Shown: positions 1 to 64,000 of the stretch, piece by piece | Numbering within the stretch: the stretch's first letter is position 1 | Layout of the letters: every line of letters begins with the position of its first letter | NCBI GenBank assembly: GCA_030765125.1 | Contig: JAVCDD010000180.1 | Location: 7,033-71,032 of the forward strand | Source of the DNA: Candidatus Hatepunaea meridiana | GTDB lineage: Bacteria; Electryoneota; AABM5-125-24; Hatepunaeales; Hatepunaeaceae | DNA length: 64,000 nucleotides | Direction of reading: 5' to 3' | Program-made: the position numbers and the translations under genes | Notes under the pieces: generated by a model | What the model saw: the letters and a program-made list of their open reading frames with translations, nothing else | Told to the model about the DNA's origin: nothing | The model's database searches: none

Positions 1-3000
1 ATACGGCGCGGGTCGGGATCTTCATCCAGTATTATATCCCCGATATCCTCAATGATTTCAGGTGGATCGTTGACCGGATTGATCACCAACCGGAAGTCCA
101 GATCGGTTGAAGCACCCGGTTCGTCGGTGGCTCGAATGGTAATTTCTACGCCGTCCGGGATATTGTAATTCGGTTCAGGTTCGAAATGCAGTACATTGAA
201 CTGGTCGACCTCCATATTCAACTCTTCTGGAGCGTCGATGACCGAAAAGTTCATTTCGTCTTCTTCTATATCGTAGAACACTTCGTCGAGGTCAGCCACG
301 TCAACCCGGTCAGGGTCTTCGTCAATCCTTATATTTTCAATCTGTTCGACAATCCGCGGTGCATCGTTGATGGCGTTAACGACGACTTCGAAGACGTCTT
401 CCGCCGTTTCTTCACCATCTGAAGCGGTGATCGTAACATCGACGTTCCCGTTCCAATCCGCTTCAGGCTGGACATAGAGCCTGCCCTGTACAATGCGAAT
501 ACTAAGCCCTTCAGCGTCGGACTCCTGGAACTCAAGATCGTCATCATCATCCGGGTCAACGAAGTGATCGTTCAGATCGGCAATTAGCCTTTCACCGTCG
601 TCCTCGTCAAATTCCTGATCGGGGATTTCCTCTACTAATATGGGTGGTTGATTTACGTGACCGACGGTAATATCAACCGTTGCGCGGGTCCTGCGACCTC
701 CCTGGTCACTTACTTCGAAGATCGGGCTGTATTCACCTTCATCATCAAGATCGGTCTGCCAGTTGAATGTGCCCGTGTTATCACCATTATCAGTGAATTC
801 CGCGCCGCGGTCTTCAGTTCCGTCGTCAACCAGCATTAACAGTTCCAGTTCGTCACCTTCAAACTCGATGTCAAAATCGTCAGCGGTCAGAGTGAATTCG
901 ATTTCATCGCCCTCATCAACATTTACCTCATCCAGCGGGTCAACCCAGAAGGGAGGGTCATTGACAGGGGTTATGGTAACCAGGAATACATCGTCAATGC
1001 TGTCATCACGGCGCGGGGAAGAAGAATTTTGGATTTTGGATTTTGAATGTTGAATGTCAGTAGCGTAAGCATTCCCGCTTGCGGAAACCATACACGCTGT
1101 TCGTAGCGCCGACGTCTTAACGGCATTACCGGAATTATAAGATGGTCTGAATACCATTAAGGCTCTACCGCCTTGATCATCGTCTGCTGTTACGGTTACT
1201 TCGAGATCATCACCGTTGAAATTCTCCGGAGCTTCCAACAGCAGCATATTATCATCGTCAATCTCTGCCGTAAGAGGTTCATCCGCTTCAACAGAGAATG
1301 ACAGATCATCGTCATCCGGGTCCTCGAATACCTCATCCAATACTGCGACTTCAAACTGACCGAAGTCCTCGGGTACACGCATATCCGCAATCGGGCTGAC
1401 TACCCGAGGTGGCTGGTTGATGTTGTTAACGGTGATATTAACCGTCAGATCATCGGTTCCATCATCTGTGTCGGTTACGCGGAAGACAGGGGTATAAGGA
1501 TCATCACGACTATCATCAGCGCCAGGCGTCCAGGTAAATTCTGCCGTGCCGTCGTCGTTATCAGCAAATTCCCATCCGTCAGGCAATTCACCTTCGTCGA
1601 ATACCGACCAGACCAGATCGTTGACATCATCTTCAACATCACTTGCCTGGAAGACGATATGGAGTTCTTCCTCTTCAGTAACATCAACGTCAATCTCATC
1701 GCCTAAAGCCTCGCCCTGATCGTCTTCGATAACAGGATCATCGTTAATCGAAAGGACGTTGATCGTGAATTCATCGGTAATTGATTCGTCTCTTCGAGGA
1801 GGAGAAGAATGTAGGATGAATTTTGAATGTTGAATGTTGAATGTTGAATGTTGATTATTGATTCGGGCGGCGATCATAATTCGCTGTCCCCAACTGTCCT
1901 CGGCTTCGATAATCACCTCTGATTCACCGAAGTAGTTCGGATCTGGTTCTACGGACAGGATGTGTGTTTCAATATCAATATTAGCGTTCAATTCTTGAAT
2001 CTCATTAGCTTCGATGATGTCAAACTCTAAATCATCACCATCCGGATCATCGAAAACATCGTCCAGGTCGGCGATTTCGATTACACCGGCGTCCTCGTCA
2101 ATATCTATATCGTCAATCGGATTTACAACTTCCGGAGGACGGTTGAAGTTGCCGACGGCGATGGTGATCTCCAGATCGACATCTTCCTCACCATCGGATA
2201 CCGTGAAGATTGGCGTATATTCACCTTCGTCTTCGAACGTTGTCTGCCAGGTAAAGCTTGCCGTACCGTGCTCGTTATCATTGAGTTCCGCTTCATCCGG
2301 CAGACCACCGCGGTCGCTGAATTCGATGGTCAGATCGTTGTTGTTGTCCACGTCATCCTGGGCAATAAGTTCGAAACGGGCAACGTTTCCTTCGTTTACC
2401 TCGTAACGATTGTCTTCAGGATAGCTCTCCCAGACCGGTGGATCGTTGAGCGGATTAACGGTAACAGTGAATTCATCGGATACGGTCTCGTCGCGGCGGG
2501 GTGGAGGGTTGAAATAGGGGGACAGTATACCTATTTCTGTTAATGGACCATCGTTCTTTTCAAGAGCACTCATGAAATAGGTATACTGTCCCCCTATTTC
2601 TGCGAGGCTTCGAGATGGCTGCACATTAACCATCAAACGCCCACCGTTCTCCTCATCATCTGCTGTCACGGTTACGATTAGATTCTCACCGTAAAAATCA
2701 TCCTCCGGTCTCAACGTCAGGATATTCTCATCGCTGATTTCCAGATTCAGTTCTTCAGTACCTTCCACCGAGAAAGTAAGATCGACGCCGTTCGGATCTA
2801 CGAAAATTTCATCCAGGTCGGCTACCTCCAACAGACCGGAATCTTCGTCGATTTCGACATCGTCAATCGGATTTACAACTTCGGGAGGATCGTTGATGGC
2901 TATGCCGGCGATATCAACCGTCAATTCAGCGTTGTCAGGATCGTTGGAGCTAATTGTTATTACGTCGCGGAACACACCGGCGTCTTCGGGAGCGAAGGTT

Positions 3001-6000
3001 ACAGTCAATTCATAGTTGTCTTCGGATTCAATAGTAAGTTCTTCGGCAAAGTCAAAACTGAAGTCCTCACCATCGGAAGTTATTTCGAATATTGTCAGGT
3101 CTCCATTGCCTTCGTTGCTTATGGTCAATATCAGTTCTTCGCTCTCGTGAATTGAAACGTTGCCAAAGTCCAGAACATTGGGGGATATGACAATTGCAGG
3201 ATGCGGGACAAAGTCTGTTACGTCAATGATTACCAAACCATTCTCACCGTCGGCGACGTATGCCATATCTCCCACGATCTGAACCCGTTTGGATAAGCCG
3301 TCTGTGTTATGGGCAGCAATCTCGCTCATATCTTCGGGGTCGGACACGTCGATAATTCCCAAGCCTTCCTCCCCGTCACAAACAAAGGCACTATTGCCTC
3401 GTACATCGATGCCCGTCGCTTCACCTTCGGTATCAAACGAGCCGACTTCAGCCGGATTTTCAGGATCGGATACATCGACCACAATAAGTCCATCATTCCA
3501 TTGTGCTACATAGGCGTAATCCCCGACGATAACGACATCCCAGGCTTGACCCGGAGTATCAAAGGATCCAATCTCATCCGGGTCCTCAGGATTGGAAACA
3601 TCGATAATACGAAGACCGCCTCCAGCAGCAGCTAAATATGCATAGTTCCCGTTAACGTCGACGCCTCGTGAATTACCCGGTGTTTCGACTGTGCTGATTT
3701 CATCAGGGTTCTCAGGGTCGGAAATGTCAATTATACTAAGTGCACTACTCCCTTGGCTCTCATCTGCTACATAGGCATAATCGCCCTCAACGCAGACATC
3801 CCAGGCATACATTTGCCACCTTTCGAGTGCGCCAACCTCTTCAGGGTTCTCAGGATCGGAAATATCGATTATGCGAAGCCCACTTCCGAAGTCCGCTACA
3901 TAAGCATAGTTTCCGATTACGAAGACCGCGCGAGATGTCCCTGGAGTATTGTAGAATCCGATTTCATCTGGGTTCTCCGGATCGGTTACGTCGATCATGC
4001 GAAGACCGCTGTTTCCATCTGCAACATATGCAAAGTCGTTTACAACAAAAATCCCCTGGGCATCTCCCGGTGTGTCGTAGGAGCCTACCTCGTCAATCTG
4101 CGGCTCCCGTCCTGTGCCGGTCAGGTCAACGGTCAGTTCATCGTTATTGGGATCGTCAGATGAAATGGTCATTGTGGCGGTGAAATCACCGGTTTCTTCA
4201 GGTATAAAGGAAACGATTAACTCGAAACTGCCTTCCGGTTCGATAACTAACTCGTCCTCGAAGTTGCTGCTGAAATAATTTTCATCAATTGAAATATCGG
4301 ATACGGTCAGGTCGGCGTTGCCTTCGTTGCCAATAGTGAGAATCAGATCACTCCGCTGGTGGACTGCCACTCCGCCGAAGTCCAGTGATGCCGGTGTTAC
4401 AGTAATACCTGCTTCCGGTTCTTGATGGAAGTAAAAAGCGCCCATATCCGCCTGTGTTTCATCAGGATCGTCCGGCGCGTCCGGATCACCGGAGTCGATG
4501 CAGGGGCTGTTGCGGGTCAGGGAATAATCATCATTGTCTATGTCCGCGAACAATGGATCGGAATCAATGTTCCCCGCTCCGGCGTATCCACCTTGAATAT
4601 CGGAGTAGGCGATGGTTAAACCAGCAGGAGTAGCTCCCGGTTGGTTACCCCAGAAGATCGAGTTCACGATTTGAGCGGAGGAGTTATCATAAGTATGAAT
4701 TCCACCATTGCCGGTCTCGCCGATGTTGCCGGTTATAGTTACGTTTATCAAAGTGGGATCGCTGTCGTGTGTGCTGTAGATAGCTCCACCCCAACGACGG
4801 GCGTTATTGCCCTGTATCAACAGATGATCCAGCGTCGGGGCAGCGTCATTGATGTATATTCCTCCGCCGTAGTTGGAATTTCCATTGCGGATAGTGAAGC
4901 CCATCAAGACCGCATCTACTCCAATTCCATCGCGCAAAGTAACCACACTGCCACCGGCGTTGCCGTCTATGATGGTCGATTCTATATAAGCCTGATCGCC
5001 GGTAGTCAATAACAGGCTGGCAACGACTATCTCCTTACCAATGAAGTTGATGCGTTCAGAATAGGTTCCGGAATGAACAAGCACGGTGTCACCGTTCTCG
5101 ACGGCGTTGATAGCCGCCTGGATGGTTCCATAGTCATCCGGGACGTTGAACAGATGCCTGCCGGGGATACCAATTCCGGTCAGTTCGATGGTGGTTACCC
5201 TTTCGTCAGGATCGTCCGAAATGAGGGTCATAAAGGCTTCAAAATCACCGATGTCGTCAGGTGTGAAGGTAACAGGCAGAGACGCCTGCCCTTCCGGTTG
5301 GATGACAATGGCGTTCTCGAAAGTCGGTACGAATGTCTCCGATCCGCGGATGGTAACTTCCGAGACGGTAAGATCGGCGGCGCCCTCGTTGCGGATAGTC
5401 AGGATCAGTTCTTCGCTGTCATCTATACTGACCTCGCCGAATTCCAGGATTTCCGGCTCAACGGCAATATCCGGAGCCACACCTGAACCGGTCAAGGTGA
5501 TTGTTATTTCATCCTCTTCAGGGTCGTTGGATGCTATGGTTATTATTCCCTCAAAATCGGCGACAGCATCCGGTGAGAAGGTGACGATCAGGTCGGTGTT
5601 GTCGTCGGGTTCAATATTGATTGCATCTTCAAAATCACTGTTGAAGTTGTCACCTTCAATTGTCACTTCGGATACGGTAAGAGGACCTTCGCCTTCGTTG
5701 CCGATGGTTAAATTCATCCGGGCATTATCATCGATTACAACTTCACCGAAGTCAAGATTGTACGTTGAAACTGTAATTGCCGGGTGCGGCATAAAGTCGG
5801 TCACGTTCAGGATGCGCAGTCCGCTGGCTCCATCAGCAACATAAGCGTGAGTTCCGATCACTGAAACATCGTAAGCCTCGTCAGGCGTGTTATAAGATGC
5901 GGTTTCACCAATATTTCCCAAGTCGGAAATGTCTATTACCTGCAGTCCACTCTCCATATCCGCAACGTAGGCGAATCTTCCCAAAACCGTTACGGCAACG

Positions 6001-9000
6001 GCGCGATCTGGCGTGTCAAGTTCACCGAGTTCTTCAATATTTTCGGGGTCGGATATATCGAGGATATGTAAACCACTCTCGTTGTCTGTAACGTAGGCGA
6101 TAGATTCGATGATGAATATTTCCGTTGCAATGTCGGGAGTATCGTAGCGTCCCGTTTCTTCGATATTCTCAGGATCGGAAATGTTCAATACTAACAATCC
6201 ATTAGCGCCGTCTGCTACGTAAGCATATTCACCAATGACTGTTACAGCGTGCGCCAATCCCTCTGTATTAAAGGATCCAACCTCGCTCGGATGCGCCCTG
6301 TTTGATATATTGACCACCCTCAGACCGCTCTCCATATCTGCTATATAAGCGATTGTGCCGACAACAGCGACATCAACGGCATTTCCGGGAGTGTCGAATT
6401 CACCTGTTGGATTGGGGTCTCCGGGATCAAAGACGTCTATGACTTGTAAGCCGTTTTCATCGGCGGCTACGAAAGCGTAGTCTTCCGACACAACAACGCT
6501 CATTGCGGTTCCGATATCACCGGCTGATGCGACCTCGTCAGGGTTCTCAGGGTCGGTTATGTCTATTACTCTTAAGCCTCCGTCACCATCTGCAACGAAA
6601 GCGAAATCTTCTATGACGGTAACTCCGTAAGCTGTTCCATCGGTGTCATAGTTTCCTACTTCGTCGATGTCCGGTTCGCGTCCGGCGCCGGATAACTGAA
6701 CAATTATTTCACCGTTTTCGGGATCGTTTGAGGTGATGGTTAATGTGCCTTCGAAATCACCTGCTTCTTGGGGGGCGAAGGTGACAGACAGGAATGTCTG
6801 TCCTACCGGGTCGATGACAATGGGGTCTTCGAAGCTGCTACTGAACCAGACTCCTTCAACGGTTACATCGGATACGGTTAAAGGACCGTCGCCTTCGTTG
6901 CTGATGGTGAGTCTTTGATCAATACTGCGTTCTATCTGTATAGCGCCGAAGTCCAGTTGTTCCGGTTCAACGACTATTATTGGAACTACGCCTGTGCCGG
7001 TTAATGCTATGGCTATTACCTCTTCATCCGGATCATCAGAGGATATGGTCAGTGTTGCTTCAAAATCACCTGATTCCTGTGGAGCGAAAGTAACGGTCAG
7101 ATCGAATTCCTCATCCGGTTGGATGACGAACGCTTCGTCGAAGTCGCTGCTGAAGTAATTCCCTTCAATTGCGATGTCAGAGACGTTCAATTCAACCAAA
7201 CCATCATTGCTTAATGTAAGCGTCAGATCAGCGCTCTCGCCTCCTGACACCTGACCGAAGTTCAATTCATTCGGATTAACCATTAGATTCGGTTCTTGCG
7301 CCTGGTGGTAGTAGAGTGCGCCCATATCGGCGCGGGTTTCGTCCGGGTCTTGATCGGCGTTGGGATCACCGGTGTCGACGCAGGGGCTGTTGCGCAAGAT
7401 TTGGTAGTCGCTGTTGTCTGCATCGGCAAATAAGGGATCTTCCTCGATGTTGCCTGCACCGGCATAGCTGCCTTCAATATCTGAGAAGGTGATCGTCATA
7501 CCGTTCTGCAGATCAGGCGGTTCGTTGCCCCATATAATAGAATTAATCACCTGAGCACTCGCTCCACCGCCGCCGATGCCAATAGCAGCGTTGTCGCTGT
7601 TTGCAGTGTTACCGGAGATGGTTACGTTGACGAGAATGGGAATGGAACCGCTGGTGGCGTATAGCCCACCGCCGCGTCCACTGGCGACGTTGTCGACTAT
7701 AGCGAGGTGATCGAGCGTGGGCGTGGTCTGATCGCCGTTGCAATAGATACCACCGCCCCAATCGGTGTCGGCATTTCTAACGGTAAAGCCGGTCAGGATT
7801 GCCGCTTCCGTTTCACCGTTGCGGAAGACGACCGTACTCCTGCCGTTTGCGCCGCCGTCAATTATGGTCGATTCGATGTATTCAGCCTCACCTGTGGTCA
7901 GGTACAGACTGCCGACGGTTACGTCTATGCCGTTGAAGTTGACGTTCTCTTCGTAGGTGCCGGGTTGAACCAGCACGATGTCACCGGCTATGGATACGTC
8001 GATTGCTTCCTGGATGGTTTCATAGTCATCCGGCACGTTGACGGTGCGCGCTTCGGTCTCTATACCGGTGCCACTCAAATCAACGGTTACTTCTCCTTCA
8101 TCGGGATCGTCGCTGGTTATGGTCAATACAGCTTGCAGATCGCCTGTTTCACCGGGCAAGAAGGTTACATTAACTTCAGAACTTTCGTCCGGTTGGATGA
8201 CAATGGGGTTTAAAAAGTCGCTGCTGTAGTAGGCGCCTGCAATCGTTATATCGGAGACGGTCAGTTCGATATTGCCTTCGTTAGAGATAGTTATGGCTAA
8301 CTGGGACGACCTGCCCATTTCAGTTTCAGGGAAGGCGAGGGCTTCGGGATCAACGGCGATGTCAGGTGTAAGTCCCGATCCGGTTAAGGGGATGTTTATC
8401 TCACCCTCATCGGGATCATTGGACGTTATGGTCAGCGTTCCTTCGAAATCACCGGTTTCATTCGGCTGGAAGTTTACGTTGAACTGCCGGTTGCCGTCCG
8501 GTGCAATTACGAATTCCTCCTCAAAGTCCGAGGAGAAATATTGACCTTCGATGGAAATATCCGAAACAGTAAGATCGGAATTTCCATCATTGGTGATTAT
8601 CAATGGCAGAGTGGATATTTGTCCCACCAGGCAGTCGCCAAATGGGAAGGAATTGCGGTTAACGGTAATATCCGGCGCCACGCCTGAACCGCTTAGCGCA
8701 ACCTCAACCTCCGGATCGTCCGGATCATCGGAAAGTATAGTCAGGGTTGCATCAAAATCGTTCACCTCTTCCGGCGCGAACGTAACGGTCAGCTCAAAGT
8801 CCTCAAACGGTTGGATGACGATTTCTTCATCAAAATCGGTCAGGAATGTCTGCGCTCCCCGGATTGAAATATCCGAAATGGTCAATTCCCAGTTGCCATC
8901 GTTGCTGATGGTTAACGTCAGGTCTTCAGTTTCACCGGTTACAACCTCACCGAAGTCGAACGCTTCGTCTGAAAGGGTGATTTCGGGGTATTGGACGAAG

Positions 9001-12000
9001 TCGGAGACGTCGAGGATTAATAAACCGTTATTCCCATCAGCCACATATGCATAGTTTCCTACAACAGAAACATCCCAAGAATGTTGAGTTCGGTGATTAC
9101 CAACCTCATCAGGATTCTCAGGATCTGAAACATCTATTAAACGTAGACTGCTTTGACCGGCGGGAGTAAAGCATGCAACATAAGCTATGTTACCTACAAC
9201 AGTTAAGTCTCGAGCATAATCACGTGTATCTTGAGATCCAACTTCGACCAATTCATCTGGGTTAGAAATATCAATAATTCTTAGACCTTCTGTATAATCT
9301 GCTACATAAGCATAGTTTTCTATGACTGAAACACCCAGAGCTGCACCTGGAGTATCATATATTCCTAATCCTCCAAGGTTACGAGCATTAATCAATATTA
9401 AACCTGTCTGATTATCTGCAACATAAGCGATCTCATCAACTATCACAACATCCCGTGCGATTTGCGGCGTGTTAAATGAACCGGTTAATCTTGGATCTTC
9501 AGGGTCGGATATGTTAATAGCTTGCAAACCGCTACGTCCATCAGCTATGTAAACATAATCTCCGCTGACCGCAATACCTTCTGCCCAATCAGGAGTATCA
9601 CAGCTTCCTATTTCATCAGGTTCCTCAGGATTAGACACATCAATAATACGGAGACCGCTCTCGTAATCCGCTACAAATGCCAAATTATCCGAAACCACCA
9701 CATCATAGGCATTTCCTGGAGTTTCACAGAAACCTATCTCATCTGGATTCTCTGGATCAGAGATATCTATTATCCGTAGACCCCCTGCATTATCTGCTAA
9801 ATAGGCAATATCCCCGACAATATCTATACCAAATGTTACACCATTAGTATTATAATGCCCCACTTCCGGTATCGCCGGTTCCCTGCCGACTCCCACCAAT
9901 GCAACATCCACTTCCCCATTATCCGGGTCGTCGGAAGTTATGGTCAGTGTCCCCTCGAAGTTGTTCTCGCTGTCCGGTGTGAACCGAACGGGTAGTTCGA
10001 AGGTGGCGTCCGGTTCGACGATCATCTCTTCATCGATATCCTCAAAGATACTGCTGAAGTTGTCGTGTCCGATTGATATATCGGATATGGTCAGGTCGCC
10101 GTCACCGTCGTTGCCGATGGTCAGGATGAGCTCGACGGTCTGGTCGATTACGACCTCGCCGAAGTTCAGCGATTCGGGATCATGCGTGAGGATAGGCGCA
10201 ACGCCCAGTCCGCTTAAGTTCACATCCAATTCTCCATTATCCGGATCATCGGATGTTATGGTCAGCGTTGCCTGCAGGTCTCCGGTCGCGTCAGGTGCAA
10301 AGGTTACGGTCAGTTCATAGGGCTCGTCCGGTTCGATGACGACCTCACCGTCGAAGTCGCTGGTGAAGTAGTCACCCGCGATTGATATGTCGGAAACGGT
10401 CAGAGGCGCGCGTCCCTCGTTGTTATCAATAGTGAGAATCATATCTGTCTCGTGACCGACTACCGTGTTGGGGAAGACAAGCTCTGCCGGTGTTACAGCG
10501 ATAACGGGAGCCGCTTCCTGGAAGAAGTAGAGGGCGCCCATATCGGCGCGCGTGGTGTCGGGGTCTTCGGGAGCGTCGGGATCGGCTGCGTCAACGCAGG
10601 GGCTGTCCTCAGTGATGTAGAAGTCGTTGTTGTCTGTGTCAGCGAAAATGGGATCGGAATCAAGGTTGTCTACTCCAGCGTAACCGCCCTCGATGTCGCA
10701 GTATGCAACGGTCAATCCGTTCGGCATTCCGGCGGGTTGGTTGCCCCAGACGATTGAGTTTCCGATAGTGGCTGAGGCGCCTGCAAAGATATTAATAGCG
10801 CCGACCTCTTCGTTTGCCGTGTTGCCGTAAAGGGTTATAAAGTTCAGATCAGGATTGGCGTTGTTGGTGGCGTAGATACCTCCACCGCGGCTGGTGGAGC
10901 TGTTTCCGTAGATTACCAGATGATCCAGCGTCGGGCTCGCGTCGTTGATATAGAGCCCACCGCCGAAGTCGGTTGAGCCGTTGCGAATGGTGAAGCCTAT
11001 CAGTTCCGCTTCGTCTGTCTCACCGTTGCGGAAGGCGACTACACTACGCCCGTTGTCGCCGCCGTCGATTATGGTTGAGGCTATGTCATCCGGATCGTCG
11101 CTCTCGATATATTGGCTGGCAACCGTGATGTTTTTGCCGCGGAAATTGATGTTCTCATTATAAACACCGGGGTCGACCAGAACGCGGTCGATGTCAATGG
11201 CTTCGTCAATGGCTGCCTGGATGGTCTCGAAGTCATCAGGGACGTTGTATTCGCGGGGCTGTGCTTCGATGCCGGTTCCTGACAGGGCAACAGCAAGCTC
11301 ACCGTTGTCGGGATCGTCTGAGGTGATGGTCATAGTGGCTTCGTGGTCACCGGTCTCGGTGGGGGAGAAAACGACAGACAGGAATGTCTGTCCTACCGGT
11401 TCTATGATTATTTCGTCTGTAAAGTCGCTGCTGAAATAATCCCCTTCAAAGGTTACGTCTGTAATGTACAGGTCTGTATCGCCGGTGTTGCTGATGGTTA
11501 TGACAGACAAGGATGTCCGTCCCACCTCAGTATCAGGGAATCCAATGGCTTCGGGGTCTATGGTGATTTCGGGGTATTCTACGATGCCGCCGGTAACTTC
11601 GGAACAGTTGAAGATGTAAAGCCCTTCATCCTCATCGGTGATATAGGCGTAATTGCCGGATACATACAAGCCGATAGCGTAGCCTGGAGTGTCGTGGAAA
11701 CCAATCTCTTCCGGTTCGGCAGGGTTTGAAACGTCTATCAAGCGCAATCCCTCGTCACCATCGGCAACATAAGCGAAATCATGCGCGACAAAGACGCTTT
11801 CGGATGAGCCGGGAGTGTTTACAAAGCCGACCTCTTCCGGTTCTGCGGGGTTTGATACGTTTATAATGCGAAGTCCACTGCCTGAAGCGGCGACATAAGC
11901 ATAGTCACCGGCTGCGAAAACTCCATAGGCACGACTCGGCATTTCGAGATTGCTCACTTCATCCGGATTTTCCGGGTCGGACACGTCGATTATGCGCAGT

Positions 12001-15000
12001 CCACCGGCTTGATCTGCAAGATAAGCGTAGTCACCTGAAACGTAAACTGAAAAAGCTTGACCGGGTGTGTCGAACGCTCCAATCTCATCGGGATCATCGG
12101 GGTTGGAGACATCAATTATACGCAGACCGCTGGCGCCGTCTGCAACGTAGGCAAGATTGTCTTTGTAATAAACAGCATACGCGGCACCCGGGGTGTCGAA
12201 GGTTCCGACCTCATTGGGATTTTCGGGGTCTGAGATGTCGATTATGCGCAGTCCGCTGGCAGCGTCCGCAACGTAAGCATACGAACCAGCAACGTCTATG
12301 CCGGTTGCTTCACCGGGGGTGTCGTAGGAACCGACAGCCTGCGGTTGACCGGGGTCGGATACGTCGACAATCTGCATACCTTCCCAGTAGTCAGCTATGT
12401 AAGCCAGCCCTCGCGAGACGTAGACGCCTTCGGACATTCCGGGCGTTTCGTAATGACCTACCTGCCGGATCTGCGGACCGGTTCCGATGCCGGTTAAATC
12501 AACTTCAATCTCCTCGTTTTGAGGGTCGTTGGAGGTGATGGTCAGTGTGCCAGCGTAATCGATTGTTTCTACAGGTGTAAATGTTACGGTCTGTTCGATG
12601 CTGTTGTCGGGTTCTATGGTGATTTCGTCCTCAAATACGGTTTGGAATACTTCGTCACCCTGAATGGTAATATCAGTGATGATAAGATCCTCATTTCCTA
12701 CATTGGTGATGGTGAGGATAAGATCGCGGTCAATGTCAATGGCAGACTCGCCGAAGTCGAGCGCACCCGGTGAGATCCTGATAGTCGGAGGCTGGGGTTG
12801 CTGTTGGTAGTAGAATGCGCCCATATCGGCACGTGTTTCATCGCTATCCTGGGGCGAGTTCGGATCACCGACGTCTATACAGGGGGAGTCTTCGGTCAGT
12901 TGGAAATCATCATTGTCAAAGTCGGCAAATAAGGGATCCTGATCGATGTTGCCGGCGCCGTTATAACCACCCTGAACGTCAGAATAGGTAATGGTTTGTC
13001 CACCAGGAAGCGCTGCCGGGGTGTTTCCCCAGAATATCGAGTTGACTGCCTGTGTTTGAGCGCCACCCCCTCCAACACCTATTCCGCCGTTACCGCCATC
13101 GGCGTCGTTGTTGGTGAATGTTATGTTATTCAGGAGCGGTTGCGCACCAGTGGTGACATAGATGCCTGCACCTCGTCCGCTGACGTGATTGCCTGTTATC
13201 AATAGATGATGCAATGTAGGATTAGCGCCACGGATGTAAGAGCCGCCGCCGAAGTCGGTATCTGCATTGCGGATTGTGAAGCCTGCGAGGACAGCTTCGT
13301 TTGTCTCACCGTTGCGGAAGACCGTTACGCTTCTGCCGTTGGCGTCACCGTCGATAATGGTCGAAGCGATGTAATCAGGATCACCGGTTGTGATATAGAG
13401 GCTGCCAACGACGATATTCTTACCAATAAAGTCAATGATCTCAGTATAGGTTTCAGGTTGAACCAGTACTGTGTCACCGTCAGCAGCGTTGTCGATTGCT
13501 TCCTGGATGGTGTCGTAGTCGTCCGGAACGTTGATTATAAAATCTCGTCCCGATCCGGAAAGAGCTACTGCGAGATCCTCGTTCTCAGGATCGTCAGATG
13601 CTATGGTAAGTGTTCCAACGAAATCATCAATGTCATCCGGTGAGAAGGTTACGGTTAATTCGCGACTTTCATTCGGTTGGATGACGATCTCATTCTCGAA
13701 ATCGCTGATGAAGTTGTCCCCTTCAATAGTTATATCGGATATAGTCAGATCACCGAAACCGGTGTTGCTGATAGTGAGTATCAGGTCTGCTTCGTCGTCA
13801 ATCGGAACAGCACCGAAGTCCAGGGCATCCGGAGATACGTCAATAGCGGGGATCGCTTCGACACCGATTCCGGTCAGGTTCACATCCAGGTTCTCGTTAT
13901 CCGGATCGTTAGATGTGATTACAAGCGTGCCGGCGAGATCACCGGTATCATCCGGCTGGAAGGTGACAGTTACATCAGAAGTGTTGCCCGGTTCGATGAC
14001 CACTTCATTCTCGAAATCTGAACTGAATATGTCTCCTTCAATAGTAATATCCGAGACATTCAGGTTTTCACGTCCTCTATTTCGGATGGTTAGAATCAGA
14101 TCGGCGCTCTGGTCGACTACTACCTCAGCAAAGTCAAGCGCTTCAGGAGAAACAACGATGCTCGGTCCCTCTGCCTGGAATAACGGGAATGTTCCCATAT
14201 CGGCGCGTGTGCCGTCCGGGTCTTCGGGTGCATCAGGATTGCCTGTATCTTTACAGGGGCTGTCATCGGTCAGGTGAAAATCATCATTGTCGGGATCAAC
14301 GAACAATGGATCTGTATCTATGTTGCCTCTGCCGTTATAACCGCCCTGGATATCAGAGAATGTGATCGTCTGGTTGGCGGGAATATCTGGTGGGGCATTA
14401 TCCCAGAATATGGAGTTTACAATAGTAACCACTGATCCACCGAAAACATCCAGAACACCGTTGTTTTGCTCAGAATCATTGCGGGTCAGGGTAACGTTTG
14501 TCATCGTAGGACTACCGCCGCCATAGGCAATTATCGCACCGCCCCATCTTACGGTATGGTTATCGGTGATCAATAAATGATCCAGTATCGGGCTGCCGCC
14601 ATTACAGAGTATTCCCCCTCCGAAATCAGCGGCGCCGTTGCGAATTGTAAAACCGGACAGGATGGAATTCACTGTCTCACCGTTGGCAAAGGTTACAACG
14701 CTAGTGTTATTAGCATCGCCATCGATTATGGTTGATTCAACGTAATCCGCATCACCTGTAGTAATAAACAGGCTGCCTACAATGATTTCCTTGCCGTTAA
14801 AGTTGATGTTTTCTGTGTATGTCCCGGGCGCTACCAAAACAGTATCCGTGTCGATGGCATTATCAATAGCTTCCTGTATAGTATCGAAATCATCAGGCAC
14901 ATCGTGTACATGATCGAGCGGTTCGATGCCAGTTCCAGTTAAAGCGACGTCAACTTCTTCTTCATTCGGGTCATCGGATGTAATAGTGAGCGTTCCCTGG

Positions 15001-18000
15001 TAATCTTCTATATCATCAGGTGCAAACGTTACCGTAACATCATAACTGTTGTCCGGTTCGATTACGATTTCATCTTCTTCGAAGTCGTGCGTGAAAACAT
15101 CACCTTCAATAGTGATGTCAGTTACGGTCAGATCGGTACGACCATTATTCCTGATTGTGAGCGACAGTTCAGCGCTCAATTCAAGCTCAACCTCTCCAAA
15201 GATAAGTTGAGCCGGTATTACCGATATGTTTGGCTCTTCCGGCAGCTCGAAGTAGAAGGCGCCCATATCATTGCGTGTTTCGTCAGGATCCTGTGGTGAA
15301 TTCGGATCACCTGCATTTATACAAGGGGAGTCTTCAGTTAATTGGAAATCATCATTATCAAAGTCGGCAAATAAGGGATCGGAATCAAGATTCCCTGCTC
15401 CGGCGTATCCACCCTGAACATCGGAATATGTAATAGTCTGACCGCCAGGAAGCGCTGCAGGTGTGTTTCCCCAGAATATCGAGTTGATTACCTGGGTTTG
15501 AGCGCCGCCCCCACCGACTCCGATTCCACCGTTGGCACCGTCGGCATCGTTGTTGGTGAATGTTATGTTATTCAGGAGCGGTTGTGCTCCGGTAGTGGCA
15601 TAAATCCCTGCGCCGCGTCCGCTGACATGGTTGGCGGTTATTAATAGGTGGTGCAATGTTGGACTGGCGTCACGGATGTATGAGCCGCCTCCGAAGTCGG
15701 TATCTGCATTGCGAATTGTGAAACCGGCAAGGACGGCTTCGTTTGTCTCGCCGTTGCGGAAGACCGTTACGCTTCTGCCGTTGGCGTCACCATCAATAAT
15801 GGTCGAAGCGATATAGTCGGGATCACCTGTGGTGATATACAAACTGCCGACAACGATGTTCTTGCCAATAAAGTCAATGATTTCAGTATAGGTCTCAGGT
15901 TGAACCAGCACCGTGTCGCCGTCAACAGCGTTGTCGATTGCTTCCTGAATGGTATCGTAGTCATCCGGAACATTGATTATGTAATCCCGTCCCGATCCTG
16001 AAAGAGCAACAGCGAGATCCTCGTTCTCCGGATCGTTAGATGCTATGGTTAACGTTCCATTAAAATCACCAACGTCATCCGGTGAGAAGGTCACATTTAA
16101 TTCATAGCTGTCATCCGGTTCGATTACAACCTCATTCTCGAAATCGCTGATGAAATTGTCACCTTCAATGGTTACATCGGATATAGTCAGATCACCGAAG
16201 CCGGTGTTGCTGATGGTTAGTATCAAGCCTGCCTCGTCGTCAACCGGAATTGCTCCAAAGTCCAGCGCATCCGGCAATACTACTATTGCAGGAATCGCTT
16301 CGACACCGATTCCGGTCAGGTTCACCTCCAGATCTTCATTGTCCGGATCGTTGGATGTGATTACAAGCGTACCAGCGAAATCTCCGGTAGCATTCGGCTG
16401 GAAGGTAACGATTACTTCAGAAGTGTTGCCTGGCTCGATGACTACTGCATTCTCAAAATTGCTGCGGAAGTTATCCCCCTCAATTGTTATATCGGATACC
16501 CTTAAGTCTTCACGTCCTCTATTTCGGATGGTGAGCGTCAGATCAGCGCCCTGGTCGACTACTACCTCAGCAAAGTCGAGAGCTTCAGGGGAAACAACGA
16601 TACTTGGTCCTTCAACCTGGAACAGCGGGAATGTTCCCATATCAGCGCGTGTGCCGTCCGGGTCTTCGGGTGCATCAGGATTGCCTGTGTCTTTACAGGG
16701 ACTGTCATCGGTCAGGTGAAAATCATCATTGTCGGGGTCAACGAACAATGGGTCTGTATCTATATTGCCTCTGCCGTTATAACCGCCCTGAATGTCGGAG
16801 AAGGTGATTGTTTGGTTAGCCGGTATATCAGGTGGGTCGTTATCCCAGAATATGGAGTTTACAATAGTAACCACTGATCCACCGAAAACATCCAGAGTGC
16901 CGCTATTTTGCTCGGAATCATTACCGGTCAGGGTAACGTTTCTCATCGTAGGACTACCGCCGCCATACGCAATTATCGCACCGCCCCATCTGACGGAATG
17001 GTTGTCGGTGATCAATAAATGATCCAGCATCGGGCTACCGCCATTACAGAGTATTCCCGCTCCGAAGTTAGCACCGCCATTGCGGATAGTAAAACCTGAC
17101 AGGACGGAATTCACTGTCTCACCGTTGGCAAAAGTTACTACGCTCGTGATATTCCCATCACCGTCAATAATTGTTGATTCGACGAAATCTGCATTACCTG
17201 TTGTAATAAATTGACTGCCGACGACGATTTCCTTGCCGCCAAAGTTGATGTTTTCAGTATAAGTTCCGGGCGCTACCAACACAGTATCCGTATCGATGGC
17301 GTTATCGATGGCTTCCTGAATGGTATCGTAGTCGTCGGGAACGTTGATCCTGAAACTTCTCCCGATTCCAGAAAGAGCGACAGCCAACTCTTCGTTCTCC
17401 GGATCATCTGATGCAATAGTAAGTGTCCCATTAAAATCACCTACGTCATCAGGAGAGAATGTAACCGTTAATTCATAACTGTCATCCGGTTCGATTACAA
17501 CCTCATTCTCAAAGTCGCTGCTGAAGTTATCGCCTTCAAAGGTAACGTCCGAAACGGTCAGGTCACCGAAACCCACGTTGGCGATAGTGAGTATCAGATC
17601 CGCATCGCCGTTAACCACTACCGCACCGAAGTCCAAAGCATCTGGAAATGGATCAATAGAAGGGATAGCTTCCACGCCGATTCCTGTCAGATTAACCTCC
17701 AATTCCTCGTTATCCGGATCATTGGATGTAATTACAAGCGTTCCGTTAAAATCACCTGTATCATCAGGCTGGAAAGTGACAGTTACTTCATAAGTGTTGC
17801 CCGGCTCGATGTCCACTTCATTATCAAAATCGCTTCTGAAGATGTTCCCCTCAATCGTTATATCAGATACATTTAAGTCTTCGCGTCCCCTGTTTCTGAT
17901 AGTGAGCGTTAGATCGGCACTCTGGTCGACTACAACCTCAGCAAAGTCAAGCGCTTCAGGAGAAACAACGATACTTGGTCCCTCTGCCTGGAATAGTGGG

Positions 18001-19862
18001 AATGTTCCCATATCGGCGCGTGTGCCGTCCGGGTCTTCTGGGGAGTCAGGATCACCTGTATCGATACAGGGGCTGTCGTCAGTCAGGTGATAATCATTAT
18101 TGTCGGGATCGGCAAATAAAGGATCCGTGTCGATGTTGCCTGCACCTGCATACCCACCCTGGACATCGGAGTAGGTAATCGTTTGATTGGCTGGTATATC
18201 GGGTGGATCGTTATCCCAGAAAATCGAGTTAACCATATTAACAACTGCACCGCTGAAAATGCTCAAAGCTCCGTTGCCTTGATCGGCGCTATTGCCTGTT
18301 AAGGTGATGTTTCGTATAGTAGGGCGGGCGTTGGCGTAAGCAATTATTCCTCCGCCTCGATTGACGGCGTTGTTGCCGGTTATCAGGAGATGATCCAGCG
18401 TCGGGGCAGAACCATTACAGAGTATTCCCGCTCCGAAGTTAGCCCTGCCATTGAAGATAGTAAAACCTGACAGGATGGAGTTCACTGTCTCACCGTTGGC
18501 AAAGGTTACTACACTCGTGTTATTCGCATCGCCGTCAATAATAGTTGATTCAACATAATCCGCATCACCCGTTGTAATAAAAAGGCTGCCGACAAGGATT
18601 TCCTTGCCGCTAAAGTTAATATTCTCCGTGTAAGTTCCGGGAGCAACCAGTACAGTATCCGTATCAAGCGCATTATCAATAGCTTCTTGTATAGTATCAT
18701 AATCATCCGGCACGTCTATTCTGTGATCGCGGGGTTCTACGCCCGTTCCTGTTAAAGCAACGTCAAGTTCTTCCTGGTCCGGGTCGTCGGAGGTAATAAT
18801 TAGCGTTCCCTGATAATCCTGCGTTTCCTCAGGGGCAAAGGTTACAATTACATCATAACTGTTATCCGGGTCGATAACTACTTCATCTTCTTCAAAGTCA
18901 TGCGTGAAACCATCTTCATGAATGGTAATATCCATTACAGTCAAGTCGGTGCGTCCAATATTGCTTATAGTAAGAGTTAATTCAGCGTTTTGTTCAAGCT
19001 CAACATCCCCAAAGTTAAGCTCAGCCGGTGACACGGCAATATTCGGTTCTTCCGGCTGATCGAAGTAGAACGCGCCCATATCGGCGCGTGTCTCGTCGGG
19101 ATCATCGTCTGAATTGGGGTCTCCGGTGTCAATACAGGGGGAGTTCTCTGTGATGTAAAAATCACCTTCACCAGGATCGACAAACAACGGATCCTGGTTG
19201 ATGTTTCCATTACCGGCATAACCACCCTGGATGTCGGAATATGTAACGGTCATCCCATTGGGTCTTCCGGCGGGTTGGTTGCCATAGGATATGCAGTTGA
19301 CCATATTAGCCGAGGCGCCGCCGTAGACATGAATTCCCCCATTGCCGCCTTCAGCCGTATTGTTGGCAATCGTAATGTTGGTCAAACTGGGAAGAGCGTC
19401 GCTGGTGCAATAGATGCCACCTCCCCACCTGGCAGCGTGGTTTCCGGTAATGAGCAGATGATCCAGCGTCGGTCGAGCGTTGTTAATGTATAGTCCACCA
19501 CCGTAATTTGCCGAACCGTTTGTGATCGTAAGACCAATCAACCGCGCTTCCGCGCCTACACCACCGCGAATTGAAACAATAGTACCACCACCACCGCCAT
19601 CGATGATAGTATTTTCGATGTGCTCCGGATCGTTTTCGTTCAGGTAGAGACTGGCAACGGTGATTTCCTTATCCAGGAAATTGATGTTTTCAACGTATCT
19701 ACCGGGCTGAATCAGCACGACATCGCCGTCTTCAGCTTCGATTATCGCTTCCTGAATGGTTTCAAAGTCGTCAGGAACGTTTATCACCTCAGCGTAAACG
19801 GTTGATACACCTGTGATTATTGCAAGTATAAAAGTAATAATTAGAGGAAATTTAGGACGCAT
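1..19862 (-). CDS. Giant secreted multidomain surface protein; N-terminus complete, C-terminus beyond the left window edge (>=6620 codons)
   Basis: Absent from the ORF track, which appears to list only ORFs with a stop in the window. The ATG is at 19862-19860 on the minus strand, followed by the signal-like peptide [24 protein letters not shown]. I hand-translated 1-2700 codon by codon and read through the rest. The nine V-P-D-D module starts (first bases 19778, 18713, 17342, 15971, 14900, 13529, 11243, 8036, 5144) and the RRD codons at 2498 and 1796 all share one phase (coordinate mod 3 = 2). A stop in that phase would have produced a listed ORF starting at 19862, and none is listed. Confidence 0.85.
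   Translation of the reverse strand, partial: [6620 protein letters not shown]
1026..1060 (-). repeat. Heptanucleotide tandem repeat (TGGATTT)2(TGAATGT)2, in frame in the giant ORF
   Basis: Units attttgg (1026-1032, 1033-1039), attttga (1040-1046), atgttga (1047-1053) and atgtcag (1054-1060). Verified translation is ...[22 protein letters not shown]. Confidence 0.8.
1817..1865 (-). repeat. Heptanucleotide tandem repeat (TGAATGT)4 plus degenerate flanking units, in frame in the giant ORF
   Basis: Perfect units lie at 1824-1830, 1831-1837, 1838-1844 and 1845-1851. Degenerate units are tgaattt (1817-1823), tgattat (1852-1858) and tgattcg (1859-1865). The stretch translates on the minus strand as [28 protein letters not shown]. 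Confidence 0.85.
2511..2600 (-). mobile_element. 90-bp palindromic element (family A, GGGGACAGTATACC core) lying in frame inside the giant ORF
   Basis: The perfect 27-bp arms are gaaatagggggacagtatacctatttc (2511-2537) and its reverse complement (2574-2600). The arms are identical to the intergenic copy at 23858-23944. The 36-nt loop resembles that copy's loop in inverted orientation. Codon-by-codon translation gives [31 protein letters not shown] with no stop. Confidence 0.75.
3215..4110 (-). repeat. LVIVD-repeat beta-propeller block 4
   Basis: Repeats such as [25 protein letters not shown] and [25 protein letters not shown]. Confidence 0.7.
5795..6685 (-). repeat. LVIVD-repeat beta-propeller block 3
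   Basis: Repeats such as [24 protein letters not shown] and [23 protein letters not shown]. Confidence 0.7.
6783..6809 (-). repeat. REP-like 27-mer (GTAG head + GACAGACA/TGTCTGTC hairpin) inside the giant ORF
   Basis: The plus strand reads gacagacaggaatgtctgtcctaccgg. The minus strand reads ccGGTAGGACAGACATTCCTGTCTGTC and codes PVGQTFLSV within an Ig-like domain. It is identical to 11373-11399 and near-identical to intergenic copies at 35287, 35349 and 56611. Confidence 0.8.
9000..9885 (-). repeat. LVIVD-repeat beta-propeller block 2
   Basis: Repeats such as [25 protein letters not shown] and [25 protein letters not shown]. Confidence 0.7.
11373..11399 (-). repeat. Second identical copy of the REP-like 27-mer inside the giant ORF
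   Basis: Same 27-mer as 6783-6809, coding [15 protein letters not shown]. A degenerate relative, gacagacaaggatgtccgtcccacc, lies at 11501-11525. Confidence 0.8.
11600..12475 (-). repeat. LVIVD-repeat beta-propeller block 1
   Basis: Translation shows about 7 repeats of the form AYVAD..[24 protein letters not shown], matching my memory of the PF08309 LVIVD consensus. Confidence 0.7.
12465..17348 (-). repeat. Tandem duplication, two units of 2442 bp (beta-helix + 2 Ig + beta-helix + 1 Ig) inside the giant ORF
   Basis: Module starts 17342/14900 and 15971/13529 are each exactly 2442 bp apart. A 60-nt stretch I compared (16981-17040 vs 14539-14598) matches at 55/60. The antisense shadow ORFs 13531..14277 and 16150..16719 have near-identical translations. 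Confidence 0.8.
17349..18719 (-). repeat. Partial third copy (1371-bp sub-unit: beta-helix + 2 Ig) of the tandem repeat
   Basis: The module start at 18713 lies 1371 bp from 17342. The shadow ORF 17794..18090 is near-identical in translation to the corresponding parts of 16150..16719 and 13531..14277. Confidence 0.7.
19794..19862 (-). other. Predicted signal peptide of the giant ORF
   Basis: Translation [32 protein letters not shown] has a basic N-terminus, a hydrophobic core and a VYA-type cleavage motif. No predictor was run. Confidence 0.55.
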
Positions 19863-19910
19863 GATGGGTACCTTTTGTATGATTTCTCGATTGAATTGTG
19901 AAGGTTATGA

Positions 19911-19927
19911 TTGTAGATTATCTACAA
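19911..19927. promoter_or_regulatory. 17-bp perfect palindrome upstream of the giant ORF start (candidate operator)
   Basis: The sequence ttgtagat-t-atctacaa lies 49-65 nt upstream of the ATG at 19862. I recognise no known binding motif. Confidence 0.2.
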
Positions 19928-20002
19928 AACAGCATTATAATTTAACTCTAAACCAGGTTCAAAGTCAAGTCTTTTCATAAGATGAAAATAGAAACTGAAA
20001 TC

Positions 20003-20078
20003 GAGAGACAGTATGCTTGTTTTTACCCATTTCCTTAATAAAGTTCCAGATTGTAATAAAATCAGGTATACTGTCCCC
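20003..20078. repeat. Family A hairpin element (diverged copy)
   Basis: The arms are gagagacagtatgcttgttttt (20003-20024) and aaaatcaggtatactgtcccc (20058-20078), imperfectly complementary. They share the GACAGTAT core with the copies at 2511 and 23858. Confidence 0.55.
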
Positions 20079-20317
20079 GATTCCTTGATTCCTGTGAATA
20101 GATTTACCAATAGGTGTGAATCAGATTCGCATTTGAAAGGATAAAAACGTGTTCAGTTTAAACTGTTAGAGGATATGCTTTGAGTTACCAGTAGGAAGAA
20201 ATGATAACTTGAAACAGATAATAATAACCTAATAAGATGTGCAAAAACCTTGCCGGTTTATTCTATCACTGCGTTGAAAGGAAGCGTCGGGAAGGGCAGA
20301 CATTCTTGTCCGTCACG

Positions 20318-20704
20318 TTAATGATCTTTGTGTTTGTAGTGTCTCTTCCCTTGAGCAGAGCTAACGCTTATCTTCAACGTAGAAGTTGTAATCGGAGGAA
20401 CAAGATCGTTTTTTACCTTCTCAACAGCTTCTCTGACTTTCATACCATGACAAGAATAGACTGTCCAGCCGAAGTTGGCACAATTAGTGAAAGCTCCCGG
20501 TCCAATGTTGCCTACGATGATGCGACCTATATTCATACCTTGAAAACTATCCAAGCCGCGGAATGGTTCTTTTTCTCCTCCGCCCCTTATCGCACTAAAT
20601 TCCATCGTTTCAGGATCAACTATCAGATAATAGGATGCGTGACCGAAGCGTTTGTGAATCTTTGCATCTAAGCTTGGTTCGGTTGCGGTTACTAAGTATT
20701 TCAT
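20318..20704 (-). CDS. NifX/NifB-like (dinitrogenase Fe-Mo cofactor biosynthesis domain, PF02579-type) small protein
   Basis: A 128-aa ORF. HKRFGHASYYLIVDPETMEF and RIIVGNIGPGAF fit the HFGxaxxFxixD ... iG.ga pattern of this family. Confidence 0.7.
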   Translation of the reverse strand: MKYLVTATEPSLDAKIHKRFGHASYYLIVDPETMEFSAIRGGGEKEPFRGLDSFQGMNIGRIIVGNIGPGAFTNCANFGWTVYSCHGMKVREAVEKVKNDLVPPITTSTLKISVSSAQGKRHYKHKDH

Positions 20705-20724
20705 TGTGTTTTCCTTGATAATAA

Positions 20725-20802
20725 ACGTACTGAGTGCGCGCTTTAGGGCGTAAAGTTAATAATATAAACATAGTCAACACGCACTAAAGTGCGCACTCTG
20801 AA
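20725..20802. repeat. Family B long hairpin (TTCAGAGTGCGCGC..GCGCGCACTCTGAA type) between cistrons
   Basis: The arms gtactgagtgcgcgctttagggcgt and acgcactaaagtgcgcactctgaac are related to the hairpins at 50143-50226 and 50667-50760. Confidence 0.7.
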
Positions 20803-21824
20803 CACATGTATCGTTTAGGACAATCTCTACAGGGAACCGGTGGAAAATCGGAATTGACAGCTTTACGGAAATCGTGATATTCCTTACTATGCCAGATCGT
20901 AGAAAGAGACTGTTTGTTAATATTCCCAAATGTGAGAGGTTGATAATTATACTCTATTTTACCACTATAGTATAGAGCATTCTCAACTGGTAAACAAGTG
21001 AATACACAGGGAGATATATCACCGTTTGAAGATACGAAAAGAGCATTCTGTGAGCGCTCTGTGCATTGGGAAAGGTAGTTTTCCGGAGATCGTATCCGGT
21101 AATGTATTCTAACATTATTATCCGCTGCTGAACGTACAATCGTATCAAGTTGTACACATAGTTCATTAAATTCATTCATCGTTTTCGGCGCTATGGTCTC
21201 ACCGACAAGTTGAGTGGATGGAACGAAATCCAGTGTACTGATGATTCCTTCACTGACACCTGTTCCCTTCAACAACTCCGGCAGATTGTATATTTCATTC
21301 AATCCGCTTCGTAAAAGCAAATATGCAATATGAACTCTTGGCAGGTTCGATCCGTTCTTTTTCTTCAACCTGTCTAACTTGCGGATGGTTGTCAAGACCT
21401 GGTCAAGAGTTGTTCCAACTCGTATCCTGTCATTAGCTTCAGTTGCACCTGCCAGCGAGAATGCAATAATATCAATTTGACTAACTACCAAATGATCAAG
21501 CATTTCATCATCCAGGAGCATTCCATTAGTAGAAGTGCCTACTGTACAACCACTTTCCTTCACCATTGTTGCCATTTCAAAGAAGTTACGATTCATAAAC
21601 GGTTCACCCCAACCTTGCAAGAAAACCAAGCGGGTTTTACTGAAAACAGGTTGCAGCCGCTCGAAAGTACTCAACGGCATATATCGGTTTTGCCAACTAT
21701 CACGGTAAATGGTGTGAGGACAATAGATACAGGAAGCATTGCAGTAAGAGCTGATCTCAACCTGTATCCAATCTAAACGGGGGTTGCGTAGAGAAGTCCA
21801 TTGGTTTTGCAGATGTTTGAACAT
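20784..21824 (-). CDS. Radical SAM protein with C-terminal SPASM-type Cys cluster
   Basis: A 346-aa ORF. The CxxxCxxC motif is in EISSYCNASCIYCPH. The C-terminal cysteines are SPCVFTC and CRDCPKRYMCSEC (Cx2Cx5Cx2C). Confidence 0.85.
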   Translation of the reverse strand: MFKHLQNQWTSLRNPRLDWIQVEISSYCNASCIYCPHTIYRDSWQNRYMPLSTFERLQPVFSKTRLVFLQGWGEPFMNRNFFEMATMVKESGCTVGTSTNGMLLDDEMLDHLVVSQIDIIAFSLAGATEANDRIRVGTTLDQVLTTIRKLDRLKKKNGSNLPRVHIAYLLLRSGLNEIYNLPELLKGTGVSEGIISTLDFVPSTQLVGETIAPKTMNEFNELCVQLDTIVRSAADNNVRIHYRIRSPENYLSQCTERSQNALFVSSNGDISPCVFTCLPVENALYYSGKIEYNYQPLTFGNINKQSLSTIWHSKEYHDFRKAVNSDFPPVPCRDCPKRYMCSECAL

Positions 21825-21847
21825 TTGGGGTTTGGGTTTAGCGTGGT

Positions 21848-21918
21848 AAAACCAGCCTGATGGTTGAACTCTGAACTTGAAAACAGCCTAAGGGCTGGAC
21901 TCTGAACTCTAAACTCTG
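21848..21918. repeat. Family C elements: short hairpins followed by GAACTCTGAAC / (AACTCTR)3
   Basis: aaccagcctgatggtt+gaactctgaac is followed by cagcctaagggctgg+actctgaactctaaactctg. Relatives lie at 25747, 50886 and 63787. Confidence 0.65.
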
Positions 21919-21922
21919 TACT

Positions 21923-23830
21923 TCATATTCTGCAAGCCAGTTCAAAACCATCCCGTACCGCGCTGAATATATTTGCTGGTTTGTTAGCGTCACCGATGCT
22001 GTGAACGCTGATGCCTCTGGTTAGAAGCTGTGACTTTAAGCGGTTTTGGGATTTCATACCAATCGCTATTATAACGGTATCAAACTCACCTAATAGTGAT
22101 TTTCCTTTTTTCCCTTTTATAAACGCTTTATCACCATCGAACCATTCAACCTTCGTATTGGTTAAGATAGTAACGTCTTTGGATGTTAGGCTTTTCATCG
22201 TCATTTTCTTGTTGATCGGTATCATATCCCGTCCTACTTCTTCCAACATTTCAACAACGGTAACCTTATGACCTTTCTGCGCCAGAAAATCGGCGGTTTC
22301 CAATCCGACCATACCACCACCTATTATGAGCGCATTTTGACCGATCTTCTCTTTCTCGAAAAGGACGTCATCGCTGAACAGTACTTTCCCCATACCCTTG
22401 ATCTCCGGTATTATCGGGATTGATCCTGTTGATAGAATCACATGATCGGGCTTTTCCCACAGGATATCCTCAGCGGTGGCGTGTTGGTTCAGTTTAAGCG
22501 TTACACTGCTATGCTTTATCTTATTTATCAACCCATCAAGAGGCTTTTTCATCATAGTTTTACCGGGTGGAATTACCGCAGATCTGAATTGACCGCCAAG
22601 CTTTCCCTCATCGAATAGAATGACGTTATGACCTCGTTTATCGGCGGTAACAGCCGCCTGGATACCGGCAGGACCGCCGCCAATAATCACGACCTTTGCG
22701 GGTTTTACGGCAGGTTCTACAGCTTCTGTTTCAAATCCTGCTTCAGGGTTAATCAAACAGCCTATACCCTCACCGGAATGAACCCTGGCAAAGCAACCTT
22801 GCAGACAGGCTCCGCACTGTGCAACCTCAATGTCTCGATTCTCCTTCATTTTCAAAGGTAGGTCCGGGTCAGCAAGCAACGGTCTGCCGAGTGATATTCC
22901 GTCAACGATTCCTTCATTAATGGCATGCCGAATATCAGCCGGATCACCCATTCGACCGGCTACAAAGACAGGAATATTTACCGATTTACGAATAGCGCCC
23001 GCCCACTCCAGATTCTTACCTGCAGGCAGACTCATATATTGAAAATACCAGGGAGGTGAATCGCAGGCTGAACCACTGACGACATGCAATGCTGCTATTC
23101 CCTGTTCTTCAAGGAATTGCGCCAGATTCACTGCATCGCGAAGTGTTATACCACCTTCGATCATTTCATTAGCTGATATTCGCGCAATAATGGGAATATG
23201 ATTGCCGACGGTGTCCTGCACGGCAGCGAGCACTTCTCTACCAAAGCGATAGCGATTGTCAAGGCTTCCGCCATATTCGTCATTTCGGTGATTTGTGTGT
23301 GATGAGATGAATTGCGAGATCAGATAACCGAGCCCGAATTGCAGCTCAATAATGTCAAATCCGGCGTTCACTGCACGTCCTGTTGCCCTGGCGAATTTCT
23401 CGATGATGGTATTAATGCGCTCAATGCTCAGGACTTCAGGCGTCTCACCTGTGCTCGGACAGGTAACAGTTGAAGGGGCTTCGGGGGTCATCCCGGAAGC
23501 TTTCGATCTTACCGCTCTGCCACCGTGGTTGAAGTGAGCTACAGCGAGAGAACCAGCTTGATGAATCGCTGAAGTCAAGTTCGATAATCCTTCAACATGA
23601 TCATCTGTCATTATACTCAGTTGCTTGGGATGTTCGCGGCAGGCTGGATCAATGACAAGAGGCTCGATGATGATTGCAGCGATTTTGCCTTCAGCGCGAC
23701 GCTGATAAAAGGCGATGTGTCTTTCATTTACCATTCCATCCGGCTTACCAAAAGCGGTCTTCAAAGGCGCCATAATAAGCCGGTTGGATAAAACGGTATT
23801 CCCAATCTCTATTTGGGAAAAAGGTTCCAT
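21923..23830 (-). CDS. Old-Yellow-Enzyme-type NADH:flavin oxidoreductase fused to an FAD/NAD(P)-binding domain (2,4-dienoyl-CoA reductase / enoate reductase-like)
   Basis: A 635-aa ORF. The N-terminus LIMAPLKTAFGKPDG...HIAFYQRRAEG...HGGR is OYE-like. It carries a Cys cluster CGACLQGCFARV and two Rossmann GxGxxG motifs (VVIIGGGPAGIQAA, ALIIGGGMVGLETA). Confidence 0.85.
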   Translation of the reverse strand: MEPFSQIEIGNTVLSNRLIMAPLKTAFGKPDGMVNERHIAFYQRRAEGKIAAIIIEPLVIDPACREHPKQLSIMTDDHVEGLSNLTSAIHQAGSLAVAHFNHGGRAVRSKASGMTPEAPSTVTCPSTGETPEVLSIERINTIIEKFARATGRAVNAGFDIIELQFGLGYLISQFISSHTNHRNDEYGGSLDNRYRFGREVLAAVQDTVGNHIPIIARISANEMIEGGITLRDAVNLAQFLEEQGIAALHVVSGSACDSPPWYFQYMSLPAGKNLEWAGAIRKSVNIPVFVAGRMGDPADIRHAINEGIVDGISLGRPLLADPDLPLKMKENRDIEVAQCGACLQGCFARVHSGEGIGCLINPEAGFETEAVEPAVKPAKVVIIGGGPAGIQAAVTADKRGHNVILFDEGKLGGQFRSAVIPPGKTMMKKPLDGLINKIKHSSVTLKLNQHATAEDILWEKPDHVILSTGSIPIIPEIKGMGKVLFSDDVLFEKEKIGQNALIIGGGMVGLETADFLAQKGHKVTVVEMLEEVGRDMIPINKKMTMKSLTSKDVTILTNTKVEWFDGDKAFIKGKKGKSLLGEFDTVIIAIGMKSQNRLKSQLLTRGISVHSIGDANKPANIFSAVRDGFELACRI

Positions 23831-23857
23831 TATCTTTACTCCTAAGATGGGATTGAT

Positions 23858-23944
23858 AAATAGGGGGACAGTATACCTATTTCATAAATACTCTTTGAAA
23901 TAACGACGGTCAATAAAGAAATAGGTATACTGTCCCCCTATTTC
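23858..23944. repeat. Family A palindromic element, intergenic copy
   Basis: The arms aaatagggggacagtatacctatttc (23858-23883) and gaaataggtatactgtccccctatttc (23918-23944) sit in the 131-bp spacer between the Mrp-NifX stop and the OYE start. Confidence 0.8.
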
Positions 23945-23961
23945 CACTTTGTGGTGAGATA

Positions 23962-25176
23962 CTAATGATCACAGATATTCTCACCTGCTGTAAGTGTTCC
24001 ATCAAGATATGATTTTGCAATTACTTCAGGTGTTTCGCAAGGTCCACCGATGATGACATTGATGCCCAGTTGCGTAAATATATCTTTAGCCCGACCACCC
24101 ATACCACCGGCTACTACCACGTTGGTTCCATGCTCCTTAAGCCAACCCGGGAGCATTCCCGGTTGATGACCAGGAGGAGGTATATTAACGGTGTTCTTGA
24201 TTGAATGGCTGCTTTCATCTATGTCGACAAAAGCAAAGGTCTCACAATGACCGAAGTGTTCGCAAAGCTTACCTTGTGCGATAGGAACCGCAATTCGCAA
24301 TAGATCGTCTGTTTTCATTGAAACAGGCGGTTCTTTAATTACTTCAGATAACCCGGATGCATCTACAACCGGTATGGTTATCTGATTGACTATATCATTG
24401 AAAGCAGCCGCGGCGGCAGATGCCATAAAGCTCTTCAGATACGGATTCCCCGCTTCGGCAGCATCGGCAACCTGTTTGTCAAGAGGTATTGCACCCAGGA
24501 AAGGAACGCTCATCTCTGCTGCCATTCGAGCGCCTCCACCGGCGCCGAAGATGTTGACCCTTGCTCCGCAATCAGGGCATATAAAGCCGCTCATATTTTC
24601 AATGACGCCGATGACTTTCACATTCAACTTATGACAAAAATTGATACACTTACGAACATCATCTATTGATATTTGCTGAGGTGTTGTTACGATTATCGCA
24701 CCTTCCGGTTCGGGAAGCTTCTGGGCGATCGAGAGCGGTTCATCGCCAGTTCCCGGTGGTGAATCTATAATCAAATAGTCCAGTTCACCCCATTCTACGT
24801 CACTTAGGAACTGAGTTATCATTTTGTTCTTCAGCGGACCGCGCCAGATTACGGCGTCATCGCGATTTGGCAGCAGAACGCCGATTGACATAATCATAAG
24901 ATTATCGTTGTATTTAACCGGAAGAATCGTGTTCTCTTCCTGACCGATTTTAGCGTGCTGGTCCTGGAGGTTAAAGAGTTGTGGAATATTCGGACCGTGG
25001 ATATCAATGTCCATTAATCCGACCTTTTTGCCTTGCATTGCGAGCGAGGCAGCGAGGTTAGCAGCGACCATACTTTTCCCGACGCCGCCTTTGCCTGAAA
25101 GAACAAGTATCTTTTTATCTATTTTAGACATACGGTTTTTTATTGCTTGATCTTCGTGCGAGTTGTCTTTGTTCAA
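23962..25176 (-). CDS. Mrp/NBP35 (ApbC-like) P-loop Fe-S cluster carrier ATPase fused to a C-terminal NifX/NifB-like domain
   Basis: A 404-aa ORF with Walker A LSGKGGVGKS and the CPxC motif GFICPDCG. The C-terminal roughly 110 aa, EHFGHCETFAFVDID...VVVAGGMGGRAKDIF, is NifX-like. Confidence 0.85.
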   Translation of the reverse strand: MNKDNSHEDQAIKNRMSKIDKKILVLSGKGGVGKSMVAANLAASLAMQGKKVGLMDIDIHGPNIPQLFNLQDQHAKIGQEENTILPVKYNDNLMIMSIGVLLPNRDDAVIWRGPLKNKMITQFLSDVEWGELDYLIIDSPPGTGDEPLSIAQKLPEPEGAIIVTTPQQISIDDVRKCINFCHKLNVKVIGVIENMSGFICPDCGARVNIFGAGGGARMAAEMSVPFLGAIPLDKQVADAAEAGNPYLKSFMASAAAAAFNDIVNQITIPVVDASGLSEVIKEPPVSMKTDDLLRIAVPIAQGKLCEHFGHCETFAFVDIDESSHSIKNTVNIPPPGHQPGMLPGWLKEHGTNVVVAGGMGGRAKDIFTQLGINVIIGGPCETPEVIAKSYLDGTLTAGENICDH

Positions 25177-25230
25177 GATTGTTTCTCCTGTTGAATTTAT
25201 TGTTTTTTTATTTTTGTCCGCAGATTAATG

Positions 25231-25689
25231 TTACCATTTCACTAACACCCGATCATCATCCCCATAGAACTGCGGTGTCTGCAAACCGCTTATCCTATTG
25301 GATGTATCCATAACATTCTCAATGACATAGGACTTTAATTCACCGAGTGTTACTTTCAGGTCATTATTGCCGTCCGCTTTTCCTTTCAAACCTAACGCTA
25401 TATAATACGTAAACAATCCGGTTTCAGATTGGTCGAATCCGAGCGAAGTTTCGCTTCCCGACGATGAATTGATAACTGTGAAATTTGGGTATTGCAGCCA
25501 AGGTTTCTTTATCCGTATACCGATACCGATCGCCTTGTCGGGGCTGAAGCAGGCAGATATAACAATCTTCGAATGCCCATCCAGTGTTTTCCACAGTGAC
25601 ACATCGAATTCGGTTTCATCGGCAGCATTGCAGTTTACTACGATCAGGGCAAGAACGGCTATGATAAGGGGTAAGATTTTAAATTTCAT
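25231..25689 (-). CDS. Hypothetical secreted protein or lipoprotein
   Basis: The track ORF is 25231..25755. I prefer the internal ATG at 25689, which gives MKFKILPLIIAVLALIVVNCNA (signal/lipobox-like). It has weak motifs only: a WD40-like GHSKIVISACFSPD and a tail, DGNNDLKVTLGELKSYV...GLQTPQFYG, resembling the C-terminus of bacterial caspase-family proteins. Confidence 0.45.
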   Translation of the reverse strand: MKFKILPLIIAVLALIVVNCNAADETEFDVSLWKTLDGHSKIVISACFSPDKAIGIGIRIKKPWLQYPNFTVINSSSGSETSLGFDQSETGLFTYYIALGLKGKADGNNDLKVTLGELKSYVIENVMDTSNRISGLQTPQFYGDDDRVLVKW

Positions 25690-25746
25690 TGTGATCGTCT
25701 CTTTTATGAACCACAGATTACGCGGATTTAACAGATTATTTTGTTT

Positions 25747-25810
25747 AGAGTCCAAGCTTCAGCTTGTTTTAGCTATCTAACCAGCAAGCTGAAGCTTGAA
25801 CTCTGAACTG
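25747..25810. repeat. Family C hairpin element
   Basis: agagtccaagcttcagcttg ... caagctgaagcttgaactctgaactg. Confidence 0.65.
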
Positions 25811-26070
25811 AAAAAATCTGCGTAATCTGCGGATGAAAAACAATATCAATTTACTAAAAAACAATTCCAAAGTCAATTATTTCAATCCTTTCTATTGATT
25901 TTGAATAAATGTAATTCCAGCATTTGGTGTGCATACGTTGCATATATTAACAACGGGGAATAAAACCCAATCCTTATTGCGATATGGTTTCTAATGTAAA
26001 AGATATTGGCACGACTTTTGCAACAGAATATTACAGAGAAGAAATTCCCTCGGTTCATATGATGATTTGT

Positions 26071-26155
26071 CCGCCTAACCTGGAAACGCGGCTTGAGCAG
26101 GTACGGTTTACATGGTTAGGACGCGCTGGTGGTCGGCGCGCTTCCCGGTAGGCGG
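26071..26155 (+). ncRNA. Candidate structured RNA or leader upstream of the lytic transglycosylase (family unassigned)
   Basis: ccgcct (26071-26076) can pair with aggcgg (26150-26155). cctaacc (26074-26080) can alternatively pair with ggttagg (26114-26120). A GC hairpin cgcgc/gcgcg lies at 26122-26140. I could not match it to any riboswitch or SRP consensus I know. Confidence 0.15.
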
Positions 26156-26276
26156 AAAAAGTATGGGCTGAGGTTTTTTTATAGATCAATGCAGTCGCCG
26201 TTGGAGACAACTACAACTACAAATACCAATCAACGCCGGACATAATCCGGCGCTATTACTCTATAGGACAAAGAAA

Positions 26277-26891
26277 ATGTCGGAGAAATTCGAACCCATA
26301 ATAAAGCGCGCATTTCTGTTGTTGCTGGCAATCCTGATGCTTGCCGGCGCTGGGAATGCGCCTGAAAATAGAGCGGAATACCGCGAAGAGATGGCAAAGA
26401 TCGAGCTATTATTCGGTGAACTTGACGAATATAAAGGCTACCAGACATTGATGAACCAAATCGGGTTGGACGAAACAATCGAGGTTATTCAACTTATTGA
26501 GAACAGCGATTACCCGGAAATGGTTAAGGCAATTATTGAAGTTGAATCAGCGTGGAAAGTGAGAGCTTTGTCGAATATGGACGCAATCGGATTAATGCAG
26601 ATCAGAATGATTGCGGCAACCGAAGTTGAACCCGGGATTAATTCAAGTCAGTTGTATAACCCGACGGATAACGTTCGTATCGGTATCAGCATCTTTGAAA
26701 ACCACATGGCTTATTTTACAAACTACACCGATACCGAACATTGGGCGTTAACAGCTTACAATAGAGGGCGTACGGGAACGTTCAATCTGAAGCTTAAACC
26801 ACCTCGAACAAGATATTCAAACAAAGTGCTGGATATAAGATCTAACACCGGTTTTCACAGCATCGTAAGCGTCAACAATCAAGTGACATAA
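26277..26891 (+). CDS. Soluble lytic transglycosylase (SLT domain, PF01464-type)
   Basis: A 204-aa ORF with an N-terminal hydrophobic segment. The catalytic-region motif is IIEVESAWKVRALSNMDAIGLMQI, followed by ALTAYNRG. Confidence 0.8.
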   Translation: MSEKFEPIIKRAFLLLLAILMLAGAGNAPENRAEYREEMAKIELLFGELDEYKGYQTLMNQIGLDETIEVIQLIENSDYPEMVKAIIEVESAWKVRALSNMDAIGLMQIRMIAATEVEPGINSSQLYNPTDNVRIGISIFENHMAYFTNYTDTEHWALTAYNRGRTGTFNLKLKPPRTRYSNKVLDIRSNTGFHSIVSVNNQVT

Positions 26892-27067
26892 TGACGGTAT
26901 AATATACGTATATACAATATGATAAGAATGATACAGGATTAATTAATAACGGAATTATGACGCTTATAACTCCATAAATGCACTAATAAAATGATTGGAT
27001 TGAGTTAAATTTAGTCATCTATACATTGACTTTCTAATGATGAGATTTGAGATAATAACAACCGTAC

Positions 27068-30000
27068 TTACTTCAAGTAAATCAGACGTTTATTAACGCT
27101 GTTACCGGAATCGCTGAACTTAATCATGTAAAATCCGTTACTCAGACAGAGTGGTCGCCAGGTTAGGGTATACCAACCTGGATGGTGATGTTTGTCAACC
27201 AACGACGATACTCGCCTGCCGCTAAGGTCATAAACTGTAATCTGAACGGGTCCACTTGTCGGAACCGCATACCTGATAGTTACGCTCGTGTTAAATGGAT
27301 TTGGATAAGGAAAATCAACTATAAACTCATCGGGTATTATTATATCTTCAATTTTATCACTATTGTTGGTTACTATCCTGATGTTATATTGTGAAAAAAC
27401 AACATCGTTTCCATCAGTAACTTCGTAAAGAACGGTATCATAACCGGGCACCCAGTAAAGAATAGAATCATGAAGTGCGTTATCATAAATCTCAACTCGA
27501 TCTTCTTCTAACCAGCTCCAATGGTAATAAAGTAATTCATCATCCTGATCCGATACAAAAGCATCAAAATTACGGTAGAGTCCAACTTCTAAAGTTATAT
27601 TATGAACTCCATTACTCAAAATATGAATCATTGGGCGATGATTTTCATGATCAAAAGGATATGCGCCAATATCAGCAACAGAACCATCCGGATCGCGTTC
27701 ATCATCCGGCATTCCCGCGTCAATTGCAGGTGAGCTTGATCTGATACCATATCTATTTTGTCCAAAACCGATGAATTCAGGCGGAAGATACACATTACCA
27801 TAAATATCACAGGAATCTTCATTAGCATTAAGACTATCGAGTTCTCCAATACCTTCTGGAAATCTTCTAAGATTGAAATCACCAGCGCCATTACTCGATA
27901 TTAAATTGTTTCGTATTTCGTATAAATTGCCTGAAGAACCATCAACACCCCAAACAGTGTTATTGGTAATTATATTATTTCGAATAGAGCCCGTTCGAAT
28001 ATCGTTTCGAGGCGATAAACTAATACCATATAAAACATTATAACTGATCACATTATTATAAACTTGATAATTTGAGATTAAATTCAGAACCATACCTGAG
28101 CGATTATGAGTTATAATATTGTGATGAATCAATCCATACCTGATGATGTTTAGTTGTAACCCGCAACAGTAATCAGGAATGGGGAAATTCAGTCCATTTT
28201 CATAAATATTGTTATCAGCAACAATTATAGAATCCGAATAAATATAAACACCCATTTCCCTGCATCCGTATATACTGTTGTTCGTAATCACAACATTCCT
28301 GCAAAATCTAATAATCTGAATTCCAGATGTACAATAGCCCAATGAGCATCCCTCAACACTGACAGTAGTGCAACTATCAATATCTAAACATTTACTTAGA
28401 CAATATTCTATGCTGGAATTTGACAGACTAACTGACGATCGTCCCGTTATATCCAATCCAGTATATGCATTTCTTATCATAGCAGCGTTGATCTCAACAG
28501 GGTTATCACCCGGATGGATATATATTCCCTCCCAGGCATTGAATTGGTTTTGAGGACAATCGCCTCTGAATATAATTTGAGAATCTTCATTGCCTCGAAA
28601 TTCAATGTCACCGTAGACAGTCATATTCTGACGTATTCTATCACTTATATAATTCATTGTATCATAAGGTGCATAAGGGAAGATTATTTCCACCCCAGGA
28701 AAAATGGTTAGATTTTCACCTTCAGGCACGATCAGATTATCTAATGCAATATAAGGTGAATGATCTCTTGTCAGTTCACCGGATATTTCACCACCTAAGA
28801 TAGTCTCGTCAATTATGTCCACGGAAACGGTTAAAGTATCTTCGCCTTCGTCCTCATCTGTTGCTCTGATAATAAATGTAAAATCCTGTTCATTTTCAGG
28901 TACAACACCCGATACGGTTATGCGATCTTCCGCGTCGTCTCTACGTTCAATTTCCAGCCAATCAGGTAAGCCGATAAAACTGATATCAACTCGATCCCCA
29001 TTGTCAACTGCAATAGCCTCATAGTTAAAATCCCAATCACGGCTTGCCTGTGCATACCAATAAGATGTTATTACGGGCGATGGATCTACTCTATTGTCAA
29101 AGGGAATTGCTCCAATATCCGACCAAGTGCCATCCGGATCATTATTAATGTCAGGATTGCCGGTGTTAATACAGGGACTGTCCCACCTAAGTTGCACTTC
29201 ATAAGGATTGCCTCCTGTAAATAGCGGATCCGCTTCAATATCTTTATCTCCCAATTCAATACCTTCAACCGATGTACCATTGTTATAAAAACAATTATAT
29301 GAAGCGCTGACATTACTTTCCGATACTGCTAGACCCGTGCAGGTAGGTCCGTTGCCAAAAAGGATGTTGTTTGTAAAATTTATTTCTGAATCATCTTCTA
29401 TTCTCACTACTTCACCTTGAGATTCAGGCAGGCGAAACATTATGGTATTGTTAATAATATCAGAATCGATTACTTCATGAATTACCATTGAACTGCTAAC
29501 TCTATTTCGATAAATCTGAATGTTTTCCGAATCAAAACAATACATTATAGAGCTTATAGAATTATTATAAACGCTAATATTATCTGAAATATTTACAACA
29601 ATGCTAATTATTTTATTACTAAATATCTCAATATTATGACCGCCTGTCAGGTTAATCCTACCGCCCTGATTGTTATGAATTGTAATATTGCTATTGTTTA
29701 GGATACCCAGCCTAATATCAAGTCCCGTATTATTATGAATTTCAATGTTGTATGCACCGCTTATCCTAATTTCTGAAACACTAATTCGAGGTGATCGGTT
29801 ATTAGCAATGATACAATCTCTTAGTTCTCTGAAATCGATCTGTGTATTAATAATCAAATTATCTTGAAATTCAAATATATCCGGACTATTATTAGATGCT
29901 ATAACGATTCCACCTCTTGAGAATTCATTATTTGTTACAATAAACTCGTTAACATCAAAAAGTCGTATATGATTACATCTTGAGTTTGTGATAGTTATTT

Positions 30001-30409
30001 TGTCAAATTCACCCCTGATTATACTTCGAAATTCAAAGGTTCTGACAAATCTCAATGTTATTTCTTCACCCATATCTTCCTGGCTGCTGAATCCTCGCCA
30101 GCCATATTCGTCTTGAATAAAAGTAATGGAATCGTTTTCTTCTCCCAGAGCGATTAAACTTCCATTTATCCAGAAGCTTTCAACTGTTCTATATCTTATT
30201 TCAACACCGGGATTTATTAAAAGAGTATCACCTGCAGGTAAGAATGTTTCACCAACGATTAGGTAAGGGTTTCCTTCCATATCCCAAACACCCGACACCT
30301 CCCCCTCAACTTCAGTCTGTGCTACCAAAGAAAACGGCAATGCCATTATAAATAAGACAGAGATTCCCCTGAGGAGTGCTTTAATAGAAGTAAGGTTTGA
30401 TTTCTGCAT
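27068..30409 (-). CDS. Secreted parallel beta-helix repeat protein with He_PIG-like Ig domain and T9SS C-terminal sorting domain
   Basis: A 1113-aa ORF with signal peptide MQKSNLTSIKALLRGISVLFIMALPFSLVAQ. It has many N/I-rich beta-helix turns (NNxI, IxxNxI). GLPDWLEI...ITVSGVVPENEQDFTFIIRATDEDEG is He_PIG-like. The CTD, FPYPNPFNTSVTIRY...FYMIKF...RLIYLK, spans 27071-27313. Confidence 0.85.
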   Translation of the reverse strand: MQKSNLTSIKALLRGISVLFIMALPFSLVAQTEVEGEVSGVWDMEGNPYLIVGETFLPAGDTLLINPGVEIRYRTVESFWINGSLIALGEENDSITFIQDEYGWRGFSSQEDMGEEITLRFVRTFEFRSIIRGEFDKITITNSRCNHIRLFDVNEFIVTNNEFSRGGIVIASNNSPDIFEFQDNLIINTQIDFRELRDCIIANNRSPRISVSEIRISGAYNIEIHNNTGLDIRLGILNNSNITIHNNQGGRINLTGGHNIEIFSNKIISIVVNISDNISVYNNSISSIMYCFDSENIQIYRNRVSSSMVIHEVIDSDIINNTIMFRLPESQGEVVRIEDDSEINFTNNILFGNGPTCTGLAVSESNVSASYNCFYNNGTSVEGIELGDKDIEADPLFTGGNPYEVQLRWDSPCINTGNPDINNDPDGTWSDIGAIPFDNRVDPSPVITSYWYAQASRDWDFNYEAIAVDNGDRVDISFIGLPDWLEIERRDDAEDRITVSGVVPENEQDFTFIIRATDEDEGEDTLTVSVDIIDETILGGEISGELTRDHSPYIALDNLIVPEGENLTIFPGVEIIFPYAPYDTMNYISDRIRQNMTVYGDIEFRGNEDSQIIFRGDCPQNQFNAWEGIYIHPGDNPVEINAAMIRNAYTGLDITGRSSVSLSNSSIEYCLSKCLDIDSCTTVSVEGCSLGYCTSGIQIIRFCRNVVITNNSIYGCREMGVYIYSDSIIVADNNIYENGLNFPIPDYCCGLQLNIIRYGLIHHNIITHNRSGMVLNLISNYQVYNNVISYNVLYGISLSPRNDIRTGSIRNNIITNNTVWGVDGSSGNLYEIRNNLISSNGAGDFNLRRFPEGIGELDSLNANEDSCDIYGNVYLPPEFIGFGQNRYGIRSSSPAIDAGMPDDERDPDGSVADIGAYPFDHENHRPMIHILSNGVHNITLEVGLYRNFDAFVSDQDDELLYYHWSWLEEDRVEIYDNALHDSILYWVPGYDTVLYEVTDGNDVVFSQYNIRIVTNNSDKIEDIIIPDEFIVDFPYPNPFNTSVTIRYAVPTSGPVQITVYDLSGRRVSSLVDKHHHPGWYTLTWRPLCLSNGFYMIKFSDSGNSVNKRLIYLK

Positions 30410-31068
30410 GTTAGATTTCTACCTTTCATTATCACCATTGCCAAAGAAAACGAATTACAAATCTTGAGTTATAAAGTGGAAAGAAACAGGTTAAATTACT
30501 TGGTAATATAATATAATGAGGAAAAACGTTAATAGCAAGAGGTCTTAGGAGTGTCGCGTCTACTTAAGATAATCTAAGCAGGTGTAAAACAAGTGGAATG
30601 AAACACTTAAGTTAAGTATGATTAAGTCGTTTAAGATTAACTATTATTCCTTCAAGTAAACTAATCTTCATAATATCCATATCCCAAAAACTCACATTGG
30701 AACAAATATTGCAGCTATTTAACATAGAGGATGAATTGTACATTTATAATTATGTGATTGTTTGAGTATTCTAATCTACTGTCTTTCTGTATTATAACTG
30801 CGCAAGTTCAACCTCACCATCCAACAATAATATATTTACATAATCCGTAGAAAAATGCAATCGTTCAAATACAACGCATAATATGCACACATAATGATTG
30901 CATCACTTGTCAGAATATACGAGCTGAAATAGATTTAAATGAATCAGGATGCATAAAATGCACTGCAAACAAATATGCTCGTTTTTAAGAAACTAATCAT
31001 CCTGGGCACGGAATCATTCGCGCCTGAGGAAACTATATTCATCAATCACATTTAGCAAGGAGGACATC

Positions 31069-34000
31069 ATGCGCTGCATTATGTTACTAATTCTGTCCAC
31101 TCTGCTTTTATCAGCAGCTACCGGAGATATTTACGCCCAGACCAATTGGCTTAAATGGTCACCGGTGGAAGGCGTGCCTGTTCGTCAGGGTAACGAAATC
31201 AAGTGGACCAACAATGGCGCCACCTGCATTGAGGGTGAACGCGCCGGTGAGACCGCAATCGTCTGGGAAGACACCCGCAATGGCTTTCGTAATATCAGCA
31301 TTCAGATCATAGAAGCCGACGGAGAATTCCACTTTCCGGAAGGCGGCGTTAATATCTTCGAGTCGTCAACTATGCGGTATGACCCTGTTATCTGTTCGGG
31401 ACCGGACGGTGACTGGTTTATCGCCTGGATGGACGTCCAAACGGGTCTTCGCCCGGAAATCCGCTGTACGCGAATCAATGCAGACGGTGAACCGCAATGG
31501 GGCGCCGATGAGAACGGCATCAGCCTTGAGAACCGGGAAACATCAGGCTACCAACCGGCAATAATCAGCGATGACAACGGAGGTTGTATTATTCTCTGGT
31601 GGGGTCACGACGAGAACAACAACCGCGAAATATTTGCTATGCATGTTCTTGAAAACGGTGAACCGGACGAGAACTGGGCTGATGGCGGTTTACCCATTCC
31701 GAACCTGCCTGGATACGACTTAAGTTATAATATTGCATCCGATGGAGAAGGCGGGATTATTATTAGTTGGCTGCATTATCTGGAAAACTACACGCCGATT
31801 CTTATGATTCAACGGTTGTCAATCAATGGCGAATTGCTATGGGGTGATGGTGAAGCGGTTCAAATCTGTGACTCACCGTTTAACGGGGAATCTCCTAAGA
31901 TCGTCTCAGACGGAGACGGTGGAGCAATCATTGAATGGATGGATAGTCGTAACGAGGATGACCGAAATACGGACATCTATGTTCAGCGAGTTGACTCAGA
32001 AGGGAATACACTCTGGGAAGATAACGGCTCGCAACTAATATCAACGGAAGACTTCGAATTGGCGCCACAACTCGTTCCCGTTTCACAAGGTGAAGCCATA
32101 TCCGTATGGTATGTCTATAGACAAGAAAATCGAATATTCGATATCTACGCTATGCGTTTCGGCGGCAATGATGAACTTGAGAAGTTCTGGGAGCCTGAGG
32201 AGGGCCTACCTATCGTCGTTGAACAAGACGGTGAACGGGAACGTATTGATATCTTTCAGGATGGTGAAGGAGGCGTATTCATTACTTGGGTTGACGGTCG
32301 CAACGGTGGCTATTCGGGGGAATACGATATCTATGCGCAACGTCTCAATACCGACGGTGAACCATTGTGGGGTGAAAACGGTATACCGGTGAGTACCGCT
32401 GATGGAAAGCAGGATACCCCACTGATAGCGCCTGTTGCCGGTGATGGCTGTCTGGTTGTATGGGCTAACGGTCAATTCTCAGTCGTTAGAAACATCCAGG
32501 CTCAAATATTGGATTCTGAGGGAGAAGCTGTCTGGGATGAAGACAGTCGAGCCATTGTCAACGCCGATCCTGGTAGTGCATATCAGTCTCGACTTGTTAA
32601 AGCCGCGGACGATGTATTCGCAGTGGGATTCATAGAAAATTGCTTTGTTCGCTCGACTGCATTGCCAAAAGTCAAGTTCTACCGTGACCTGGGAAACCGG
32701 GTTGAATGTTTGAACGATGAAGGCAGCATCACAGTAGTTGACAACTCAAACATTGGATTTTCCGAGTTGGAAATAGCTGCAGATGGAGAAGGTGGCGTTA
32801 TTGTTTTCTGGTCTGAATATAGAGAAAACAATCGTTCTGTCTTTGCGCAGCGGATTACACAGGAAGGCGAACGACTCTGGGATAACGACGGCGTTTCTGT
32901 TTTCGAAACCGAAGGAGAAATATTCAATCCCATTATCTGCTCGGATGAGATGGGAGGTGTATTCATTGCCTGCAACTACTTCCGAGTAGATATGCAAGAA
33001 ATTCTCTTACAACATCTTAATGCAGACGGTGAACGACTCTGGGGTAATGAAGATGTTCGTCTTCTCGATGAAAACTCTGATATGCTTATCCAGGGTATCA
33101 TTCCGGACGGTGAAAACGGCGCTGCTGTGCTGTACTCCACTATTAATCGAAGTGAATATGGACTGCATATAAACCGCATCACTGCTAACGGTGAGCCGGT
33201 CTGGGGCAATGGCGATGGTATTGACATCAACTCCTCAGAAGAATTCCGCCAGGATCAATCCAGGATGTTGAAACACCCGGATGGTTACGCTGTTATCTGG
33301 CAACAAAATCGTTGGATTGATAATCATCGCAATACGTGTTTCGACGTCCTGATTCAGTTCGTAGATACGGATGGCAACACACTATGGGATGAAAACGGTA
33401 TTCAAGTTTGTAATCTGGATGCTCAAGCAAATAACCCGTTCGGAGTCGTTGACGAGGATGGCTACATCTGGGTATTATGGTCGGACGACCGACTGGATGA
33501 AGATCGTGCTTATTCGCTTTATCTGCAGAAAATTGATCCACTGTCAGATGAAAATGATGACCCAAGCTTTATGCTGGAAGAAAATGGTCAACAAGTTATT
33601 TCAGCCGAGGGCTCCCAGTATCAAAGCCTCCTCATACCAGATGACGATGGTGGGGTGTGGGCAGCGTGGACGGATAGTCGCAGGCAATATGAAACGGACA
33701 TCTATGCCACTCATCTCGACTCTCAAGGCGAGCGCTGCGAGGGTTGGGCTGATGACGGCAATATAGTTTGCGATGCAATAATGGGACAGTCTTTCCCGAG
33801 GGGTGCTATGTTACGTTCATCCGGTGAAACAGGGATAATCCTGCTTTGGGACGACTGGCGCAGCAGTCGAGACGAGGACGAGGGGGCAGTTTTGAACCTT
33901 TATTGCCAAAGGGTAGACGATCCATCAGAGAATTTTGCTGGTGACGCTGCGTCAACCGCGCCTGTCTCGTTTGAGATAACCGCTCTGTATCCAAATCCAT

Positions 34001-34227
34001 TCAACAGCAACGTTCGGATAGATTACAAGTTAGAAGCAAACCAGCAGGTTTCACTGAAAGTCTTCGATCTGTCAGGTCGGTTAATATTCAGCGCTGACCC
34101 GCAGTTACGCACCATAGGTTCACATTCGTTGACATTGGATGCGGTAAATTGGGCGTCAGGTATCTACATCGCTCAACTGAATGCAGACAAGAAGGTAAGA
34201 ACAAAACGGTTTGTCTGTCTGAAATAG
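31069..34227 (+). CDS. Secreted repeat protein (about 12 units of about 60-65 aa with a DG(E/N)xxW signature) with T9SS C-terminal sorting domain
   Basis: A 1052-aa ORF with Shine-Dalgarno aaggagga at 31057-31064 and signal peptide MRCIMLLILSTLLLSAATGDIYA. Recurrent motifs include ADGEPQWG, INGELLWG, SEGNTLWE, TDGEPLWG, QEGERLWD, ADGERLWG, ANGEPVWG and TDGNTLWD. The CTD, LYPNPFNSNVRIDY...GIYIAQL...RFVCLK, spans 33976-34224. Confidence 0.85.
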   Translation: MRCIMLLILSTLLLSAATGDIYAQTNWLKWSPVEGVPVRQGNEIKWTNNGATCIEGERAGETAIVWEDTRNGFRNISIQIIEADGEFHFPEGGVNIFESSTMRYDPVICSGPDGDWFIAWMDVQTGLRPEIRCTRINADGEPQWGADENGISLENRETSGYQPAIISDDNGGCIILWWGHDENNNREIFAMHVLENGEPDENWADGGLPIPNLPGYDLSYNIASDGEGGIIISWLHYLENYTPILMIQRLSINGELLWGDGEAVQICDSPFNGESPKIVSDGDGGAIIEWMDSRNEDDRNTDIYVQRVDSEGNTLWEDNGSQLISTEDFELAPQLVPVSQGEAISVWYVYRQENRIFDIYAMRFGGNDELEKFWEPEEGLPIVVEQDGERERIDIFQDGEGGVFITWVDGRNGGYSGEYDIYAQRLNTDGEPLWGENGIPVSTADGKQDTPLIAPVAGDGCLVVWANGQFSVVRNIQAQILDSEGEAVWDEDSRAIVNADPGSAYQSRLVKAADDVFAVGFIENCFVRSTALPKVKFYRDLGNRVECLNDEGSITVVDNSNIGFSELEIAADGEGGVIVFWSEYRENNRSVFAQRITQEGERLWDNDGVSVFETEGEIFNPIICSDEMGGVFIACNYFRVDMQEILLQHLNADGERLWGNEDVRLLDENSDMLIQGIIPDGENGAAVLYSTINRSEYGLHINRITANGEPVWGNGDGIDINSSEEFRQDQSRMLKHPDGYAVIWQQNRWIDNHRNTCFDVLIQFVDTDGNTLWDENGIQVCNLDAQANNPFGVVDEDGYIWVLWSDDRLDEDRAYSLYLQKIDPLSDENDDPSFMLEENGQQVISAEGSQYQSLLIPDDDGGVWAAWTDSRRQYETDIYATHLDSQGERCEGWADDGNIVCDAIMGQSFPRGAMLRSSGETGIILLWDDWRSSRDEDEGAVLNLYCQRVDDPSENFAGDAASTAPVSFEITALYPNPFNSNVRIDYKLEANQQVSLKVFDLSGRLIFSADPQLRTIGSHSLTLDAVNWASGIYIAQLNADKKVRTKRFVCLK

Positions 34228-34242
34228 TATAACCGCCAAATC

Positions 34243-34377
34243 GGGGATAGTATGCCTGTTTTCTGTAAACTTTCTGTCATGGCACCGTCCCTGCCAGCAA
34301 CGTTTACGACAATTCTATCAACCGTGGCAGGTTGACAGCAGTAAAAGCTATCTTTAGAAAAACAGTTATACTGTCCC
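34243..34377. repeat. Composite family A element with a nested GTCAACC..GGTTGAC hairpin
   Basis: The outer arms are ggggatagtatgcctgttttct (34243-34264) and agaaaaacagttatactgtccc (34356-34377). The inner atcaaccgtggcaggttgacagc resembles gtcaaccgcggcgggttgacagc at 50860-50882. Confidence 0.6.
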
Positions 34378-34383
34378 ATTTAT

Positions 34384-34425
34384 TTACTTGTAGTCGGGTT
34401 TGTGAACAAACCCGACTACAAGTAA
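34384..34425. terminator. Perfect 19-bp stem / 4-nt loop hairpin downstream of the 1052-aa gene
   Basis: ttacttgtagtcgggtttg-tgaa-caaacccgactacaagtaa. There is no clean U-tract, so it may be REP-like (it contains GTAG...CTAC) rather than a canonical terminator. Confidence 0.4.
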
Positions 34426-34616
34426 TGATGCTTTTTCCCTCACTCAAGCGCTATAATTTTTAGATGACATAACCTGAAACGATCTCACCGATCATTTTAC
34501 CATCCCAGTTCACCTCAATAACTCCTCCGACTTCGAAATTGAAGTTGAAATATTTCCAATTAGCTGAACATCATTAATGATTCTGTTGATTAAGTCAACA
34601 ATTTCAGAATTACCCT

Positions 34617-34714
34617 CCCATTTTGTCATTCCCGCGAAGGCGGGAATCCAGAGTTTTCAAGTATTTAACAAACACCATCTGGATTCCCGGCCTTCGCGGG
34701 AATGACAAAATGGG
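34617..34714. mobile_element. 98-bp MITE-like element with about 36-bp terminal inverted repeats, each containing an ATTCCCGC-GAAG-GCGGGAAT hairpin
   Basis: The arms are cccattttgtcattcccgcgaaggcgggaatccaga (34617-34652) and tctggattcccggccttcgcgggaatgacaaaatggg (34678-34714). Confidence 0.7.
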
Positions 34715-34848
34715 AAGTATTTCAACAGGATCATTAATATAAGAGATTAAATATTTGGAATTGGGACATAACTCCTCTTGAAAGTGAAATGGATTTTACT
34801 ATATTAGGATAACTAATTCACATTTCCAAACACAAAAGGAGTTACAAA

Positions 34849-35202
34849 ATGGCGAAAAAACACATAGCCATCTTTTACTGCAAGCGCATTCAAGACCACA
34901 CCTGCATAGCTTGTGCTAAATGTTTCAAAGCTGCCCCCTTGAAAAACGGGAAATTCTCACAATACGATGAAGAAATCGAGATAGTGGCAATGACGGATTG
35001 CGGTGATTGTCCAGGGCTGTTAATGCCTCGAGTTCCGATGATCAGGACTCTGGGAGGACATGTGGACGCTGTTCACCTGGGCACCTGTGTCACTCAGGCA
35101 AAGGAACACGGTGAATGTCCGCTTGATCTTGAAGAAATGAAAGTGAAACTTGAAAAGAAATTGGGGATTCCTGTGATTATCGGGACGCATGATTATGTTT
35201 GA
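34849..35202 (+). CDS. Small Cys-rich protein, probable CGGC-domain (PF08821-type) metal-binding protein
   Basis: A 117-aa ORF with Shine-Dalgarno aaggag at 36-41 of 348xx (34836-34841), 7 nt before the ATG. Cys motifs are CIACAKC, DCGDCPG and LGTC...HGECP. The family assignment is from memory of the CGGC pattern. Confidence 0.5.
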   Translation: MAKKHIAIFYCKRIQDHTCIACAKCFKAAPLKNGKFSQYDEEIEIVAMTDCGDCPGLLMPRVPMIRTLGGHVDAVHLGTCVTQAKEHGECPLDLEEMKVKLEKKLGIPVIIGTHDYV

Positions 35203-35251
35203 TTCACCTCACAGGCAGGGTCGCCTGCGGCTCCTGTATTTCGGCTAACAT

Positions 35252-35372
35252 TGTCGGACAAGAGTGTCCAACCTACTAAAACATCGGTAGGATAGGCATT
35301 CCTGTCTGTCGTACACCTCTTAATTATAGGCATCGTTTGACAGACAAGAATGTCTGTCCTACCCTTCGTGTG
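35252..35372. repeat. REP cluster: one type-2 REP plus an inverted pair of type-1 REPs (REPIN/BIME-like), all with GTAG heads
   Basis: 35252-35276 is tgtcggacaagagtgtccaacctac, the reverse complement of GTAGGTTGGACACTCTTGTCCGACA. 35287-35310 is GTAGGATAGGCATTCCTGTCTGTC. 35349-35372 is gacagacaagaatgtctgtcctac, an inverted copy. Confidence 0.75.
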
Positions 35373-35512
35373 ATTGCTTAAACAAATGGCGGGCAATCCA
35401 CCACCCTCCATCCAGAAGTTTTCGCAGGCAGGGACGTCTACTCTACTGGTGAGGGCACTTGACAGCACAGATGACTTACTATCTAAAGCCAAACGCCCAA
35501 AGCTCAAAGACT

Positions 35513-35553
35513 AAAACAAAAGCCCGTCCGGTTAATACCGGACGGGCTTTTGG
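35513..35553. terminator. Bidirectional rho-independent terminator candidate
   Basis: The hairpin agcccgtccgg-ttaata-ccggacgggct (35521-35548) is flanked by aaaacaaa on one side and ttttggg on the other. Confidence 0.65.
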
Positions 35554-35591
35554 GTTTAATTAATATTGTTGCTTCAGGTGTTAACACCTTT

Positions 35592-35633
35592 GTTTATGTT
35601 GCGTCAGGTGTTAACACCTGACGCAACATAAAC
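35592..35633. terminator. Perfect 42-nt palindrome immediately downstream of the 4817-aa gene stop
   Basis: gtttatgttgcgtcaggtgtt|aacacctgacgcaacataaac. Its 14-nt centre is duplicated at 35576-35589 (aggtgttaacacct). Confidence 0.5.
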
Positions 35634-35640
35634 GCAGTGA

Positions 35641-38600
35641 TTACTTCACCAGCATTACCTTGCGTACGGACTTGAAGTTGGCAGCTTCCATCCGGACAAT
35701 GTAGATACCGGAGGTCATACCAGCTCCATCCCAGACCGCAGTGTAACGACCCGCTTTGAGTTCGTTGTTTATCAGAGTCGTAACCAGACGACCTGTCACA
35801 TCGAACACATTGATCGTAACTTTTGCAGCCTCAGGTAAGCCGTAGTTAATGCGTGTAACCGCATTAAATGGGTTAGGATAGTTCTGAGACAGACTGTACT
35901 CATCCGGTATGCCTGCATCAACCCTGACATCTATTATCGTCAAGGCGTTGGTGAGGTAAACAAGTCCCTTACCAGATTTGATGCTTGCTTTCAGGTTCAC
36001 TTCAGTCTCGTTGGCGTTATTCCACATGCGTAAGGTGAATGCTTCATCTTCCTGCAGACCGTCAACGACGTTTTTAGTGTGTTCAGAATCACCCCAGATA
36101 GGTAATCCACACATTTCGTCGGAAATTGTGCCGACACCTATTAGTTTACCGGAAGCGTCAAAGGCGGCAATCTGATCGCCGTCCTCAACAGGTGTTCCGA
36201 TAATCGAAGTTACCAGTACACTCATGTTGACATCGGTCTTTACAGGGGAAGCCCAGTGGCTGCCAGCTTCGCTTGCAGACATCAGAGCCGCGCCTTGGTC
36301 TTCATCCTCCGGATATAGTAATTCGACATCTTCGTCAACGTTGATCTGGTAACCTTGACCAGGTGTCCACGGTTCCATATTCGAGAAGCCATATGAAGGT
36401 ACCATGAAGCCACCTGGTCCATCTTTGGCAATGATAACATTGTCAACAATAGATGACACAACGTGGAAACCGCTACCGCGTGAAGCTTCCAGATCATAGG
36501 TTGGATAGTAGGCAACTATATTCCAACCTGCATCAACACCTGCAACCACAGTCTGTGGATGGATCGGAACGCCTAACCAAGAGGCTTCGAGTTCTTCGTT
36601 AACGTTCATCAGGTAACCTTCAGCGGTGTTCCAGAAGTCAATACCGTAAAAATCCCAATCCGGGACACAGAAATCACCAGCTTCGTCCTTCATAATAACT
36701 ACGTGGTGGTTATCATCCTCATCCTTGTACTGTTCGAGCATTAGCTCAACATCCGGACCATCATCATCATCGAGATTTTCCCAGTAATCAGCAATTGGAA
36801 TGATGTTCAATGAGATCATGTTCCAGCCTTCGAGATGAAGAATGGTCTGCTCGCGAAGTTGGTAGGCTGTTACACAAGTTACTATCGTTTCACCGTTGTT
36901 AACCCAGACACGCGGACCAGCATTATCTTCTATTTCAGCAGTGGCAAGAAGTTCTTCGTCAGCATCCGGGTCCCAGGCACGATAGTTAATATTATCGCCG
37001 TTTTCGAATCCTTCGACATCATCAGCCGCACCATAAGCGATTAACACAGAGCCTTCGCCACGCCAAACAACACCGCCGGCAAGGACGTCATCGTCAGTGT
37101 ATGCAGCGATTTCCCAACCGTTGGGAACAGGTTCTTCGTCAAATGCGACATCTAAAATGCTCAGATAGTGCATCAGGTTGGTCGTTTCGAATTCAGCGAA
37201 GTGCTGTATACGAGCGCCAAGCTGAAGTTCGACGTCAAAGACTATTTCTGCATTTTCAGGATCGTTAGTAAGGATAGTAACGGTAGCATGATAATCAATC
37301 CAGTCTTCAAGGTCTGCAGGATCAAATGTAAGTATTATCTCTGTCGATTCACCGGCATGTACATCACCTTCATCCGGTTCGGCAGTAACCCAGGTTGAAA
37401 CGTTTGCAAGGTGATCAAGATACCAGATGACAGCTTCGCCTGTTCTTCCCCAATGATAATTAGCTGGGACATTATGCAGATAGCCGTCAACCGTAGTAGA
37501 TACGAGGCAGAAGCCGCGACCGTATTGATAAGTCAGGATGATTGGCTCATTTGTAGGATTACCCATCGCCATTATTTGCACCCATTCGACGTTATCCATA
37601 TTGTCAATGTCCCTCTGGAGAAATACACCATGTGCGCATCCACCGCCGACCAGTCTCTGTCCTTCACCCCATTCCCAGTTAAAGGGATCGTTCTCGTTCA
37701 TATAATTGATGAGGAAGTTCTCTTCAGGGTCCAACTGGAGCGGACACTGATTCTGAGATTGACTACCATTATATACGAGACCACCAGGATTTGTCGGTCT
37801 GGTATTATGATTATTTGTCCCGGAACTGTGATAGAGGGCTCCGCCACCATCAACGAATTCCTCTATACGTTCAAGGTTCTGGTTATATTGAGCTACCCAC
37901 GCATCCGCCTCGTAGTTCCCGATCCACATAAAGTCGTACTCTGTGAAATCAACGTCCTGCACTTGATTCCAGGTGCGATAGCGATCATAATCCAGATCAT
38001 CTATCGCTTGGAAATATCGTTCGAAGTCCCAGTTCGACCAGCCGCAGCGCTCTGCAATCAGAATGCCTCGTCCTTCCGGCTGATCGCGGCGAGGTCCGAT
38101 TGCGCGTTTAGTTGAACGCAGGGAGCGAACAGCGTCATCGCGTTCCTCTTCCTCGATATCTTCGATCTCGATCTCAAAATGCAGGTCACGTCTTTCACCT
38201 TCTTCGTTGGCAAGTACGATGATTTCCTCAACAGGATCGTCACCCATTAGCATCTGAACGATGATTTCGGTTGGGTTATCCGGATCTGTTTCAGGATCGG
38301 TTGATGCGATCGGGGCTAATTCACCTACACCGATCAAATCCCACCAGATTCGGTCATCGTCACCAATATCCTGGTTTTCAGCGTCGGAAAAGATGCTGAA
38401 CGTCGCTTCACGTACTCCAGTCTGACTGGGACTGAAGGTTAATGTGAATGCGAGTTCCTGTTCAGGATCCAGGACCGCCTGGTCATCTATATCCGTGCTG
38501 TAATCGTCGGCAGCATCCCCAGTAAATTCGACACCGTCAATTATAAGATCTGTCGAACCGCAGTTCACGACTGTAATACTTATTTCGGAATCGCCATTTA

Positions 38601-41600
38601 CGTAGGTGTCTTCGAATTCAATATCCTGCGCATTTTCAAACGGTTGCGCTATCGGTTCATATTCCTCATCCCATATAGGAACACCGATAACATCCGCAAT
38701 GACGTTTACAACAAACTCGTCGTTTTCAGGATCGTTGGTAATGAAGATTATATCTGCTTCGTAAGTAAATTCGATCAAACCTTCAGTGTTAAGGGTTACG
38801 AAGACGTCCATATCAGCACCGGGGTCGATGCCACTATCATTTGGACGATCGGGATCCCATGGTGAAGTATCAGGATCAAGTGTGATCCATTTCGCGCCAC
38901 CCATCTCGGTCAGGTATAACAGGAGTTCTGATGCGATAGAGCCCCACTCACCACCGTTACGAGCATAATTGAACCAGCAGTGACCTGTCGAGTGACCGAC
39001 GGTCAGAACAGTACCCTTACCGAAGCCGTAAGCGACAGCGCCAGGTACGTCCTGATTCTGCTTAGTGGCAATAACCTGATACCATTCGAGAGTGCCGTCA
39101 TCTACCTTTTGAACGAACTGGTTTTCAAGGTAACCGGAATGCAGCCATGAGCCGCCTTCAATGAGTTCGCCCTCTTCCCAGTAGTTCGGTTCGGATCTGT
39201 GACAGATCTCGGCAAACAGACTGTAATTGTCATCATTCGGGTCAGGGCTGACAACCAATGTGCCGTTACTGGTTCCTCCGGCTGAATTGTTGACAATATC
39301 GCCGGGACCATGCATGGGGCTGTTGGCGTCAGCAGTTTCATAGTAACATGCGCCACCGTCCGCAACATACTCTTCCAGCCGCTCAAAGTTGTTCTGGTAA
39401 TTCTGGCTGTTCATTGTACTGCGAGCAGCTATTACGATGACGTCATAATCTTCGAATTCAACGTTATCCCAGTCGGCGGCTTGACGATAGGAATGATAGT
39501 TATCGTTGTTCAGGAGCGGATCCCTACGCATACCATCGTCCACCCAGCCCCATGTGGTGCTGGTCTGGAAGGCGGCAAACAACAGTCCGTCGAGTTCGTC
39601 ATCTTCGAGTGGGTCGCGACGCGCCCCAACCGAACCGACTGCATTCAGAGTACGAGCGTTGTTATCACGCTCAGGCTCGCTAATGATTTCGATCTCGGTT
39701 TCGAAATGGAGTTGAGCGCCGTCGTCCCCGGCTTCGTTGGCGACATTCAGGTTATGGATTTCTTCCTGACCGTTGGGAACCTCGGTATCAATCGACTGAG
39801 GTGCGACGGAGAACATTGGCGGTGAAAACGCTTGAGCTACTAAACTCACTGCATATTCCGCGTCGTCTTCGTCGTTATTGAATATAATCAGATCCGGGGT
39901 GAACTCACCGGTTTCACCAGGCATAAAGGTTAAGGTGACAACCTCTTCCTCTCCCGGACCGATTACGAAATCAGCATGATCAACCTCAAAGAATTCATGA
40001 TCAATCTCGCAACCTTCTATTTCAAGATCTTCGGTGCCGACGTTTTGAACGACTATTTCAAGGTCGTAATCGCCGTCAGCATATAATATTTCAGGCCAGA
40101 AGTGATCCTCTGATTCACTATAAGCTGCATTCCAGTCAACGATGCCATGATCGTCCGGATCATCCGGAATGTAGCCCCATTCTTCGGGCCAGATAACATT
40201 GATACCGGGAGCTCCAGATACGTGAATAAGGATATTTACAACTGCATCCTGATTAGCCGGATCGTTGCTTAAGAAATGGAGATTGACTTCGTATTCACCA
40301 CTATATAGACCGAATGTATTAATTGTGATGAATATATCCATTTCTTCATCAGCTCCAAGTCCATCTTCCGGGGATTCCTTTGGATCATACGAGAACCATC
40401 TGACTTCATCAACACCGTCATCGTAAACACGGATGTTTGCCTGCTGGTAGCCACTGCACCAGATATACTCACCGTCATGACCAACCGCACAATAAGGCTG
40501 ACCATTGTTGACTTGGAAGCTTACTACATCGTCTACCTCAACGCATGTCCAATCATCCCTGTCAACGCCAATCTGGTATACGTTGTTTTGGGCGGCATCA
40601 GTCATCCAGAGAGGAGCATCGACATGCGCCGGTACCCACTCAAGGGCAAAAGTAACGACATTGCCGTGGAATGCCTGATGATTGGCAATCACACCGATTT
40701 CCTCACCCACATCGAGACCGTCCACCTCATAGACGTGGATGGAATTAGGAGCGGCATTTTGCATTACGAATATAAGGCTTTCCTCAACGTCAGCCGCGAG
40801 ACCGTAAGCGACGAACGGGAAATTATGAGTTCCAACCAACTGACCATCGCCGTCATATCGACGTACCTGTGCATTTGACCAGTTACCTATCCATAGGTGA
40901 CCGTTAAGCCAGCATCCGTCCATGCAGCTACCGCCTGTGGCGATGCTAATTTCTTCATTGAAATTCTCATAATTAGCGTCATGGGAATAAGCCGCGGCAC
41001 GTTGATTATTGTAGTTAGACACCCACATGCGCTCGTTATCCCAGTCCCAACCAACGCAGGAGCTGTAATGGTTCACGACATTAATACCGTTGAACTGGGC
41101 AATCAGGTCGCCCGGCTCGTCGCGACGCGGACCGGTAGCGCTCCTGGTGCTGCGCAGAGTGCGTGAAGCATTATCACGCTCTTCTTCAGGACCTTCCTGA
41201 ATCATTTCAGCTTCAGTAGTGAAGTGAAGGTCTGCTCTACCTATGTTGGCAACGTTAATAGTCAGCTCTTCCTCGTCGCCGGTGTCCATTTCACGTTCAA
41301 TCTCTCCAGGATCAAGGGAGATCATGGGTGGATCTTGACAGTCTGCGCTTAAATCGAATATGAACTCTTCCAGATCCGGGTCGTTTGTGGATAAGGTAAC
41401 GGTTCCGATGTATTCACCCGCTTCTTCAGCCATGAAGCTGACGGTAATTATACCCTCTTGCGCAGCGATGATGGCGTTATCATCAACGAAGTCTGCAGGA
41501 TCAACGAAGAAGACTTCCACGTCGCCTTCGGTGTCCACGATGATTTCGTCAATAATCAGATCGTCCGTACCTACGTTAATGATAGTTACCGGAATCTGAT

Positions 41601-44600
41601 AGCGGTCATCAGCGCCGCCGTTGAACAGGTTCGGGTTGAATTCTACGTTGAAGTCAACTACACTGTTGGGAATATCATCAGGATCAAAGCCCGGACCCCA
41701 CTCTATAGCGAAGTCAGGAACACCTGTAACGTCAAGATTGACCGTTACGGTTACATTACGATGAGCAGGATCATTGGTTGTGAAGTACATTTCAGCAACG
41801 TACATACCACCAATCAAGCCATCAGCATTGAGGAGGACAATGATTTCCTCTATGTCATCCGCTTCAACTGTGCCTTCTTTGACCATTTCTTCTTCGCCTA
41901 CTCCGTAATCCAGCCATCTGACTTCGGAGACGCCGTCGTCGTAACAATAGAGCCTCGAGTCAGCATGACACGACACGTAGAGGTTTTCACCATCATGTGC
42001 GATCACTGCGTACTCGTTGTTGCTCCTCGTCGGGAAGTTGACGACCGCCTGGTTGCCCACGAACTCAAAATTATCGGTGTCAATATCGATCTGCCAGGCA
42101 CGGTCGCGGGTGTTAACCCACAGCTCGCCGTCCGGGTGCAACGCCACGAATTCAATGGAGCGGAACAGCTGGTTGTTCACAAAGGGCTGGATGTTGCCGA
42201 TTTGACCAATCCGTTCCCCTTCGAGGTTGAAGACACTCAGGTTGAATGGAGCGCCTGAACCCTCGACCGCGTAAATTAATCCTTCTTCCTGGTCTGTGGC
42301 AACGCCGTTGATGCCGCGGTGCCCCTGCAATGCAAGAGCGCCGAGGTTGTTACCCTCGATATCATAGCGGTTCAACGTGGGCACCCACAAATACATTATA
42401 TAGATCACTCCGTCGTAGTATGCCAGATCCATCGGGTTAAGTCCGGTGTTGAATCGTACCATTTCCTCACCATCCGAGGGATCAATGGCAGCCATCAGGT
42501 ACGGATTATTGTACTGCTGGAACCAGAACCACTCGTTGTCCGGGTCATAGCAGCCGTTTTTGTATTGATTGGCGGGAATCGGATGGTTGAAATCGAGGTC
42601 TTCGAGTCTATCACCGGGATTGTCACGGCGAGGACTGGTAACACTCTTTGTACTGCGCAGGGTGCGCGAGGCGTTGTCACGTTCCTCTTCATCACCCGGT
42701 TGGCGGATGATTTCGGCTTCAAGCCGCCATCTCAGCAAAGCGTCACCGGCATTGTAGATCTCCATAGCATGCTCTGCTTGCTCACCCGTAACGAGATCAT
42801 CGTTGATGACAGCGTCTTCATTATCGATATCAATTTGATCACCGTCAACCGAGAGCTCAAAGACCGGTGGAAGCGAGGCTTCTGCGTGCAGATTTACTAT
42901 GAGTTCATCCTCATCGGGATCGTTAGAGATGAATACCAACTCTGCTTCAAAATCATTCGGGTCGTCCACGTCGGCGTCAAAGGTAATCGTAACTACTACA
43001 TCCTCACCATCTTCCCATTCCAGAAAAGCCTCCTGTGGTTCAACGCTGAAGTAATCGTGATCACAGAAGATGTCTTCAACGTCGAGGTCAGCGGTTCCAA
43101 GGTTGGCAAGTATAACCGTCATTTCATAAGGACCGCCTGTAAACAGGTCCTCATACATTAGATTCCAGTCGACGACAGACTCATTGTTCTGATCCTCTAT
43201 CGGATCAATATAACCGTAGGCTTCATCCCATGTAACTTCAATGTCCGGAGCGCCGGTAACGTGTAACAACACGTTAACCGCTTCATCAGGACTTGCGGGA
43301 TCGTTGGAAAGGAAGTGTATATCAGCTTCCCAATCACCTTCAATCAAGCCGGCGGCGTCAAGGAATACGGTAACTGTCATCTCGTCGTCGCCTTCAACAG
43401 CGCCTTCGGCGGGATCAACGGAGACCCATCGCGTCCAGGCGCCTGCAGGACCGCAGCCGATGGCGCGACCCTCAACTATATAGTCTTGACCCTGTCCATA
43501 GTTGACCATACTGAAGCCGTACATGTTGTTATCAATGAAGGCACCGTTAATGCCGGTATGACTGGCTTGCCACCAACGAGGTATGTCATTTATACGATCA
43601 CCATACTGGAATGTGATCATTCCAGCATCATTCAGGATAATCTGGAAACAACCGCCGATACCACCACGAGAATTCCAATTGTGGTAAGTAATGACCATCA
43701 AATCTCTCTCGTTGGTCCATGTATATAATGGTCCACCGCCACCGGAACCGTGCCAGTCACCGTTTAGAATGGCGAGGGTATAGAACCACCCCGCTTGATT
43801 CTGCGGGAACGGACGAGGTGTGTTGATGCTTTGTGCCGAGCGGACGAATCCCGCCCAGCCATCAGTATCGATAAAGATCCGGTTGAAGTTCTCTACGTAG
43901 AACGGGAAGTCCCAACCAAGTTCGACAGCGCCAGTAATCGCATCATCACCCATAACGAACTCACGAACGCCTTCGAACTCCCGGATATCGATCCATTCAT
44001 ACTCAGGACCGTCATCCTCAAGATTATCACGCCACTCGTAGCCCATATCATCGGGGCCACCGCGACGGTCGCGACGGGGACCATCAGCGCGACGGGTGCT
44101 TCGCAGGGTGCGCGAGGCATTATCACGATCGTCGCCAGGCTCTACAATGATTTCAATATCAGTAGTGAATCGCAGCTCTGCATCGCCACTATTTTCAACA
44201 ACTAAGTCATGCTCTTCGAAGCCACCGGTGAAGAGATCGGTCTCGATTGAACCGGGAACGATACGGATAATCGGGGGCAACTCACAGATAACATGCATAG
44301 GAAGTTCAAAGTTTTCCTCATCCGGATCGTCACAGACGAAGGTCATTACTTCCTCATATTCACCCGGATCATCTGCTTCAGCTTCAAATGTTATGGTTAA
44401 ATTAGCGCTTGCGTCCGGTTCGAGAAGCATATCACCCTGATCAACGGTGAAGTATTCGTTATCACAGAAGATATCCTCGATGTCAAGGTCGGCAGTTCCT
44501 TCGTTGGAAACTTGGACGACCATTGTATAGGGACCGCCAGCGAAGACGTCTTCATAAGCAGGATTCCAGTTGAGAACATCGGGATAACCGAAGTCTTCAG

Positions 44601-47600
44601 ACCATTCGACTTCGATGTCCGACGCGGCGGTGAGATGAAGCTGGATATTTATCACCACTCCTTCTTCCTCATTGGGATCGTTGGAAAGGAAGGTCAGATC
44701 AGCTTCGTAATCACCCTCAGCTAAACCAGCGCCGTCAAGTGTAACGGTAACGATCATTGCATCGTCACCTGCAACGGTTCCTTCGACAGGATCGTACGCC
44801 AGCCAGTTTGTTTCAGCGATACCGTCATCGACGATCTGGAATTCCTGTACGACCCGGACGCCGAGCCAGAGGTTTTCACCGTCATGACCGGGGTCACTCC
44901 ACTGGTCGTTGCCGTTATTCCAGGCGGTGTTCTGGACTACTTCAACAAACGACCAATCATCTGTGTCAATCGAGACCTCCATAAGGCGGCTCTGAGTATT
45001 TATCCAGAGCTGACCGTCGGGATGCTCGTCAACCCAGCAGATGCCGCGGCTGAACTGGTTAACAAGAGGACCCTGTCGCCAGTTGATCGTGGCGACACGT
45101 TCCACATTATCGTTAACCGGTCTGACTACGTGCATTCCCCAGGCGCCTGTGCCTTCTATAGCGATAAGCACACCGTTCTCGGGGGAAGCAGCCAGGGCTG
45201 TAACCGAATTGAAGCCCATTGGCAGGTTGCCAAGGTTTTCTCCCTCAGCGTCATGCCTGCCGACAAAGGCGCCCGACCAGGCGACATTGTAGACAACGCC
45301 GTCCATCCAGGCAATGTCCATCACGTTTTGACCCTGGGGTTGATAGGCAATTTCCTCAGTGAAGTTTTCGTAATCACCGTCCCATGATATTGCGGCGATC
45401 CAGTTTGGACTGTAAGTAGCTACCCACATCCATTCGTTGTCAGTGTCGAAATTGGAAGAGTGCTTGTAACCGGCAGCTCCACGAGCCCACCTGTAGGTTG
45501 CTATCACGTCCATGAAATCATCACGACGCGGTCCTTCGGCATTCCTTGTGCTGCGCAGTGAGCGAGCGTTTGCATCGCGATCCGGTTCTGCGACAATCTC
45601 ATGCTCGACAGTGAAGCGCAGATCGGCTTCGCCTTCGTTGGCTACCGTTAGTTCAACATCGACAAGACCACCGGTATACAGATCTTCTTCGATAGAACCG
45701 GGATTAATAGCAATTTCCGGAGGCACGCCTGCATCAGCCAGCAGCGCTATTTCAAAATCCTCTTCATTTGGATCGTTCCAGACGATTACCATCGCCTCTT
45801 CAAACGCATCCCCGCTTGAAGCATCGAACGTAAATGTAAATTCATCGCTCTCGCCGGGTTCTAATGAAGCATCCACCGGATCTGATGTGAAGAGATCGTT
45901 TTCACAGTAGATATCTTCAATTTCCAGATCGTCTGTGCCTGTGTTTTCGATTTCAACGAGAACATCATACGTTTGGTCAACGAAAAGATTAAGATAAGCG
46001 AGATTCCAATCTATTACCGCTACTTCCGGATCTTCATCCCAGCCAATATCCGCAGACCATGTAGCTCCAAGCGCAGGCGCTCCGGTTACGTGCATTATTA
46101 TGTTAAATACTAATTCTTCATTGTCGGGATCGTTGGTAGTGAAAGTCATATCAGCTTCATAGTCACCAGTGAATAAACCTGAGCAATCAAGCGTAACGGT
46201 AACTTCTGCCTGATCGTCAGCTTCAATGGTTCCTTCATCCGGTTCATAAGCGAGCCACTTTGCGCCACCCATCTCGGTCAGGTATAACAGGATTTCAGAG
46301 GCCATGGAGCCCCACTCACCACCGTTACGAGCGTAATTGAACCAGCAGTGACCTGTCGGGTGACCGACGGTCAGAACAGTACCCTTACCGAAGCCGTAAG
46401 CGACAGCGCCAGGTACGTCCTGATTCTGCTTAGTGGCAATAACCTGGTACCATTCAAGAGTGCCGTCCTCTACCTTTTGAACGAACTGGTTTTCAAGGTA
46501 ACCGGAATGCAGCCATGAGCCGCCTTCAATGATTTCGCCCTCTTCCCAGTAGTTCGGTTCGGATCTGTGACAGATCTCGGCAAACAGACTGTAGTTGTCA
46601 TCATTCGGGTCAGGGCTGACAACCAATGTGCCGTTACTGGTTCCTCCGGCTGAATTGTTGACAATATCTCCGGGACCATGCATGGGGCTGTTGGCGTCAG
46701 CAGTTTCATAGTAACATGCGCCACCACCGTCAACATACTCTTCCAATCTTTCAAAGTTGTTCTGGTAATTCTGGCTGTTCATTGAACTGCGAGCAGCTAC
46801 TACGATGACATCATACTCGCTGAAGTCAACATTGTCCCAGTCGCCTGCTTGACGATAGGAATGATAGTTGTCGTTGTTCAGGAGCGGATCCTGACGCATA
46901 CCATCGTCCACCCAGCCCCATGTGCTGTTGATCTGGAAGGCGGCAAACAACAATCCGTCGAGTTCGTTATCTTCGAGTGGGTCACGACGGGGACCATCAG
47001 CGCGACGTGCTGTACTGCGCAGGGTGCGCGAGGCATTATCGCGATCGTCATCACCCGGTTCAGCGATGATCTCAGACGCAATACTCCAATTCAGATCCGC
47101 TCCACCGGTGTTGGAAAGTGTCAACACGTGTTCTTCAATGTCGCCGGTGAAGTAATCTTCCTCAACTGAACCGGGAGCTAACTCAAATGCAGGAGGTGTG
47201 AATGCCTGCGCAACAAGATTTATTTCAATATCCGCAGGCTCATCAGCCGGATCATTCCAAACGATTACCATAACCGCTTCGTGTTGATCCGTATCCTCGG
47301 AATTGAAGATAAAGTTAACTTCAAGGCTCGAATGTCCAATAATCACTGCATCGGCAGGATCACAGGTGAAGCGTTGGTTCTCACAGGTGATACTTTCTAT
47401 TTCGGTGTCGTCTGTTCCCGGATTAATCAATTCGATTGTGACGGGGTAGTCGTGCCCTGCATAAAGTTCTTCATGAGCGGCGTTAAAATCGACTACAGAA
47501 TCACCATTATCCGGATCGAAGCCGTGATCCTCAGACCATGCAACCTCAAGGGCAGGCACGCCTGTTACGTGCATTATAACACTAATTACGACTTCATCAT

Positions 47601-54000: not shown

Positions 54001-56562
54001 ATTGATTTCAGCGGTAGTTCAGATTTCAACATCGGTGAGTCTGAAGTTATCGACCTTGGGTTCACCACCAACTTCTACGGTTATTCTTATGATTGTATTA
54101 CCGTTGGTACCAACGGCTTCATCGCCCCGGGTGATCAGGGTGAAATCACCAACTTTATGAATTGGCCTATGGATCGGGCTATGGGTGGCGGCTGTGGAAT
54201 GATAGCTCCTCTATGGGATAATCTTAGACTAAGCGGTAATGATGCTGGTATTTACTATTACTATGATGAAGACCAGGGACGGTTTATTGTCGAATGGTAC
54301 AAACTGCGGCATAGAACTGGCGGGAATACGGATCTGACTTTCCAGGTAATACTTTACGACAGCGATGTATGGAGAACTGTAACCGGAGATCAGAACGTTC
54401 TTTTTCAATATAAAAGCGTTTCCAATGTAAGAGGGAATCAAGATCACGATTCTTCACCGACACCTTATGAGAACGCTTTTGCTTCTGTCGGCATCTCAAG
54501 TCCTGACGGCTTTGGTTTAAGCTATTCATATAAAGACGAATACCCAACCGGGGCAGCGGCATTAGCAAATCGCAGAGCGATCCTGTTCACGACGTCGCTC
54601 GTATATAAGAAAGGCGACCTTTTTGGAGAAGTCCTGGATGTGGCAACCGGTGATCCGATTCCCGATGTAACAGTCTATACCGAACACGGCTTCATCGGAA
54701 CTACCGATGAGGATGGGCAATGGATAATCGAGGAGGCTCTGGCAGAGATACACTTTGATATAACTGCATCGTTATTCGGGTATAACGATTCAACCTTAAC
54801 CGATATGGAAGTCGAAGAGGATGGTGAACTTGAAATTAATTTCTCTCTTCTCCACCCTGAATTCACACCGTCTATTCGTTCAATCGTTCATTATCTGGAT
54901 CCGGATCAAAGCTGGGTGTATAATTTCACTGTTGAGAATACGGGCAATGGGATAATGACGTGGGAACTGGATAGACGACTGCCGCTCGGTGCAGACGTGG
55001 AACCATGGGAACACCGTCTGTCCTATCCGGTTGGTCAAACGATAAATGACTCGCGAATTGAAGGTGTTGTGTTTTTTGATGGAAGATTTTATATATCCGG
55101 TTCCAATCAAGTTGGCAGAGAAAACGGTCCAAATATGATATATATCCTTAATCAGGAAGGTGAGGAAATAGACAGGTATGAACAGCCGTGTGATTCGAGT
55201 TCAAGATACGGTATGCGCGACCTTGCATATGATGGGGAACTGCTGTGGGGATCCGGTGAACGCAATGTATATGGATTCGTTCCGGAAACCGGAGAAGTAG
55301 TTGATACTATCGAGGGTGAATATTCTTCTCAGCAGGCGCTCGCCTGGGATACTGATCGGGAAATTCTCTGGACAAGCGGCATCACCAGCCAGGAAATCAT
55401 CGGTTTCAACAATAACGGTGAAGAGGTTGCTGACCTTCCGCGCAACGGTTTACGCATATATGGCTTGGCTTATTGGCCTGAAGACCCGGACGATCATCCT
55501 CTTTACATCTTCCACAGCCCGGGTGATGGAAGATCGGTCATTCATAAATACAACACTGTTGAAGAAGATACAATGTTTGTCAGGGAGTTGCAGCTGGAAC
55601 AAGGTGGCACGCCAAACGGCGCTTATGCAACTAACCAGTTCGACGTGTACAGTTGGGTATTTATGAACATAGCGAACGAAGGCGCTAATGACAGGATTGA
55701 CATCTGGCAGCTTGAAGCAAATCGCGACTGGTTCCGAGTATCTATGGATACCGATACCGGACACGTTCAGGCAGAGCACGGAACGGTTGAAGCAACCTGG
55801 GATAAGGAATTCACCTTAACACTTGATACAAGGGATCTGCCTGACTCAGTTGAATTCGAAGGCTATCTGATTTTTCGTCATAACGCCGGTATAGGTGTTG
55901 ATACAATCAATGTAATATTGGACGTTATCGGACCGGAACAACCTTTACCGTTCAGACTGCTCGTTCCCCGCAACGGTTCAGCTATTGATGCAAACGTTGA
56001 CGACACCGAGATGACGTTTGGCTGGGAACCTTCGGTTGATTATAATCATAACGATACTTTAAGATACCTTGCCTGGTTTAAGAGCGGTGATGATTCTACT
56101 ATGTTCAATACTGAGAACAACGTTATAACGCTTGACATCGCTGAAATTGCAGATAGTCTTGAACTATCGATAGAAGATGATTTTATCATAGACTGGTGGG
56201 TTAAGGCTATATCCGGTGAGGATACGGTTGCTTGTAATGATATTTTTATGTTCTTTTTCACACCTAACGCTACTGACGAATACGGAAACATACCGGTAGA
56301 ATTCGGTTTGCAATCAATCTATCCTTCACCGTTTAATTCAATGACGACGGTAAGATTCGGAATCGACCGTCCTGCGTCAGCGACGCTTCAGATTTACGAT
56401 CTTCGCGGGCGCGAAGTTACTACATTATATAATAATCACAATTCCTCAGTTGGTTATCACAACGTAGTCTGGGATGCATCATCAATGCCATCAGGACTGT
56501 ATATAGTTCGTCTCGAATCCGAAGGGCGGGTGCAAACGAAGAAGATTGCTCTTGTTAGATAA
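51070..56562 (+). CDS. Gingipain-like (peptidase C25 family) multidomain protein with propeptide-like N-terminus and T9SS C-terminal sorting domain
   Basis: A 1830-aa ORF with signal peptide MNRLTLSLLLSLILTSYTTAYE. GKPLLPAINRFVVVPP...VRMVKITTYPIQYNP is C25-propeptide-like. HYCVVTNSLCLQYIQPFIEWRRKSGYKVDIISL...YLLLVGD is C25-like. It also has a CarboxypepD_reg-like segment, a propeller-like region and the CTD IYPSPFNSMTTVRF...GLYIVRL...KIALVR (56308-56559). Confidence 0.8.
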   Translation: MNRLTLSLLLSLILTSYTTAYEGPTSSADPHAAIISSSDQAIRIGFELADLEVREVVKDDETFDAHILTGEGTTYDYGKPLLPAINRFVVVPPQSALELVIEADEPRCMPASNPPALCTNDNITGSIWGNLRENAVYPPVIAEMSEPTIIRGVRMVKITTYPIQYNPVTNEYLHRDHIRTEIQFSDGDPINPVEHPERRHRSQTFLKVIENMAINGDQVRRDQPPDVEPPYVGHYCVVTNSLCLQYIQPFIEWRRKSGYKVDIISLSGGSATNANGIKNAIQNLYDEYDENGIDPFEYLLLVGDRSAYSYSPPVGWQLAAPAGNSSWGGAPHADYELGLLEGNDIHPDVGIGRWWVGQPDKLQLAVGRTLNYEATPYMDDTDWFNAAGAFSQHWGNQANIAWHITIHTTVRWGKEVLEHLGYEDVRTYERYQHDQMGGEIGPVLTRWFNDGMSIMVGRGELYNWRNSFGGVNNRNVNPIFITFSGHGEWACEAMTRTGNGNNTIGPVNMTCGWGWSVIPTTNAMWLELVNAVLVKDIPMGWAYCSAITLFELYFPNVAAHRNTMLYPNIKTDNIHFGDPGILPWIGVPRVVEADFPETITDHTSTILVHVSEGENDTAVEGAQVTLYAPGDIPDADDNDYAEYDDISMLTTLSDEDGNARFVLEDDFILENGTTAYITVTGRDIKPYFGEIDIEDPDVAIEIAEYELIEVDGNDDDEVNPGETFRLEITAANVGGDETAEDVTAVVRTLSSWIEVENRDITFGDIEEGEEVEGDGEVNLIISPACPDGASRPITRPEILITFASDDIEWESAIVLTPEAPNYEVKEIVGNDILEVGARDFDVEIENIGSQNGPAVTAELFTIGMGASVVNSESSYPSIRTGRSSRLSGNDFIISGNRLSVPGYINEMMLIFTTEDGFNDTAYFEIQVREPMDNTPIGPDPYGYICFDDTDEGWDISPAYRWVEISPREDEFDFRGERIDFSGSSDFNIGESEVIDLGFTTNFYGYSYDCITVGTNGFIAPGDQGEITNFMNWPMDRAMGGGCGMIAPLWDNLRLSGNDAGIYYYYDEDQGRFIVEWYKLRHRTGGNTDLTFQVILYDSDVWRTVTGDQNVLFQYKSVSNVRGNQDHDSSPTPYENAFASVGISSPDGFGLSYSYKDEYPTGAAALANRRAILFTTSLVYKKGDLFGEVLDVATGDPIPDVTVYTEHGFIGTTDEDGQWIIEEALAEIHFDITASLFGYNDSTLTDMEVEEDGELEINFSLLHPEFTPSIRSIVHYLDPDQSWVYNFTVENTGNGIMTWELDRRLPLGADVEPWEHRLSYPVGQTINDSRIEGVVFFDGRFYISGSNQVGRENGPNMIYILNQEGEEIDRYEQPCDSSSRYGMRDLAYDGELLWGSGERNVYGFVPETGEVVDTIEGEYSSQQALAWDTDREILWTSGITSQEIIGFNNNGEEVADLPRNGLRIYGLAYWPEDPDDHPLYIFHSPGDGRSVIHKYNTVEEDTMFVRELQLEQGGTPNGAYATNQFDVYSWVFMNIANEGANDRIDIWQLEANRDWFRVSMDTDTGHVQAEHGTVEATWDKEFTLTLDTRDLPDSVEFEGYLIFRHNAGIGVDTINVILDVIGPEQPLPFRLLVPRNGSAIDANVDDTEMTFGWEPSVDYNHNDTLRYLAWFKSGDDSTMFNTENNVITLDIAEIADSLELSIEDDFIIDWWVKAISGEDTVACNDIFMFFFTPNATDEYGNIPVEFGLQSIYPSPFNSMTTVRFGIDRPASATLQIYDLRGREVTTLYNNHNSSVGYHNVVWDASSMPSGLYIVRLESEGRVQTKKIALVR

Positions 56563-56567
56563 TGTTT

Positions 56568-56599
56568 GTGGTGTCGTGGTGTCGTGGTGTTGTGGTGTC
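56568..56599. repeat. Octanucleotide tandem repeat (GTGGTGTY)4 just after the 1830-aa gene stop
   Basis: Units are gtggtgtc (56568-56575), gtggtgtc (56576-56583), gtggtgtt (56584-56591) and gtggtgtc (56592-56599). Confidence 0.85.
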
Positions 56600-56610
56600 G
56601 GGATTTAAGG

Positions 56611-56660
56611 GTAGGACAGACATTCCTATCTGTCGGTAGGTTGGACACTCCTGTCCGACA
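56611..56660 (+). repeat. Two tandem REPs with GTAG heads (type 1 then type 2)
   Basis: GTAGGACAGACATTCCTATCTGTC (56611-56634) is followed by GTAGGTTGGACACTCCTGTCCGACA (56636-56660). Confidence 0.8.
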
Positions 56661-56884
56661 ATCATCGTGTCAGACAATCCCGAAGTTTCGGGATGACCTA
56701 CTGGAAAGTTTTAATCAAGATGGACACTTTTTAGAAACCAGCAGGCGTTTTGCTTGCTGGTTTTTTTATTAGCTTCTGTTTTATCTGATAAAAATGTCTT
56801 CGCAACTCTGTTTAATTCTTGGTAAGCAGGAGTTTTTTATATTATATTATAGAAACAGACGTTCAAGAACAACCGGAGAATAAA

Positions 56885-59800
56885 ATGTCCAAAAAAACCA
56901 TTCTTTTATTAGCATTTATAATCTTTTTAACATTAACCCTTTTCAATCAGGGGTATACAACCACCCGCCCAACGGGATTGTCAACCGGATCAAACGAATT
57001 CGCTCAAATCTTATCCCAATCCGGTACGGATCTACATATAAGATTCACACCACCGGCATCGCATAAACGGCTTCTTGATGAAATCACAGCATCGCAAAAT
57101 CAGAACATCACGAATCTTGCCTACACCTATTGGTTGGTCGTTCCGCCAATGGATCATGTTGAACTCGAAATAGTTGAGCAGAATGGACGGCGGTTGTCAA
57201 TCTCGGACAGGGATGCACCTGATCCGTACATAGATAGAGAAGATGTAAAAATTCAGACAGACAAGTATTATCCTCCAGCTCCTGTAATAATGGGCAAACC
57301 GCAGATTATGCGCGGTATCAGGATGGTTCCGATAACAGTTTTTCCAATACAGTTACTACAGGAATCATCACAGGCAGGGACGCCTGTGTCACCCGATGGT
57401 ATACAGAAATCACAGCATCACAACATCACAACATCACAACATCAAATTGCTGTTGAAAACAGTCAGATTGAAATAAAACTCAATTTCACTAATGACGAAG
57501 CAATAAATCCTTTATTGAATTCTGCCCCTCGACAGATGTCGCACAGCTTTGCCAATATAATCAATTCCTACACACTCAATCCCCCACCCCACTTGATCCC
57601 TCGACGGGATCTGGCAGCGACGGAACTCGCCAAATCGCTGATCCTGTACCCTCAAGTCTTTGATGATAACGAGGATGCCGCGGAAGCTATGATATGGCTC
57701 AATCATCTGGTTCATTGGAAGCGCCGACAGGGTTACTATGTTGAATTGGCAGCAGTTGAAGTCGACCGTGAAAACGAAGATAACAGCGATGATATAAAGG
57801 ACTTGATCGGTGACTACTATGAGGATGGTTTTGAGTTTGTAACCTTGATTGGCAACGAAGATTACGATGAGCTTAATACCGTTGAAGGAAACAATACCGA
57901 ACTCTATTTTCCATCCTGGATGTTTATCATCCGCGTTGTTCAGGATACTCTCGGGAATGACGTTATCATCCGGGGTTATCGCGAGCACGAGTATTCGCTG
58001 CTCGAAGGTGACGACGAGATGCCTGACATTATCATCAGCCGTATCAAAGTTCCCACTTACGACAGGCTTGTCGGTGCGCTCCGGAAAACTATCGCATATC
58101 AAATTGACCCGTATCTGGATAATGATAATGACTGGTATTCACATTCTCTGGTTACGATTGAAGAAGACTCGATTGGCATTATTGTCCTTTCCCCTGAATA
58201 TTTATCGCTGGCATATTGGGAACAAGCTCGGCTCACACAAAAAGGATATAATGATATTGATGTTATCCTCGGTCCTGTAGGATCATTTGAAGATGGCGTT
58301 TACGTTGGAGATGACATTAAAGAAGTACTTGAAGAAGGCGTTTCATTAGCATTAGGAGAGGGCTGGCTGTATGATTGTGTTGCACATCGTAACTGGGAAC
58401 AATGGGAAGATTACGCTGAAACCGGAAGGATGCACCCATTTGTCATCGCTAATCTATCCTATTACGAGCAACAGGTAATGTATCCGTTCTATGCTTCCGG
58501 AACTTCAGACAACCTGAATGGTCCTATCGCGGGATTGGGCATCTACGATACAGGAGGACGCTCAGTATATATGACTCATATAATCGGAAGCGCGCTTATG
58601 GCGATGACAATGAACGATGTTTATACACCCGGACATCTTCAGATTATTACAAAGATGTATCTGTCAGGTCTCATTGACAGTGTAAGAATCTACGAAGAGG
58701 ACCCGGAAGAAGCTTATATTAGCGGGATTATCACAGCCTTACGCCTCCATTGGACATTAGGAGATCCGACGGTTGACGTCTTTTCAGAATTTCCCGTTCA
58801 GATAACCGTTGATCATCCCGAATCATATCTAATTGGTGAAACATCAATAATACTAAATGTAATAGATGATAATGATAATAACGTTGCCGATGCTAACGTT
58901 TGCATTTATCAGGAAGATGGCATTCATTATGTAACCCAAACAAACGATGCAGGTATGGTAGTCTTCACCATCCCAGGAGATGGGCTCGAAGAAGGTGAAC
59001 TACTGATAACCGCCAGCAAACACAACTGCATACCATATCTTCCTCCCGATCCTGTACCTGTGAGAACGGGTAATATTAATCTTGTGCTTGAAGATGCTGG
59101 TTTCGACGATGAAGACAACGGCGACGATAATGATGATCACTTTCGGAACGGCGAAGAGGTCGTGCTGATTCTTACGCTGACTAACACCGGCGATCAGGAT
59201 GCGGAAGGCGTCTCTGCAACTCTTAGCTGCGACAGCGAATGGCTCAGTTTCTCACGGGAAGGAATTGAATTCGGGGATATAGATTCGGATGAAACGACTA
59301 CCTATCAAGGTGATCAGGTTATAATGACCCTTGATATGGACTGCCCTGATCGTTCTCTTCTACGAATCCAGGCAGACATTAATATTGATGAGGAAACAAT
59401 TACATCCGTTGCTTTTGAAATCACTACCTACGGACCGAAGCTCTTTACCGCACCACATCTGATTGATGTTGACGAGGGTTTTGTTGGGGGCGGAGAGAAT
59501 GCTTCTTTTTCACCGACTATTCAAAATCTGGGCAGGACAGGAATATCAACATTCACTGCTGAATTAGTAAGTCTCAACGAACTTATCACCGTTACTGAAG
59601 CTGAACGTAACTATGGTGCTATTGAGCCTTGGCTGGATCCTGAAGAGGATCCAGACGAACAATCGCCGAATGAACCGTTCATTATTGATTTTGACGAACT
59701 TTTCGTAGCTGGAAATGAAGCACGATTCGAACTGCGAATATCTGCTGAGGATGACTATGATACAACAATGATAATCTCCAAGTTCGTTCCCAGTCGTGAA

Positions 59801-62233
59801 GCCGGTGAACCGATAGGACCGGATGATTACGGTTATATATGCTTTGACAGTCAGGACGAAGACTGGTTTGAAAGTCCTTTCTATTACTGGTATGAAATTA
59901 ATAGTGATGTTGAAGATCACGAATTCCAGGGCACAAAGCTGGATTTTCAACCTGATGCCAATGCGCGCTGGAATGATGCTGAAGTTGTCGAACTCCCATT
60001 CACATTCCAATACTATGGTGATGATTTCGATAATATAACCATTTGCACCAACGGCTTCATTACCATTGGAGATGTCGACACCTTCTTCTATTCACCAAAT
60101 AACCACCAGATACCCGACTATGCTGCACCCGATGGTCAGTTATGTATTCTTTGGCAGGATATTTCCTGCGTGCGACCGCTATACACCGGAGTTTATTACT
60201 ATTATATAGAAGAGGAAGGTGTCTTTGTCGTGGAATGGAGCAATGTTCAAATATGGAGTTCAGATGGTGTCCATAACGTTACTTTCCAAATACTTCTATT
60301 CGATCCTGAATTATATCCAACTGCAACGGGGGATGGTGAGATCGTCTTCCAATACCAGCAATTCCAGGCAATAGAAGGCGCCGATTACCCTCGCTACTCC
60401 ACAATCGGTATTCGAAACCTCGATGGCAGTGGAGGTCTTCAGTACGCTTTCTGGAACCATTATGTCGATCAGGCAAATCCCATTGAGAATGAGTTTGCGA
60501 TTAAGTTTACTACAGCAACCGAGAATGAATATGGATCCGTAGTGGGTCGTGTAGTTAGACTTGAAGATGAGAATGCTGGATTAGAGAGTGTTAGAATAAG
60601 CAGTCTGCGCTTCAGTTCGGTTTTCAGCGATGAGGATGGTTATTTCCGAATCAGAAACCTGCGAACCAGCCGTTTCAATGATGTAAGAGTCTTAAAAGAG
60701 GGCTTCAATACTCGTTTCATTGAGTTTGACATTGCACCCGATGAAGAAACAAACGTCGGGAATGTTACTCTCGCCCACCCGGAATTTTCAGTCGAAACAA
60801 GCCCTGAAGAAGCAGATACACTCTACCTTCGACCTGACGGAACACAACTGCATCTTCGTGTGAATATTGAGAACGATGGCAATGGCGCTTTAGATTATCA
60901 AATCGGTATAGTCAATCACGACGGCAGTGATCTCGATTACGATAACGTTCAAAATATAGGTCTACCCCAAGTGCTTAACGAACCGAGGTGTTACGGCGCT
61001 GTTTATGTGGATTCCCTCTTTTACATCCCAGGCACTAACAGGCACATTAACAACAATGAAGGCGGTCATCTTATTTACGTCATCAATCAGGCAGGAGAGT
61101 TTGTTCGCAGCTTCGAACAACCAATGGCGGAAATCGATTCCAGTGCGAACGGTTTTAATAATCTTGCCTGGGATGGTGAGTATTTATGGGGAGTTGTTAA
61201 AGACTATACCGGTGAGGAAAGAGGACACCTATTTCGCTTTGATCTTGATGGTAATGAAAACCTTCGCATTGTCAACCCGTTTGACCGTTACATGGGGCTG
61301 TCAATAGCAATCAATCCGGAAACCGGTAATCTCTACCTTGCAGATCAAGGTACCGGAGTGGTTGAATTCGAGATCGATAGCTGCAACAACCTTAACGAGG
61401 TCAATCGCTTTTCCATTCACCGTCCCTCATTGGAAGTGCGTATTGTTGGAATTGGCTGGAACGAATATGACCCGGACGGTATGAAGTTGTATTTACTCGA
61501 AAAACAGATGCCGGTTGAAGGTGAATCAATACCAATGCTTCTGAAGATGAACCATGAGACCGGGGAATGGAGGGAAGCTAACCAACTTTACTACACGAGA
61601 GATGCTCCTGCACATCGCGGAATGGCGATTATTCACAACCTTAGCTATGAACGTTCTATGATTGCTATTGTAGAAGACTTTGGCGGTGGTCGTATGGATA
61701 CAGCACGTGACAGCCTGCGCATTTATGAGATCGGTCCAAATTTATCCTTCCTGACAGATGGAGGTATTAGTAACAGGTTGGGAACAATTAATGCAGGAGA
61801 GCAAGGTCAAGCCGGTTTGTTAATGGATGTGAATGGCTGGACTGAGTATAGTTCCGTTTCATTTGGCATCAGGATTGACCACAACGCTGCTGAAGAGGCT
61901 GCTATTATTCCAATTGTATTAAATGTGGATCCAACCACATTCGGATCGAAGAACAATGCTTCTAAACCAACCGATTTCGGGATAACATCCGTTTATCCGA
62001 ACCCGTTCAATTCCGTTGTCAGGATTGAATTCTACATAGACGCCGCTATGCCGACAGCGCTGAAGATATTCGATCTGACAGGTCGGGAAGTAAAAACGCT
62101 ATACGAAGGATTGCCAGAGGTTGGCTATCATCAATTGATATGGGATGGAGCTAAGACTGCTTCCGGCGTGTATTTCTTAAAACTTGAATCGGAAGGACGA
62201 GTGAAGACGGTGAAGATGGCAATTGTGAAGTAA
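56885..62233 (+). CDS. Second gingipain-like (C25 family) paralogue with T9SS C-terminal sorting domain
   Basis: The track ORF starts at a TTG (56819). I prefer the ATG at 56885, which gives MSKKTILLLAFIIFLTLTLFNQG (signal-like). The domain order matches the 1830-aa neighbour: propeptide-like, C25-like (FVTLIGNED..), DxYGYICFD domain, CarboxypepD_reg-like, propeller-like. The CTD, VYPNPFNSVVRIEF...GVYFLKL...KMAIVK, spans 61982-62230. Confidence 0.8.
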   Translation: MSKKTILLLAFIIFLTLTLFNQGYTTTRPTGLSTGSNEFAQILSQSGTDLHIRFTPPASHKRLLDEITASQNQNITNLAYTYWLVVPPMDHVELEIVEQNGRRLSISDRDAPDPYIDREDVKIQTDKYYPPAPVIMGKPQIMRGIRMVPITVFPIQLLQESSQAGTPVSPDGIQKSQHHNITTSQHQIAVENSQIEIKLNFTNDEAINPLLNSAPRQMSHSFANIINSYTLNPPPHLIPRRDLAATELAKSLILYPQVFDDNEDAAEAMIWLNHLVHWKRRQGYYVELAAVEVDRENEDNSDDIKDLIGDYYEDGFEFVTLIGNEDYDELNTVEGNNTELYFPSWMFIIRVVQDTLGNDVIIRGYREHEYSLLEGDDEMPDIIISRIKVPTYDRLVGALRKTIAYQIDPYLDNDNDWYSHSLVTIEEDSIGIIVLSPEYLSLAYWEQARLTQKGYNDIDVILGPVGSFEDGVYVGDDIKEVLEEGVSLALGEGWLYDCVAHRNWEQWEDYAETGRMHPFVIANLSYYEQQVMYPFYASGTSDNLNGPIAGLGIYDTGGRSVYMTHIIGSALMAMTMNDVYTPGHLQIITKMYLSGLIDSVRIYEEDPEEAYISGIITALRLHWTLGDPTVDVFSEFPVQITVDHPESYLIGETSIILNVIDDNDNNVADANVCIYQEDGIHYVTQTNDAGMVVFTIPGDGLEEGELLITASKHNCIPYLPPDPVPVRTGNINLVLEDAGFDDEDNGDDNDDHFRNGEEVVLILTLTNTGDQDAEGVSATLSCDSEWLSFSREGIEFGDIDSDETTTYQGDQVIMTLDMDCPDRSLLRIQADINIDEETITSVAFEITTYGPKLFTAPHLIDVDEGFVGGGENASFSPTIQNLGRTGISTFTAELVSLNELITVTEAERNYGAIEPWLDPEEDPDEQSPNEPFIIDFDELFVAGNEARFELRISAEDDYDTTMIISKFVPSREAGEPIGPDDYGYICFDSQDEDWFESPFYYWYEINSDVEDHEFQGTKLDFQPDANARWNDAEVVELPFTFQYYGDDFDNITICTNGFITIGDVDTFFYSPNNHQIPDYAAPDGQLCILWQDISCVRPLYTGVYYYYIEEEGVFVVEWSNVQIWSSDGVHNVTFQILLFDPELYPTATGDGEIVFQYQQFQAIEGADYPRYSTIGIRNLDGSGGLQYAFWNHYVDQANPIENEFAIKFTTATENEYGSVVGRVVRLEDENAGLESVRISSLRFSSVFSDEDGYFRIRNLRTSRFNDVRVLKEGFNTRFIEFDIAPDEETNVGNVTLAHPEFSVETSPEEADTLYLRPDGTQLHLRVNIENDGNGALDYQIGIVNHDGSDLDYDNVQNIGLPQVLNEPRCYGAVYVDSLFYIPGTNRHINNNEGGHLIYVINQAGEFVRSFEQPMAEIDSSANGFNNLAWDGEYLWGVVKDYTGEERGHLFRFDLDGNENLRIVNPFDRYMGLSIAINPETGNLYLADQGTGVVEFEIDSCNNLNEVNRFSIHRPSLEVRIVGIGWNEYDPDGMKLYLLEKQMPVEGESIPMLLKMNHETGEWREANQLYYTRDAPAHRGMAIIHNLSYERSMIAIVEDFGGGRMDTARDSLRIYEIGPNLSFLTDGGISNRLGTINAGEQGQAGLLMDVNGWTEYSSVSFGIRIDHNAAEEAAIIPIVLNVDPTTFGSKNNASKPTDFGITSVYPNPFNSVVRIEFYIDAAMPTALKIFDLTGREVKTLYEGLPEVGYHQLIWDGAKTASGVYFLKLESEGRVKTVKMAIVK
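57369..57448 (+). repeat. In-frame insertion in the second C25 paralogue: CACAGGC-AGGGAC-GCCTGTG hairpin plus (ATCACAAC) octamer array
   Basis: The hairpin spans 57369-57388, and its core caggcagggacg recurs intergenically at 35425-35436 (and as caggcagggtcg at 35212). The octamers are atcacagc (57409-57416), atcacaac x3 (57417-57440) and atcaaatt (57441-57448). The region codes SSQAGTPVSPDGIQKSQHHNITTSQH, about 25 aa absent from the aligned position of the 1830-aa paralogue. Confidence 0.7.
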
Positions 62234-62250
62234 ATAATATTTAGAAAATG

Positions 62251-62552
62251 TTAAATTGCTGTATTGTTATATTGCTTTATCGGTTATGCCTTTAGCTCAG
62301 CAATGTATAAACCTAATAACACCGGAGTAGCGCAGCTTGCTGCGCGTCCACTTAACAATACCGGAGTAGTAAAGCTTGCTGCGTTCTTGCACTGTGGCGC
62401 ATGCATGTCTGCTTGCGAGCGCGCAGCAAGCTGCGCTACTCCGGTTGAGCTAAAGGCATAACCGATTGCTTTATTGCTGTTTAACAATATAACAATACAG
62501 CAATATAACAATACAACAATTTAACAATGAGACAATCAAACAATTCTATTTA
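62251..62552. repeat. ~300-bp composite inverted-repeat element between convergent genes: octamer arrays + three GTAG-CGCAGCTTGCTGCG REPs
   Basis: The outer arms are ttaaattgctgtattgttatattgctttatcggttatgcctttagctca (62251-62299) and tgagctaaaggcataaccgat...caatataacaatacagcaat (62447-62505). REPs lie at 62327-62345 (+), 62366-62383 (+) and 62421-62439 (-). Octamer arrays are (ATTGYTNT)3 at 62255-62278 and (AACAATNN)8 at 62483-62546. Confidence 0.75.
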
Positions 62553-62582
62553 ATCCGCTAAATCTAATATGAATTTCTTTCA

Positions 62583-64000: not shown

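What the first reader, a model, noticed from the sequence alone, without database searches (positions are those of the whole stretch)
1..62233. Integrating hypothesis: intergenic REP/MITE palindromes and 7-8 bp microsatellites are translated in frame at a conserved domain-junction slot of giant T9SS cargo genes
Three of the giant genes (the ORF at 1-19862, the 4817-aa gene and the second C25 paralogue) contain in-frame copies of element families that otherwise fill the intergenic spacers of this window.

Observed in-frame copies:
- A family A 90-bp palindrome at 2511-2600 whose arms are identical to those at 23858-23944.
- A GTCATTCCC..GGGAATCC-type remnant at 48486-48515.
- A GTAG-headed REP 27-mer at 6783 and 11373.
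- A CAGGCAGGGACG hairpin plus octamer array at 57369-57448.
- Heptamer arrays at 1026 and 1817.

Four of these (2511, 1817, 1026, 48486) occupy the same position: a variable slot between an SR(T/S)L-type motif and a PRRD motif at a module boundary.

The established precedent is the Rickettsia palindromic elements, which insert in frame into protein-coding genes. I know of no description of this in T9SS cargo, or of a dedicated landing slot.

My inference is that the slot is a tolerated surface loop or linker. It may act as a landing pad that drives module shuffling, length variation or on/off switching of these adhesin-like proteins.
Basis: partly seen in the sequence, partly recalled or inferred. 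Interest (0 to 1): 0.88.

Follow-up and report, generated by a model that had tools for sequence, protein, structure and literature searches.

The report
REP palindromes translated inside giant genes
Short palindromic DNA repeats that normally sit between genes (the REP/REPIN kind, moved by a small tyrosine transposase) are read in frame inside several giant secreted-protein genes of this bacterium, mostly in one floppy loop that tolerates them; this is real, but in-frame REP insertions have been described in other bacteria.

Summary
The in-frame copies exist. A 90-bp palindrome with perfect 27-nt arms (2511-2600) is translated as 30 codons in the >6,600-codon ORF and matches the intergenic copy at 23858-23943. 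A GTAG-headed REP is in frame at 6783 and 11373, and I found another at 1060. Weaker matches sit at 48488 and 57368. The heptamer and octamer arrays are real but match no intergenic array.

The 90-bp element is a REPIN-type doublet. Its arm occurs on more than 120 metagenome contigs (33-71% GC), and in 12 fetched loci it lies beside a Y1/IS200-like (RAYT/TIRYT) transposase gene, flanking it on both sides in at least six.

In G1 the "slot" is not a domain junction. It is a disordered loop (pLDDT 45-50) between the last two strands of a Big_9/cadherin-like domain, it ends in a conserved PRRD, and its length varies among paralogues and homologues. Three palindrome families occupy such slots.

Two REP copies lie in a beta-strand of Ig-like domains instead. 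They replace 27 nt with no length change, in two non-sister paralogues.

Intragenic in-frame REPs, and their placement in flexible loops, were described by Di Nocera et al. 2013 and in the Rickettsia RPE work. Tolerance explains the enrichment, and targeting is not shown. Verdict: new member of a known kind, moderate interest.

The parts
3..19862 (-). G1: giant ORF of more than 6,620 codons. The C-terminus lies outside the window. It carries HYDIN/ASH-type Ig-like domains, LVIVD repeats and C-terminal Big_9/cadherin-like modules.
   Evidence: Open frame; Pfam.
2511..2600 (-). In-frame REPIN-type palindrome (family A, 'palA'): 27-nt perfect arms and a 36-nt loop, 30 codons.
   Evidence: RNA hairpin -49.8 kcal/mol, z -8.3.
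2490..2654 (-). G1 slot 1: the expanded loop EENGGRLMVNVQPSRSLA-[palA]-NPP-PRRD, between strands F and G of a Big_9-like domain.
   Evidence: Alignment A1; AlphaFold2 pLDDT 45-50 for the loop; coordinates.
1788..1895 (-). G1 slot 2, holding the heptamer array 1817-1854 (TGAATGT x5.4) and ending in PRRD.
1005..1178 (-). G1 slot 3, holding the heptamer array 1024-1055 and a GTAG REP, and ending in PRRD.
1060..1084 (+). GTAG REP (GTAG CGTAAGC ATTCCC GCTTGCG G), antisense to the ORF and translated as VSASGNAYAT. It sits next to the heptamer array, the same layout as intergenic 56568-56635.
   Evidence: Strict signature: 7 hits against 0 in 300 shuffles.
6783..6809 (-). GTAG REP in frame (PVGQTFLSV), replacing 27 nt of an Ig-like domain strand with no length change.
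11373..11399 (-). Second identical GTAG REP in frame, at the homologous position of a non-sister Ig-like domain.
11501..11526 (-). Degenerate REP-like stretch (88% over 26 nt; EVGRTSLSV) in the first strand of the same domain.
   Evidence: E 0.002. It may partly reflect a native VGxTS motif.
35641..50094 (-). G2: 4,817-aa T9SS cargo protein with eight ERDNAsRTLRS-x6/7-GPRRD linkers.
48488..48515 (-). Family B (TTGTCATTCCC...GGGAATCC) remnant in the one long G2 slot. The inserted codons SPLQGN are at 48493-48510.
   Evidence: The hairpin has decayed.
56819..62233 (+). Second C25 peptidase paralogue (T9SS CTD).
57353..57448 (+). Segment containing a 22-aa insertion relative to the paralogue. It holds hairpin C (57368-57392, ACAGGCAGGGACGCCTGT) and the octamer array 57409-57444 (ATCACAAC x4.5).
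23858..23943 (.). Intergenic palA REPIN, in inverted orientation relative to the coding copy.
19998..20085 (.). Degenerate palA doublet upstream of the G1 start.
   Evidence: 15-nt exact core.
34240..34380 (.). Degenerate palA arms enclosing other repeats (nested).
   Evidence: The same nesting is seen in L051.
35250..35366 (.). Cluster of intergenic GTAG REPs with two stem variants.
56568..56662 (+). Intergenic octamer array (GTGGTGTC x4) followed by a GTAG REP doublet.
34616..34715 (.). Intergenic family B palindrome (29-nt arms, 97% complementary).
   Evidence: (I7).
35209..35227 (+). Intergenic hairpin C copy.

Best explanation
[quoted passage not shown] They lie mainly just downstream of genes and are of the kind mobilised in trans by Y1 HUH tyrosine transposases (RAYT/TIRYT). 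Some copies have entered the very long, internally repetitive T9SS cargo genes. The copies seen today are those that keep the frame, carry no stop codon and sit where the protein tolerates them.

Most lie in an old loop or linker of variable length that ends in a conserved PRRD. In G1 it is the disordered loop before the last strand of Big_9/cadherin-like domains, and in G2 it is the charged linker between modules. They are passenger peptides of the Rickettsia RPE / intragenic REP kind.

A second mode is also present. The GTAG REP has overwritten 27 nt of a beta-strand at the same position in two non-sister Ig-like domains. Its translation (FLSVTF) keeps the inward-facing L-x-V-x-F pattern of the native ELTVTF.

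Shown here: the sequence identities, the in-frame state, the transposase partner on other contigs, the loop and strand locations, and insertion relative to paralogues and homologues. Inferred: the mobilisation mechanism, and that selection rather than targeting explains the enrichment in slots.
For: - palA identity and frame.
- The palA arm 19-mer is on more than 120 metagenome contigs of 33-71% GC and in three Gammaproteobacteria MAGs. There are 54 inverted doublets among 155 elements.
- In 12 fetched loci the arms lie beside a Y1 transposase gene, and in at least six of them the arms flank a 180-230-aa ORF on both sides. That ORF hits PF01797 (E 8e-13) and NCBIfam REP_Tyr_transpos at 75.9 bits.
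- The arm fits the GGGGWSAS motif of TIRYT-associated TIRs.
- The same element is in frame in real genes elsewhere: twice in a TilS ORF (L023) and twice in an ORF that looks like a membrane protein (L114).
- GTAG REP family: 7 strict hits against 0 in 300 shuffles, with four covarying stems.
- The slot is an insertion within a domain: canonical paralogues and homologues have about 5 residues there; P0004 has a short filler and P0001 a different one. AlphaFold2 gives pLDDT 45-50 for the slot and 86-98 for the flanking strands.
- G2 slot insert relative to seven paralogous slots and P0020.
- REP in a strand: gap-free alignment with 14 paralogues; predicted strand 57-64 at pLDDT 94-97; the two host domains are 59% identical outside the REP, and each has a closer REP-free paralogue.
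- Precedent for intragenic REPs in loops.
Against: - No transposase gene lies in the window, and the rest of the genome could not be retrieved. The partner in this organism is therefore assumed.
- The nearest homologues are only 42-48% identical, so no true empty site was seen.
- Two identical REPs at the same site in non-sister domains are not explained by random insertion plus tolerance. This needs short-patch conversion or some site preference.
- palA shows no target-site duplication, and its insertion chemistry is unknown.
- The matches at 48488 and 57368 are only marginally significant on their own.
Confidence: 0.7

Rival explanations
1. Dedicated landing pad: the SRxL...PRRD slot, or its DNA, is a preferred target for the transposase or for recombination. 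Insertions are then directed there and drive length variation and module shuffling.
For: - Four of about seven independent in-frame events fall in slots that make up roughly 2% of the coding DNA (my estimate).
- Three unrelated families are involved.
- The GTAG REP was written twice at one homologous site, which shows that some site preference or homology-guided process exists.
Against: - Survival in a disordered loop gives the same enrichment without targeting.
- Seven of the eight G2 slots are empty and uniform in length.
- No shared target sequence or duplication flanks the inserts.
- On other contigs the same palA sits in unrelated genes and mostly between genes.
- The slots were defined after the inserts had been seen.
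Confidence: 0.12
2. Exaptation: the in-frame repeats are kept for a function. The 7-nt arrays could act as slippage switches that frameshift the gene upstream of its secretion signal. The 27-bp mRNA hairpin could act as a processing or pausing signal.
For: - The array unit length is not a multiple of three and there are 5.4 near-perfect copies.
- The hairpin is very stable (-49.8 kcal/mol).
- Both lie in the C-terminal part of a cargo gene whose sorting domain must be downstream.
Against: - No population data are available.
- Five copies is few for efficient slippage.
- The two arrays have diverged in unit and length, as neutral sequence would.
- No conservation in homologues.
Confidence: 0.1
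3. Reverse direction for the GTAG REP: the hairpin arose in Ig-domain coding sequence. The VGxTxLSV motif read as GTAGGACAGAC...GTCTGTC happens to form a GTAG-tagged hairpin, which was then copied into intergenic DNA.
For: - A degenerate copy (11501) sits where VGxTS is a native motif, and a REP-free paralogue (8043) shares that motif.
- The hairpin can be generated by Q-T...L-S-V codons.
Against: - At 6783 and 11373 the REP departs from the paralogue consensus PDxxxELTV.
- The family has four different stems with a conserved head and loop, which is typical of REP families and not of copies of one gene segment.
Confidence: 0.05
4. Assembly artefact: repeats caused chimeric joins, so the in-frame state is not real.
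For: The window is probably from a metagenome assembly, and repeats are classic break points. No reads are available.
Against: - Both sides of palA belong to one Big_9 domain: strand F before it and strand G after it, in frame, modelled together at high confidence.
- The REP copies are colinear with 12 paralogues.
- A join between two paralogous slots would still require palA in a slot.
Confidence: 0.03

Closest known systems
Intragenic GTAG/CGTC REPs (Di Nocera, De Gregorio & Rocco 2013, BMC Genomics 14:522; PMC3733652)
   Same: GTAG-tagged stem-loops, mostly extragenic and downstream of ORFs, with a minority wholly inside ORFs. Dimers encode 20-30 aa and some ORFs are hit twice. The authors suggest that inserts sit in flexible linkers or loops.
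   Different: Here the hosts are giant T9SS cargo genes of an FCB-group bacterium, not the replication and repair genes reported there. Several families share one homologous loop. Two copies replace strand-coding DNA without adding length.
TIRtrons / TIRYT (TIR-associated tyrosine transposases) with GGGGWSAS TIRs (same paper)
   Same: palA arms contain GGGGACAG, which fits GGGGWSAS. They are partly self-complementary, occur as dimers and clusters, and flank a RAYT-like Y1 transposase on other contigs.
   Different: The 19-27-nt arm is conserved across contigs of 33-71% GC. I did not compare it with the published TIR sequences, because that figure is not held.
Rickettsia palindromic elements (RPEs; Ogata et al. 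2000, cited in PMC3733652 and PMC10969869)
   Same: Palindromic repeats inserted in frame into ORFs that stay open, adding a peptide segment at tolerated positions.
   Different: The sequences are unrelated and the host is probably free-living. The RPE-1 elements described are about 150 bp, and their transposase partner is not established.
REPIN-RAYT systems (Bertels & Rainey; PMC8049555, PMC5581495)
   Same: Inverted REP doublets as the repeated unit, linked to a Y1 transposase gene flanked by the same repeats.
   Different: Classical REPIN families are described as vertically inherited within a lineage (my recollection, not checked here). The palA arm crosses phyla, which looks more like an IS.
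Simple-sequence contingency loci (phase-variable repeats in surface protein genes)
   Same: Short tandem units whose length is not a multiple of three, inside an ORF for a surface or secreted protein.
   Different: Only 4-5 copies are present and no length polymorphism was observed. The function was not tested.

Membership tests
REP/REPIN with RAYT-type Y1 transposase (for palA) | A short palindromic unit repeated many times, mostly extragenic. | tested here: met
   Two full and two degenerate copies in the window. More than 120 contigs elsewhere; only about 5 of 155 elements lie inside credible ORFs.
REP/REPIN with RAYT-type Y1 transposase (for palA) | Units occur as inverted doublets that can fold into one long hairpin. 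| tested here: met
   54 of 155 elements are +/- doublets. The window copy folds at -49.8 kcal/mol.
REP/REPIN with RAYT-type Y1 transposase (for palA) | The same repeats flank a Y1 HUH transposase gene. | tested here: met
   Arms 630-800 nt apart enclose an ORF with HVH and RYxxxNP motifs in L012, L015, L033, L034, L040 and L060. Pfam PF01797 E 8e-13. Homologues are present in 12 fetched loci. Met on other contigs only.
REP/REPIN with RAYT-type Y1 transposase (for palA) | The partner transposase is present in the same genome. | not testable with these tools
   None in the 64-kb window. The genome was not retrievable.
REP/REPIN with RAYT-type Y1 transposase (for palA) | The transposase scores as RAYT with NCBI's curated model. 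| tested here: inconclusive
   NF047646 REP_Tyr_transpos scores 75.9 bits against a cut-off of 80.
GTAG-tagged REP (for the 27-mer and the 1060 hairpin) | A GTAG head followed by a stem-loop, in multiple copies with variable stems. | tested here: met
   GTAG-N7-AYTCYY-N7' gives 7 hits against 0 in 300 shuffles, with four stem variants. The looser scan gives 12 against 1.2.
GTAG-tagged REP (for the 27-mer and the 1060 hairpin) | An associated RAYT flanked by these REPs. | not testable with these tools
   No RAYT in the window.
Classical MITE (DDE-transposase derived) | Terminal inverted repeats plus a target-site duplication. | tested here: not met
   No direct repeat flanks either palA copy. 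The partner found is a Y1 transposase, not a DDE transposase.
Rickettsia palindromic elements | Sequence membership in an RPE family. | not tested
   No RPE sequences were compared. The resemblance is in behaviour only.
T9SS cargo | A C-terminal Por_Secre_tail sorting domain. | tested here: met
   PF18962 in G2, in both C25 proteins and in the 1113-aa and 1052-aa proteins. G1 cannot be tested because its C-terminus lies outside the window.
Phase-variable simple-sequence locus | Repeat-number polymorphism that shifts the frame. | not testable with these tools
   Only one sequence is available.
Known structured RNA family (Rfam) | A match at the gathering score. | tested here: not met
   No Rfam family matches anywhere in the window.

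The most novel reading that the evidence does not exclude
The PRRD-terminated loop of these cargo proteins may be a recurrent acceptor for at least three unrelated palindromic repeat families. Separately, a GTAG REP may have been written twice, by microhomology-guided patch conversion (CCGG ... CTGTC), over the same beta-strand codons of non-sister Ig-like domains. On this reading, REP-type repeats actively diversify the surface proteins of this lineage, including possible frameshift switching through the 7-nt arrays that travel with them, and are not merely tolerated.
Probability: 0.15. Interest if true: 0.7.

Novelty: new member of a known kind. Interest (0 to 1): 0.4.

Why it matters
This adds a clear case, outside Proteobacteria and Rickettsia, of REP/REPIN-type repeats being translated. 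It comes from a barely sampled FCB-group lineage: the nearest named relative is Ca. Hatepunaea meridiana, phylum Ca. Electryoneota.

It shows where in a protein such peptides survive. One location is a long disordered loop within a beta-sandwich domain. The other, unusually, is a beta-strand whose hydrophobic pattern the REP translation happens to preserve.

The 27-nt arm conserved across contigs of 33-71% GC, with its transposase, gives a tractable REPIN family for studying cross-phylum spread.

For annotation, giant adhesin ORFs can contain selfish-DNA segments and strong mRNA hairpins, and these should not be read as native linkers.

Tried and rejected
- Exact-protein look-ups for a window protein and for P0001 found nothing on record.
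- The genome-contig scan with the palA 21-mer did not find the window's genome, only three Gammaproteobacteria MAGs.
- The search for related loci in metagenomes with the G1 C-terminal region found no relative, so no close empty sites could be examined.
- palA is absent from plasmids and viral contigs.
- No paper holds the core sequence as text.
- Rfam gives no hit in the window.
- A protein-database search with translated palA peptides returned only 15 candidates and no significant hit. The frequency of in-frame copies therefore rests on the 124 fetched loci.
- I tested whether the SRTLRS codons are themselves a DNA element (small GCGCA/TGCGC hairpin). The protein is conserved as well, and the hairpin follows from the CGC and CTG codons, so I dropped the idea.
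- I tested whether short tandem repeats generally flank palA arms: 8/208 against 11/744 in controls, a weak signal.
- I considered a LexA box, an NrdR box, an integron attC site and Tn7-like ends for palA from memory. I rejected them once the Y1 transposase was found between the arms.
- Several long open frames across palA in high-GC contigs (L056, L078) look like non-coding Arg-rich read-through and were not counted.
Full report
**Layout**

The window holds a minus-strand open frame from 3 to 19904 (start at about 19862, C-terminus outside the window; called G1 here). It also holds a 4,817-aa minus-strand gene at 35641-50094 (G2) and two plus-strand genes of about 1,800 aa at 51070-56562 and 56819-62233. 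Pfam shows the following:
- G1 has many HYDIN/ASH-type Ig-like domains, LVIVD repeats and C-terminal Big_9/cadherin-like domains.
- G2 has Ig-like domains and a Por_Secre_tail.
- The two 1,800-aa proteins are C25 peptidases with Por_Secre_tail.

Two further T9SS cargo genes and several housekeeping genes lie between them. The best named relative of the G1 C-terminal region is Ca. Hatepunaea meridiana at 48% identity, which belongs to the FCB group, phylum Ca. Electryoneota.

**Check of the observation**

The 90-bp palindrome is exactly as described.
- Arms 2511-2537 and 2574-2600 are 27 nt and 100% complementary. The same arms occur at 23858-23943 between two genes.
- The two elements are 87.6% identical over 89 nt, loop included, in opposite orientation.
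- I ran BLAST of all intergenic DNA (5.1 kb) against all coding DNA, with reversed intergenic sequence as control (control maximum 25.7 bits). This pair scores 98.7 bits.
- The coding copy is 30 codons with no stop and reads EIGGQYTYFMSALEKNDGPLTEIGILSPYF.

The other claimed copies, in the same BLAST test:
- The GTAG-headed REP at 6783-6809 and 11373-11399 scores 39-45 bits against copies at 35285, 35339 and 56610. A further degenerate copy turns up at 11501-11526 (33 bits).
- The matches at 57368-57386 (18/19 to 35209) and 48488-48503 (16/16 to 50922; 82% over 28 nt to 34623) reach 31.5 bits, with E 0.008 and 0.019. They are above the control, but not by much.
- TRF confirms the 7-nt arrays at 1024-1055 and 1817-1854 and the 8-nt array at 57409-57444.
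- The heptamer unit has no counterpart in intergenic DNA. The two heptamer arrays share about 45 nt of flanking similarity, so they are paralogous copies of one event.

**What the 90-bp palindrome is**

- Its arm 21-mer is not found in any genome resembling the window. It is found in three Gammaproteobacteria MAGs, always as an inverted pair just after a stop codon.
- Of 155 elements, 54 are inverted doublets and the rest are singlets or tandem-arm arrays.
- In L012, L015, L033, L034, L040 and L060 the arms lie 630-800 nt apart and enclose an ORF of 180-230 aa with HVH and RYxxxNP motifs. It matches Pfam Y1_Tnp (PF01797, E 8e-13 and 4e-11) and NCBIfam REP-associated tyrosine transposase at 75.9 bits, against a cut-off of 80.
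- Homologues 31-71% identical to one another sit beside the arms in 12 of the 124 fetched loci. There is none in the window.
- Each arm is itself self-complementary at its ends (GAAATAGG...CCTATTTC). It contains GGGGACAG, which fits the GGGGWSAS motif that Di Nocera et al. report for the inverted repeats flanking RAYT-like "TIRYT" genes.

The element is therefore a REPIN-type doublet of a Y1-transposase system.

**The GTAG family**

A strict signature was scanned: GTAG, a 7-bp stem, a loop AYTCYY, then the complementary stem. It occurs seven times in the window and never in 300 shuffles. The hits carry four different stems.
- Four hits are intergenic: 35276, 35362, 50422 and 56636.
- Two are the copies at 6783 and 11373.
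- One is new. It lies at 1060-1084 on the plus strand, antisense to G1, inside the third slot and 4 nt from the heptamer array.

Intergenic 56568-56635 has the same layout, an octamer array followed by a GTAG REP.

**The slot**

G1:
- Aligning the five C-terminal G1 modules with homologues shows that canonical Big_9-like domains run "...vTVTAsDGe--s..F.vtVnpvNDaP", with about five residues between the last two strands.
- Three G1 modules, Hatepunaea P0001 and P0004 carry an expansion there that ends in PRRD. The fillers are about 8 aa (P0004), about 26 aa (P0001) and 28-50 aa (window).
- AlphaFold2 on the palindrome-bearing module gives a confident sandwich (pLDDT 92-98), a stretch of about 50 residues at pLDDT 45-50 without secondary structure, and then the last strand at 86-91.
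- In G1 the slot is therefore a disordered loop within a domain, not a domain junction.

G2:
- Eight linkers read ERDNAsRTLRS-x6/7-GPRRD.
- The one at 48466-48549 is six residues longer. The extra SPLQGN (48493-48510) is also missing in homologue P0020, which keeps GPRRDDLGD.
- The extra DNA coincides with the family B match, and its hairpin has decayed.

C25 paralogue:
- The hairpin-plus-octamer segment corresponds to a 22-aa insertion relative to the first paralogue, within the propeptide region. It is not at a PRRD slot.

**How the copies are distributed**

I count seven independent in-frame events:
1. palA.
2. The REP at 1060.
3. The heptamer array (one event).
4. The family B remnant.
5. 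The REP at 6783.
6. The REP at 11373.
7. The hairpin C / octamer block.

Four of these fall in slots, which make up about 2% of coding DNA. A simple binomial puts this near 5e-6. That is my own rough, post hoc estimate. The enrichment is real within the window, but it is what purifying selection would produce. Seven of the eight G2 slots are empty. No common target sequence or duplication flanks the inserts. On other contigs the same element sits in unrelated genes: twice in a TilS ORF in L023 and twice in an ORF that looks like a membrane protein in L114.

**The strand copies**

The REP at 6783 and 11373 adds no length.
- In a gap-free alignment of 14 paralogous Ig-like domains, CCGGTAGGACAGACATTCCTGTCTGTC (PVGQTFLSV) occupies the columns of the consensus EPDxxxELTV.
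- AlphaFold2 puts residues 57-64 (QTFLSVTF) in a strand at pLDDT 94-97.
- Outside the REP the two host domains are 59% identical at the DNA level. Each has a closer paralogue without the REP (65% and 62%).
- Twenty-seven identical bases are not explained by descent (0.59^27 is about 7e-7, my calculation).
- The REP edges share CCGG and CTGTC with native paralogue sequence, at the same spacing. This is compatible with short-patch conversion, which is an inference.
- The translation keeps the L-x-V-x-F pattern of the native strand, which would explain why it is tolerated.

I regard this as the least ordinary part of the finding.

**Comparison with what is known**

Di Nocera, De Gregorio and Rocco (2013; PMC3733652) report the following:
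- GTAG and CGTC REPs lie inside ORFs in several species.
- Some ORFs are hit twice.
- RAYT-like genes can be flanked by long inverted repeats that form repeat families.

A 2024 review summarises in-frame MITE and RPE fusions (PMC10969869). The central phenomenon is therefore known. The new elements here are the lineage, the host genes (T9SS cargo), the repeated use of one homologous loop by three families, the colinear strand replacement, and the breadth of the palA arm across GC classes.

**Limits**

- The genome could not be retrieved, so there is no genome-wide count, no cognate transposase and no true empty site.
- Contigs of metagenome Ga0075114 (L005, L051, L069, L076) share palA with its loop (85%), family B (77%) and the 50857-50950 element (86%). 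They probably come from a relative. All copies there are intergenic.
- Assembly chimeras cannot be excluded by reads. They are unlikely, because both sides of palA belong to one modelled domain and the REP copies are colinear with their paralogues.

**Verdict**

The thing is a set of REP/REPIN-type repeats translated in frame where the proteins tolerate them. It is a new member of a known kind. The interest score is 0.40.

Noticed in passing
L001-L124 (e.g. L002 5588-5670, L004 825-930): The 19-27-nt palA arm is conserved on more than 120 contigs of 33-71% GC, including three Gammaproteobacteria MAGs, while the loop and the linked transposase (31-71% identity) vary. This breadth is unusual for a REP-type repeat.
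   Followed up: partly
L035 3094-3260; L124 8342-8500; L017 1338-1465: Arms occur as tandem arrays with a 28-29-nt period in mirror arrangement (+++---), not only as simple doublets.
   Followed up: no
L023 2357-3601 (-); L114 100-1473 (-): Two in-frame palA doublets lie inside a TilS (tRNA-lysidine synthase) ORF (PF01171 and TilS_C hits). Two more lie inside an ORF that looks like a membrane protein, with only a weak, sub-threshold MFS_1 hit.
   Followed up: partly
window 38071-48567 (eight G2 linkers) and 51070-62233: The Arg-rich linkers ERDNAsRTLRS-x6-GPRRD recur at G2 module boundaries, and two C25 (gingipain-family) peptidase genes lie next door. The linkers could be proteolytic processing sites. 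This is speculation and was not tested.
   Followed up: no
window 20772-20803, 21849-21908, 25736-25815, 50143-50225, 50665-50762, 50880-50915, 63787-63891: A further intergenic family has a conserved GAGTTCAGAGT-type flank (often as a 7-nt array) next to a small hairpin. The hairpin stem varies (GCGCGC, CCAACC, CCAAGC, CAGCC) and the loop is CTTCAG-like. No Rfam match.
   Followed up: no
window 62249-62544: A large composite palindrome lies between convergent genes. Its outer arms are 8-nt arrays (TAACAATA-like) and it encloses a 26-nt perfect inverted repeat (62321-62346 / 62420-62445).
   Followed up: no
window 34240-34380; L051 1756-1985: Repeats are nested. palA-like arms enclose other repeat families, and in L051 they enclose a complete family B palindrome.
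   Followed up: no
window 34318-34345, 50857-50885; L066 356, L076 622: Another palindrome family (CTGTCAACCGCGGCGGGTTGACAG) is shared with contigs of other metagenomes.
   Followed up: no
L005, L051, L069, L076 (metagenome Ga0075114): These contigs (43-46% GC) share three of the window's repeat families at 77-86% identity. They probably come from a relative and would be the place to look for orthologous giant genes.
   Followed up: partly
window 35592-35633: A perfect 42-nt palindrome (GTTTATGTTGCGTCAGGTGTTAAC / GTTAACACCTGACGCAACATAAAC) lies just downstream of the G2 stop. It looks like a terminator.
   Followed up: no
window 8837-8861: A possible further REP-like fragment (GCAGACATTCCTG, encoding GAQTFLT) sits in a third position of an Ig-like domain. 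It scores at the level of the BLAST control, so it may be chance.
   Followed up: no

What the first reader, a model, noticed from the sequence alone, without database searches (positions are those of the whole stretch)
1..19862. Unlisted ORF of at least 6620 codons with nine beta-helix modules and four LVIVD propellers in one polypeptide
The largest gene in the window is invisible in the supplied ORF track because it has no stop inside the window. The track shows only Ser-rich antisense shadows there. All eleven phase checkpoints I tested across 18 kb are in one frame.

Nine complete DUF1565/pectate-lyase-like beta-helix modules, each normally a stand-alone domain, strung together with about 21 Ig-like domains, four 7-bladed-looking LVIVD blocks and cadherin-like repeats make a very unusual architecture. 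Whether it ends in a T9SS CTD cannot be seen.
Basis: seen in the sequence. Interest (0 to 1): 0.7.

Follow-up and report, generated by a model that had tools for sequence, protein, structure and literature searches.

The report
Giant T9SS-anchored modular surface protein gene
The window's left third is one real 20.7-kb gene for a 6,901-residue secreted surface protein of an uncultured Antarctic-lake bacterium; it is the largest complete member of a small family of giant surface proteins that probably act as adhesins, already deposited in GenBank but never studied.

Summary
The minus-strand frame is open from 19904 to the window edge. ATG is at 19862 with a Sec signal peptide, giving 6,620 codons in the window. 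There are nine ~250-aa right-handed beta-helix modules, 21 choice-of-anchor-D Ig domains, four blocks of 7 LVIVD repeats (modelled as a 7-bladed propeller) and a Big_9/cadherin-like tail.

The missing end was recovered. The public protein MDP8239314.1 (6,901 aa, Ca. Hatepunaea meridiana, phylum Electryoneota, Ace Lake) is identical over all 6,620 residues. It ends 281 aa later in a T9SS type A sorting domain (TIGR04183, 44 bits).

Mis-assembly is unlikely:
- the longest exact repeat is 57 nt;
- the internal 2.3-kb duplicate has dS 0.73 and dN/dS 0.10;
- there is one signal peptide and one CTD;
- an independent complete 5,585-aa orthologue has the same domain order.

The architecture is rare but not unique: five family members rank among the top 150 hits in 1.84 billion cluster representatives, and another protein carries 16 tandem beta-helices.

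The most likely function is a multivalent, LPS-anchored adhesin or particle-capture fibre. Catalysis by the beta-helices is not excluded but lacks a conserved active-site set.

It is a new member of a known kind, of modest interest.

The parts
1..19862 (-). In-window part of the giant CDS: codons 1-6620 occupy 19862..3, and bases 2-1 begin codon 6621. The full gene has 6,901 codons; its stop lies about 846 nt beyond the left edge of the window.
   Evidence: open frame, ATG. (P0264, 6,901 aa, 0 mismatches over 6,620 aa).
19934..19962 (-). Sigma-70-like promoter match (TTGAAC-17-TATAAT), about 72 nt upstream of the ATG. It sits in a 457-nt intergenic region after the small upstream ORF that ends near 20320.
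   Evidence: This is a consensus match only; function is not shown.
19791..19862 (-). Sec signal peptide, aa 1-24 (MRPKFPLIITFILAIITGVSTVYA), the most hydrophobic 19-residue stretch in the protein.
19047..19793 (-). Beta-helix module 1 (aa 24-272). Modelled as a right-handed parallel beta-helix.
17979..18725 (-). Beta-helix module 2 (aa 380-628).
16608..17357 (-). Beta-helix module 3 (aa 836-1085).
15234..15986 (-). Beta-helix module 4 (aa 1293-1543).
14166..14915 (-). Beta-helix module 5 (aa 1650-1899).
12789..13544 (-). Beta-helix module 6 (aa 2107-2358).
10509..11255 (-). Beta-helix module 7 (aa 2870-3118).
7293..8051 (-). Beta-helix module 8 (aa 3938-4190).
4413..5159 (-). Beta-helix module 9 (aa 4902-5150).
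2904..19046 (-). Span holding the 21 choice-of-anchor-D (ASH/HYDIN-like) Ig domains of about 100 aa each. Coordinates: 18747-19046; 17682-17978; 17367-17663; 16311-16607; 15996-16292; 14934-15233; 13869-14165; 13554-13850; 12489-12788; 11277-11573; 10209-10508; 9891-10196; 8688-8987; 8379-8675; 8070-8366; 6996-7292; 6687-6983; 5487-5783; 5175-5474; 4116-4412; 2904-3200.
   Evidence: 21 hits. (PF22544, 12+9 stretches). (NF012200, 465 and 397 bits against a cut-off of 45). (coordinates).
11574..12488 (-). LVIVD block 1 (aa 2459-2763): 7 repeats, modelled as a 7-bladed beta-propeller.
   Evidence: 7 stretches, 254 bits. (pLDDT 93.5, 28 strands). (TM 0.82 to 7-bladed WD40 propellers).
8988..9890 (-). 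LVIVD block 2 (aa 3325-3625).
5784..6686 (-). LVIVD block 3 (aa 4393-4693).
3201..4115 (-). LVIVD block 4 (aa 5250-5554).
3..2903 (-). Acidic tail of Big_9 / cadherin-like / tandem-95 domains (aa 5654-6620). Eight complete units start at NDPP/NRPP/NQPP-type motifs. The ninth is cut by the window edge. Outside the window follow the rest of that unit, a beta domain of about 120 aa, and the T9SS CTD (aa 6817-6901).
12807..17564 (-). Internal tandem duplication of a BH-Ig-BH-Ig-Ig super-unit. Copy A is 15249-17564 and copy B is 12807-15134, with a period of 2,442 nt. The copies are 84% identical in DNA and 87% in protein.
   Evidence: (dN 0.075, dS 0.73, dN/dS 0.10).

Best explanation
What it is: one genuine 20.7-kb gene of Ca. 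Hatepunaea meridiana (candidate phylum Electryoneota, FCB superphylum; anoxic zone of saline Ace Lake). It encodes a 6,901-aa, very acidic, almost lysine-free modular surface protein.

Steps shown:
- An uninterrupted frame.
- One N-terminal Sec signal peptide.
- 9 short right-handed beta-helices, 21 choice-of-anchor-D Ig domains and 4 seven-bladed LVIVD propellers, arranged in a fixed syntax (BH-Ig(-Ig) units, then LVIVD-Ig-...-BH units).
- A ~1,250-aa C-terminal region: about 1,040 aa of Big_9/cadherin-like domains, a ~120-aa beta domain and one C-terminal T9SS type A sorting domain.

Steps inferred from what is established for T9SS type A cargo in Porphyromonas gingivalis:
- The protein crosses the inner membrane by Sec.
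- The T9SS translocon recognises it through the CTD.
- The PorU sortase removes the CTD and links the new C-terminus to anionic LPS.
- The cadherin-like stalk would therefore sit next to the outer membrane. The beta-helix/Ig/propeller array would project outward as a fibre of roughly 150-200 nm.

Most likely role: a multivalent adhesin or capture fibre. Its beta-helix and propeller modules would bind polymers, particles or other cells, and the Ig domains would act as spacers. It sits in a cluster of other T9SS cargo, including two C25 (gingipain-family) peptidases, so it may hold substrate near surface proteases. Module number varies between orthologues through tandem duplication.
For: The gene is real:
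- 0 stops in 6,634 codons, against 403-611 in the other frames.
- Codon-position GC pattern like the neighbouring genes.
- Internal duplicate under purifying selection, dN/dS 0.10 at dS 0.73.

Full length and CTD:
- P0264 / MDP8239314.1 is identical over 6,620 aa.
- PF18962 scores 39.9 bits (cut-off 27) and TIGR04183 scores 44.1 bits (cut-off 23) at the extreme C-terminus.
- Only one CTD is found, and the signal peptide is the most hydrophobic stretch.

Folds:
- The BH model has pLDDT 94 and is a right-handed beta-helix.
- The LVIVD model has pLDDT 93.5 and 7 x 4 strands.

Binding rather than catalysis:
- Across the 9 paralogues and 36 homologues, conserved polar residues lie in the two caps and in an Asn/Thr ladder.
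- No conserved Lys, Arg, His or Glu lies on the helix body.
- No CAZy-type family hit was found; Pfam matches are marginal.
- All other domain types are 'choice-of-anchor', cadherin-like or Big surface-protein modules.

Context:
- Five more Por_Secre_tail proteins lie within the 64 kb, two of them C25 peptidases.
- The MAG's published analysis points to protein rather than polysaccharide degradation (PMC9324843).

Family:
- Orthologues share the syntax and carry a near-identical CTD. Two are complete: 5,585 aa and 2,829 aa.

T9SS processing model: PMC8545088 and PMC12421860 (abstracts).
Against: - No experimental data exist for any family member.
- T9SS machinery genes were not seen, because the rest of the MAG could not be read.
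- The closest structural neighbours of the beta-helix are mostly enzymes: the PL31, PL9 and PL6 lyases, the AlgE4 epimerase and phage depolymerases. Catalysis therefore cannot be ruled out.
- Two independent short assemblies both break at window 19408, inside the gene. The locus is hard to assemble, and no read-level validation was possible.
- The ligand is unknown.
Confidence: 0.6

Rival explanations
1. A multi-catalytic polysaccharide depolymerase. The nine beta-helix modules would be active lyase-, hydrolase- or epimerase-like domains strung on one surface-anchored chain, with the propellers and Ig domains as carbohydrate-binding or spacer modules.
For: - The N-terminal cap motif IQxAI...GDT(V/I)xVxPGxY is shared with NosD and DUF1565-type proteins.
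- Stand-alone homologues of the module are common small T9SS cargo proteins.
Against: - No conserved basic or acidic catalytic constellation lies on the helix body across paralogues and homologues.
- The semi-conserved Lys of 'GKEI' is missing from module 8.
- There is no sequence-level match to any solved enzyme.
- Pfam hits are marginal and generic.
- The MAG was reported to have very few polysaccharide-degrading genes (PMC9324843).
- Non-enzymatic adhesins (PfbA, pertactin, Vag8, Rhombotarget A) also appear among the structural neighbours.
Confidence: 0.2
2. A structural cell-envelope coat, such as an S-layer-like or capsule-organising sheath, rather than an adhesin. It would be a highly acidic, Ca2+-binding, LPS-linked polymer mesh that protects the cell in saline, sulfidic water.
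For: - Extreme acidity (D+E 20%) with K at 0.3%.
- Cadherin-like and Big_9 Ca2+-binding-type repeats.
- The small orthologue P0297 sits inside an LPS/O-antigen biosynthesis cluster.
- The MAG encodes poly-gamma-glutamate capsule synthesis (PMC9324843).
Against: - A 6,901-aa single-copy fibre is an inefficient lattice subunit.
- Module number varies between orthologues, as in adhesins.
- No S-layer-type domains were detected.
Confidence: 0.1
3. An assembly artefact: several shorter paralogous beta-helix/Ig genes wrongly joined, or a repeat copy number wrongly expanded or collapsed.
For: - The gene is internally repetitive, with repeat families at 60-87% DNA identity.
- Two independent short contigs that are identical to the window both end at 19408, inside the gene.
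- Most relatives in databases are contig-truncated.
Against: - No stop or frameshift in 20.7 kb.
- The longest exact repeat is only 57 nt, and there is no repeat near 19408.
- The duplicates have diverged to dS 0.73 under purifying selection.
- There is exactly one signal peptide and one CTD, at the two ends.
- An independently assembled complete 5,585-aa orthologue, and three partial ones, keep the same domain order.
Confidence: 0.05
4. A SprB-like gliding-motility adhesin, propelled along the cell surface by the T9SS/gliding motor.
For: From my own knowledge: its size and secretion route resemble SprB of Flavobacterium johnsoniae (6,497 aa, T9SS-dependent).
Against: - The CTD is type A (TIGR04183). 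No type B CTD appeared in the NCBIfam scan of the tail, and no SprB repeats appeared in the family scans, although the Pfam lists for the two large pieces show only the 25 best of 35-40 families.
- The organism carries flagellar genes (PMC9324843).
- No gld genes are visible in the window.
Confidence: 0.05

Closest known systems
T9SS type A cargo proteins of the FCB superphylum (for example gingipains and other CTD proteins of Porphyromonas gingivalis)
   Same: - An N-terminal Sec signal and a C-terminal TIGR04183/PF18962 beta-sandwich sorting domain.
- It is clustered with other CTD proteins, including C25 peptidases.
   Different: - It is 5-10 times larger than typical cargo.
- Its domain content (beta-helix + choice-of-anchor D + LVIVD + Big_9) is uncharacterised.
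- The host phylum (Electryoneota) has no experimentally studied T9SS.
SprB, the giant T9SS-secreted gliding adhesin of Flavobacterium johnsoniae (own knowledge)
   Same: A repetitive cell-surface protein of similar size (about 6,500-6,900 aa) exported by T9SS.
   Different: - SprB uses a type B CTD and SprB repeats. This protein has a type A CTD, and no SprB repeats were detected.
- There is no evidence for gliding.
Orthologous giant 'choice-of-anchor D' proteins in FCB MAGs: P0415 (5,585 aa, Logan), MCF7810989.1, NQT34250.1, NQU05967.1 (Calditrichota), P0297 (2,829 aa)
   Same: - The same BH-Ig-LVIVD syntax and the same Big_9 tail.
- A near-identical CTD ending ...KVMLIR.
- The same lysine depletion.
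   Different: - The window's protein is the longest. It carries extra BH-Ig(-Ig) units from a tandem duplication and a fourth LVIVD unit.
- Identity to P0415 is about 49-56%.
Pectin-lyase-fold beta-helix proteins (PL31 alginate lyase 6kfn, Pel9A 1ru4, AlgE4 2pyg, phage tailspikes; adhesins PfbA 3zpp and pertactin)
   Different: - Only 9-20% identity.
- No sequence-level match.
- No conserved catalytic residues.
- The helix is short (~250 aa) and used as a repeated module.
Giant bacterial genes surveyed by West-Roberts et al. 2023 (bioRxiv 10.1101/2023.11.21.568195)
   Same: Large, repetitive, extracellular, adhesion-implicated proteins from uncultured bacteria. They are often fragmented in assemblies.
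   Different: - That survey concerns genes of at least 25 kb. They come mainly from Omnitrophota and lie next to type II secretion system-like loci.
- This gene is 20.7 kb, T9SS-linked and from Electryoneota.

Membership tests
T9SS type A cargo | C-terminal type A sorting domain (TIGR04183 / PF18962) at the extreme C-terminus | tested here: met
   The domain lies outside the window but on the identical full-length protein P0264. TIGR04183 scores 44.1 bits (cut-off 23) and PF18962 scores 39.9 bits (cut-off 27), covering about the last 77 residues (aa ~6822-6898 of 6,901). Only a single CTD is present.
T9SS type A cargo | N-terminal Sec signal peptide | tested here: met
   MRPKFPLIITFILAIITGVSTVYA|EV. 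It is the most hydrophobic 19-residue stretch in the protein. This was judged by inspection; no dedicated predictor was run.
T9SS type A cargo | The host encodes the T9SS machinery (SprA/Sov, PorK/L/M/N, PorU/V) | not testable with these tools
   The source contig and MAG could not be retrieved. Indirect support: five other CTD proteins lie in the window.
choice-of-anchor D domain proteins (NF012200) | Match to NF012200 above the curated cut-off | tested here: met
   465.2 and 397.4 bits against a cut-off of 45, with 12 + 9 stretches. This is also NCBI's own name for the protein.
LVIVD repeat / choice-of-anchor B propellers (PF08309, TIGR04312) | Tandem LVIVD repeats that form a beta-propeller | tested here: met
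   PF08309 scores 254 bits with 7 stretches in block 1. TIGR04312 scores 174.5 bits against a cut-off of 100 in the C-terminal half. The AF2 model has 28 strands, that is 7 blades, at pLDDT 93.5, with TM 0.82 to 7-bladed propellers.
DUF1565 (PF07602) | Match to the family profile | tested here: inconclusive
   Only 3 of the 9 modules match at E <= 0.01 (best 1.4e-4). Module 1 does not match.
Polysaccharide lyases / pectin-lyase-fold enzymes | Right-handed parallel beta-helix fold | tested here: met
Polysaccharide lyases / pectin-lyase-fold enzymes | Conserved catalytic base (Lys/Arg/Tyr-His) and Ca2+ or acidic ligands on the helix face; family-level sequence signature | tested here: not met
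   No conserved K, R, H or E lies on the helix body in the 45 aligned sequences. There is no significant sequence match to any solved lyase. A residue-level superposition on a lyase active site was not done.
SprB-type gliding adhesins | SprB repeats and a type B CTD (TIGR04131) | tested here: not met
   No type B CTD appears in the NCBIfam scan of the tail, and the CTD is type A. No SprB repeat appears in the NCBIfam scans (complete lists) or among the 25 best Pfam families shown for each half of the protein (which lists only 25 of 35-40 families).
Giant genes sensu West-Roberts et al. 2023 | Gene length of at least 25 kb | tested here: not met
   6,901 codons is 20.7 kb. The threshold is as quoted in the paper's introduction.

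The most novel reading that the evidence does not exclude
The nine beta-helix modules would represent an unrecognised, lysine-free family of polysaccharide- or glycoprotein-active domains. The protein would then be a surface-tethered 'processing line': it captures detrital particles or prey cells with its propellers and cadherin-like domains, and holds them against the co-encoded giant C25 peptidases. Its own near-absence of Lys would protect it from Lys-specific gingipain-type cleavage.
Probability: 0.12. Interest if true: 0.6.

Novelty: new member of a known kind. Interest (0 to 1): 0.3.

Why it matters
- It documents a complete 6,901-aa T9SS cargo protein in a candidate phylum (Electryoneota) known only from MAGs. 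It also defines a small conserved family whose module number changes by tandem duplication.
- This extends the size range and domain repertoire seen for T9SS type A cargo. The published metabolic reconstruction of this organism does not mention T9SS, adhesins or giant genes in its main text.
- It is a practical reminder that edge-truncated ORFs can hide the largest gene of a contig.
- It does not reveal a new mechanism or settle an open question.

Tried and rejected
- The source contig could not be fetched. Exact-protein look-ups of a neighbour and of the giant itself found no record. The radical-SAM neighbour gave only two short contigs.
- A metagenome scan with the last 400 in-window residues found nothing.
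That tool also seems to list only proteins up to about 1.75 times the query length, so the first two searches could not return the giant.
- The genome-contig scan returned only a 52%-identical, contig-truncated orthologue (L003) and a 29%-identical relative (L004).
- Sequence search of the beta-helix profile against the PDB gave nothing significant.
- Lysine depletion as something special to this locus was rejected. Homologous secreted repeat proteins generally have a median of 1.2-1.5% Lys, and a third have under 1%.
- Counting 'stretches' in the representative search as module numbers was rejected. Longer single helices fragment into several hits, so only hits covering at least 80% of the profile were counted.
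Full report
**1. Observation**

On the minus strand, one frame is open from 19904 to base 3. That is 6,634 sense codons without a stop, while the other two minus frames contain 403 and 611 stops over the same 20.4 kb.

The first start codon is the ATG at 19862. It is followed by MRPKFPLIITFILAIITGVSTVYA|EVINVP, a classical Sec signal peptide.

The ORF tool does not list ORFs that run off an end. This explains why only plus-strand shadows appear there, four of the six being 23-25% Ser. A sigma-70-like promoter match lies about 72 nt upstream.

**2. Anatomy**

A phmmer self-scan finds nine ~250-aa modules (49-60% identical to module 1) and 21 ~100-aa Ig-like domains. It leaves four ~300-aa gaps and a 967-aa tail.

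- **Ig domains.** Pfam and NCBIfam identify them as HYDIN/ASH-type 'choice-of-anchor D' domains. NF012200 scores 465 and 397 bits against a cut-off of 45.
- **Gaps.** They are blocks of seven LVIVD repeats, also matching choice-of-anchor B.
- **Tail.** It consists of Big_9, Cadherin_4/5 and tandem-95 units.
- **Domain order.** BH-Ig-BH-Ig-Ig-BH-Ig-Ig-BH-Ig-BH-Ig-Ig-BH-Ig-LV-Ig-BH-Ig-Ig-LV-Ig-Ig-Ig-BH-Ig-Ig-LV-Ig-Ig-BH-Ig-LV-Ig-tail.
- **Beta-helix model.** An AlphaFold model of module 1 (45-sequence alignment) is a confident right-handed parallel beta-helix with pLDDT 94.1.
- **Propeller model.** LVIVD block 1 models as 28 strands, that is seven four-stranded blades, with pLDDT 93.5. It matches 7-bladed propellers at TM 0.82.

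The 'DUF1565' label is only weakly supported: PF07602 hits 3 of 9 modules (best E 1.4e-4) and PF13229 hits 4 of 9.

**3. Source and the missing end**

Exact look-ups place the neighbouring proteins in a GenBank MAG of Candidatus Hatepunaea meridiana, on a 74,618-bp contig. This is a member of candidate phylum Electryoneota (FCB superphylum). It was described from the anoxic zone of Ace Lake, Antarctica (PMC9324843).

A profile of the nine beta-helix modules was searched against 1.84 billion cluster representatives. The top hit was P0264 (6,901 aa).

- Its first 6,620 residues are identical to the window translation.
- It is MDP8239314.1, 'choice-of-anchor D domain-containing protein'.
- The 281 residues beyond the window complete a Big_9 unit and add a ~120-aa beta domain.
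- The protein ends in a T9SS type A sorting domain: PF18962 at 39.9 bits and TIGR04183 at 44.1 bits.

A CTD profile built from the window's other cargo proteins finds this single CTD and no internal one. The signal peptide is the most hydrophobic stretch in the protein, and no other comparably long hydrophobic run was found.

**4. Is it an assembly artefact?**

The gene is repetitive, but the copies are diverged.

- Repeat families are 60-87% identical in DNA.
- The largest repeat is a tandem duplication of a BH-Ig-BH-Ig-Ig super-unit, at 84% identity over 2.3 kb.
- The longest exact repeat is 57 nt.
- The duplicate pair shows dN 0.075, dS 0.73 and dN/dS 0.10. It is therefore an old duplication under purifying selection.
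- An independently assembled, complete 5,585-aa orthologue (P0415, Logan) has a signal peptide, the same domain syntax and a near-identical CTD.
- Three contig-truncated relatives and a complete 2,829-aa relative share the syntax.

One caution remains. Two independent short contigs that are 100% identical to the window both stop at exactly 19408, which is 455 nt into the gene. No repeat in the window explains this. Read-level validation was not possible.

**5. Function**

The window holds five further T9SS-CTD proteins:

- a 1,113-aa beta-helix protein;
- a 1,052-aa protein;
- a 4,817-aa choice-of-anchor D protein;
- two ~1,800-aa C25 peptidases.

Several results argue against catalysis:

- There is no sequence-level link to any solved protein.
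- Across the nine paralogues and 36 homologues, the conserved polar residues sit in the two caps and in an Asn/Thr ladder.
- No conserved Lys, Arg, His or Glu lies on the helix body.

The LVIVD propeller is distantly related in sequence to a Sphingobium phosphotriesterase propeller (E 6.8e-9) but is otherwise generic. LVIVD repeats were first described in archaeal and bacterial cell-surface proteins (PMC2447325).

My best reading is a Sec- and T9SS-exported, LPS-anchored, multivalent adhesin or capture fibre. The processing steps are inferred from P. gingivalis (PMC8545088). I put about 0.9 on 'real single T9SS surface protein' and about 0.55-0.6 on 'binding rather than catalysis'.

**6. Comparison and novelty**

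Giant repetitive surface adhesins, including T9SS-secreted ones such as SprB (own knowledge), are well known. So are giant genes in uncultured bacteria (10.1101/2023.11.21.568195).

This protein is not SprB-like in sequence: it has a type A CTD and no SprB repeats were detected. It also falls below that survey's 25-kb threshold.

The BH-Ig-LVIVD architecture is rare. Only five proteins among the 150 best of 126,452 hits combine all three module types. It is not unique, however: another protein strings 16 of these helices together (P0277). Stand-alone BH+CTD proteins of ~400 aa are common in FCB MAGs. The gene is already deposited with an automatic name.

I rate it a new member of a known kind, with interest 0.3.

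**7. Composition**

The protein has D+E at 20% and only 18 Lys in the 6,620 in-window residues. Eight of those Lys are the 'GK(E/N)I' of the helix modules.

All T9SS cargo proteins in the window are Lys-poor (0.3-2.0%), whereas the cytoplasmic neighbours have 4-9%. Homologous secreted repeat proteins elsewhere are also Lys-poor, with a median of 1.2-1.5%. This is therefore a class trend rather than a peculiarity of this locus.

Noticed in passing
window 19408 (inside the giant gene); loci L001 and L002: Two independent short contigs (ENA ERZ27315452 k141_196848 and JGI 3300025649 Ga0208279_1014975) are 100% identical to the window. Both terminate at exactly window position 19408, which is 455 nt into the gene. 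No exact repeat of 16 nt or more nearby in the window explains the common break. Strain microdiversity, or a repeat elsewhere in the genome, is possible.
   Followed up: partly
window 27068-30409, 31069-34227, 35641-50094, 51070-56562, 56819-62233: The window is a T9SS cargo island. Five further proteins end in Por_Secre_tail. They include a second giant (4,817 aa) with 12 choice-of-anchor-D Ig domains separated by ~400-aa stretches that have no family match.
   Followed up: partly
window 51070-56562 (+) and 56819-62233 (+): Two adjacent, paralogous C25 (gingipain-family) peptidases of about 1,800 aa. Each has a propeptide/catalytic domain, a CarboxypepD_reg domain and a T9SS CTD, which is far larger than the classical gingipain catalytic unit. 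The TTG-start version of the second is not in the public collection as such, so GenBank probably uses another start.
   Followed up: no
all T9SS cargo ORFs versus cytoplasmic ORFs of the window: Strong lysine depletion and acidity in every secreted protein (K 0.3-2.0%, D+E 14-20%), against K 4-9% in the cytoplasmic neighbours. Homologues elsewhere show the same tendency, with median K of 1.2-1.5%. Salt adaptation of exposed proteins, Ca2+ binding, or protection from co-secreted Lys/Arg-specific C25 proteases are untested explanations.
   Followed up: partly
window 20320-25176 (-): Upstream on the same strand lies a small redox/Fe-S cluster. It holds an MrpORP-type P-loop Fe-S carrier with a Nitro_FeMo-Co domain (23962-25176), an Oxidored_FMN + Pyr_redox_2 oxidoreductase (21923-23830) and a radical SAM/SPASM protein (20784-21824). 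An unscanned ORF of about 127 aa (about 20320-20703) looks NifX/NifB-like by eye. It is unrelated to the giant gene as far as can be seen.
   Followed up: no
locus L005 (GCA_964355675.1, CAYHEC010000010.1), gene at 10001-18490: The smallest complete family member (P0297, 2,829 aa, BH-Ig-Ig-LV-Ig-Ig-BH-Ig + tail + CTD) is embedded in an LPS/O-antigen-type cluster. The cluster has Wzm/Wzt ABC transporter genes, glycosyltransferases and sugar-nucleotide enzymes. This is intriguing because type A T9SS cargo is attached to LPS.
   Followed up: no
protein P0277 (5,014 aa, from a 6.45-Mb contig): A protein made of 16 tandem full-length copies of the same beta-helix module type, with no Ig or LVIVD domains and a CTD-like C-terminus. 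This shows that concatenation of this module arose more than once.
   Followed up: no
window 62583-63731 (-): A 382-aa ORF with no Pfam match. Its 90%-identity cluster is otherwise populated by 48-54-aa fragments seen on many ENA contigs (one of them on 120 contigs). It may be a widespread short conserved segment or an artefact of the clustering.
   Followed up: no

What the first reader, a model, noticed from the sequence alone, without database searches (positions are those of the whole stretch)
2480..2640. A 90-bp perfect-arm palindrome is read through in frame inside the giant ORF and matches an intergenic element 21 kb away
The arms at 2511-2537 and 2574-2600 are perfectly complementary 27-mers. 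They are identical to the arms of the element between the Mrp-NifX and OYE genes (23858-23883 and 23918-23944).

The loops (36 and 34 nt) are clearly homologous, but in opposite orientation relative to the plus strand. I translated every codon: the ORF continues as ...VQPSRSLAE-IGGQYTYFMSALEKNDGPLTEIGILSPYF-NPPPRRDETVSDEF with no stop.

A paralogous cadherin-like module further downstream in the protein (translation ...ASDGEETAEDVFEVVVNAINDAP, within 1-1000) has no such insert at the equivalent loop. Identical arms with diverged loops suggest recent mobility or gene conversion.
Basis: seen in the sequence. Interest (0 to 1): 0.85.

Follow-up and report, generated by a model that had tools for sequence, protein, structure and literature searches.

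The report
Mobile palindromic repeat inside giant gene
A 90-bp hairpin-forming mobile repeat (a REP doublet of the kind spread by IS200-like tyrosine transposases) sits in frame in a floppy surface loop of a giant secreted protein of the uncultured bacterium Candidatus Hatepunaea meridiana; it is real and neat, but this kind of event is already known.

Summary
Positions 2511-2600 are a 27-nt perfect inverted repeat around a 36-nt loop, exactly 30 codons, read through on the minus strand of an ORF of more than 6634 codons. A second copy lies between two genes at 23857-23944.

The arm is not private to this contig. Its 20-nt core GGGGACAGTATACCTATTTC occurs in at least 124 public contigs (GC 38-72%), usually as inverted doublets with loops of 4-124 nt. 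In 17 loci it abuts a 220-310 aa IS200-like Y1 (RAYT-like) transposase gene, and in 8 it flanks the gene on both sides.

So the element is a REPIN-like doublet. It matches the "TIRYT/TIRtron" repeats with a GGGGWSAS motif described by Di Nocera et al. 2013.

It sits in a hypervariable loop between the last two strands of an Ig-like module. AlphaFold2 models exactly these 30 residues as disordered. The genic copy is 90 bp and open in one frame of six, the frame used; the intergenic copy is 88 bp with stops in all six.

In-frame REP dimers encoding 20-30 aa, and Rickettsia RPEs, are already published. This is a new member of a known kind, of moderate interest.

The parts
2511..2600 (-). Genic REPIN-like doublet. 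It has a 27-nt arm (2511-2537), a 36-nt loop (2538-2573) and a 27-nt arm (2574-2600). Its 90 bp are 30 codons (EIGGQYTYFMSALEKNDGPLTEIGILSPYF) read in frame in the giant ORF.
   Evidence: Only 1 of its 6 frames is open, and that is the frame used. The RNA hairpin has -50 kcal/mol, z -7.4. There is no target-site duplication.
23857..23944 (+). Intergenic copy of the same element, in the opposite orientation. It is 88 bp and lies between the stop of the Mrp-NifX gene (23962) and the start of the OYE-type oxidoreductase gene (23830).
   Evidence: It has stops in all six frames. It is reproduced 100% in a separate assembly record, ENA ERZ27315452 k141_276112.
19997..20085 (.). Diverged relative of the element (arms GAAATCGAGAGACAGTATGCTTGTTTT and CAGGTATACTGTCCCCGATTCC), 90-180 bp upstream of the giant ORF's start codon.
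34236..34388 (.). Diverged relative with a loop of about 92 nt (arms AAATCGGGGATAGTATGCCTGTTTTC and AAAAACAGTTATACTGTCCCATTTATTT), intergenic, just after the ORF 31069-34227.
3..19862 (-). Host gene: a giant secreted protein of at least 6620 aa, with its C-terminus outside the window. It has a signal-peptide-like N-terminus, LVIVD repeats, and HYDIN/ASH-type and Big_9/cadherin-like Ig modules.
2490..2639 (-). The hypervariable loop of Ig-like module A (aa 5756-5805, R-LMVNVQPSRSLAE-[insert]-NPPPRRD). It lies between the last two beta-strands of the module, and the doublet sits inside it.
   Evidence: Module comparison; alignment with paralogues P0001 and P0002; AF2 model with pLDDT below 50 only at model residues 129-159.
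1788..1883 (-). Equivalent loop of sister module B. It carries an in-frame heptamer tract (TGAATGT x5.4) instead of the doublet.
1005..1166 (-). Equivalent loop of sister module C. It has 54 aa of unrelated sequence, including a heptamer tract (GAATTTT x4.6) that is 88% identical to the tract in module B.

Best explanation
The 90-bp palindrome is a non-autonomous mobile element of the REPIN type: two copies of a REP-like unit in inverted orientation around a short spacer. REPINs are mobilised in trans, as single-stranded hairpin DNA, by an IS200/IS605-type Y1 (HUH) transposase of the RAYT/TIRYT kind encoded elsewhere in the genome.

One copy landed in, or was only retained in, a long, unconstrained, surface-exposed loop between the last two beta-strands of an Ig-like module of a giant secreted protein of Candidatus Hatepunaea meridiana. 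It persists because this particular variant is 90 bp long and has no stop in the phase and orientation in which it sits. It therefore adds 30 disordered residues without breaking the fold or the downstream frame.

Shown here:
- the anatomy of the element;
- the family's wide distribution;
- its physical association with Y1 transposase genes;
- the absence of a target-site duplication;
- the loop position in the protein;
- the frame compatibility.

Inferred:
- that a RAYT/TIRYT exists in this genome;
- that it moved this copy by the single-strand 'peel and paste' route of IS200/IS605 relatives;
- that the protein is still made and functional.
For: 1. The arm is repeated far beyond chance: 4 matches against 0 expected. 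Two diverged relatives also lie in the window.

There are 43 inverted doublets with loops of 4-124 nt.

3. Partner arms, which the search did not force to match, are 80-100% conserved at every core position.

4. 17 of 124 arm-fetched loci have a Y1 transposase gene beside the arm. In 8 of them inverted arms flank the gene on both sides, and the gene's stop codon lies inside the arm.

5. The transposase scores above threshold on Pfam Y1_Tnp (E 1e-8 to 1e-13). On NCBIfam REP_Tyr_transpos it scores 74.8 bits against a cut-off of 80. Its best solved relative is 4ER8, E. coli TnpA-REP.

6. The arm core GGGGACAG fits the GGGGWSAS motif of TIRYT-associated repeats. The 3' overlap with the gene and the dimer/cluster organisation also match Di Nocera et al. 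2013 (PMC3733652).

7. Both flanks of the insert align collinearly with paralogues, which have unrelated 14-16 aa at that place. Sister modules D and E have nothing there.

8. In the AF2 model the domain has pLDDT 91-98. The only segment below 50 is model residues 129-159, matching the 30 inserted residues.

9. The genic copy is 90 bp with 1 of 6 frames open, the one used. The intergenic copy is 88 bp with 0 of 6 open. In the same phase it has TGA and TAA exactly where the genic copy has substitutions and two 1-nt insertions.

10. There is no target-site duplication, as expected for Y1 elements.
Against: - No RAYT/TIRYT gene lies in the 64-kb window, and the rest of this MAG could not be read. 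The link to a transposase in this genome therefore rests on other genomes.
- No empty-site orthologue was found. The closest relatives in the databases are paralogues of 46-52% identity from the same MAG, so 'insertion' is inferred from paralogues and from the element's distribution.
- The arm lacks the GTAG/CGTC tag of classical REPs.
- The small hairpin within each arm is weak (-4.4 kcal/mol) and is not conserved in all lineages.
- Site 1 has no independent assembly or read support.
Confidence: 0.85

Rival explanations
1. The element is exapted. Either the 27-bp stem in the roughly 20-kb mRNA acts as a regulatory signal (ribosome pause, RNase III site, or stabiliser of the upstream mRNA), or the 30 extra residues give the adhesin-like protein a useful new surface loop. 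On this view the copy is kept by positive selection rather than merely tolerated.
For: - The hairpin is very stable (-50 kcal/mol, z -7.4).
- Compared with its intergenic relative, the genic copy carries exactly the changes that remove stops and restore the frame.
- The same loop is hypervariable in sister modules and paralogues.
- Published RPE work argues for compatibility with protein function (PMC10969869).
Against: - The insert is modelled as disordered.
- Frame compatibility is a precondition for survival of any insertion in an essential frame, so it does not show positive selection.
- No other gene in 5.8 billion protein clusters shares the peptide, so there is no recurrent recruitment.
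- No expression data are available.
Confidence: 0.1
2. It is an assembly artefact: two loci were joined at a shared repeat, or the repeat was collapsed into the contig by mistake.
For: - Repeats are classic sites of metagenome mis-joins.
- Site 1 has no independent assembly support here.
- Exact-protein look-ups for other proteins of this MAG failed.
Against: - The sequences on the two sides of the element belong to one and the same Ig-like module. They align collinearly with paralogues across the junction.
- They form the two last strands of one confidently modelled domain.
- The reading frame is kept for 5770 codons upstream and 838 downstream.
- The element differs from the other copy in its loop, so it is not a pasted duplicate.
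- The sister copy is reproduced in an independent assembly record.
Confidence: 0.03
3. The 30 codons are ancestral coding sequence of the adhesin family that was later copied into intergenic DNA.
For: The homologous loop is long in several modules and paralogues.
Against: - The arm occurs in at least 124 unrelated contigs, nearly always outside convincing ORFs and next to Y1 transposase genes.
- No paralogue or sister module has this sequence.
- No protein in the large database shares it.
Confidence: 0.02
4. It is a conventional MITE: a deletion derivative of a DDE-transposase insertion sequence, moved by cut-and-paste through its terminal inverted repeats.
For: - It has 27-bp terminal inverted repeats and a size of about 90 bp.
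- The GGGG start of the conserved core is reminiscent of Tn3-family ends (from memory, not tested).
Against: - Neither copy has a target-site duplication.
- The gene found between arms is a Y1/HUH transposase, never a DDE enzyme.
- The outermost bases of the arms are the least conserved part, which is the opposite of DDE element ends.
- Loops range from 4 to 124 nt and are mostly unrelated between lineages, apart from one shared subfamily with loops of about 31-36 nt.
Confidence: 0.03

Closest known systems
TIRtron / TIRYT-associated inverted repeats with the GGGGWSAS motif (Di Nocera, De Gregorio, Rocco 2013, BMC Genomics 14:522; PMC3733652)
   Same: - The arm core GGGGACAG fits GGGGWSAS.
- Inverted copies flank an IS200-like tyrosine transposase gene.
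- The 3' copy overlaps the end of the gene.
- Copies are scattered through genomes as dimers and clusters.
   Different: - The paper reports only an 8-nt shared motif in a handful of cultured species. Here a 20-nt core is kept almost unchanged across contigs of 38-72% GC.
- The host is a candidate phylum (Ca. Electryoneota).
- The section of that paper read here did not mention an in-frame genic copy for this repeat class.
REPINs and RAYTs (Bertels and Rainey 2011, PLoS Genet 7:e1002132; Bertels et al. 2017; E. coli TnpA-REP, PDB 4ER8)
   Same: - The element is an inverted doublet of a short repeat around a spacer that forms a long hairpin.
- The repeat flanks a Y1 transposase gene.
- The doublets are non-autonomous.
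- The repeat units are conserved while the spacer is freer to vary.
   Different: - Classical REPs carry a GTAG (or CGTC) tag and a clear internal palindrome. This arm has neither tag and only a weak internal hairpin.
- The transposases are longer (220-240 aa against 165 aa for E. coli) and score just under the NCBIfam RAYT cut-off.
- REPINs are described as lineage-specific and extragenic, whereas this core is shared across very different genomes.
Rickettsia palindromic elements (RPEs) and intragenic REP dimers (Ogata et al. 2000, as cited in PMC3733652 and PMC10969869)
   Same: - A palindromic repeat is inserted in frame into a protein-coding gene.
- It adds a few tens of residues at a place compatible with the fold.
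[quoted passage not shown]
   Different: - The repeat family, the associated enzyme and the host all differ.
- RPEs are about 100-150 bp and are frequent in genes. Here a single genic copy was seen among 43 doublets examined.

Membership tests
REPIN / REP-RAYT system | Two repeat units in inverted orientation around a short spacer, predicted to form a hairpin | tested here: met
   27/27 complementary arms with a 36-nt spacer. ssDNA fold -27.8 kcal/mol, z -9.7. RNA fold -50 kcal/mol.
REPIN / REP-RAYT system | The repeat unit flanks a RAYT (Y1 transposase) gene, in inverted orientation | tested here: met
   Met in related loci L008, L020, L022, L084, L088, L093, L109 and L120. Not testable for this genome: the window has no such gene.
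REPIN / REP-RAYT system | The transposase is a RAYT rather than an ordinary IS200 TnpA | tested here: inconclusive
   NCBIfam REP_Tyr_transpos scores 74.8 bits against a cut-off of 80, and far above IS200 (17.7 bits). Pfam Y1_Tnp is passed. The best PDB hit is 4ER8 TnpA-REP, E 3e-4.
REPIN / REP-RAYT system | GTAG or CGTC tetranucleotide tag at one end of the REP unit | tested here: not met
   Neither GAAATAGGGGGACAGTATACCTATTTC nor its complement contains GTAG or CGTC.
REPIN / REP-RAYT system | Many copies per genome, overwhelmingly extragenic, with a single-copy transposase | not testable with these tools
   Only 64 kb of the MAG could be read: 2 canonical and 2 diverged copies, 3 of them extragenic. 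The MAG is not in the genome collection scanned.
TIRtron / TIRYT repeats (Di Nocera 2013) | Inverted repeat carrying the motif GGGGWSAS | tested here: met
   The core begins GGGGACAG. The motif is as stated in PMC3733652.
TIRtron / TIRYT repeats (Di Nocera 2013) | Repeats flank, and may overlap the 3' end of, a tyrosine transposase gene with HUH and catalytic Tyr | tested here: met
   The stop codon lies inside the arm in 8 loci. Arms flank the gene on both sides. HUH (NHVH) and the RY..NPV Tyr align to 4ER8.
TIRtron / TIRYT repeats (Di Nocera 2013) | TIRYT-specific length and amino-acid signatures | not tested
   The paper's Additional file 5 was not examined. The proteins here are 219-235 aa.
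Rickettsia palindromic elements (RPE) | In-frame insertion into an ORF at a structurally tolerant place | tested here: met
   30 codons in frame. Disordered loop between two strands.
Rickettsia palindromic elements (RPE) | Sequence belongs to an RPE family, in a Rickettsia host | tested here: not met
   The host is Ca. Hatepunaea meridiana, FCB group. The element belongs to a Y1-transposase-associated family. No sequence comparison with RPEs was run.
DDE-type MITE | Direct target-site duplication flanking the terminal inverted repeats | tested here: not met
   The flanks are GGGTGGAGGGTT / TGCGAGGCTTCG and GATGGGATTGAT / CACTTTGTGGTG.

The most novel reading that the evidence does not exclude
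This may be a REP-transposase system of unusual kind. Its 20-nt recognition core, and even a loop subfamily of about 31-36 nt, are shared almost unchanged between an FCB-group candidate phylum and Gammaproteobacteria-labelled MAGs of much higher GC. That would imply either inter-phylum spread without plasmid or phage carriers, or extreme long-term constraint, unlike the lineage-specific REPIN-RAYT pairs described so far. In this genome the system would also actively remodel surface loops of giant adhesin-like proteins, the genic copy being an exapted, translated loop or an mRNA-level control element.
Probability: 0.12. Interest if true: 0.55.

Novelty: new member of a known kind. Interest (0 to 1): 0.3.

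Why it matters
- It is a clean, well-delimited example of a transposase-dependent palindromic repeat becoming part of a protein without destroying it. Its intergenic sister copy shows which changes made this possible: two 1-nt indels and the loss of two stop codons.
- It extends REPIN/TIRYT-type elements to a candidate phylum (Ca. Electryoneota).
- It shows that one 20-nt repeat core is shared by very different environmental bacteria. That is relevant to how conserved these transposase-repeat partnerships are.
- For annotation: such elements inside giant repetitive genes should not be read as frameshifts, mis-assemblies or novel domains.

Tried and rejected
- **Transposase in the window.** tblastn with 8 family transposases found nothing.
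- **Empty-site orthologue.** The protein search returned only relatives of 52% identity or less, and the best ones (P0001, P0003) come from another contig of the same MAG. Exact-protein look-ups for the OYE gene and for P0001 failed.
- **Other proteins carrying the encoded peptide.** No candidate was found in 5.8 billion clusters. Two earlier attempts failed on parameter limits.
- **Mobile carriers.** The core is absent from IMG/VR viral contigs and from PLSDB plasmids.
- **Known RNA family.** Rfam gave no hit at gathering thresholds anywhere in the window.
- **The loop as a landing pad for several mobile repeat families.** The extra DNA in sister loops B and C matches only each other (a heptamer tract, 88% over 34 nt) and no intergenic repeat. 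Rejected.
- **Older degenerate in-frame copies in the other large ORFs.** None found.
- **Target-site duplication.** None.
- **Other doublets inside genes.** The few doublets in the 124 loci that lie in long open frames are on high-GC contigs, some with several frames open at once, so they look spurious. These were not examined further.
- **Tool failures.** A first fuzzy-regex scan timed out, and a first Pfam call used the wrong frame.
Full report
**1. The observation**

Window 2511-2537 and 2574-2600 are perfectly complementary 27-mers (GAAATAGGGGGACAGTATACCTATTTC) separated by 36 nt. The arm occurs four times in the window, counting both arms of both elements, against 0.00 expected from dinucleotide shuffles.

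The second element is at 23857-23944. Its arms are the same except for the outermost base, and its loop is 34 nt. It lies between the stop of an Mrp-NifX fusion gene (23962) and the start of an OYE-type flavin oxidoreductase gene (23830), both on the minus strand.

The two loops are homologous only if one is reverse-complemented: 26 of 36 positions match, with two single-base indels. Because the arms are a perfect palindrome, this simply means the two copies are inserted in opposite orientations.

On the minus strand the 90 bp are exactly 30 codons, EIGGQYTYFMSALEKNDGPLTEIGILSPYF. They lie inside a stop-free frame from 19904 to 3 (6634 codons, ATG at 19862) that runs off the left end of the window.

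**2. What the repeat is**

The arm is not private to this contig. A 21-mer from it hit four contigs of MAGs labelled Gammaproteobacteria (GC 58-65%), each time as an inverted doublet in intergenic DNA, with a loop mostly unlike that of the window elements. The loop of L004 proved homologous, as described below.

Among all these loci plus the window I counted 43 inverted doublets, with loops from 4 to 124 nt.

The partner arms of exact matches were not forced to match by the search. They are 80-100% conserved at each of the 20 core positions. The 6-8 nt outside the core follow only a loose consensus, (G)AAWTMS, and differ from lineage to lineage.

In many loci a single arm abuts the 3' end of a converging gene of 220-310 aa whose stop codon lies inside the arm.
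- These proteins pass Pfam Y1_Tnp (IS200-like transposase, E 1e-8 to 1e-13).
- One scores 74.8 bits on NCBIfam 'REP-associated tyrosine transposase' (cut-off 80) against 17.7 for ordinary IS200.
- Their best solved relative is 4ER8, the E. coli REP-associated transposase, with the HUH motif and the catalytic tyrosine region aligned.

Seventeen of the 124 loci fetched through the arm alone carry such a gene. In eight of them, inverted arms flank the gene on both sides. This is the defining arrangement of REP/RAYT systems, and the inverted doublet is the architecture that Bertels and Rainey named REPIN (PMC3116915).

The closest published description is that of Di Nocera et al. 2013. They describe tyrosine-transposase genes flanked by inverted repeats ('TIRtrons', enzymes 'TIRYT'). 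Some of these repeats share the motif GGGGWSAS, may overlap the 3' end of the gene, and occur in genomes as dimers and clusters. GGGGACAG fits that motif.

The arm lacks the GTAG or CGTC tag of classical REPs. Its internal hairpin is weak (8 bp, -4.4 kcal/mol). I therefore file it as REPIN-like/TIRYT-type rather than as a classical REP.

Neither copy has a target-site duplication. That fits a Y1 element and argues against a DDE-type MITE.

The core is absent from IMG/VR viral contigs and from PLSDB plasmids. Rfam has nothing in the window.

**3. The host and the window's own population of the element**

The Mrp-NifX protein of the window is 100% identical to a GenBank protein of 'MAG: Candidatus Hatepunaea meridiana' on a 74.6-kb contig. 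That organism belongs to the phylum Candidatus Electryoneota, FCB group. This is consistent with the T9SS sorting domains on neighbouring large proteins.

The window holds no transposase of this family. That is not surprising for 64 kb of one genome.

Besides the two canonical copies there are two diverged relatives, both intergenic, at 19997-20085 and 34236-34388. So the family has been in this genome for some time.

The intergenic canonical copy and its junctions are reproduced with 100% identity in a separate assembly record (ENA ERZ27315452, 1926 nt).

The loop of the window's two copies is homologous to the loops of doublets in a Gammaproteobacteria-labelled MAG (L004) and in two metagenome contigs (L085, L086). 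A whole doublet subfamily with loops of about 31-36 nt is therefore shared by very different genomes.

**4. Is it an insertion, and where in the protein?**

The host gene encodes a giant secreted protein with LVIVD repeats and Ig-like (HYDIN/ASH, Big_9, cadherin-like) modules.

The element sits in module A between ...VTVTADDEENGGRLMVNVQPSRSLAE and NPPPRRDETVSDEFTVTVNPLNDPP.
- Sister modules D and E go straight from the 'SDGEET/TDEPGA' turn to the 'F.V.V..VNDxP' strand.
- Modules B and C have other long sequences at the same place, bracketed by the same 'GGR.LMV' and 'PPRRD(E/D)' anchors.
- Two relatives, P0001 and P0002, align collinearly on both sides and have unrelated 14-16 aa where the window has the 30 element-encoded residues. 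P0001 is a paralogue from another contig of the same MAG; P0002's source is unknown.

An AlphaFold2 model of aa 5641-5859 gives a confident Ig-like domain (pLDDT 91-98). The only segment below 50 is model residues 129-159. The insert is residues 129-158, between strands 99-109 and 167-177.

The collinearity and the single well-formed domain across the junction exclude a chimeric join at a repeat. The wide extragenic distribution of the arm excludes the idea that it is ancestral coding sequence copied outward.

I could not find a true empty-site orthologue. Insertion is therefore inferred, not directly shown.

**5. Why it is readable**

Of the six frames of the genic copy, only one is free of stops, and it is the one the ORF uses. 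The intergenic copy is 88 bp and has stops in all six frames.

In the phase used by the gene, the intergenic loop reads ATA AAT ACT CTT TGA AAT AAC GAC GGT CAA TAA. The genic loop reads ATG AGT GCT CTT GAA AAG AAC GAT GGT CCA TTA ACA. Both stops are gone, and two 1-nt insertions bring the length to a multiple of three.

Either a compatible variant was the only one that could persist here, or the copy was repaired after insertion. In both cases the pattern is what purifying selection on a still-used giant gene would leave. It does not by itself show that the insert is useful.

None of the other 42 doublets lies in a comparably convincing ORF. No protein in a database of 5.8 billion clusters shares the encoded peptide. 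Genic copies of this family therefore appear rare.

**6. Consequences (inference)**

In the mRNA the element forms a 27-bp perfect stem (-50 kcal/mol, z -7.4). Established knowledge of bacterial RNase III and of ribosome pausing suggests this could cost stability or translation speed. Nothing here tests that.

At the DNA level the hairpin is the presumed substrate of the Y1 transposase, so the copy may still be excisable.

**7. Comparison with what is known**

In-frame palindromic repeats in genes are known from two sources:
- Rickettsia RPEs (reviewed in PMC10969869).
- The survey of Di Nocera et al. It found intragenic REPs in several species, more than half of them dimers or grouped repeats encoding 20 to 30 amino acids.

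The present case has the same size and logic. New here are the host lineage, the particular repeat family in a genic position, and the instructive pair of genic and intergenic copies. Also new is the observation that one 20-nt core is shared across contigs of 38-72% GC whose transposases are only about 36-65% identical.

**8. Verdict**

It is a new member of a known kind. Interest 0.3. Confidence in the explanation 0.85.

Noticed in passing
window 1817-1861 and 1024-1055 (minus-strand giant ORF, sister loops B and C): Heptanucleotide tandem repeats lie inside the coding frame: TGAATGT x5.4 and GAATTTT x4.6, encoding NIQHS(K/T)F-like peptides. Their period is not a multiple of three, so gain or loss of one unit would frameshift the last roughly 600-850 or more codons. 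This is a possible slipped-strand phase-variation site. The two tracts are 88% identical over 34 nt.
   Followed up: partly
window 34616-34715: An unrelated intergenic palindrome with 29-nt arms (97% complementary) contains ATTCCCGCGAAGGCGGGAAT. From memory, this fits the ATTCCC-N8-GGGAAT pattern of neisserial dRS3-type repeats. A 28-nt stretch (34625-34652) is 100% identical to part of metagenome locus L023, which also carries the REP arm.
   Followed up: no
window 50665-50762, 50155-50215, 25703-25840, 21849-21908: A further family of intergenic palindromes or tandem units is built on GC-rich GCGCTTCAGCGC / CAAGCTGAAGCTTG hairpins flanked by GAACTCTGAAC-like motifs. One has 41-nt arms that are 90% complementary.
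   Followed up: no
window 35567-35633 and 34384-34425: Nested perfect palindromes (21-nt arms with no spacer; 20-nt arms with a 2-nt spacer) lie just downstream of large ORFs. They look like terminators.
   Followed up: no
window 57409-57444 (inside ORF 56819-62233), 56568-56600, 62482-62544: There are octanucleotide tandem repeats (ATCACAAC x4.5, GTGGTGTC x4.1, TAACAATA x5.9). The first lies inside a 1804-aa ORF and could also shift the frame.
   Followed up: no
loci L003, L004, L020, L095, L024, L038, L087 (next to the arms): The lineage-specific outer 7-12 nt of the arm are often reiterated in tandem just outside the element. Examples are CACCCGTATTTT x3 in L004, GCGAATTCC x2 in L020 and GGGAATCC x3 in L095. 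These may be footprints of repeated insertion or excision, but they remain unexplained.
   Followed up: no
window 3-19862, 27068-30409, 31069-34227, 35641-50094, 51070-56562, 56819-62233: The window is dominated by very large ORFs (more than 6620, 4817, 1830, 1804, 1113 and 1052 aa). T9SS C-terminal sorting domains were found on the two that were scanned (27068-30409 and 31069-34227). This is an island of giant surface or secreted proteins.
   Followed up: partly
loci L020, L039, L084, L088, L093, L109, L022, L078: The Y1 transposases of this family share a conserved C-terminal tail (H.RTGRPLG..F...LE.LTGR.LAP.KPGRKP) beyond the catalytic domain, and they end with a stop codon inside the repeat arm.
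   Followed up: partly

What the first reader, a model, noticed from the sequence alone, without database searches (positions are those of the whole stretch)
1800..1880. Heptanucleotide microsatellite (TGAATGT)4 inside the giant ORF is a candidate slipped-strand frameshift switch
Four perfect and three degenerate 7-bp units sit in the second junction slot and translate as RINNQHSTFNIQHSKFILHSSPPRRDES. Because 7 is not a multiple of 3, gain or loss of one unit would shift the frame. That would truncate the protein upstream of the last cadherin-like modules and any C-terminal sorting signal.

The same unit recurs in the next slot (1044-1057). Non-triplet repeats within surface-protein genes are the classical signature of phase variation, which is established for many pathogens. 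Applying that here is inference.
Basis: partly seen in the sequence, partly recalled or inferred. Interest (0 to 1): 0.7.

Follow-up and report, generated by a model that had tools for sequence, protein, structure and literature searches.

The report
Heptamer microsatellite in adhesin loop
A short 7-base microsatellite does sit in frame inside a giant surface-protein gene of an uncultured Antarctic-lake bacterium, but it lies in a floppy, unconstrained loop, and nothing yet shows that it works as an on/off switch.

Summary
(TGAATGT)4 is perfect at 1824-1851, with degenerate units on both sides. It lies in frame in a minus-strand ORF of more than 6,600 codons (3..19862) from Candidatus Hatepunaea meridiana, which is known from a single MAG.

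- **Frame effect:** gain or loss of 1-2 units gives a stop within about 55 codons. A change of 3 units keeps the frame.
- **Location:** the tract fills a 30-residue insertion ("slot") between the last two strands of a Big_9/tandem-95 Ig-like module. AlphaFold2 models the slot as disordered. Homologues in other phyla have a hypervariable loop at the same place but no repeat in it.
- **Slot 1:** the neighbouring slot holds an in-frame copy of an intergenic palindromic repeat, so the slots tolerate non-coding-type DNA.
- **No population test:** no second genome of this species exists in any collection I could search.
- **Tract length:** 4.6 copies is short. The identical unit in E. coli prlF is stable at 2 copies and hypervariable at 8-17 in Shigella.

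**Verdict:** this is most likely a young microsatellite in a permissive loop. It is a real frameshift hot spot, but not a demonstrated phase-variation switch.

The parts
1824..1851 (-). Perfect heptamer tract: (TGAATGT)4 on the + strand, which is (ACATTCA)4 on the coding strand. The periodic run extends to 1823-1854, 4.6 copies.
1804..1866 (-). Whole heptamer array including the degenerate flanking units (GAAGAAT, GTAGGAT, GAATTTT on one side; GATTATT, GATTCGG on the other).
   Evidence: family D3
1797..1886 (-). Slot 2: a 30-residue insertion, QRIMIAARINNQHSTFNIQHSKFILHSSPP, in the loop between the last two strands of Ig-like module A2. GC is 0.38, there are 6 G in 90 nt of coding strand, and no Asp or Glu.
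   Evidence: Alignment A1. AlphaFold2 pLDDT is 33-48 over residues 84-114 with no secondary structure. Composition.
1785..1802 (-). Codons for PPRRDE, the conserved C-terminal boundary of the slot. The last strand of the domain starts here.
   Evidence: The three slots encode the same residues with different codons.
1014..1166 (-). Slot 3, the paralogous 51-residue insertion. Its array at 1024-1057 is degenerate: GAATTTT, GGATTTT x2, GAATGTT x2.
2499..2639 (-). Slot 1, a 47-residue insertion. Bases 2511-2600 are an in-frame 90-nt copy of a dispersed palindromic element with perfect 27-nt arms.
23857..23944 (.). Intergenic copy of the same palindromic element, 88 nt long, lying between two minus-strand genes. 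It has stops in all six frames.
3..19862 (-). Giant ORF G1: 6,620 codons within the window from the ATG at 19862, with a signal peptide. The C-terminus runs off the window. Architecture: repeated blocks of beta-helix-like repeats, choice-of-anchor D/ASH Ig domains and a repeat I read as LVIVD-type (named from reading the translation, not tested with a family model), then alternating tandem-95/Big_9 and He_PIG-like modules from about 2890 downwards.
57416..57444 (+). The second long perfect non-triplet repeat of the window: (CATCACAA)3.6, in frame in the propeptide region of a Peptidase_C25/T9SS gene (56885-62230). A change of 1 unit gives a stop at codon 187 or 199.

Best explanation
The heptamer tract is a young microsatellite. 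It arose and expanded by replication slippage inside a structurally unconstrained, disordered surface loop (the 'slot' between the last two beta-strands of a Big_9/tandem-95 Ig-like module) of a giant, probably T9SS-secreted adhesin-like protein of Ca. Hatepunaea meridiana.

**What it does.**
- The tract is translated as filler peptide (HSTFNIQ...).
- Only the slot's C-terminal boundary (PPRRDE) is under protein-level constraint.
- Because the loop tolerates almost any stop-free, in-frame sequence, it accumulates DNA typical of non-coding regions: microsatellites in slots 2 and 3, and a palindromic intergenic repeat in slot 1.
- The tract is a local indel hot spot, and slippage by 1-2 units would truncate the protein. 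That is a by-product, not an evolved high-frequency switch.

**Shown:** the repeat, the frame, the insertion, the predicted disorder, the element copy, and the absence of the repeat in relatives.

**Inferred:** slippage origin, near-neutrality, and a low switching rate.
For: **1. The slot is an insertion.** It is present in 3 of 5 paralogous modules and absent from the other 2.

**2. The slot is modelled as disordered.** AlphaFold2 gives the two flanking domains pLDDT of about 90. Slot residues 84-114 have pLDDT 33-48 and no secondary structure.

**3. Relatives have the loop but not the repeat.**
- Homologues from Electryoneaceae, Calditrichaeota and other bacteria carry a loop of about 25-60 residues at the same place. 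It ends in P-x-R-D-[DE] and is otherwise unalignable.
- Their slot DNA has normal GC, and on reading it I saw no microsatellite or palindrome.

**4. The slot peptide looks foreign to its host.** It has 0% Asp+Glu against 28% in the surrounding modules, and GC 0.38 against 0.49.

**5. Constraint sits only at the boundary.** Between slots 2 and 3, the PRRD codons differ only synonymously (CCT/CCG, CGA/CGC, AGA/CGT, GAC/GAT). Every difference in the repeat-derived codons changes the amino acid.

**6. Slot 1 shows the slots accept non-coding-type repeats.**
- It carries a 90-nt copy of an intergenic palindromic element.
- That copy is open in only 1 of 6 frames, the one used. The intergenic copy is closed in all six.

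**7. The slot 3 array has decayed.** It sits at the homologous position and holds only 2+2 identical units. By my codon-by-codon reading, slot 2 is longer by 3 heptamer units, but the automatic alignment places that gap elsewhere, so the 3-unit figure is uncertain.

**8. Tract length is in the untested zone.**
- The identical unit (ATTCAAC) in E. coli prlF is essentially fixed at 2 copies. At least 4,592 of 4,605 genomes match at 95% identity or better, and all full-length sampled rows span exactly 134 nt.
- The tract is polymorphic only at 8-17 copies, in Shigella sonnei and E. coli isolates.

**9. No other role is suggested.**
- The mRNA over the tract is unstructured (z = -0.8).
- There is no Rfam hit.
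- Promoter-like and terminator-like sites are at chance level.
Against: - The two longest perfect non-triplet repeats in the 64 kb both lie inside ORFs of secreted or surface proteins (G1 and the C25 peptidase). They are purer (96% matches) than the intergenic arrays (72-92%). Purity can indicate recent activity or selection for mutability.
- Reaching 4 in-frame units by single-unit steps implies that out-of-frame (null) alleles existed and were tolerated. That is what a contingency gene looks like.
- A paralogue in the same MAG (MDP8238837.1) is annotated as an ORF that ends inside a slot. This hints that frame disruptions may occur in slots.
- 'Neutral' is inferred from a lack of constraint, not measured.
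Confidence: 0.55

Rival explanations
1. Contingency locus. Slipped-strand mispairing changes the unit number at a useful rate and toggles the gene between a full-length form and a truncated form. The truncated protein lacks the last modules and the T9SS C-terminal domain, so it is not displayed.
For: - The unit is not a multiple of 3, and a change of 1-2 units gives a stop within 21-55 codons.
- All neighbouring large ORFs and several homologues carry Por_Secre_tail, so truncation should block T9SS export.
- A second in-frame non-triplet repeat, (CATCACAA)3.6, lies 10% into the adjacent C25 peptidase gene. An imperfect 8-nt array lies upstream of that gene.
- There is precedent for an in-ORF heptamer in a giant adhesin gene: (AATTTTG)14 in H. 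influenzae hmw1A (PMC2651432).
- The same unit slips in E. coli prlF. The prlF1 7-bp duplication recurs in experimental evolution (PMC12107188).
Against: - There are only 4.6 perfect copies. The H. influenzae heptamer tracts mostly have 8-38, and the same unit at 2 copies is invariant in at least 99.7% of E. coli genomes.
- Degenerate units flank the tract, and the paralogous array has decayed.
- The repeat is absent from all relatives.
- The organism is a free-living proteolytic sulfate reducer of an anoxic lake layer (PMC9324843), not a host-adapted pathogen. Repeats with longer units are reported mostly from non-pathogens and mostly in intergenic regions (PMC4692102).
- No polymorphism data exist.
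Confidence: 0.2
2. In-frame length or antigenic variation. The tract changes mainly in steps of 3 units (21 nt, 7 residues of HSTFNIQ). This lengthens or shortens an exposed loop without switching the protein off.
For: - By my codon-by-codon reading, slot 2 is longer than paralogous slot 3 by 21 nt, which would be 3 units; the automatic alignment places that gap elsewhere, so this is tentative.
- Slots in homologues range from about 25 to 60 residues.
- Shigella prlF alleles differ by whole HSTFNIQ units (8, 11, 14, 17 heptamers).
Against: - Any two open alleles must differ by a multiple of 3 units, so the paralogue comparison is survivorship, not evidence of a mechanism.
- A 3-unit slip needs a longer tract than this one.
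- No population data exist.
Confidence: 0.1
3. The array is a remnant of a non-coding repeat family or mobile element captured in frame, as in slot 1, rather than a repeat born in place.
For: - Slot 1 holds such a captured element.
- Intergenic regions of the window are full of hairpin repeats and imperfect 7-8-nt arrays.
- Tandem ATTCAAC arrays occur sporadically in many unrelated bacteria, seen as small spurious ORFs (91 hits).
Against: - No GAATGTT array exists outside slots 2 and 3 in the 64 kb.
- There are no terminal repeats or target duplications.
- The slot 2 and slot 3 arrays align in register next to the PRRD codons. This fits descent from one ancestral slot followed by local slippage.
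Confidence: 0.08
4. Assembly or sequencing artefact: a wrong unit number, or a chimeric join of repeated modules.
For: - The source is a short-read MAG contig.
- The gene consists of repeated modules.
- A homologue contig (L006/L007) shows a frameshift elsewhere in the gene.
Against: - The frame is continuous through three different slots. I estimate the chance of that for unselected sequence at about 4e-5.
- A 32-nt tract is shorter than a read.
- Flanking modules are only about 60-75% identical, so they are easy to assemble.
Confidence: 0.03

Closest known systems
(ATTCAAC)n tract inside prlF (antitoxin of PrlF-YhaV) of E. coli and Shigella sonnei
   Same: - The heptamer unit is identical. 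The window's coding strand reads ...CAAC(ATTCAAC)3ATTCAA...
- It is translated as the same HSTFNIQ peptide, inside an ORF.
- Slippage is documented: the prlF1 allele is a 7-bp duplication (2 to 3 units) that frameshifts the C-terminus (PMC12107188).
- Natural alleles with 8, 11, 14 and 17 units, and frameshifted forms, exist.
   Different: - The gene and organism are unrelated, so sharing the unit is almost certainly coincidence.
- The prlF tract is hypervariable only when long. The 2-unit allele is kept in at least 99.7% of 4,605 complete E. coli genomes.
- The window's 4.6 copies fall between these two regimes.
Heptanucleotide contingency repeats of Haemophilus influenzae (hmw1A/hmw2A promoters; (AATTTTG)14 inside the hmw1A ORF; (AACAACC)n at a TonB-dependent receptor)
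   Same: A non-triplet heptamer associated with a giant adhesin gene. The in-ORF case frameshifts the protein (PMC2651432).
   Different: - Those tracts mostly have 8-38 units (the AACAACC tract ranges from 1 to 13) and vary between strains. This one has 4.6, and no second strain exists.
- Those occur in a host-adapted pathogen. This organism is a free-living anoxic-lake bacterium.
Tandem repeats with 5-11-nt units in environmental bacteria (Calothrix and Nostoc heptamers, Xanthomonas/Nostoc GGGAATC, Beggiatoaceae TAACTGA)
   Same: - Heptamer direct repeats of 2-6 copies in non-pathogens.
- When found in ORFs, they sit at structurally peripheral, tolerant positions (PMC4679880 section 15; PMC4692102).
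   Different: - Those families are one dominant unit repeated hundreds of times per genome, mostly in intergenic regions.
- Here the unit is seen only in two paralogous slots, and other arrays in the window use other units.
Rickettsia palindromic elements (RPE): selfish palindromic repeats inserted in frame in protein-coding genes. This comparison applies to slot 1.
   Same: - A dispersed palindromic repeat of about 90 nt with intergenic copies has one copy in frame in a coding gene.
- The reading frame is preserved, and the copy lies in an exposed loop.
- That RPEs behave this way is from my own knowledge (Ogata et al. 2000). It is also mentioned in the MITE review PMC10969869, which I listed but did not read.
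   Different: - The phylum differs, and sequence relatedness to RPEs was not tested.
- Only one coding copy is seen in 64 kb.
- The comparison concerns slot 1, not the heptamer itself.

Membership tests
SSR-mediated phase-variable (contingency) locus | A tract of identical units whose length is not a multiple of 3, placed in an ORF or promoter so that a unit change alters expression. | tested here: met
   Perfect period-7 run at 1823-1854 inside the ORF. A change of 1-2 units gives stops; a change of 3 units keeps the frame open.
SSR-mediated phase-variable (contingency) locus | A tract long enough to be hypermutable. | tested here: inconclusive
   - The tract has 4.6 perfect copies.
- H. influenzae heptamer tracts discussed as phase-variable mostly have 8-38.
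- The same unit is stable at 2 copies and polymorphic at 8-17.
- There are no data for 4-5 copies.
SSR-mediated phase-variable (contingency) locus | Unit-number polymorphism within populations or between strains, including out-of-frame alleles. | not testable with these tools
   - Only one MAG of the species exists (PMC9324843).
- The next-best relative of a housekeeping protein is 59% identical.
- Genome and metagenome scans found no conspecific.
SSR-mediated phase-variable (contingency) locus | Reversible on/off phenotype of a surface or host-interaction determinant. | not testable with these tools
   - The gene product is adhesin-like (signal peptide, Ig-like modules).
- Its own C-terminus is outside the window.
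- No phenotype data exist.
Tandem-95 repeat / Big_9 bacterial Ig-like ('cadherin-like') modules | A match to the family models above their curated cut-offs. | tested here: met
   - NF012211 tand_rpt_95: 115.6 bits against a cut-off of 90.
- Pfam Big_9: 136.9 bits against 23.6.
- Pfam Cadherin_4: 70.6 bits against 25.1.
- Pfam Cadherin_5: 65.6 bits against 26.5.
- Pfam He_PIG: 39.9 bits against 24 (all Pfam).
- AlphaFold2 gives two beta-sandwich domains.
T9SS cargo protein | A C-terminal Por_Secre_tail sorting domain. | not testable with these tools
   - The C-terminus of the giant ORF lies beyond base 1 of the window.
- Five other large ORFs in the window have the domain, as do homologues P0003-P0005, P0007 and P0009.
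RPE-like in-frame palindromic element (slot 1 only) | A dispersed palindromic repeat with non-coding copies, plus a copy inserted in a gene without breaking the frame. | tested here: met
   - Full copies lie at 2511-2600 (in frame, 90 nt) and 23857-23944 (intergenic, 88 nt, 89% identity).
- Degenerate copies lie near 19997-20085 and 34222-34385.
- The coding copy is open in only 1 of 6 frames.
RPE-like in-frame palindromic element (slot 1 only) | Sequence homology to the Rickettsia RPE families. | not tested
   No RPE sequences were available for comparison. The resemblance is one of behaviour, not a claim of homology.

The most novel reading that the evidence does not exclude
Two adjacent T9SS cargo genes of a free-living Electryoneota bacterium are stochastically switched by 7- and 8-nt repeats placed in disordered loops: the giant adhesin and a gingipain-family C25 peptidase. 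This would be SSR-type phase variation of T9SS surface proteins in an environmental candidate phylum. In that case the slots would be evolved 'landing pads' where a frameshift tract can sit without harming the fold.
Probability: 0.15. Interest if true: 0.55.

Novelty: new member of a known kind. Interest (0 to 1): 0.3.

Why it matters
**If the tract really switched the gene.** SSR-based phase variation would extend from host-adapted pathogens to a free-living FCB-group bacterium and to T9SS cargo. It would also show that a 3'-proximal frameshift can act as a null by removing the sorting domain.

**As it stands.**
- The finding shows how disordered loops of giant repeat proteins grow by taking up microsatellites and palindromic intergenic repeats.
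- It warns that a non-triplet repeat in a surface-protein gene is not by itself evidence of phase variation.

Tried and rejected
**Looking for conspecific sequences to count units.**
- A protein search with residues from 900-2900 gave a best hit of 50% identity.
- Degenerate-pattern scans of genome contigs and metagenome contigs returned only 31%-identical hits.
- A housekeeping protein found only the source MAG at 100%, and the next hit at 59%.
- Exact look-ups of P0054 and P0001 found no DNA on record.
- The population test was therefore impossible.

**Repeats in the slots of relatives.** Slot DNA of five homologues (L004, L005, L006, L008, L009) has normal GC, and on reading it I saw no microsatellite or palindrome. 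I did not run the repeat tools on these loci.

**An RNA or regulatory role.**
- No Rfam family matched anywhere in the window.
- Promoter-like and terminator-like sites at 900-2800 are at chance level. The scan assumes sigma-70 consensus, which may not fit this phylum.
- The tract mRNA is unstructured.

**Programmed ribosomal frameshifting.** I saw no canonical slippery heptamer or downstream structure, so I did not pursue it.

**Correcting an early impression.** At first it looked as if 7-8-nt repeats were much denser in intergenic DNA. That holds only for imperfect arrays found by Tandem Repeats Finder. With a perfect-copy criterion, the two long arrays are both coding, so I do not use density as an argument.

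**A link between the radical SAM/SPASM gene upstream of the giant ORF and the slot peptides.** The gene's best match, though well below that model's cut-off (176 vs 380 bits), is a metalloenzyme-cofactor maturase model rather than a peptide maturase, so I dropped the idea.
Full report
**Observation**

The + strand at 1801-1866 reads ggagaagaatgtaggatgaatttTGAATGTTGAATGTTGAATGTTGAATGTtgattattgattcgg.
- Tandem Repeats Finder reports 1817-1854, period 7, 5.4 copies, 96% matches.
- A perfect-period scan gives 1823-1854, 4.6 copies. Only one other perfect non-triplet repeat of comparable length exists in the whole 64 kb.
- The 13-mer GAATGTTGAATGT, with up to 2 mismatches, matches 8 times against 2.9 expected. 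None of 100 shuffles reaches 8.
- Bases 1801-1860 have GC 0.30 and no C on the + strand.
- The tract lies in a minus-strand open frame running 3..19904, with an ATG at 19862 followed by a signal-peptide-like MRPKFPLIITFILAIITGVSTVYA. The quoted translation is exact.

**Frame arithmetic**

I rebuilt the gene with 1-7 units.
- 2 or 5 units: the reading frame ends after ...FKIHPTFFSSSKRRINYR*.
- 3 or 6 units: a stop about 45-55 codons downstream.
- 1, 4 or 7 units: open.

On the antisense strand the unit carries TGA in every frame. On the coding strand it is stop-free in all three frames. Any heptamer array inside an ORF must have that second property.

**Where the tract sits**

From about 2890 downwards the protein alternates two kinds of Ig-like module.
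- Family matches are Big_9, Cadherin_4/5 and He_PIG, and NCBIfam tandem-95 repeat at 115.6 bits against a cut-off of 90.
- I aligned the five 'A' modules. Three of them carry an insertion between the conserved ...TxxAxD..G and the last strand ...D.F.V.V.P.NDPP. Two have none.
- An AlphaFold2 model of module A2 + slot 2 + module B2 (244 aa, 15-sequence alignment) has mean pLDDT 82.4. Both beta-sandwich domains score about 90.
- Residues 84-114 (GQRIMIAARINNQHSTFNIQHSKFILHSSPP) score 33-48 and have no secondary structure. The last strand resumes at residue 119.

The heptamer therefore encodes part of a loop that is predicted to be disordered.

**The slot is a family feature; the repeat is not**

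- The best homologues are 30-50% identical. They come from Ca. Hatepunaea, Electryoneaceae, Calditrichaeota and unnamed metagenome bacteria.
- All have a loop of about 25-60 residues at the same place. It ends in P-[RQSGD]-R-D-[DE] and is otherwise unalignable.
- I fetched the DNA of five of them. Their slots have the same GC as the rest of the gene (0.43-0.65 against 0.41-0.59). On reading the slot DNA I saw no microsatellite and no palindrome.
- In the window, the slot peptides look foreign to their host. Slot 2 has no Asp or Glu, against 28% in the surrounding modules, and GC 0.38 against 0.49.

**What is constrained**

- The three slots end in S/P-P-R-R-D-E/D, encoded by different codons: cctcctcgaagagacgaa, tccccgcgccgtgatgac, ccaccccgccgcgacgag. 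That boundary is held at the protein level.
- In the repeat-derived part, every difference between slots 2 and 3 changes the amino acid (F/S, I/K, L/I, H/Q).
- The two arrays align in register next to the PRRD codons. By my codon-by-codon reading slot 2 is longer by 21 nt, which would be 3 units; the automatic alignment places that gap elsewhere, so the figure is tentative.
- The seed therefore predates the module duplication. Both arrays have slipped since then. Slot 3 has decayed to GAATTTT, GGATTTT x2 and GAATGTT x2.
- All three slots stay open and in phase. For unselected sequence I estimate that probability at about 1e-3 for stop-freeness, times 1/27 for frame continuity. The gene is, or was very recently, under selection to be read through.

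**Slot 1 supports the 'permissive site' reading**

- Bases 2511-2600 are a 90-nt element with perfect 27-nt arms (GAAATAGGGGGACAGTATACCTATTTC) and a 36-nt loop.
- As mRNA it folds at -50.6 kcal/mol, z = -7.3.
- A second full copy (88 nt, 89% identity, opposite orientation) lies between two genes at 23857-23944.
- Degenerate copies lie upstream of the giant ORF (about 19997-20085) and downstream of another ORF (about 34222-34385).
- The coding copy is open in only one of six frames, the one used. The intergenic copy has stops in all six.

This is the behaviour known from Rickettsia palindromic elements (my own knowledge). It shows that the slots accept sequence of a non-coding type, provided the frame survives.

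**Is it a switch?**

The decisive test is unit-number variation, and it could not be run.
- The window comes from Ca. Hatepunaea meridiana. The oxidoreductase at 21926-23830 is 100% identical to MDP8239317.1 on a 74,618-bp contig.
- The species is known from one MAG from the anoxic zone of Ace Lake (PMC9324843).
- The next relative of that protein is 59% identical.
- No conspecific DNA or protein turned up.

Indirect evidence points both ways.

*For a switch:*
- The other large ORFs of the window end in a T9SS sorting domain, and so do homologues of this region. A truncation here would probably block export.
- The second long perfect non-triplet repeat of the window, (CATCACAA)3.6 at 57416-57444, also lies in frame. 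It falls in a 22-residue insertion in the propeptide region of a C25 peptidase gene. A change of 1 unit stops translation at codon 187 or 199.
- The coding arrays are purer than the intergenic ones.
- A paralogue in the same MAG is annotated as ending inside a slot.

*Against a switch:*
- The tract is short.
- It has degenerate flanks.
- It is absent from relatives.
- It sits exactly where constraint is lowest.

**An unexpected calibration**

I searched the peptide (HSTFNIQ)n and found 91 small proteins.
- Among them are PrlF antitoxin alleles from Shigella sonnei and E. coli with 2-5 HSTFNIQ units, as well as frameshifted forms.
- The DNA of one allele has 17 perfect ATTCAAC units. This is the same heptamer as the window's coding strand.
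- E. coli K-12 has 2 units. The classical prlF1 allele is a 7-bp duplication, and it recurs in experimental evolution (PMC12107188).
- Of 4,605 complete E. coli genomes with the locus, at least 4,592 match the 2-unit allele at 95% identity or better. All 39 full-length rows sampled across the ranking (the 40th was a partial match) span exactly 134 nt. Only 13 genomes fall into lower identity bands.

For this very unit, 2 copies are stable and 8-17 are hypervariable. The window's 4.6 copies lie in the untested interval. H. influenzae heptamer tracts discussed as phase-variable mostly have 8-38 units, including (AATTTTG)14 inside the hmw1A ORF (PMC2651432).

**Verdict**

- The most likely reading (about 0.55) is a young slippage-born microsatellite that is tolerated and translated in a disordered, permissive loop. 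It is a genuine frameshift hot spot, but not a demonstrated switch.
- Phase variation remains possible (about 0.2), and read mapping could test it directly.
- In-frame loop-length variation (0.1), capture of a non-coding repeat (0.08) and artefact (0.03) are minor alternatives.
- The kind of feature is known, both as non-triplet repeats in ORFs and as repeats with longer units in environmental bacteria (PMC4692102, PMC4679880). This is a new member in a candidate phylum.
- Interest is modest. The in-frame palindromic element and the recurrent PRRD linker motif next to C25 peptidase genes are arguably more interesting than the heptamer itself.

Noticed in passing
window 2511-2600 (in frame in the giant ORF) and 23857-23944 (intergenic); degenerate copies about 19997-20085 and 34222-34385: A dispersed palindromic element of about 90 nt, with perfect 27-nt arms and a hairpin of -50.6 kcal/mol. 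One copy is inserted in frame in slot 1 of the giant ORF, encoding EIGGQYTYFMSALEKNDGPLTEIGILSPYF. That copy is open in only 1 of 6 frames, while the intergenic copy is closed in all six. This resembles the in-frame palindromic elements of Rickettsia, in a different phylum.
   Followed up: partly
window 57416-57444 (+), inside the Peptidase_C25/T9SS gene 56885-62230: A perfect (CATCACAA)3.6 octamer in frame, about 10% into the gene. It lies in a 22-residue insertion relative to the neighbouring paralogue. A change of 1 unit gives a stop at codon 187 or 199. This is the second candidate frameshift hot spot in a secreted-protein gene.
   Followed up: partly
window 56568-56600, 62482-62544, 62249-62280, 50553-50591, 63787-63810, 21849-21917: Imperfect tandem arrays of 7-8-nt (and 16- or 31-nt) units in intergenic regions. 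One, (GTGGTGTC)4.1, lies between the two C25 peptidase genes, about 290 nt upstream of the second one's start.
   Followed up: no
PRRD codons at window 2501, 1799, 1016 (giant ORF); 48477, 45531, 41130 (second giant ORF, 35644-50103, minus); 57599 (C25 peptidase 2); VRRD near 51730 (C25 peptidase 1): - A linker motif, ..N-A-x-R-[ST]-L-R-S-x(3-15)-G/S-P-R-R-D-[DE], recurs in different T9SS cargo proteins. PRRD[DE] occurs 6 times against 0.02 expected.
- In both C25 (gingipain-family) peptidases, RRD lies at the propeptide/catalytic-domain junction.
- PRR|D may therefore be a processing site for these Arg-directed peptidases, by analogy with gingipain polyprotein processing. This is my inference and is untested.
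   Followed up: partly
window 25736-25815, 63802-63891, 50665-50762, 21849-21917; also 34616-34715, 62279-62466, 35567-35633: Several families of intergenic hairpin repeats, for example GTTTAGAGTCCAAGCTTCAGCTTG...CAAGCTGAAGCTTGAACTCTGAAC and TCCCATTTTGTCATTCCCGCGAAGGCGGG with its complement. The non-coding DNA of this genome is unusually rich in palindromic repeats.
   Followed up: no
protein P0001 (MDP8238837.1, same MAG, 34-kb contig): A paralogue of the giant protein is annotated as a 470-aa ORF. It starts in the middle of a module and ends inside a slot (...EADDGQDQARMVMNFTNSCQPAGVDS*). This could be a frame disruption located in a slot. The DNA was not retrievable.
   Followed up: partly
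L006 and L007, about 2020-2045 (homologue P0002, ENA and JGI assemblies): The homologous giant gene is split by a frameshift. It is called as two genes that overlap by 4 nt, within a module rather than a slot. The same break appears in two assemblies.
   Followed up: no
L010 663-781 and L011 263-381 (Shigella/E. coli prlF): - prlF carries 17 perfect ATTCAAC units in these isolates.
- Protein databases hold alleles with 8, 11, 14 and 17 units, and frameshifted forms.
- At least 99.7% of complete E. coli genomes keep 2 units.
- This looks like a hypervariable in-ORF heptamer in an antitoxin gene. I found no paper describing it in the library, although I made only one search.
   Followed up: partly

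Follow-up and report, generated by a model that had tools for sequence, protein, structure and literature searches.

An arginine-rich loop with a two-part R-x-L-R ... P-R-R-D signature in a Big_9 domain subfamily of giant T9SS proteins

Slot 3, a stretch of 49 amino acids within an Ig-like domain of a giant protein of Candidatus Hatepunaea meridiana, is neither a recent insert nor a DNA cassette. It is predicted to be a long disordered loop that joins the two final beta strands in one Big_9 subfamily, and sequence comparison argues that this loop is an old feature under peptide-level selection; it opens with a short hydrophobic run, has R-x-L-R-S as its core and closes with P-R-R-D. The best overall explanation, which we consider probable, is an old disordered Big_9 loop that would act as an Arg processing site and would be tolerant of repeats. 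All positions refer to the window, the whole stretch of 64,000 nucleotides that was analysed:

1..19862, minus strand: window part of ORF1, an open frame with its ATG at 19862 that runs off the left edge
951..1406, minus strand: Big_9 / tandem-95 Ig-like domain 'E', which holds slot 3 (profiles and AlphaFold)
1017..1163, minus strand: slot 3, a 49-aa loop (ALMVF...NSSS) between the last two beta strands (translation, alignment, pLDDT)
1140..1163, minus strand: ALMVFRPS, the hydrophobic loop start (alignment; a comparable run is found in most slot-bearing relatives)
1095..1112, minus strand: SALRTA, a degenerate remnant of the R-x-L-R-S core (translation, alignment)
1005..1016, minus strand: PRRD, the conserved loop end (translation, motif counts)

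Domain coordinates and sequence match ORF1 to MDP8239314.1 (P0054), a protein of 6901 aa from Candidatus Hatepunaea meridiana, an uncultured Antarctic-lake bacterium. The last 300 aa of the full-length protein, beyond the window, have a Por_Secre_tail domain (39.9 bits, cut-off 27), and with this C-terminal sorting domain ORF1 is, judged by its sequence, a T9SS cargo protein. Domain E scores 137.4 bits with Pfam Big_9 (PF17963, cut-off 23.6) and 114.3 bits with NCBIfam tand_rpt_95 (NF012211, cut-off 90). AlphaFold models it as a beta-sandwich of seven strands with a pLDDT of 94-97 in the body; slot 3, between the two last strands (residues 65-75 and 136-146), has a pLDDT of 45-53 and no secondary structure, and model confidence recovers at RD(D/E)(S/T), which adjoins the last strand. 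The translation ...TADDDQGGR-ALMVFRPSYNSGNAVKTSALRTACMVSASGNAYATDIQHSKSKIQNSSS-PRRDDSIDDVF given by the sequence-only reading is an exact match to the minus strand, and its 49-aa insert is real when measured against G and H, two sister domains in ORF1 that have no slot and in which the same gap is closed by 2-4 residues. A former gene boundary or an intron-like sequence was considered and rejected: each slot falls within one confidently predicted domain, and in relatives the loop is retained as protein. By itself, the slot-3 observation is a fairly ordinary variable loop.

ORF1 has two further slots in the window:

1788..1883, minus strand: slot 2 (R IMIAARIN...SSPPRRD), with a TGAATGT x5.4 array at 1817-1854
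2490..2639, minus strand: slot 1 (R LMVNVQPSRSLA...NPPPRRD), with an in-frame 90-nt palindromic element at 2511-2600

All three end in (S/P)PRRD(D/E)(S/T), as had been noted, with P[RQ]RD before the last strand in each case, and these three slot ends are the only occurrences of RRD in the 6634 aa of ORF1 within the window. The similarity claimed for the slot starts after GG(R)/GQR holds for a short hydrophobic run (LMV / IMI), but for nothing beyond. A full R-x-[LIVMF]-R is absent from the three slots (SALRTA in slot 3, SRSLAE in slot 1, nothing comparable in slot 2); the R-x-L-R core has decayed in ORF1, as in SALRTA of slot 3, with PRRD alone left intact.

The complete signature was found in the relatives. 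The same loop, ending with P[RQ]RD, is present in 29 giant proteins, in a total of 40 Big_9 domains, and equivalently placed loops are found in proteins encoded by metagenome-assembled genomes of Electryoneota and Calditrichota. The loop is hypervariable in length and sequence, and among the relatives there are loops of 20-75 aa that carry no repeat DNA signature. An R-x-[LIVMF]-R is located at most 60 aa upstream of P[RQ]RD in 27 of the 40 loops (3.4 expected); the loop consensus is GPV-R-x-L-R-S-I-G, with PRRD a median of 10 residues further on. P[RQ]RD alone occurs 46 times (3.9 expected). For the combined motif, the first homologue set gave 13 occurrences (0.02 in shuffles) and the 145 representatives gave 24 (0.2 in shuffles).

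The geometry of these loops matches that of the linkers in a second giant gene of the window:

35641..50094, minus strand: ORF2, a 4817-aa T9SS cargo protein (Por_Secre_tail, 37.7 bits)
49846-49890, 48466-48546, 46981-47043, 45520-45579 and 44068-44127, minus strand: ORF2 inter-module linkers 1-5, ending with (P/A)RRD
42622-42681, 41119-41178, 39613-39669 and 38083-38142, minus strand: ORF2 inter-module linkers 6-9, ending with (P/A)RRD

The linker pattern is RDNASRTLRSTxxxxGPRRD. Eight of the nine linkers end with PRRD and the ninth with ARRD; R-x-[LIVMF]-R is present in seven, the exceptions being the N-terminal linker, which lacks it, and the linker at aa 3476-3494, which has RTLN. Sequence comparison thus indicates a two-part signature common to the Big_9 loops and to the linkers of the adjacent 4817-aa protein. 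The sequence-only reading had proposed one junction cassette shared by both giant genes: this is supported at the peptide level and through the relatives, but not within this window. A profile built from eight ORF2 linkers has a single match in ORF1, the PRRD of slot 3 (1.5 bits), formally the very outcome (no significant similarity between the flanks beyond the RRD tripeptide) that the same reading had set against its own proposal; the likeness it saw between SALRTA or SRSLAE and SRTLRS comes down to just half of R-x-L-R in each case. A word-indexed homologue search with an ORF2 linker region found no match.

The shared ends could also be explained at the DNA level, with conserved flanks serving as a recombination or insertion target site at which the middles are swapped. 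Three kinds of repeat DNA at one domain position would fit, and so would the middles of slots 2 and 3, which do not differ completely as had been stated: a block of 34 nt (1024-1057 and 1818-1851) is 88% identical and encodes IQHSK in both slots with the same codons, while the bodies of the two host domains have only 55% nucleotide identity, suggesting that the array has a common origin or that some DNA was exchanged. But the flanks are not more conserved than the domain bodies (0.37-0.61 versus 0.52-0.67 nucleotide identity), contrary to what a cassette predicts, and identical flank residues use the same codon in 1/6, 1/4 and 3/8 cases. Even PRRD is encoded differently, by CCG CGC CGT GAT, CCC CGC CGC GAC and CCT CGA AGA GAC. 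Synonymous variation is equally free in the ORF2 linkers, where the codons of the motif vary as they do in the domains. Because codons vary freely, there is no DNA recombination or target-site signal; the motif is moreover kept in distant relatives with unrelated DNA, and we consider a DNA cassette highly improbable.

Alternatively, the loop could be neutral and merely tolerated, in which case PRRD would do no more than stabilise the last strand where it begins, and the remainder would be a functionless spacer. The predicted disorder, the hypervariable length and sequence and the position of RD(D/E)(S/T) next to the last strand, where model confidence returns, would all agree with this. On the other side, the R-x-L-R-S core is kept at a preferred distance from PRRD, and PRRD is also found before unrelated domain types in ORF2, after signal peptides and at the pro-domain junctions of peptidases, and therefore behaves as an independent linear motif. 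A purely neutral loop is thus unlikely in our view. The peptidases in question are encoded next to ORF2:

51070..56562, plus strand: gingipain-like C25 peptidase with a T9SS tail (Pfam)
56885..62233, plus strand: second C25 peptidase (Pfam), with PRRD at 57599-57610, about 18 aa before the C25 domain

In the first of these, RRD (aa 220-222, nt 51727-51735) lies at the junction of pro-domain and catalytic domain: when aligned to the pro and mature chains of RgpB, aa 232 corresponds to mature residue 9, placing the mature N-terminus of RgpB at about aa 224. A search of solved structures with the second C25 peptidase returned spurious weak matches only. PRRD also follows the signal peptides of P0024, P0035, P0072 and P0113 at a distance of 20-45 aa, and a subtilase adjoining one relative has RPRRPD between its pro-region and the catalytic Asp.

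Position and neighbourhood make an Arg-specific processing site our best guess for the exposed Arg-rich segment. As in gingipain-type processing, an Arg is present at the junction and a C25 peptidase is encoded in the genome. The segment would be a proteolytic maturation site, cut after Arg by the two adjacent gingipain-like C25 peptidases or by subtilases; P0024 adjoins a subtilase and not a C25 peptidase, and the responsible enzyme is therefore uncertain. Subtilases are abundant in Electryoneota (PMC9324843). A literature search for PRRD together with type IX secretion gave no match.

Such processing would resemble that of the gingipain/HagA polyproteins on the surface of Porphyromonas. Both RgpA and Kgp are polyproteins and have to be cleaved at multiple sites (PMC10319874). 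Like RgpA, Kgp and HagA of Porphyromonas gingivalis, the proteins described here are large T9SS cargo with repeated adhesin-like modules and Arg-containing junctions, and they too have C25 peptidases encoded alongside, whose pro-domain junction bears the same RRD. Unlike in the gingipains, the putative junction sequence is R-x-L-R-S ... P-R-R-D, the ORF1 site is not located between domains but in a loop that is part of an Ig-like domain, and the host belongs to a different phylum, the Electryoneota. A cut at the ORF1 site, being within a domain, would nick the fold and not part modules. It is also odd, if the R-x-L-R half is needed for processing, that it is missing from all three ORF1 loops.

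Kexin, furin and site-1 subtilases recognise dibasic or R-x-(hydrophobic)-R processing motifs. R-x-L-R-(S/T) is similar in having Arg at P4 and P1 and a hydrophobic residue at P2; those enzymes, unlike any candidate here, are eukaryotic.

The loops of ORF1 and of other giant proteins of this genome collect the genome's repeats in frame: heptamers, octamers and the 90-nt palindrome. An unstructured loop would tolerate short tandem repeats and palindromic elements, and for this reason would gather them. In slot 3, the repeats are:

1024..1055, no strand: heptanucleotide microsatellite (GAATTTT / TGAATGT), 4.6 copies, in frame, encoding IQHSKSKIQN
1072..1087, no strand: imperfect hairpin with a 7-bp stem (1072-1078 / 1081-1087) including one wobble, of chance-level stability

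Tandem Repeats Finder confirmed the heptamer array that had been proposed for slot 3 (1024-1055, period 7, 88% matches, score 43). The window has two period-7 arrays with scores of at least 43, both within ORF1 slots; 30 shuffles had none. About 11 of the 49 slot-3 residues stem from this 32-nt microsatellite just upstream of PRRD, in the block common to slot 2, and slot 2 has 4 perfect repeat units. In total, five non-triplet arrays of 7- or 8-nt units are found in four slots of three giant T9SS proteins from one genome, always in the C-terminal part of the protein and at a distance of 9-18 aa to PRRD in four cases and of 55 aa in the fifth. Slots in two further giant H. meridiana proteins have the octamer-derived QHHNITTSQHH, which precedes PRRD by 9-13 aa, and the second C25 peptidase gene has an in-frame octamer array (ATCACAAC x4.5) at 57409-57444. 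That the arrays are so close to PRRD is not readily accounted for by tolerance alone. An assembly artefact is unlikely: the arrays are shorter than the read length, the frame is intact and paralogues of the same genome show the same pattern.

Many similar 7-8-nt arrays are present in intergenic DNA of related contigs. Cyanobacterial STRR heptanucleotide repeats are likewise short tandem heptamer arrays found genome-wide, mostly between genes; they differ from the arrays described here in phylum and repeat units, and in that the latter are found repeatedly, and in frame, within a single class of protein loop.

The hairpin of slot 3 does exist, but it folds no more stably than expected by chance (z = -1.8, and 10 of 200 shuffles do equally well; z = -1.4 for slot 3 as a whole), compared to z = -8.25 for the slot-1 palindrome in the same test. 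It weakly resembles the ATTCCCGCCTTCGCGGGAA hairpin of a dispersed element at 34618-34715, with a local score of 19 that is reached by 56 of 1000 shuffles. The slot-1 element (90 nt, with a 27-nt perfect inverted repeat) is present in 30 other contigs and is 88% identical to an intergenic copy in the window:

23858..23944, no strand: intergenic copy of the slot-1 palindromic element (sequence match)

Rickettsia palindromic elements and intragenic MITEs are otherwise intergenic repeats that occur in frame within genes, at surface-exposed, tolerant sites (PMC10969869). A selfish insertion of this kind, a mobile, frame-keeping palindromic or MITE-like element, is true of slot 1, where both dispersed copies and a significant palindrome were found, and the resemblance to the ATTCCCGCCTTCGCGGGAA hairpin would extend it to slot 3. 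For slot 3 we think it very unlikely: the middle (1058-1150) has no second copy within the window, the match to the hairpin has p ~0.06 on a chance-level fold, and relatives have 20-75-aa loops there that show no signature of repeat DNA. Rfam scans found no relevant match in 800-2900 at E<=10 and none in the whole window at the gathering threshold, and a literature search for the arm of the slot-1 palindrome found no match. What the Hatepunaea loops share with the Rickettsia elements is in-frame repeat DNA in a tolerant, exposed loop, most clearly in the 90-nt palindrome of slot 1. They differ in that slot 3 has no dispersed second copy, the host loop is older than the repeats and has conserved peptide motifs of its own, and the repeats are mostly tandem arrays of 7-8-nt units, compared to the 100-150 bp of Rickettsia-type elements.

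The arrays could in addition act as a phase-variation switch, which would be compatible with the disordered loop and processing site that we favour: slippage of a 7- or 8-nt array would shift the frame and truncate the giant protein before its sorting domain. The repeat units have lengths not divisible by three, and computation shows that, in either slot 2 or slot 3, a gain or loss of a single unit leads to a stop within 14-39 codons, which would remove the last 600-870 aa, sorting domain included. ORF1 thus has one feature of a contingency locus, an in-ORF non-triplet tandem repeat whose slippage would truncate the product, and the spread of the five arrays over four slots of three giant T9SS proteins in one genome, as well as the abundance of similar arrays in intergenic DNA of related contigs, agree with a switch. 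Contingency loci of Neisseria and Haemophilus have non-triplet tandem repeats in genes of surface proteins, with one-unit slippage truncating the product. Unlike those, the arrays found here have about 4-5 units, are partly imperfect and lie near the C-terminus and not at the 5' end. The low copy number (4 perfect units in slot 2, 4.6 at 88% in slot 3) speaks against a switch; a search of metagenome contigs found no related loci for the slot-2/3 region, nor were alternative contigs found, and the arrays may be a mere genome-wide mutational by-product, so a switch seems doubtful. Equally speculative is the idea of slots as 'variation sockets', in which giant T9SS proteins of Hatepunaea, and possibly of its relatives, would recruit genome-specific non-triplet microsatellites and hairpin elements just before PRRD, either as truncating slippage switches or to reshape the processing site. 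If true, a free-living phylum without cultured members would have a system of phase or antigenic variation, linked to an R-x-L-R ... P-R-R-D maturation signal that had not been described before.

Should R-x-L-R ... P-R-R-D prove to be a maturation signal, it would provide a sequence rule for the cutting of giant T9SS surface proteins, and of their peptidases, into working pieces, covering Electryoneota and Calditrichota, phyla known from metagenomes only. The same signal marks a class of loop in which repeats of intergenic type enter coding sequence in frame, which is of relevance to gene calling, to repeat annotation and to the question of microsatellite switches on surface proteins of free-living environmental bacteria.

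Slot 3 of ORF1 has diverged from a conserved type of disordered, Arg-rich loop: its PRRD end is intact, its R-x-L-R core has decayed, and it holds an in-frame heptamer microsatellite that is also present in slot 2. The ORF1 frame is open on the minus strand from 19904 to the left window edge; its product is MDP8239314.1, a protein of 6901 aa from Candidatus Hatepunaea meridiana (phylum Electryoneota), with a T9SS sorting domain in the last 300 residues, outside the window. In the C-terminal kilobase of ORF1 in the window, Ig-like domains alternate (Big_9, Cadherin_4/5; tandem-95 repeat). Five of these are of a single type: A, C and E have a slot, G and H have none. Slot 3 (in domain E) is a 49-aa insertion, as first proposed, because 2-4 residues span this gap in the slot-less sister domains G and H. 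Its translation, TADDDQGGR-ALMVFRPSYNSGNAVKTSALRTACMVSASGNAYATDIQHSKSKIQNSSS-PRRDDSIDDVF, is exactly the one given in the sequence-only reading.

Features of the three ORF1 slots (minus-strand gene)
2490-2639: slot 1
2511-2600: 90-nt palindromic element of slot 1
1788-1883: slot 2
1017-1163: slot 3, the 49-aa insert
1024-1055: heptamers of slot 3, period 7, 4.6 copies, 88% matches
1072-1078 / 1081-1087: stem of the slot-3 hairpin, 7 bp including one wobble

An AlphaFold model of domain E (input alignment of 22 sequences) has an Ig body with pLDDT values of 94-97, while residues ~80-130, between the strands at 65-75 and 136-146, have pLDDT values of 45-53 and no secondary structure; confidence is back up at RRD. 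The slot is thus predicted to be a disordered loop that joins the last two strands of the domain.

The heptamers noticed in slot 3 are real: only two period-7 arrays scoring at least 43 are found in the 64 kb, both within ORF1 slots; none arose in 30 shuffles. The hairpin is present too, but it is unremarkable: its stability is no better than that of shuffles (z = -1.8; whole slot 3, z = -1.4), in comparison to z = -8.25 for the perfect 27 bp palindrome of slot 1, and its likeness to a dispersed hairpin element at 34618-34715 is weak and not significant (p about 0.06). At the 3' flank the slots do match, as RRD is confined in ORF1 to the three slots, each time as PRRD, which is clearly non-random; the likeness of the 5' flanks comes down to a short hydrophobic run. 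The middles, described as completely different, are not: slots 2 and 3 have 34 nt in common (88% identical), in which every codon of IQHSK is the same, and their host domains are only 55% identical at the DNA level.

One junction cassette had been suggested for ORF1 and ORF2, the 4817-aa T9SS cargo gene with nine inter-module linkers. This holds for the peptide, with the support coming from relatives and not from the window, and fails for the DNA. Within the window, the profile built from the ORF2 linkers matched ORF1 only at the PRRD of slot 3 (1.5 bits), and SALRTA and SRSLAE, likened to the SRTLRS of the linkers, are each only half of the motif. The slot flanks are 37-61% identical in DNA, versus 52-67% for the domain bodies; codons of the conserved flank residues mostly differ, and the same-codon fraction is alike in the ORF2 linkers (43-53%) and in the Ig domain next to them (46%). 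These identities and the free codon choice rule out a recombination or target-site signal; selection acts on the peptide.

In homologues from metagenome genomes of Electryoneota and Calditrichota, this position is occupied by loops of 20-75 aa, and 13/13 matches to the combined motif in the set of 46 homologues directly precede the last Big_9 strand. A profile search over 1.84 billion representatives provided 145 further giant proteins.

Motif counts, observed versus expected from shuffles
46 homologues, combined motif R-x-[LIVM]-R-[STN..]-x(2-45)-[PA]-[RQGSD]-R-D: 13 versus 0.02
145 further giant proteins, combined motif: 24 versus 0.2
145 further giant proteins, P[RQ]RD: 46 versus 3.9
Big_9 loops ending in P[RQ]RD (40 loops of 29 proteins, both sets pooled), R-x-[LIVMF]-R at most 60 aa upstream: 27/40 versus 3.4

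The loop consensus is GPV-R-x-L-R-S-I-G, a median of 10 residues before PRRD, and the nine linkers of ORF2 show the same pattern (RDNASRTLRSTxxxxGPRRD). The signature is also found between modules of two ORF2-like proteins (P0059, P0116), and PRRD alone is present 20-45 aa past the signal peptides of four homologues (P0024, P0035, P0072, P0113).

The slots also contain repeat DNA. The slot-1 element consists of two inverted 27-nt arms (GAAATAGGGGGACAGTATACCTATTTC) flanking a spacer of 6-110 nt, a REPIN-like layout; it shares 88% identity with a copy that lies between genes at 23858-23944 and has degenerate copies at about 20005-20080 and 34243-34385. Without a mismatch, 21 nt of the arm (26 nt at most in the copies read) are found on 4 contigs of Gammaproteobacteria MAGs and on 26 metagenome contigs of 40-65% GC (loci L001-L030 in all), almost always intergenic and also as single arms, with tandem duplications of the arm end in some copies (L003, L004, L026); such conservation of the arm across phyla is unusual. 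At one of these loci (L005, 1709-1731), a TTTTGAA x3.3 array that resembles the slot-3 units runs across a gene's stop codon, and the 90-nt palindrome has a copy 20 nt downstream of this array; therefore, heptamers and palindrome travel together outside coding loops too.

Further repeats of the window include a second dispersed palindromic element at 34610-34725 (CCCATTTTGTCATTCCCGCGAAGGCGGGAATCCAGA ... inverted copy), which matches metagenome contig L025 over 98 nt with 98% identity and L029 with 83% identity, and has a GTCATTCCCGCGAAGGCGGGAATC hairpin that is widespread in bacteria. Short intergenic tandem repeats and repeat families at 21849-21917, 50869-50931, 62249-62280, 62465-62544 and 63787-63810 also occur on metagenome contigs L015, L027 and L029; among them, octamer arrays form inverted pairs (TGTTATAT... 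/ ...TAACAATA) that bracket ~200 nt. Intergenic DNA downstream of ORF2 (35230-35370) has several further hairpin-like repeats, for example GACAAGAGTGTCCAACCTAC / GACAGACAAGAATGTCTGTCCTACC.

Tandem arrays of 7 and 8 nt are abundant in related contigs of low GC. Two other giant proteins of H. meridiana (MDP8241096, MDP8240478) have QHHNITTSQHH, the translated ATCACAAC octamer, inside Big_9 slots and with 9-13 aa between it and PRRD. The same octamer (x4.5) is in frame at 57409-57444, in a ~25-aa insert that the second C25 peptidase has in its pro-domain and that is absent from the paralogue at 51070. In one Calditrichota protein, ARVGADLSSPVEIGLS(E/K)LAPTR, which looks like a translated repeat, is present once in each of two slots. 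All repeat-derived peptides found among 191 proteins are within such slots. Heptamer and octamer arrays have three open frames on the used strand and are closed on the other, a pattern that amounts to a selection filter. Read most simply, the mutational debris of the genome is tolerated by the sole long disordered segments of these giant proteins. It is unlikely that the slot arrays serve as a contingency switch; we keep this in view because slippage by a single repeat unit in either slot 2 or 3 is computed to reach a stop inside 14-39 codons, truncating the ORF1 product ahead of its sorting domain.

ORF2 is flanked by two C25 peptidases of the gingipain family with T9SS tails. In the first, RRD (aa 220-222, nt 51727-51735) is in the linker that joins the pro-domain to the catalytic domain, within 2-3 residues of the position aligned with the mature N-terminus of RgpB (~aa 224, by alignment to solved RgpB pro-domain and mature chains); in the second, PRRD (57599-57610) is ~18 aa ahead of the C25 domain, in the corresponding linker. 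A subtilase of 2194 aa, encoded next to the homologue P0024 (contig L032, 13081-19665), has RPRRPD between pro-region and catalytic Asp, and its own Big_9 slot ends with GPMRSIRRVNREPNCPRRD. R-x-L-R resembles motifs of kexin and site-1-protease. The positions of the motif at peptidase junctions, past signal peptides and between modules are consistent with an exposed site for Arg-specific maturation. Such a candidate site would be comparable to the processing of the RgpA and Kgp polyproteins at multiple sites (PMC10319874), and subtilases are numerous in the phylum Electryoneota (PMC9324843). The loop motif is apparently undescribed in the literature searched and is the part worth pursuing.
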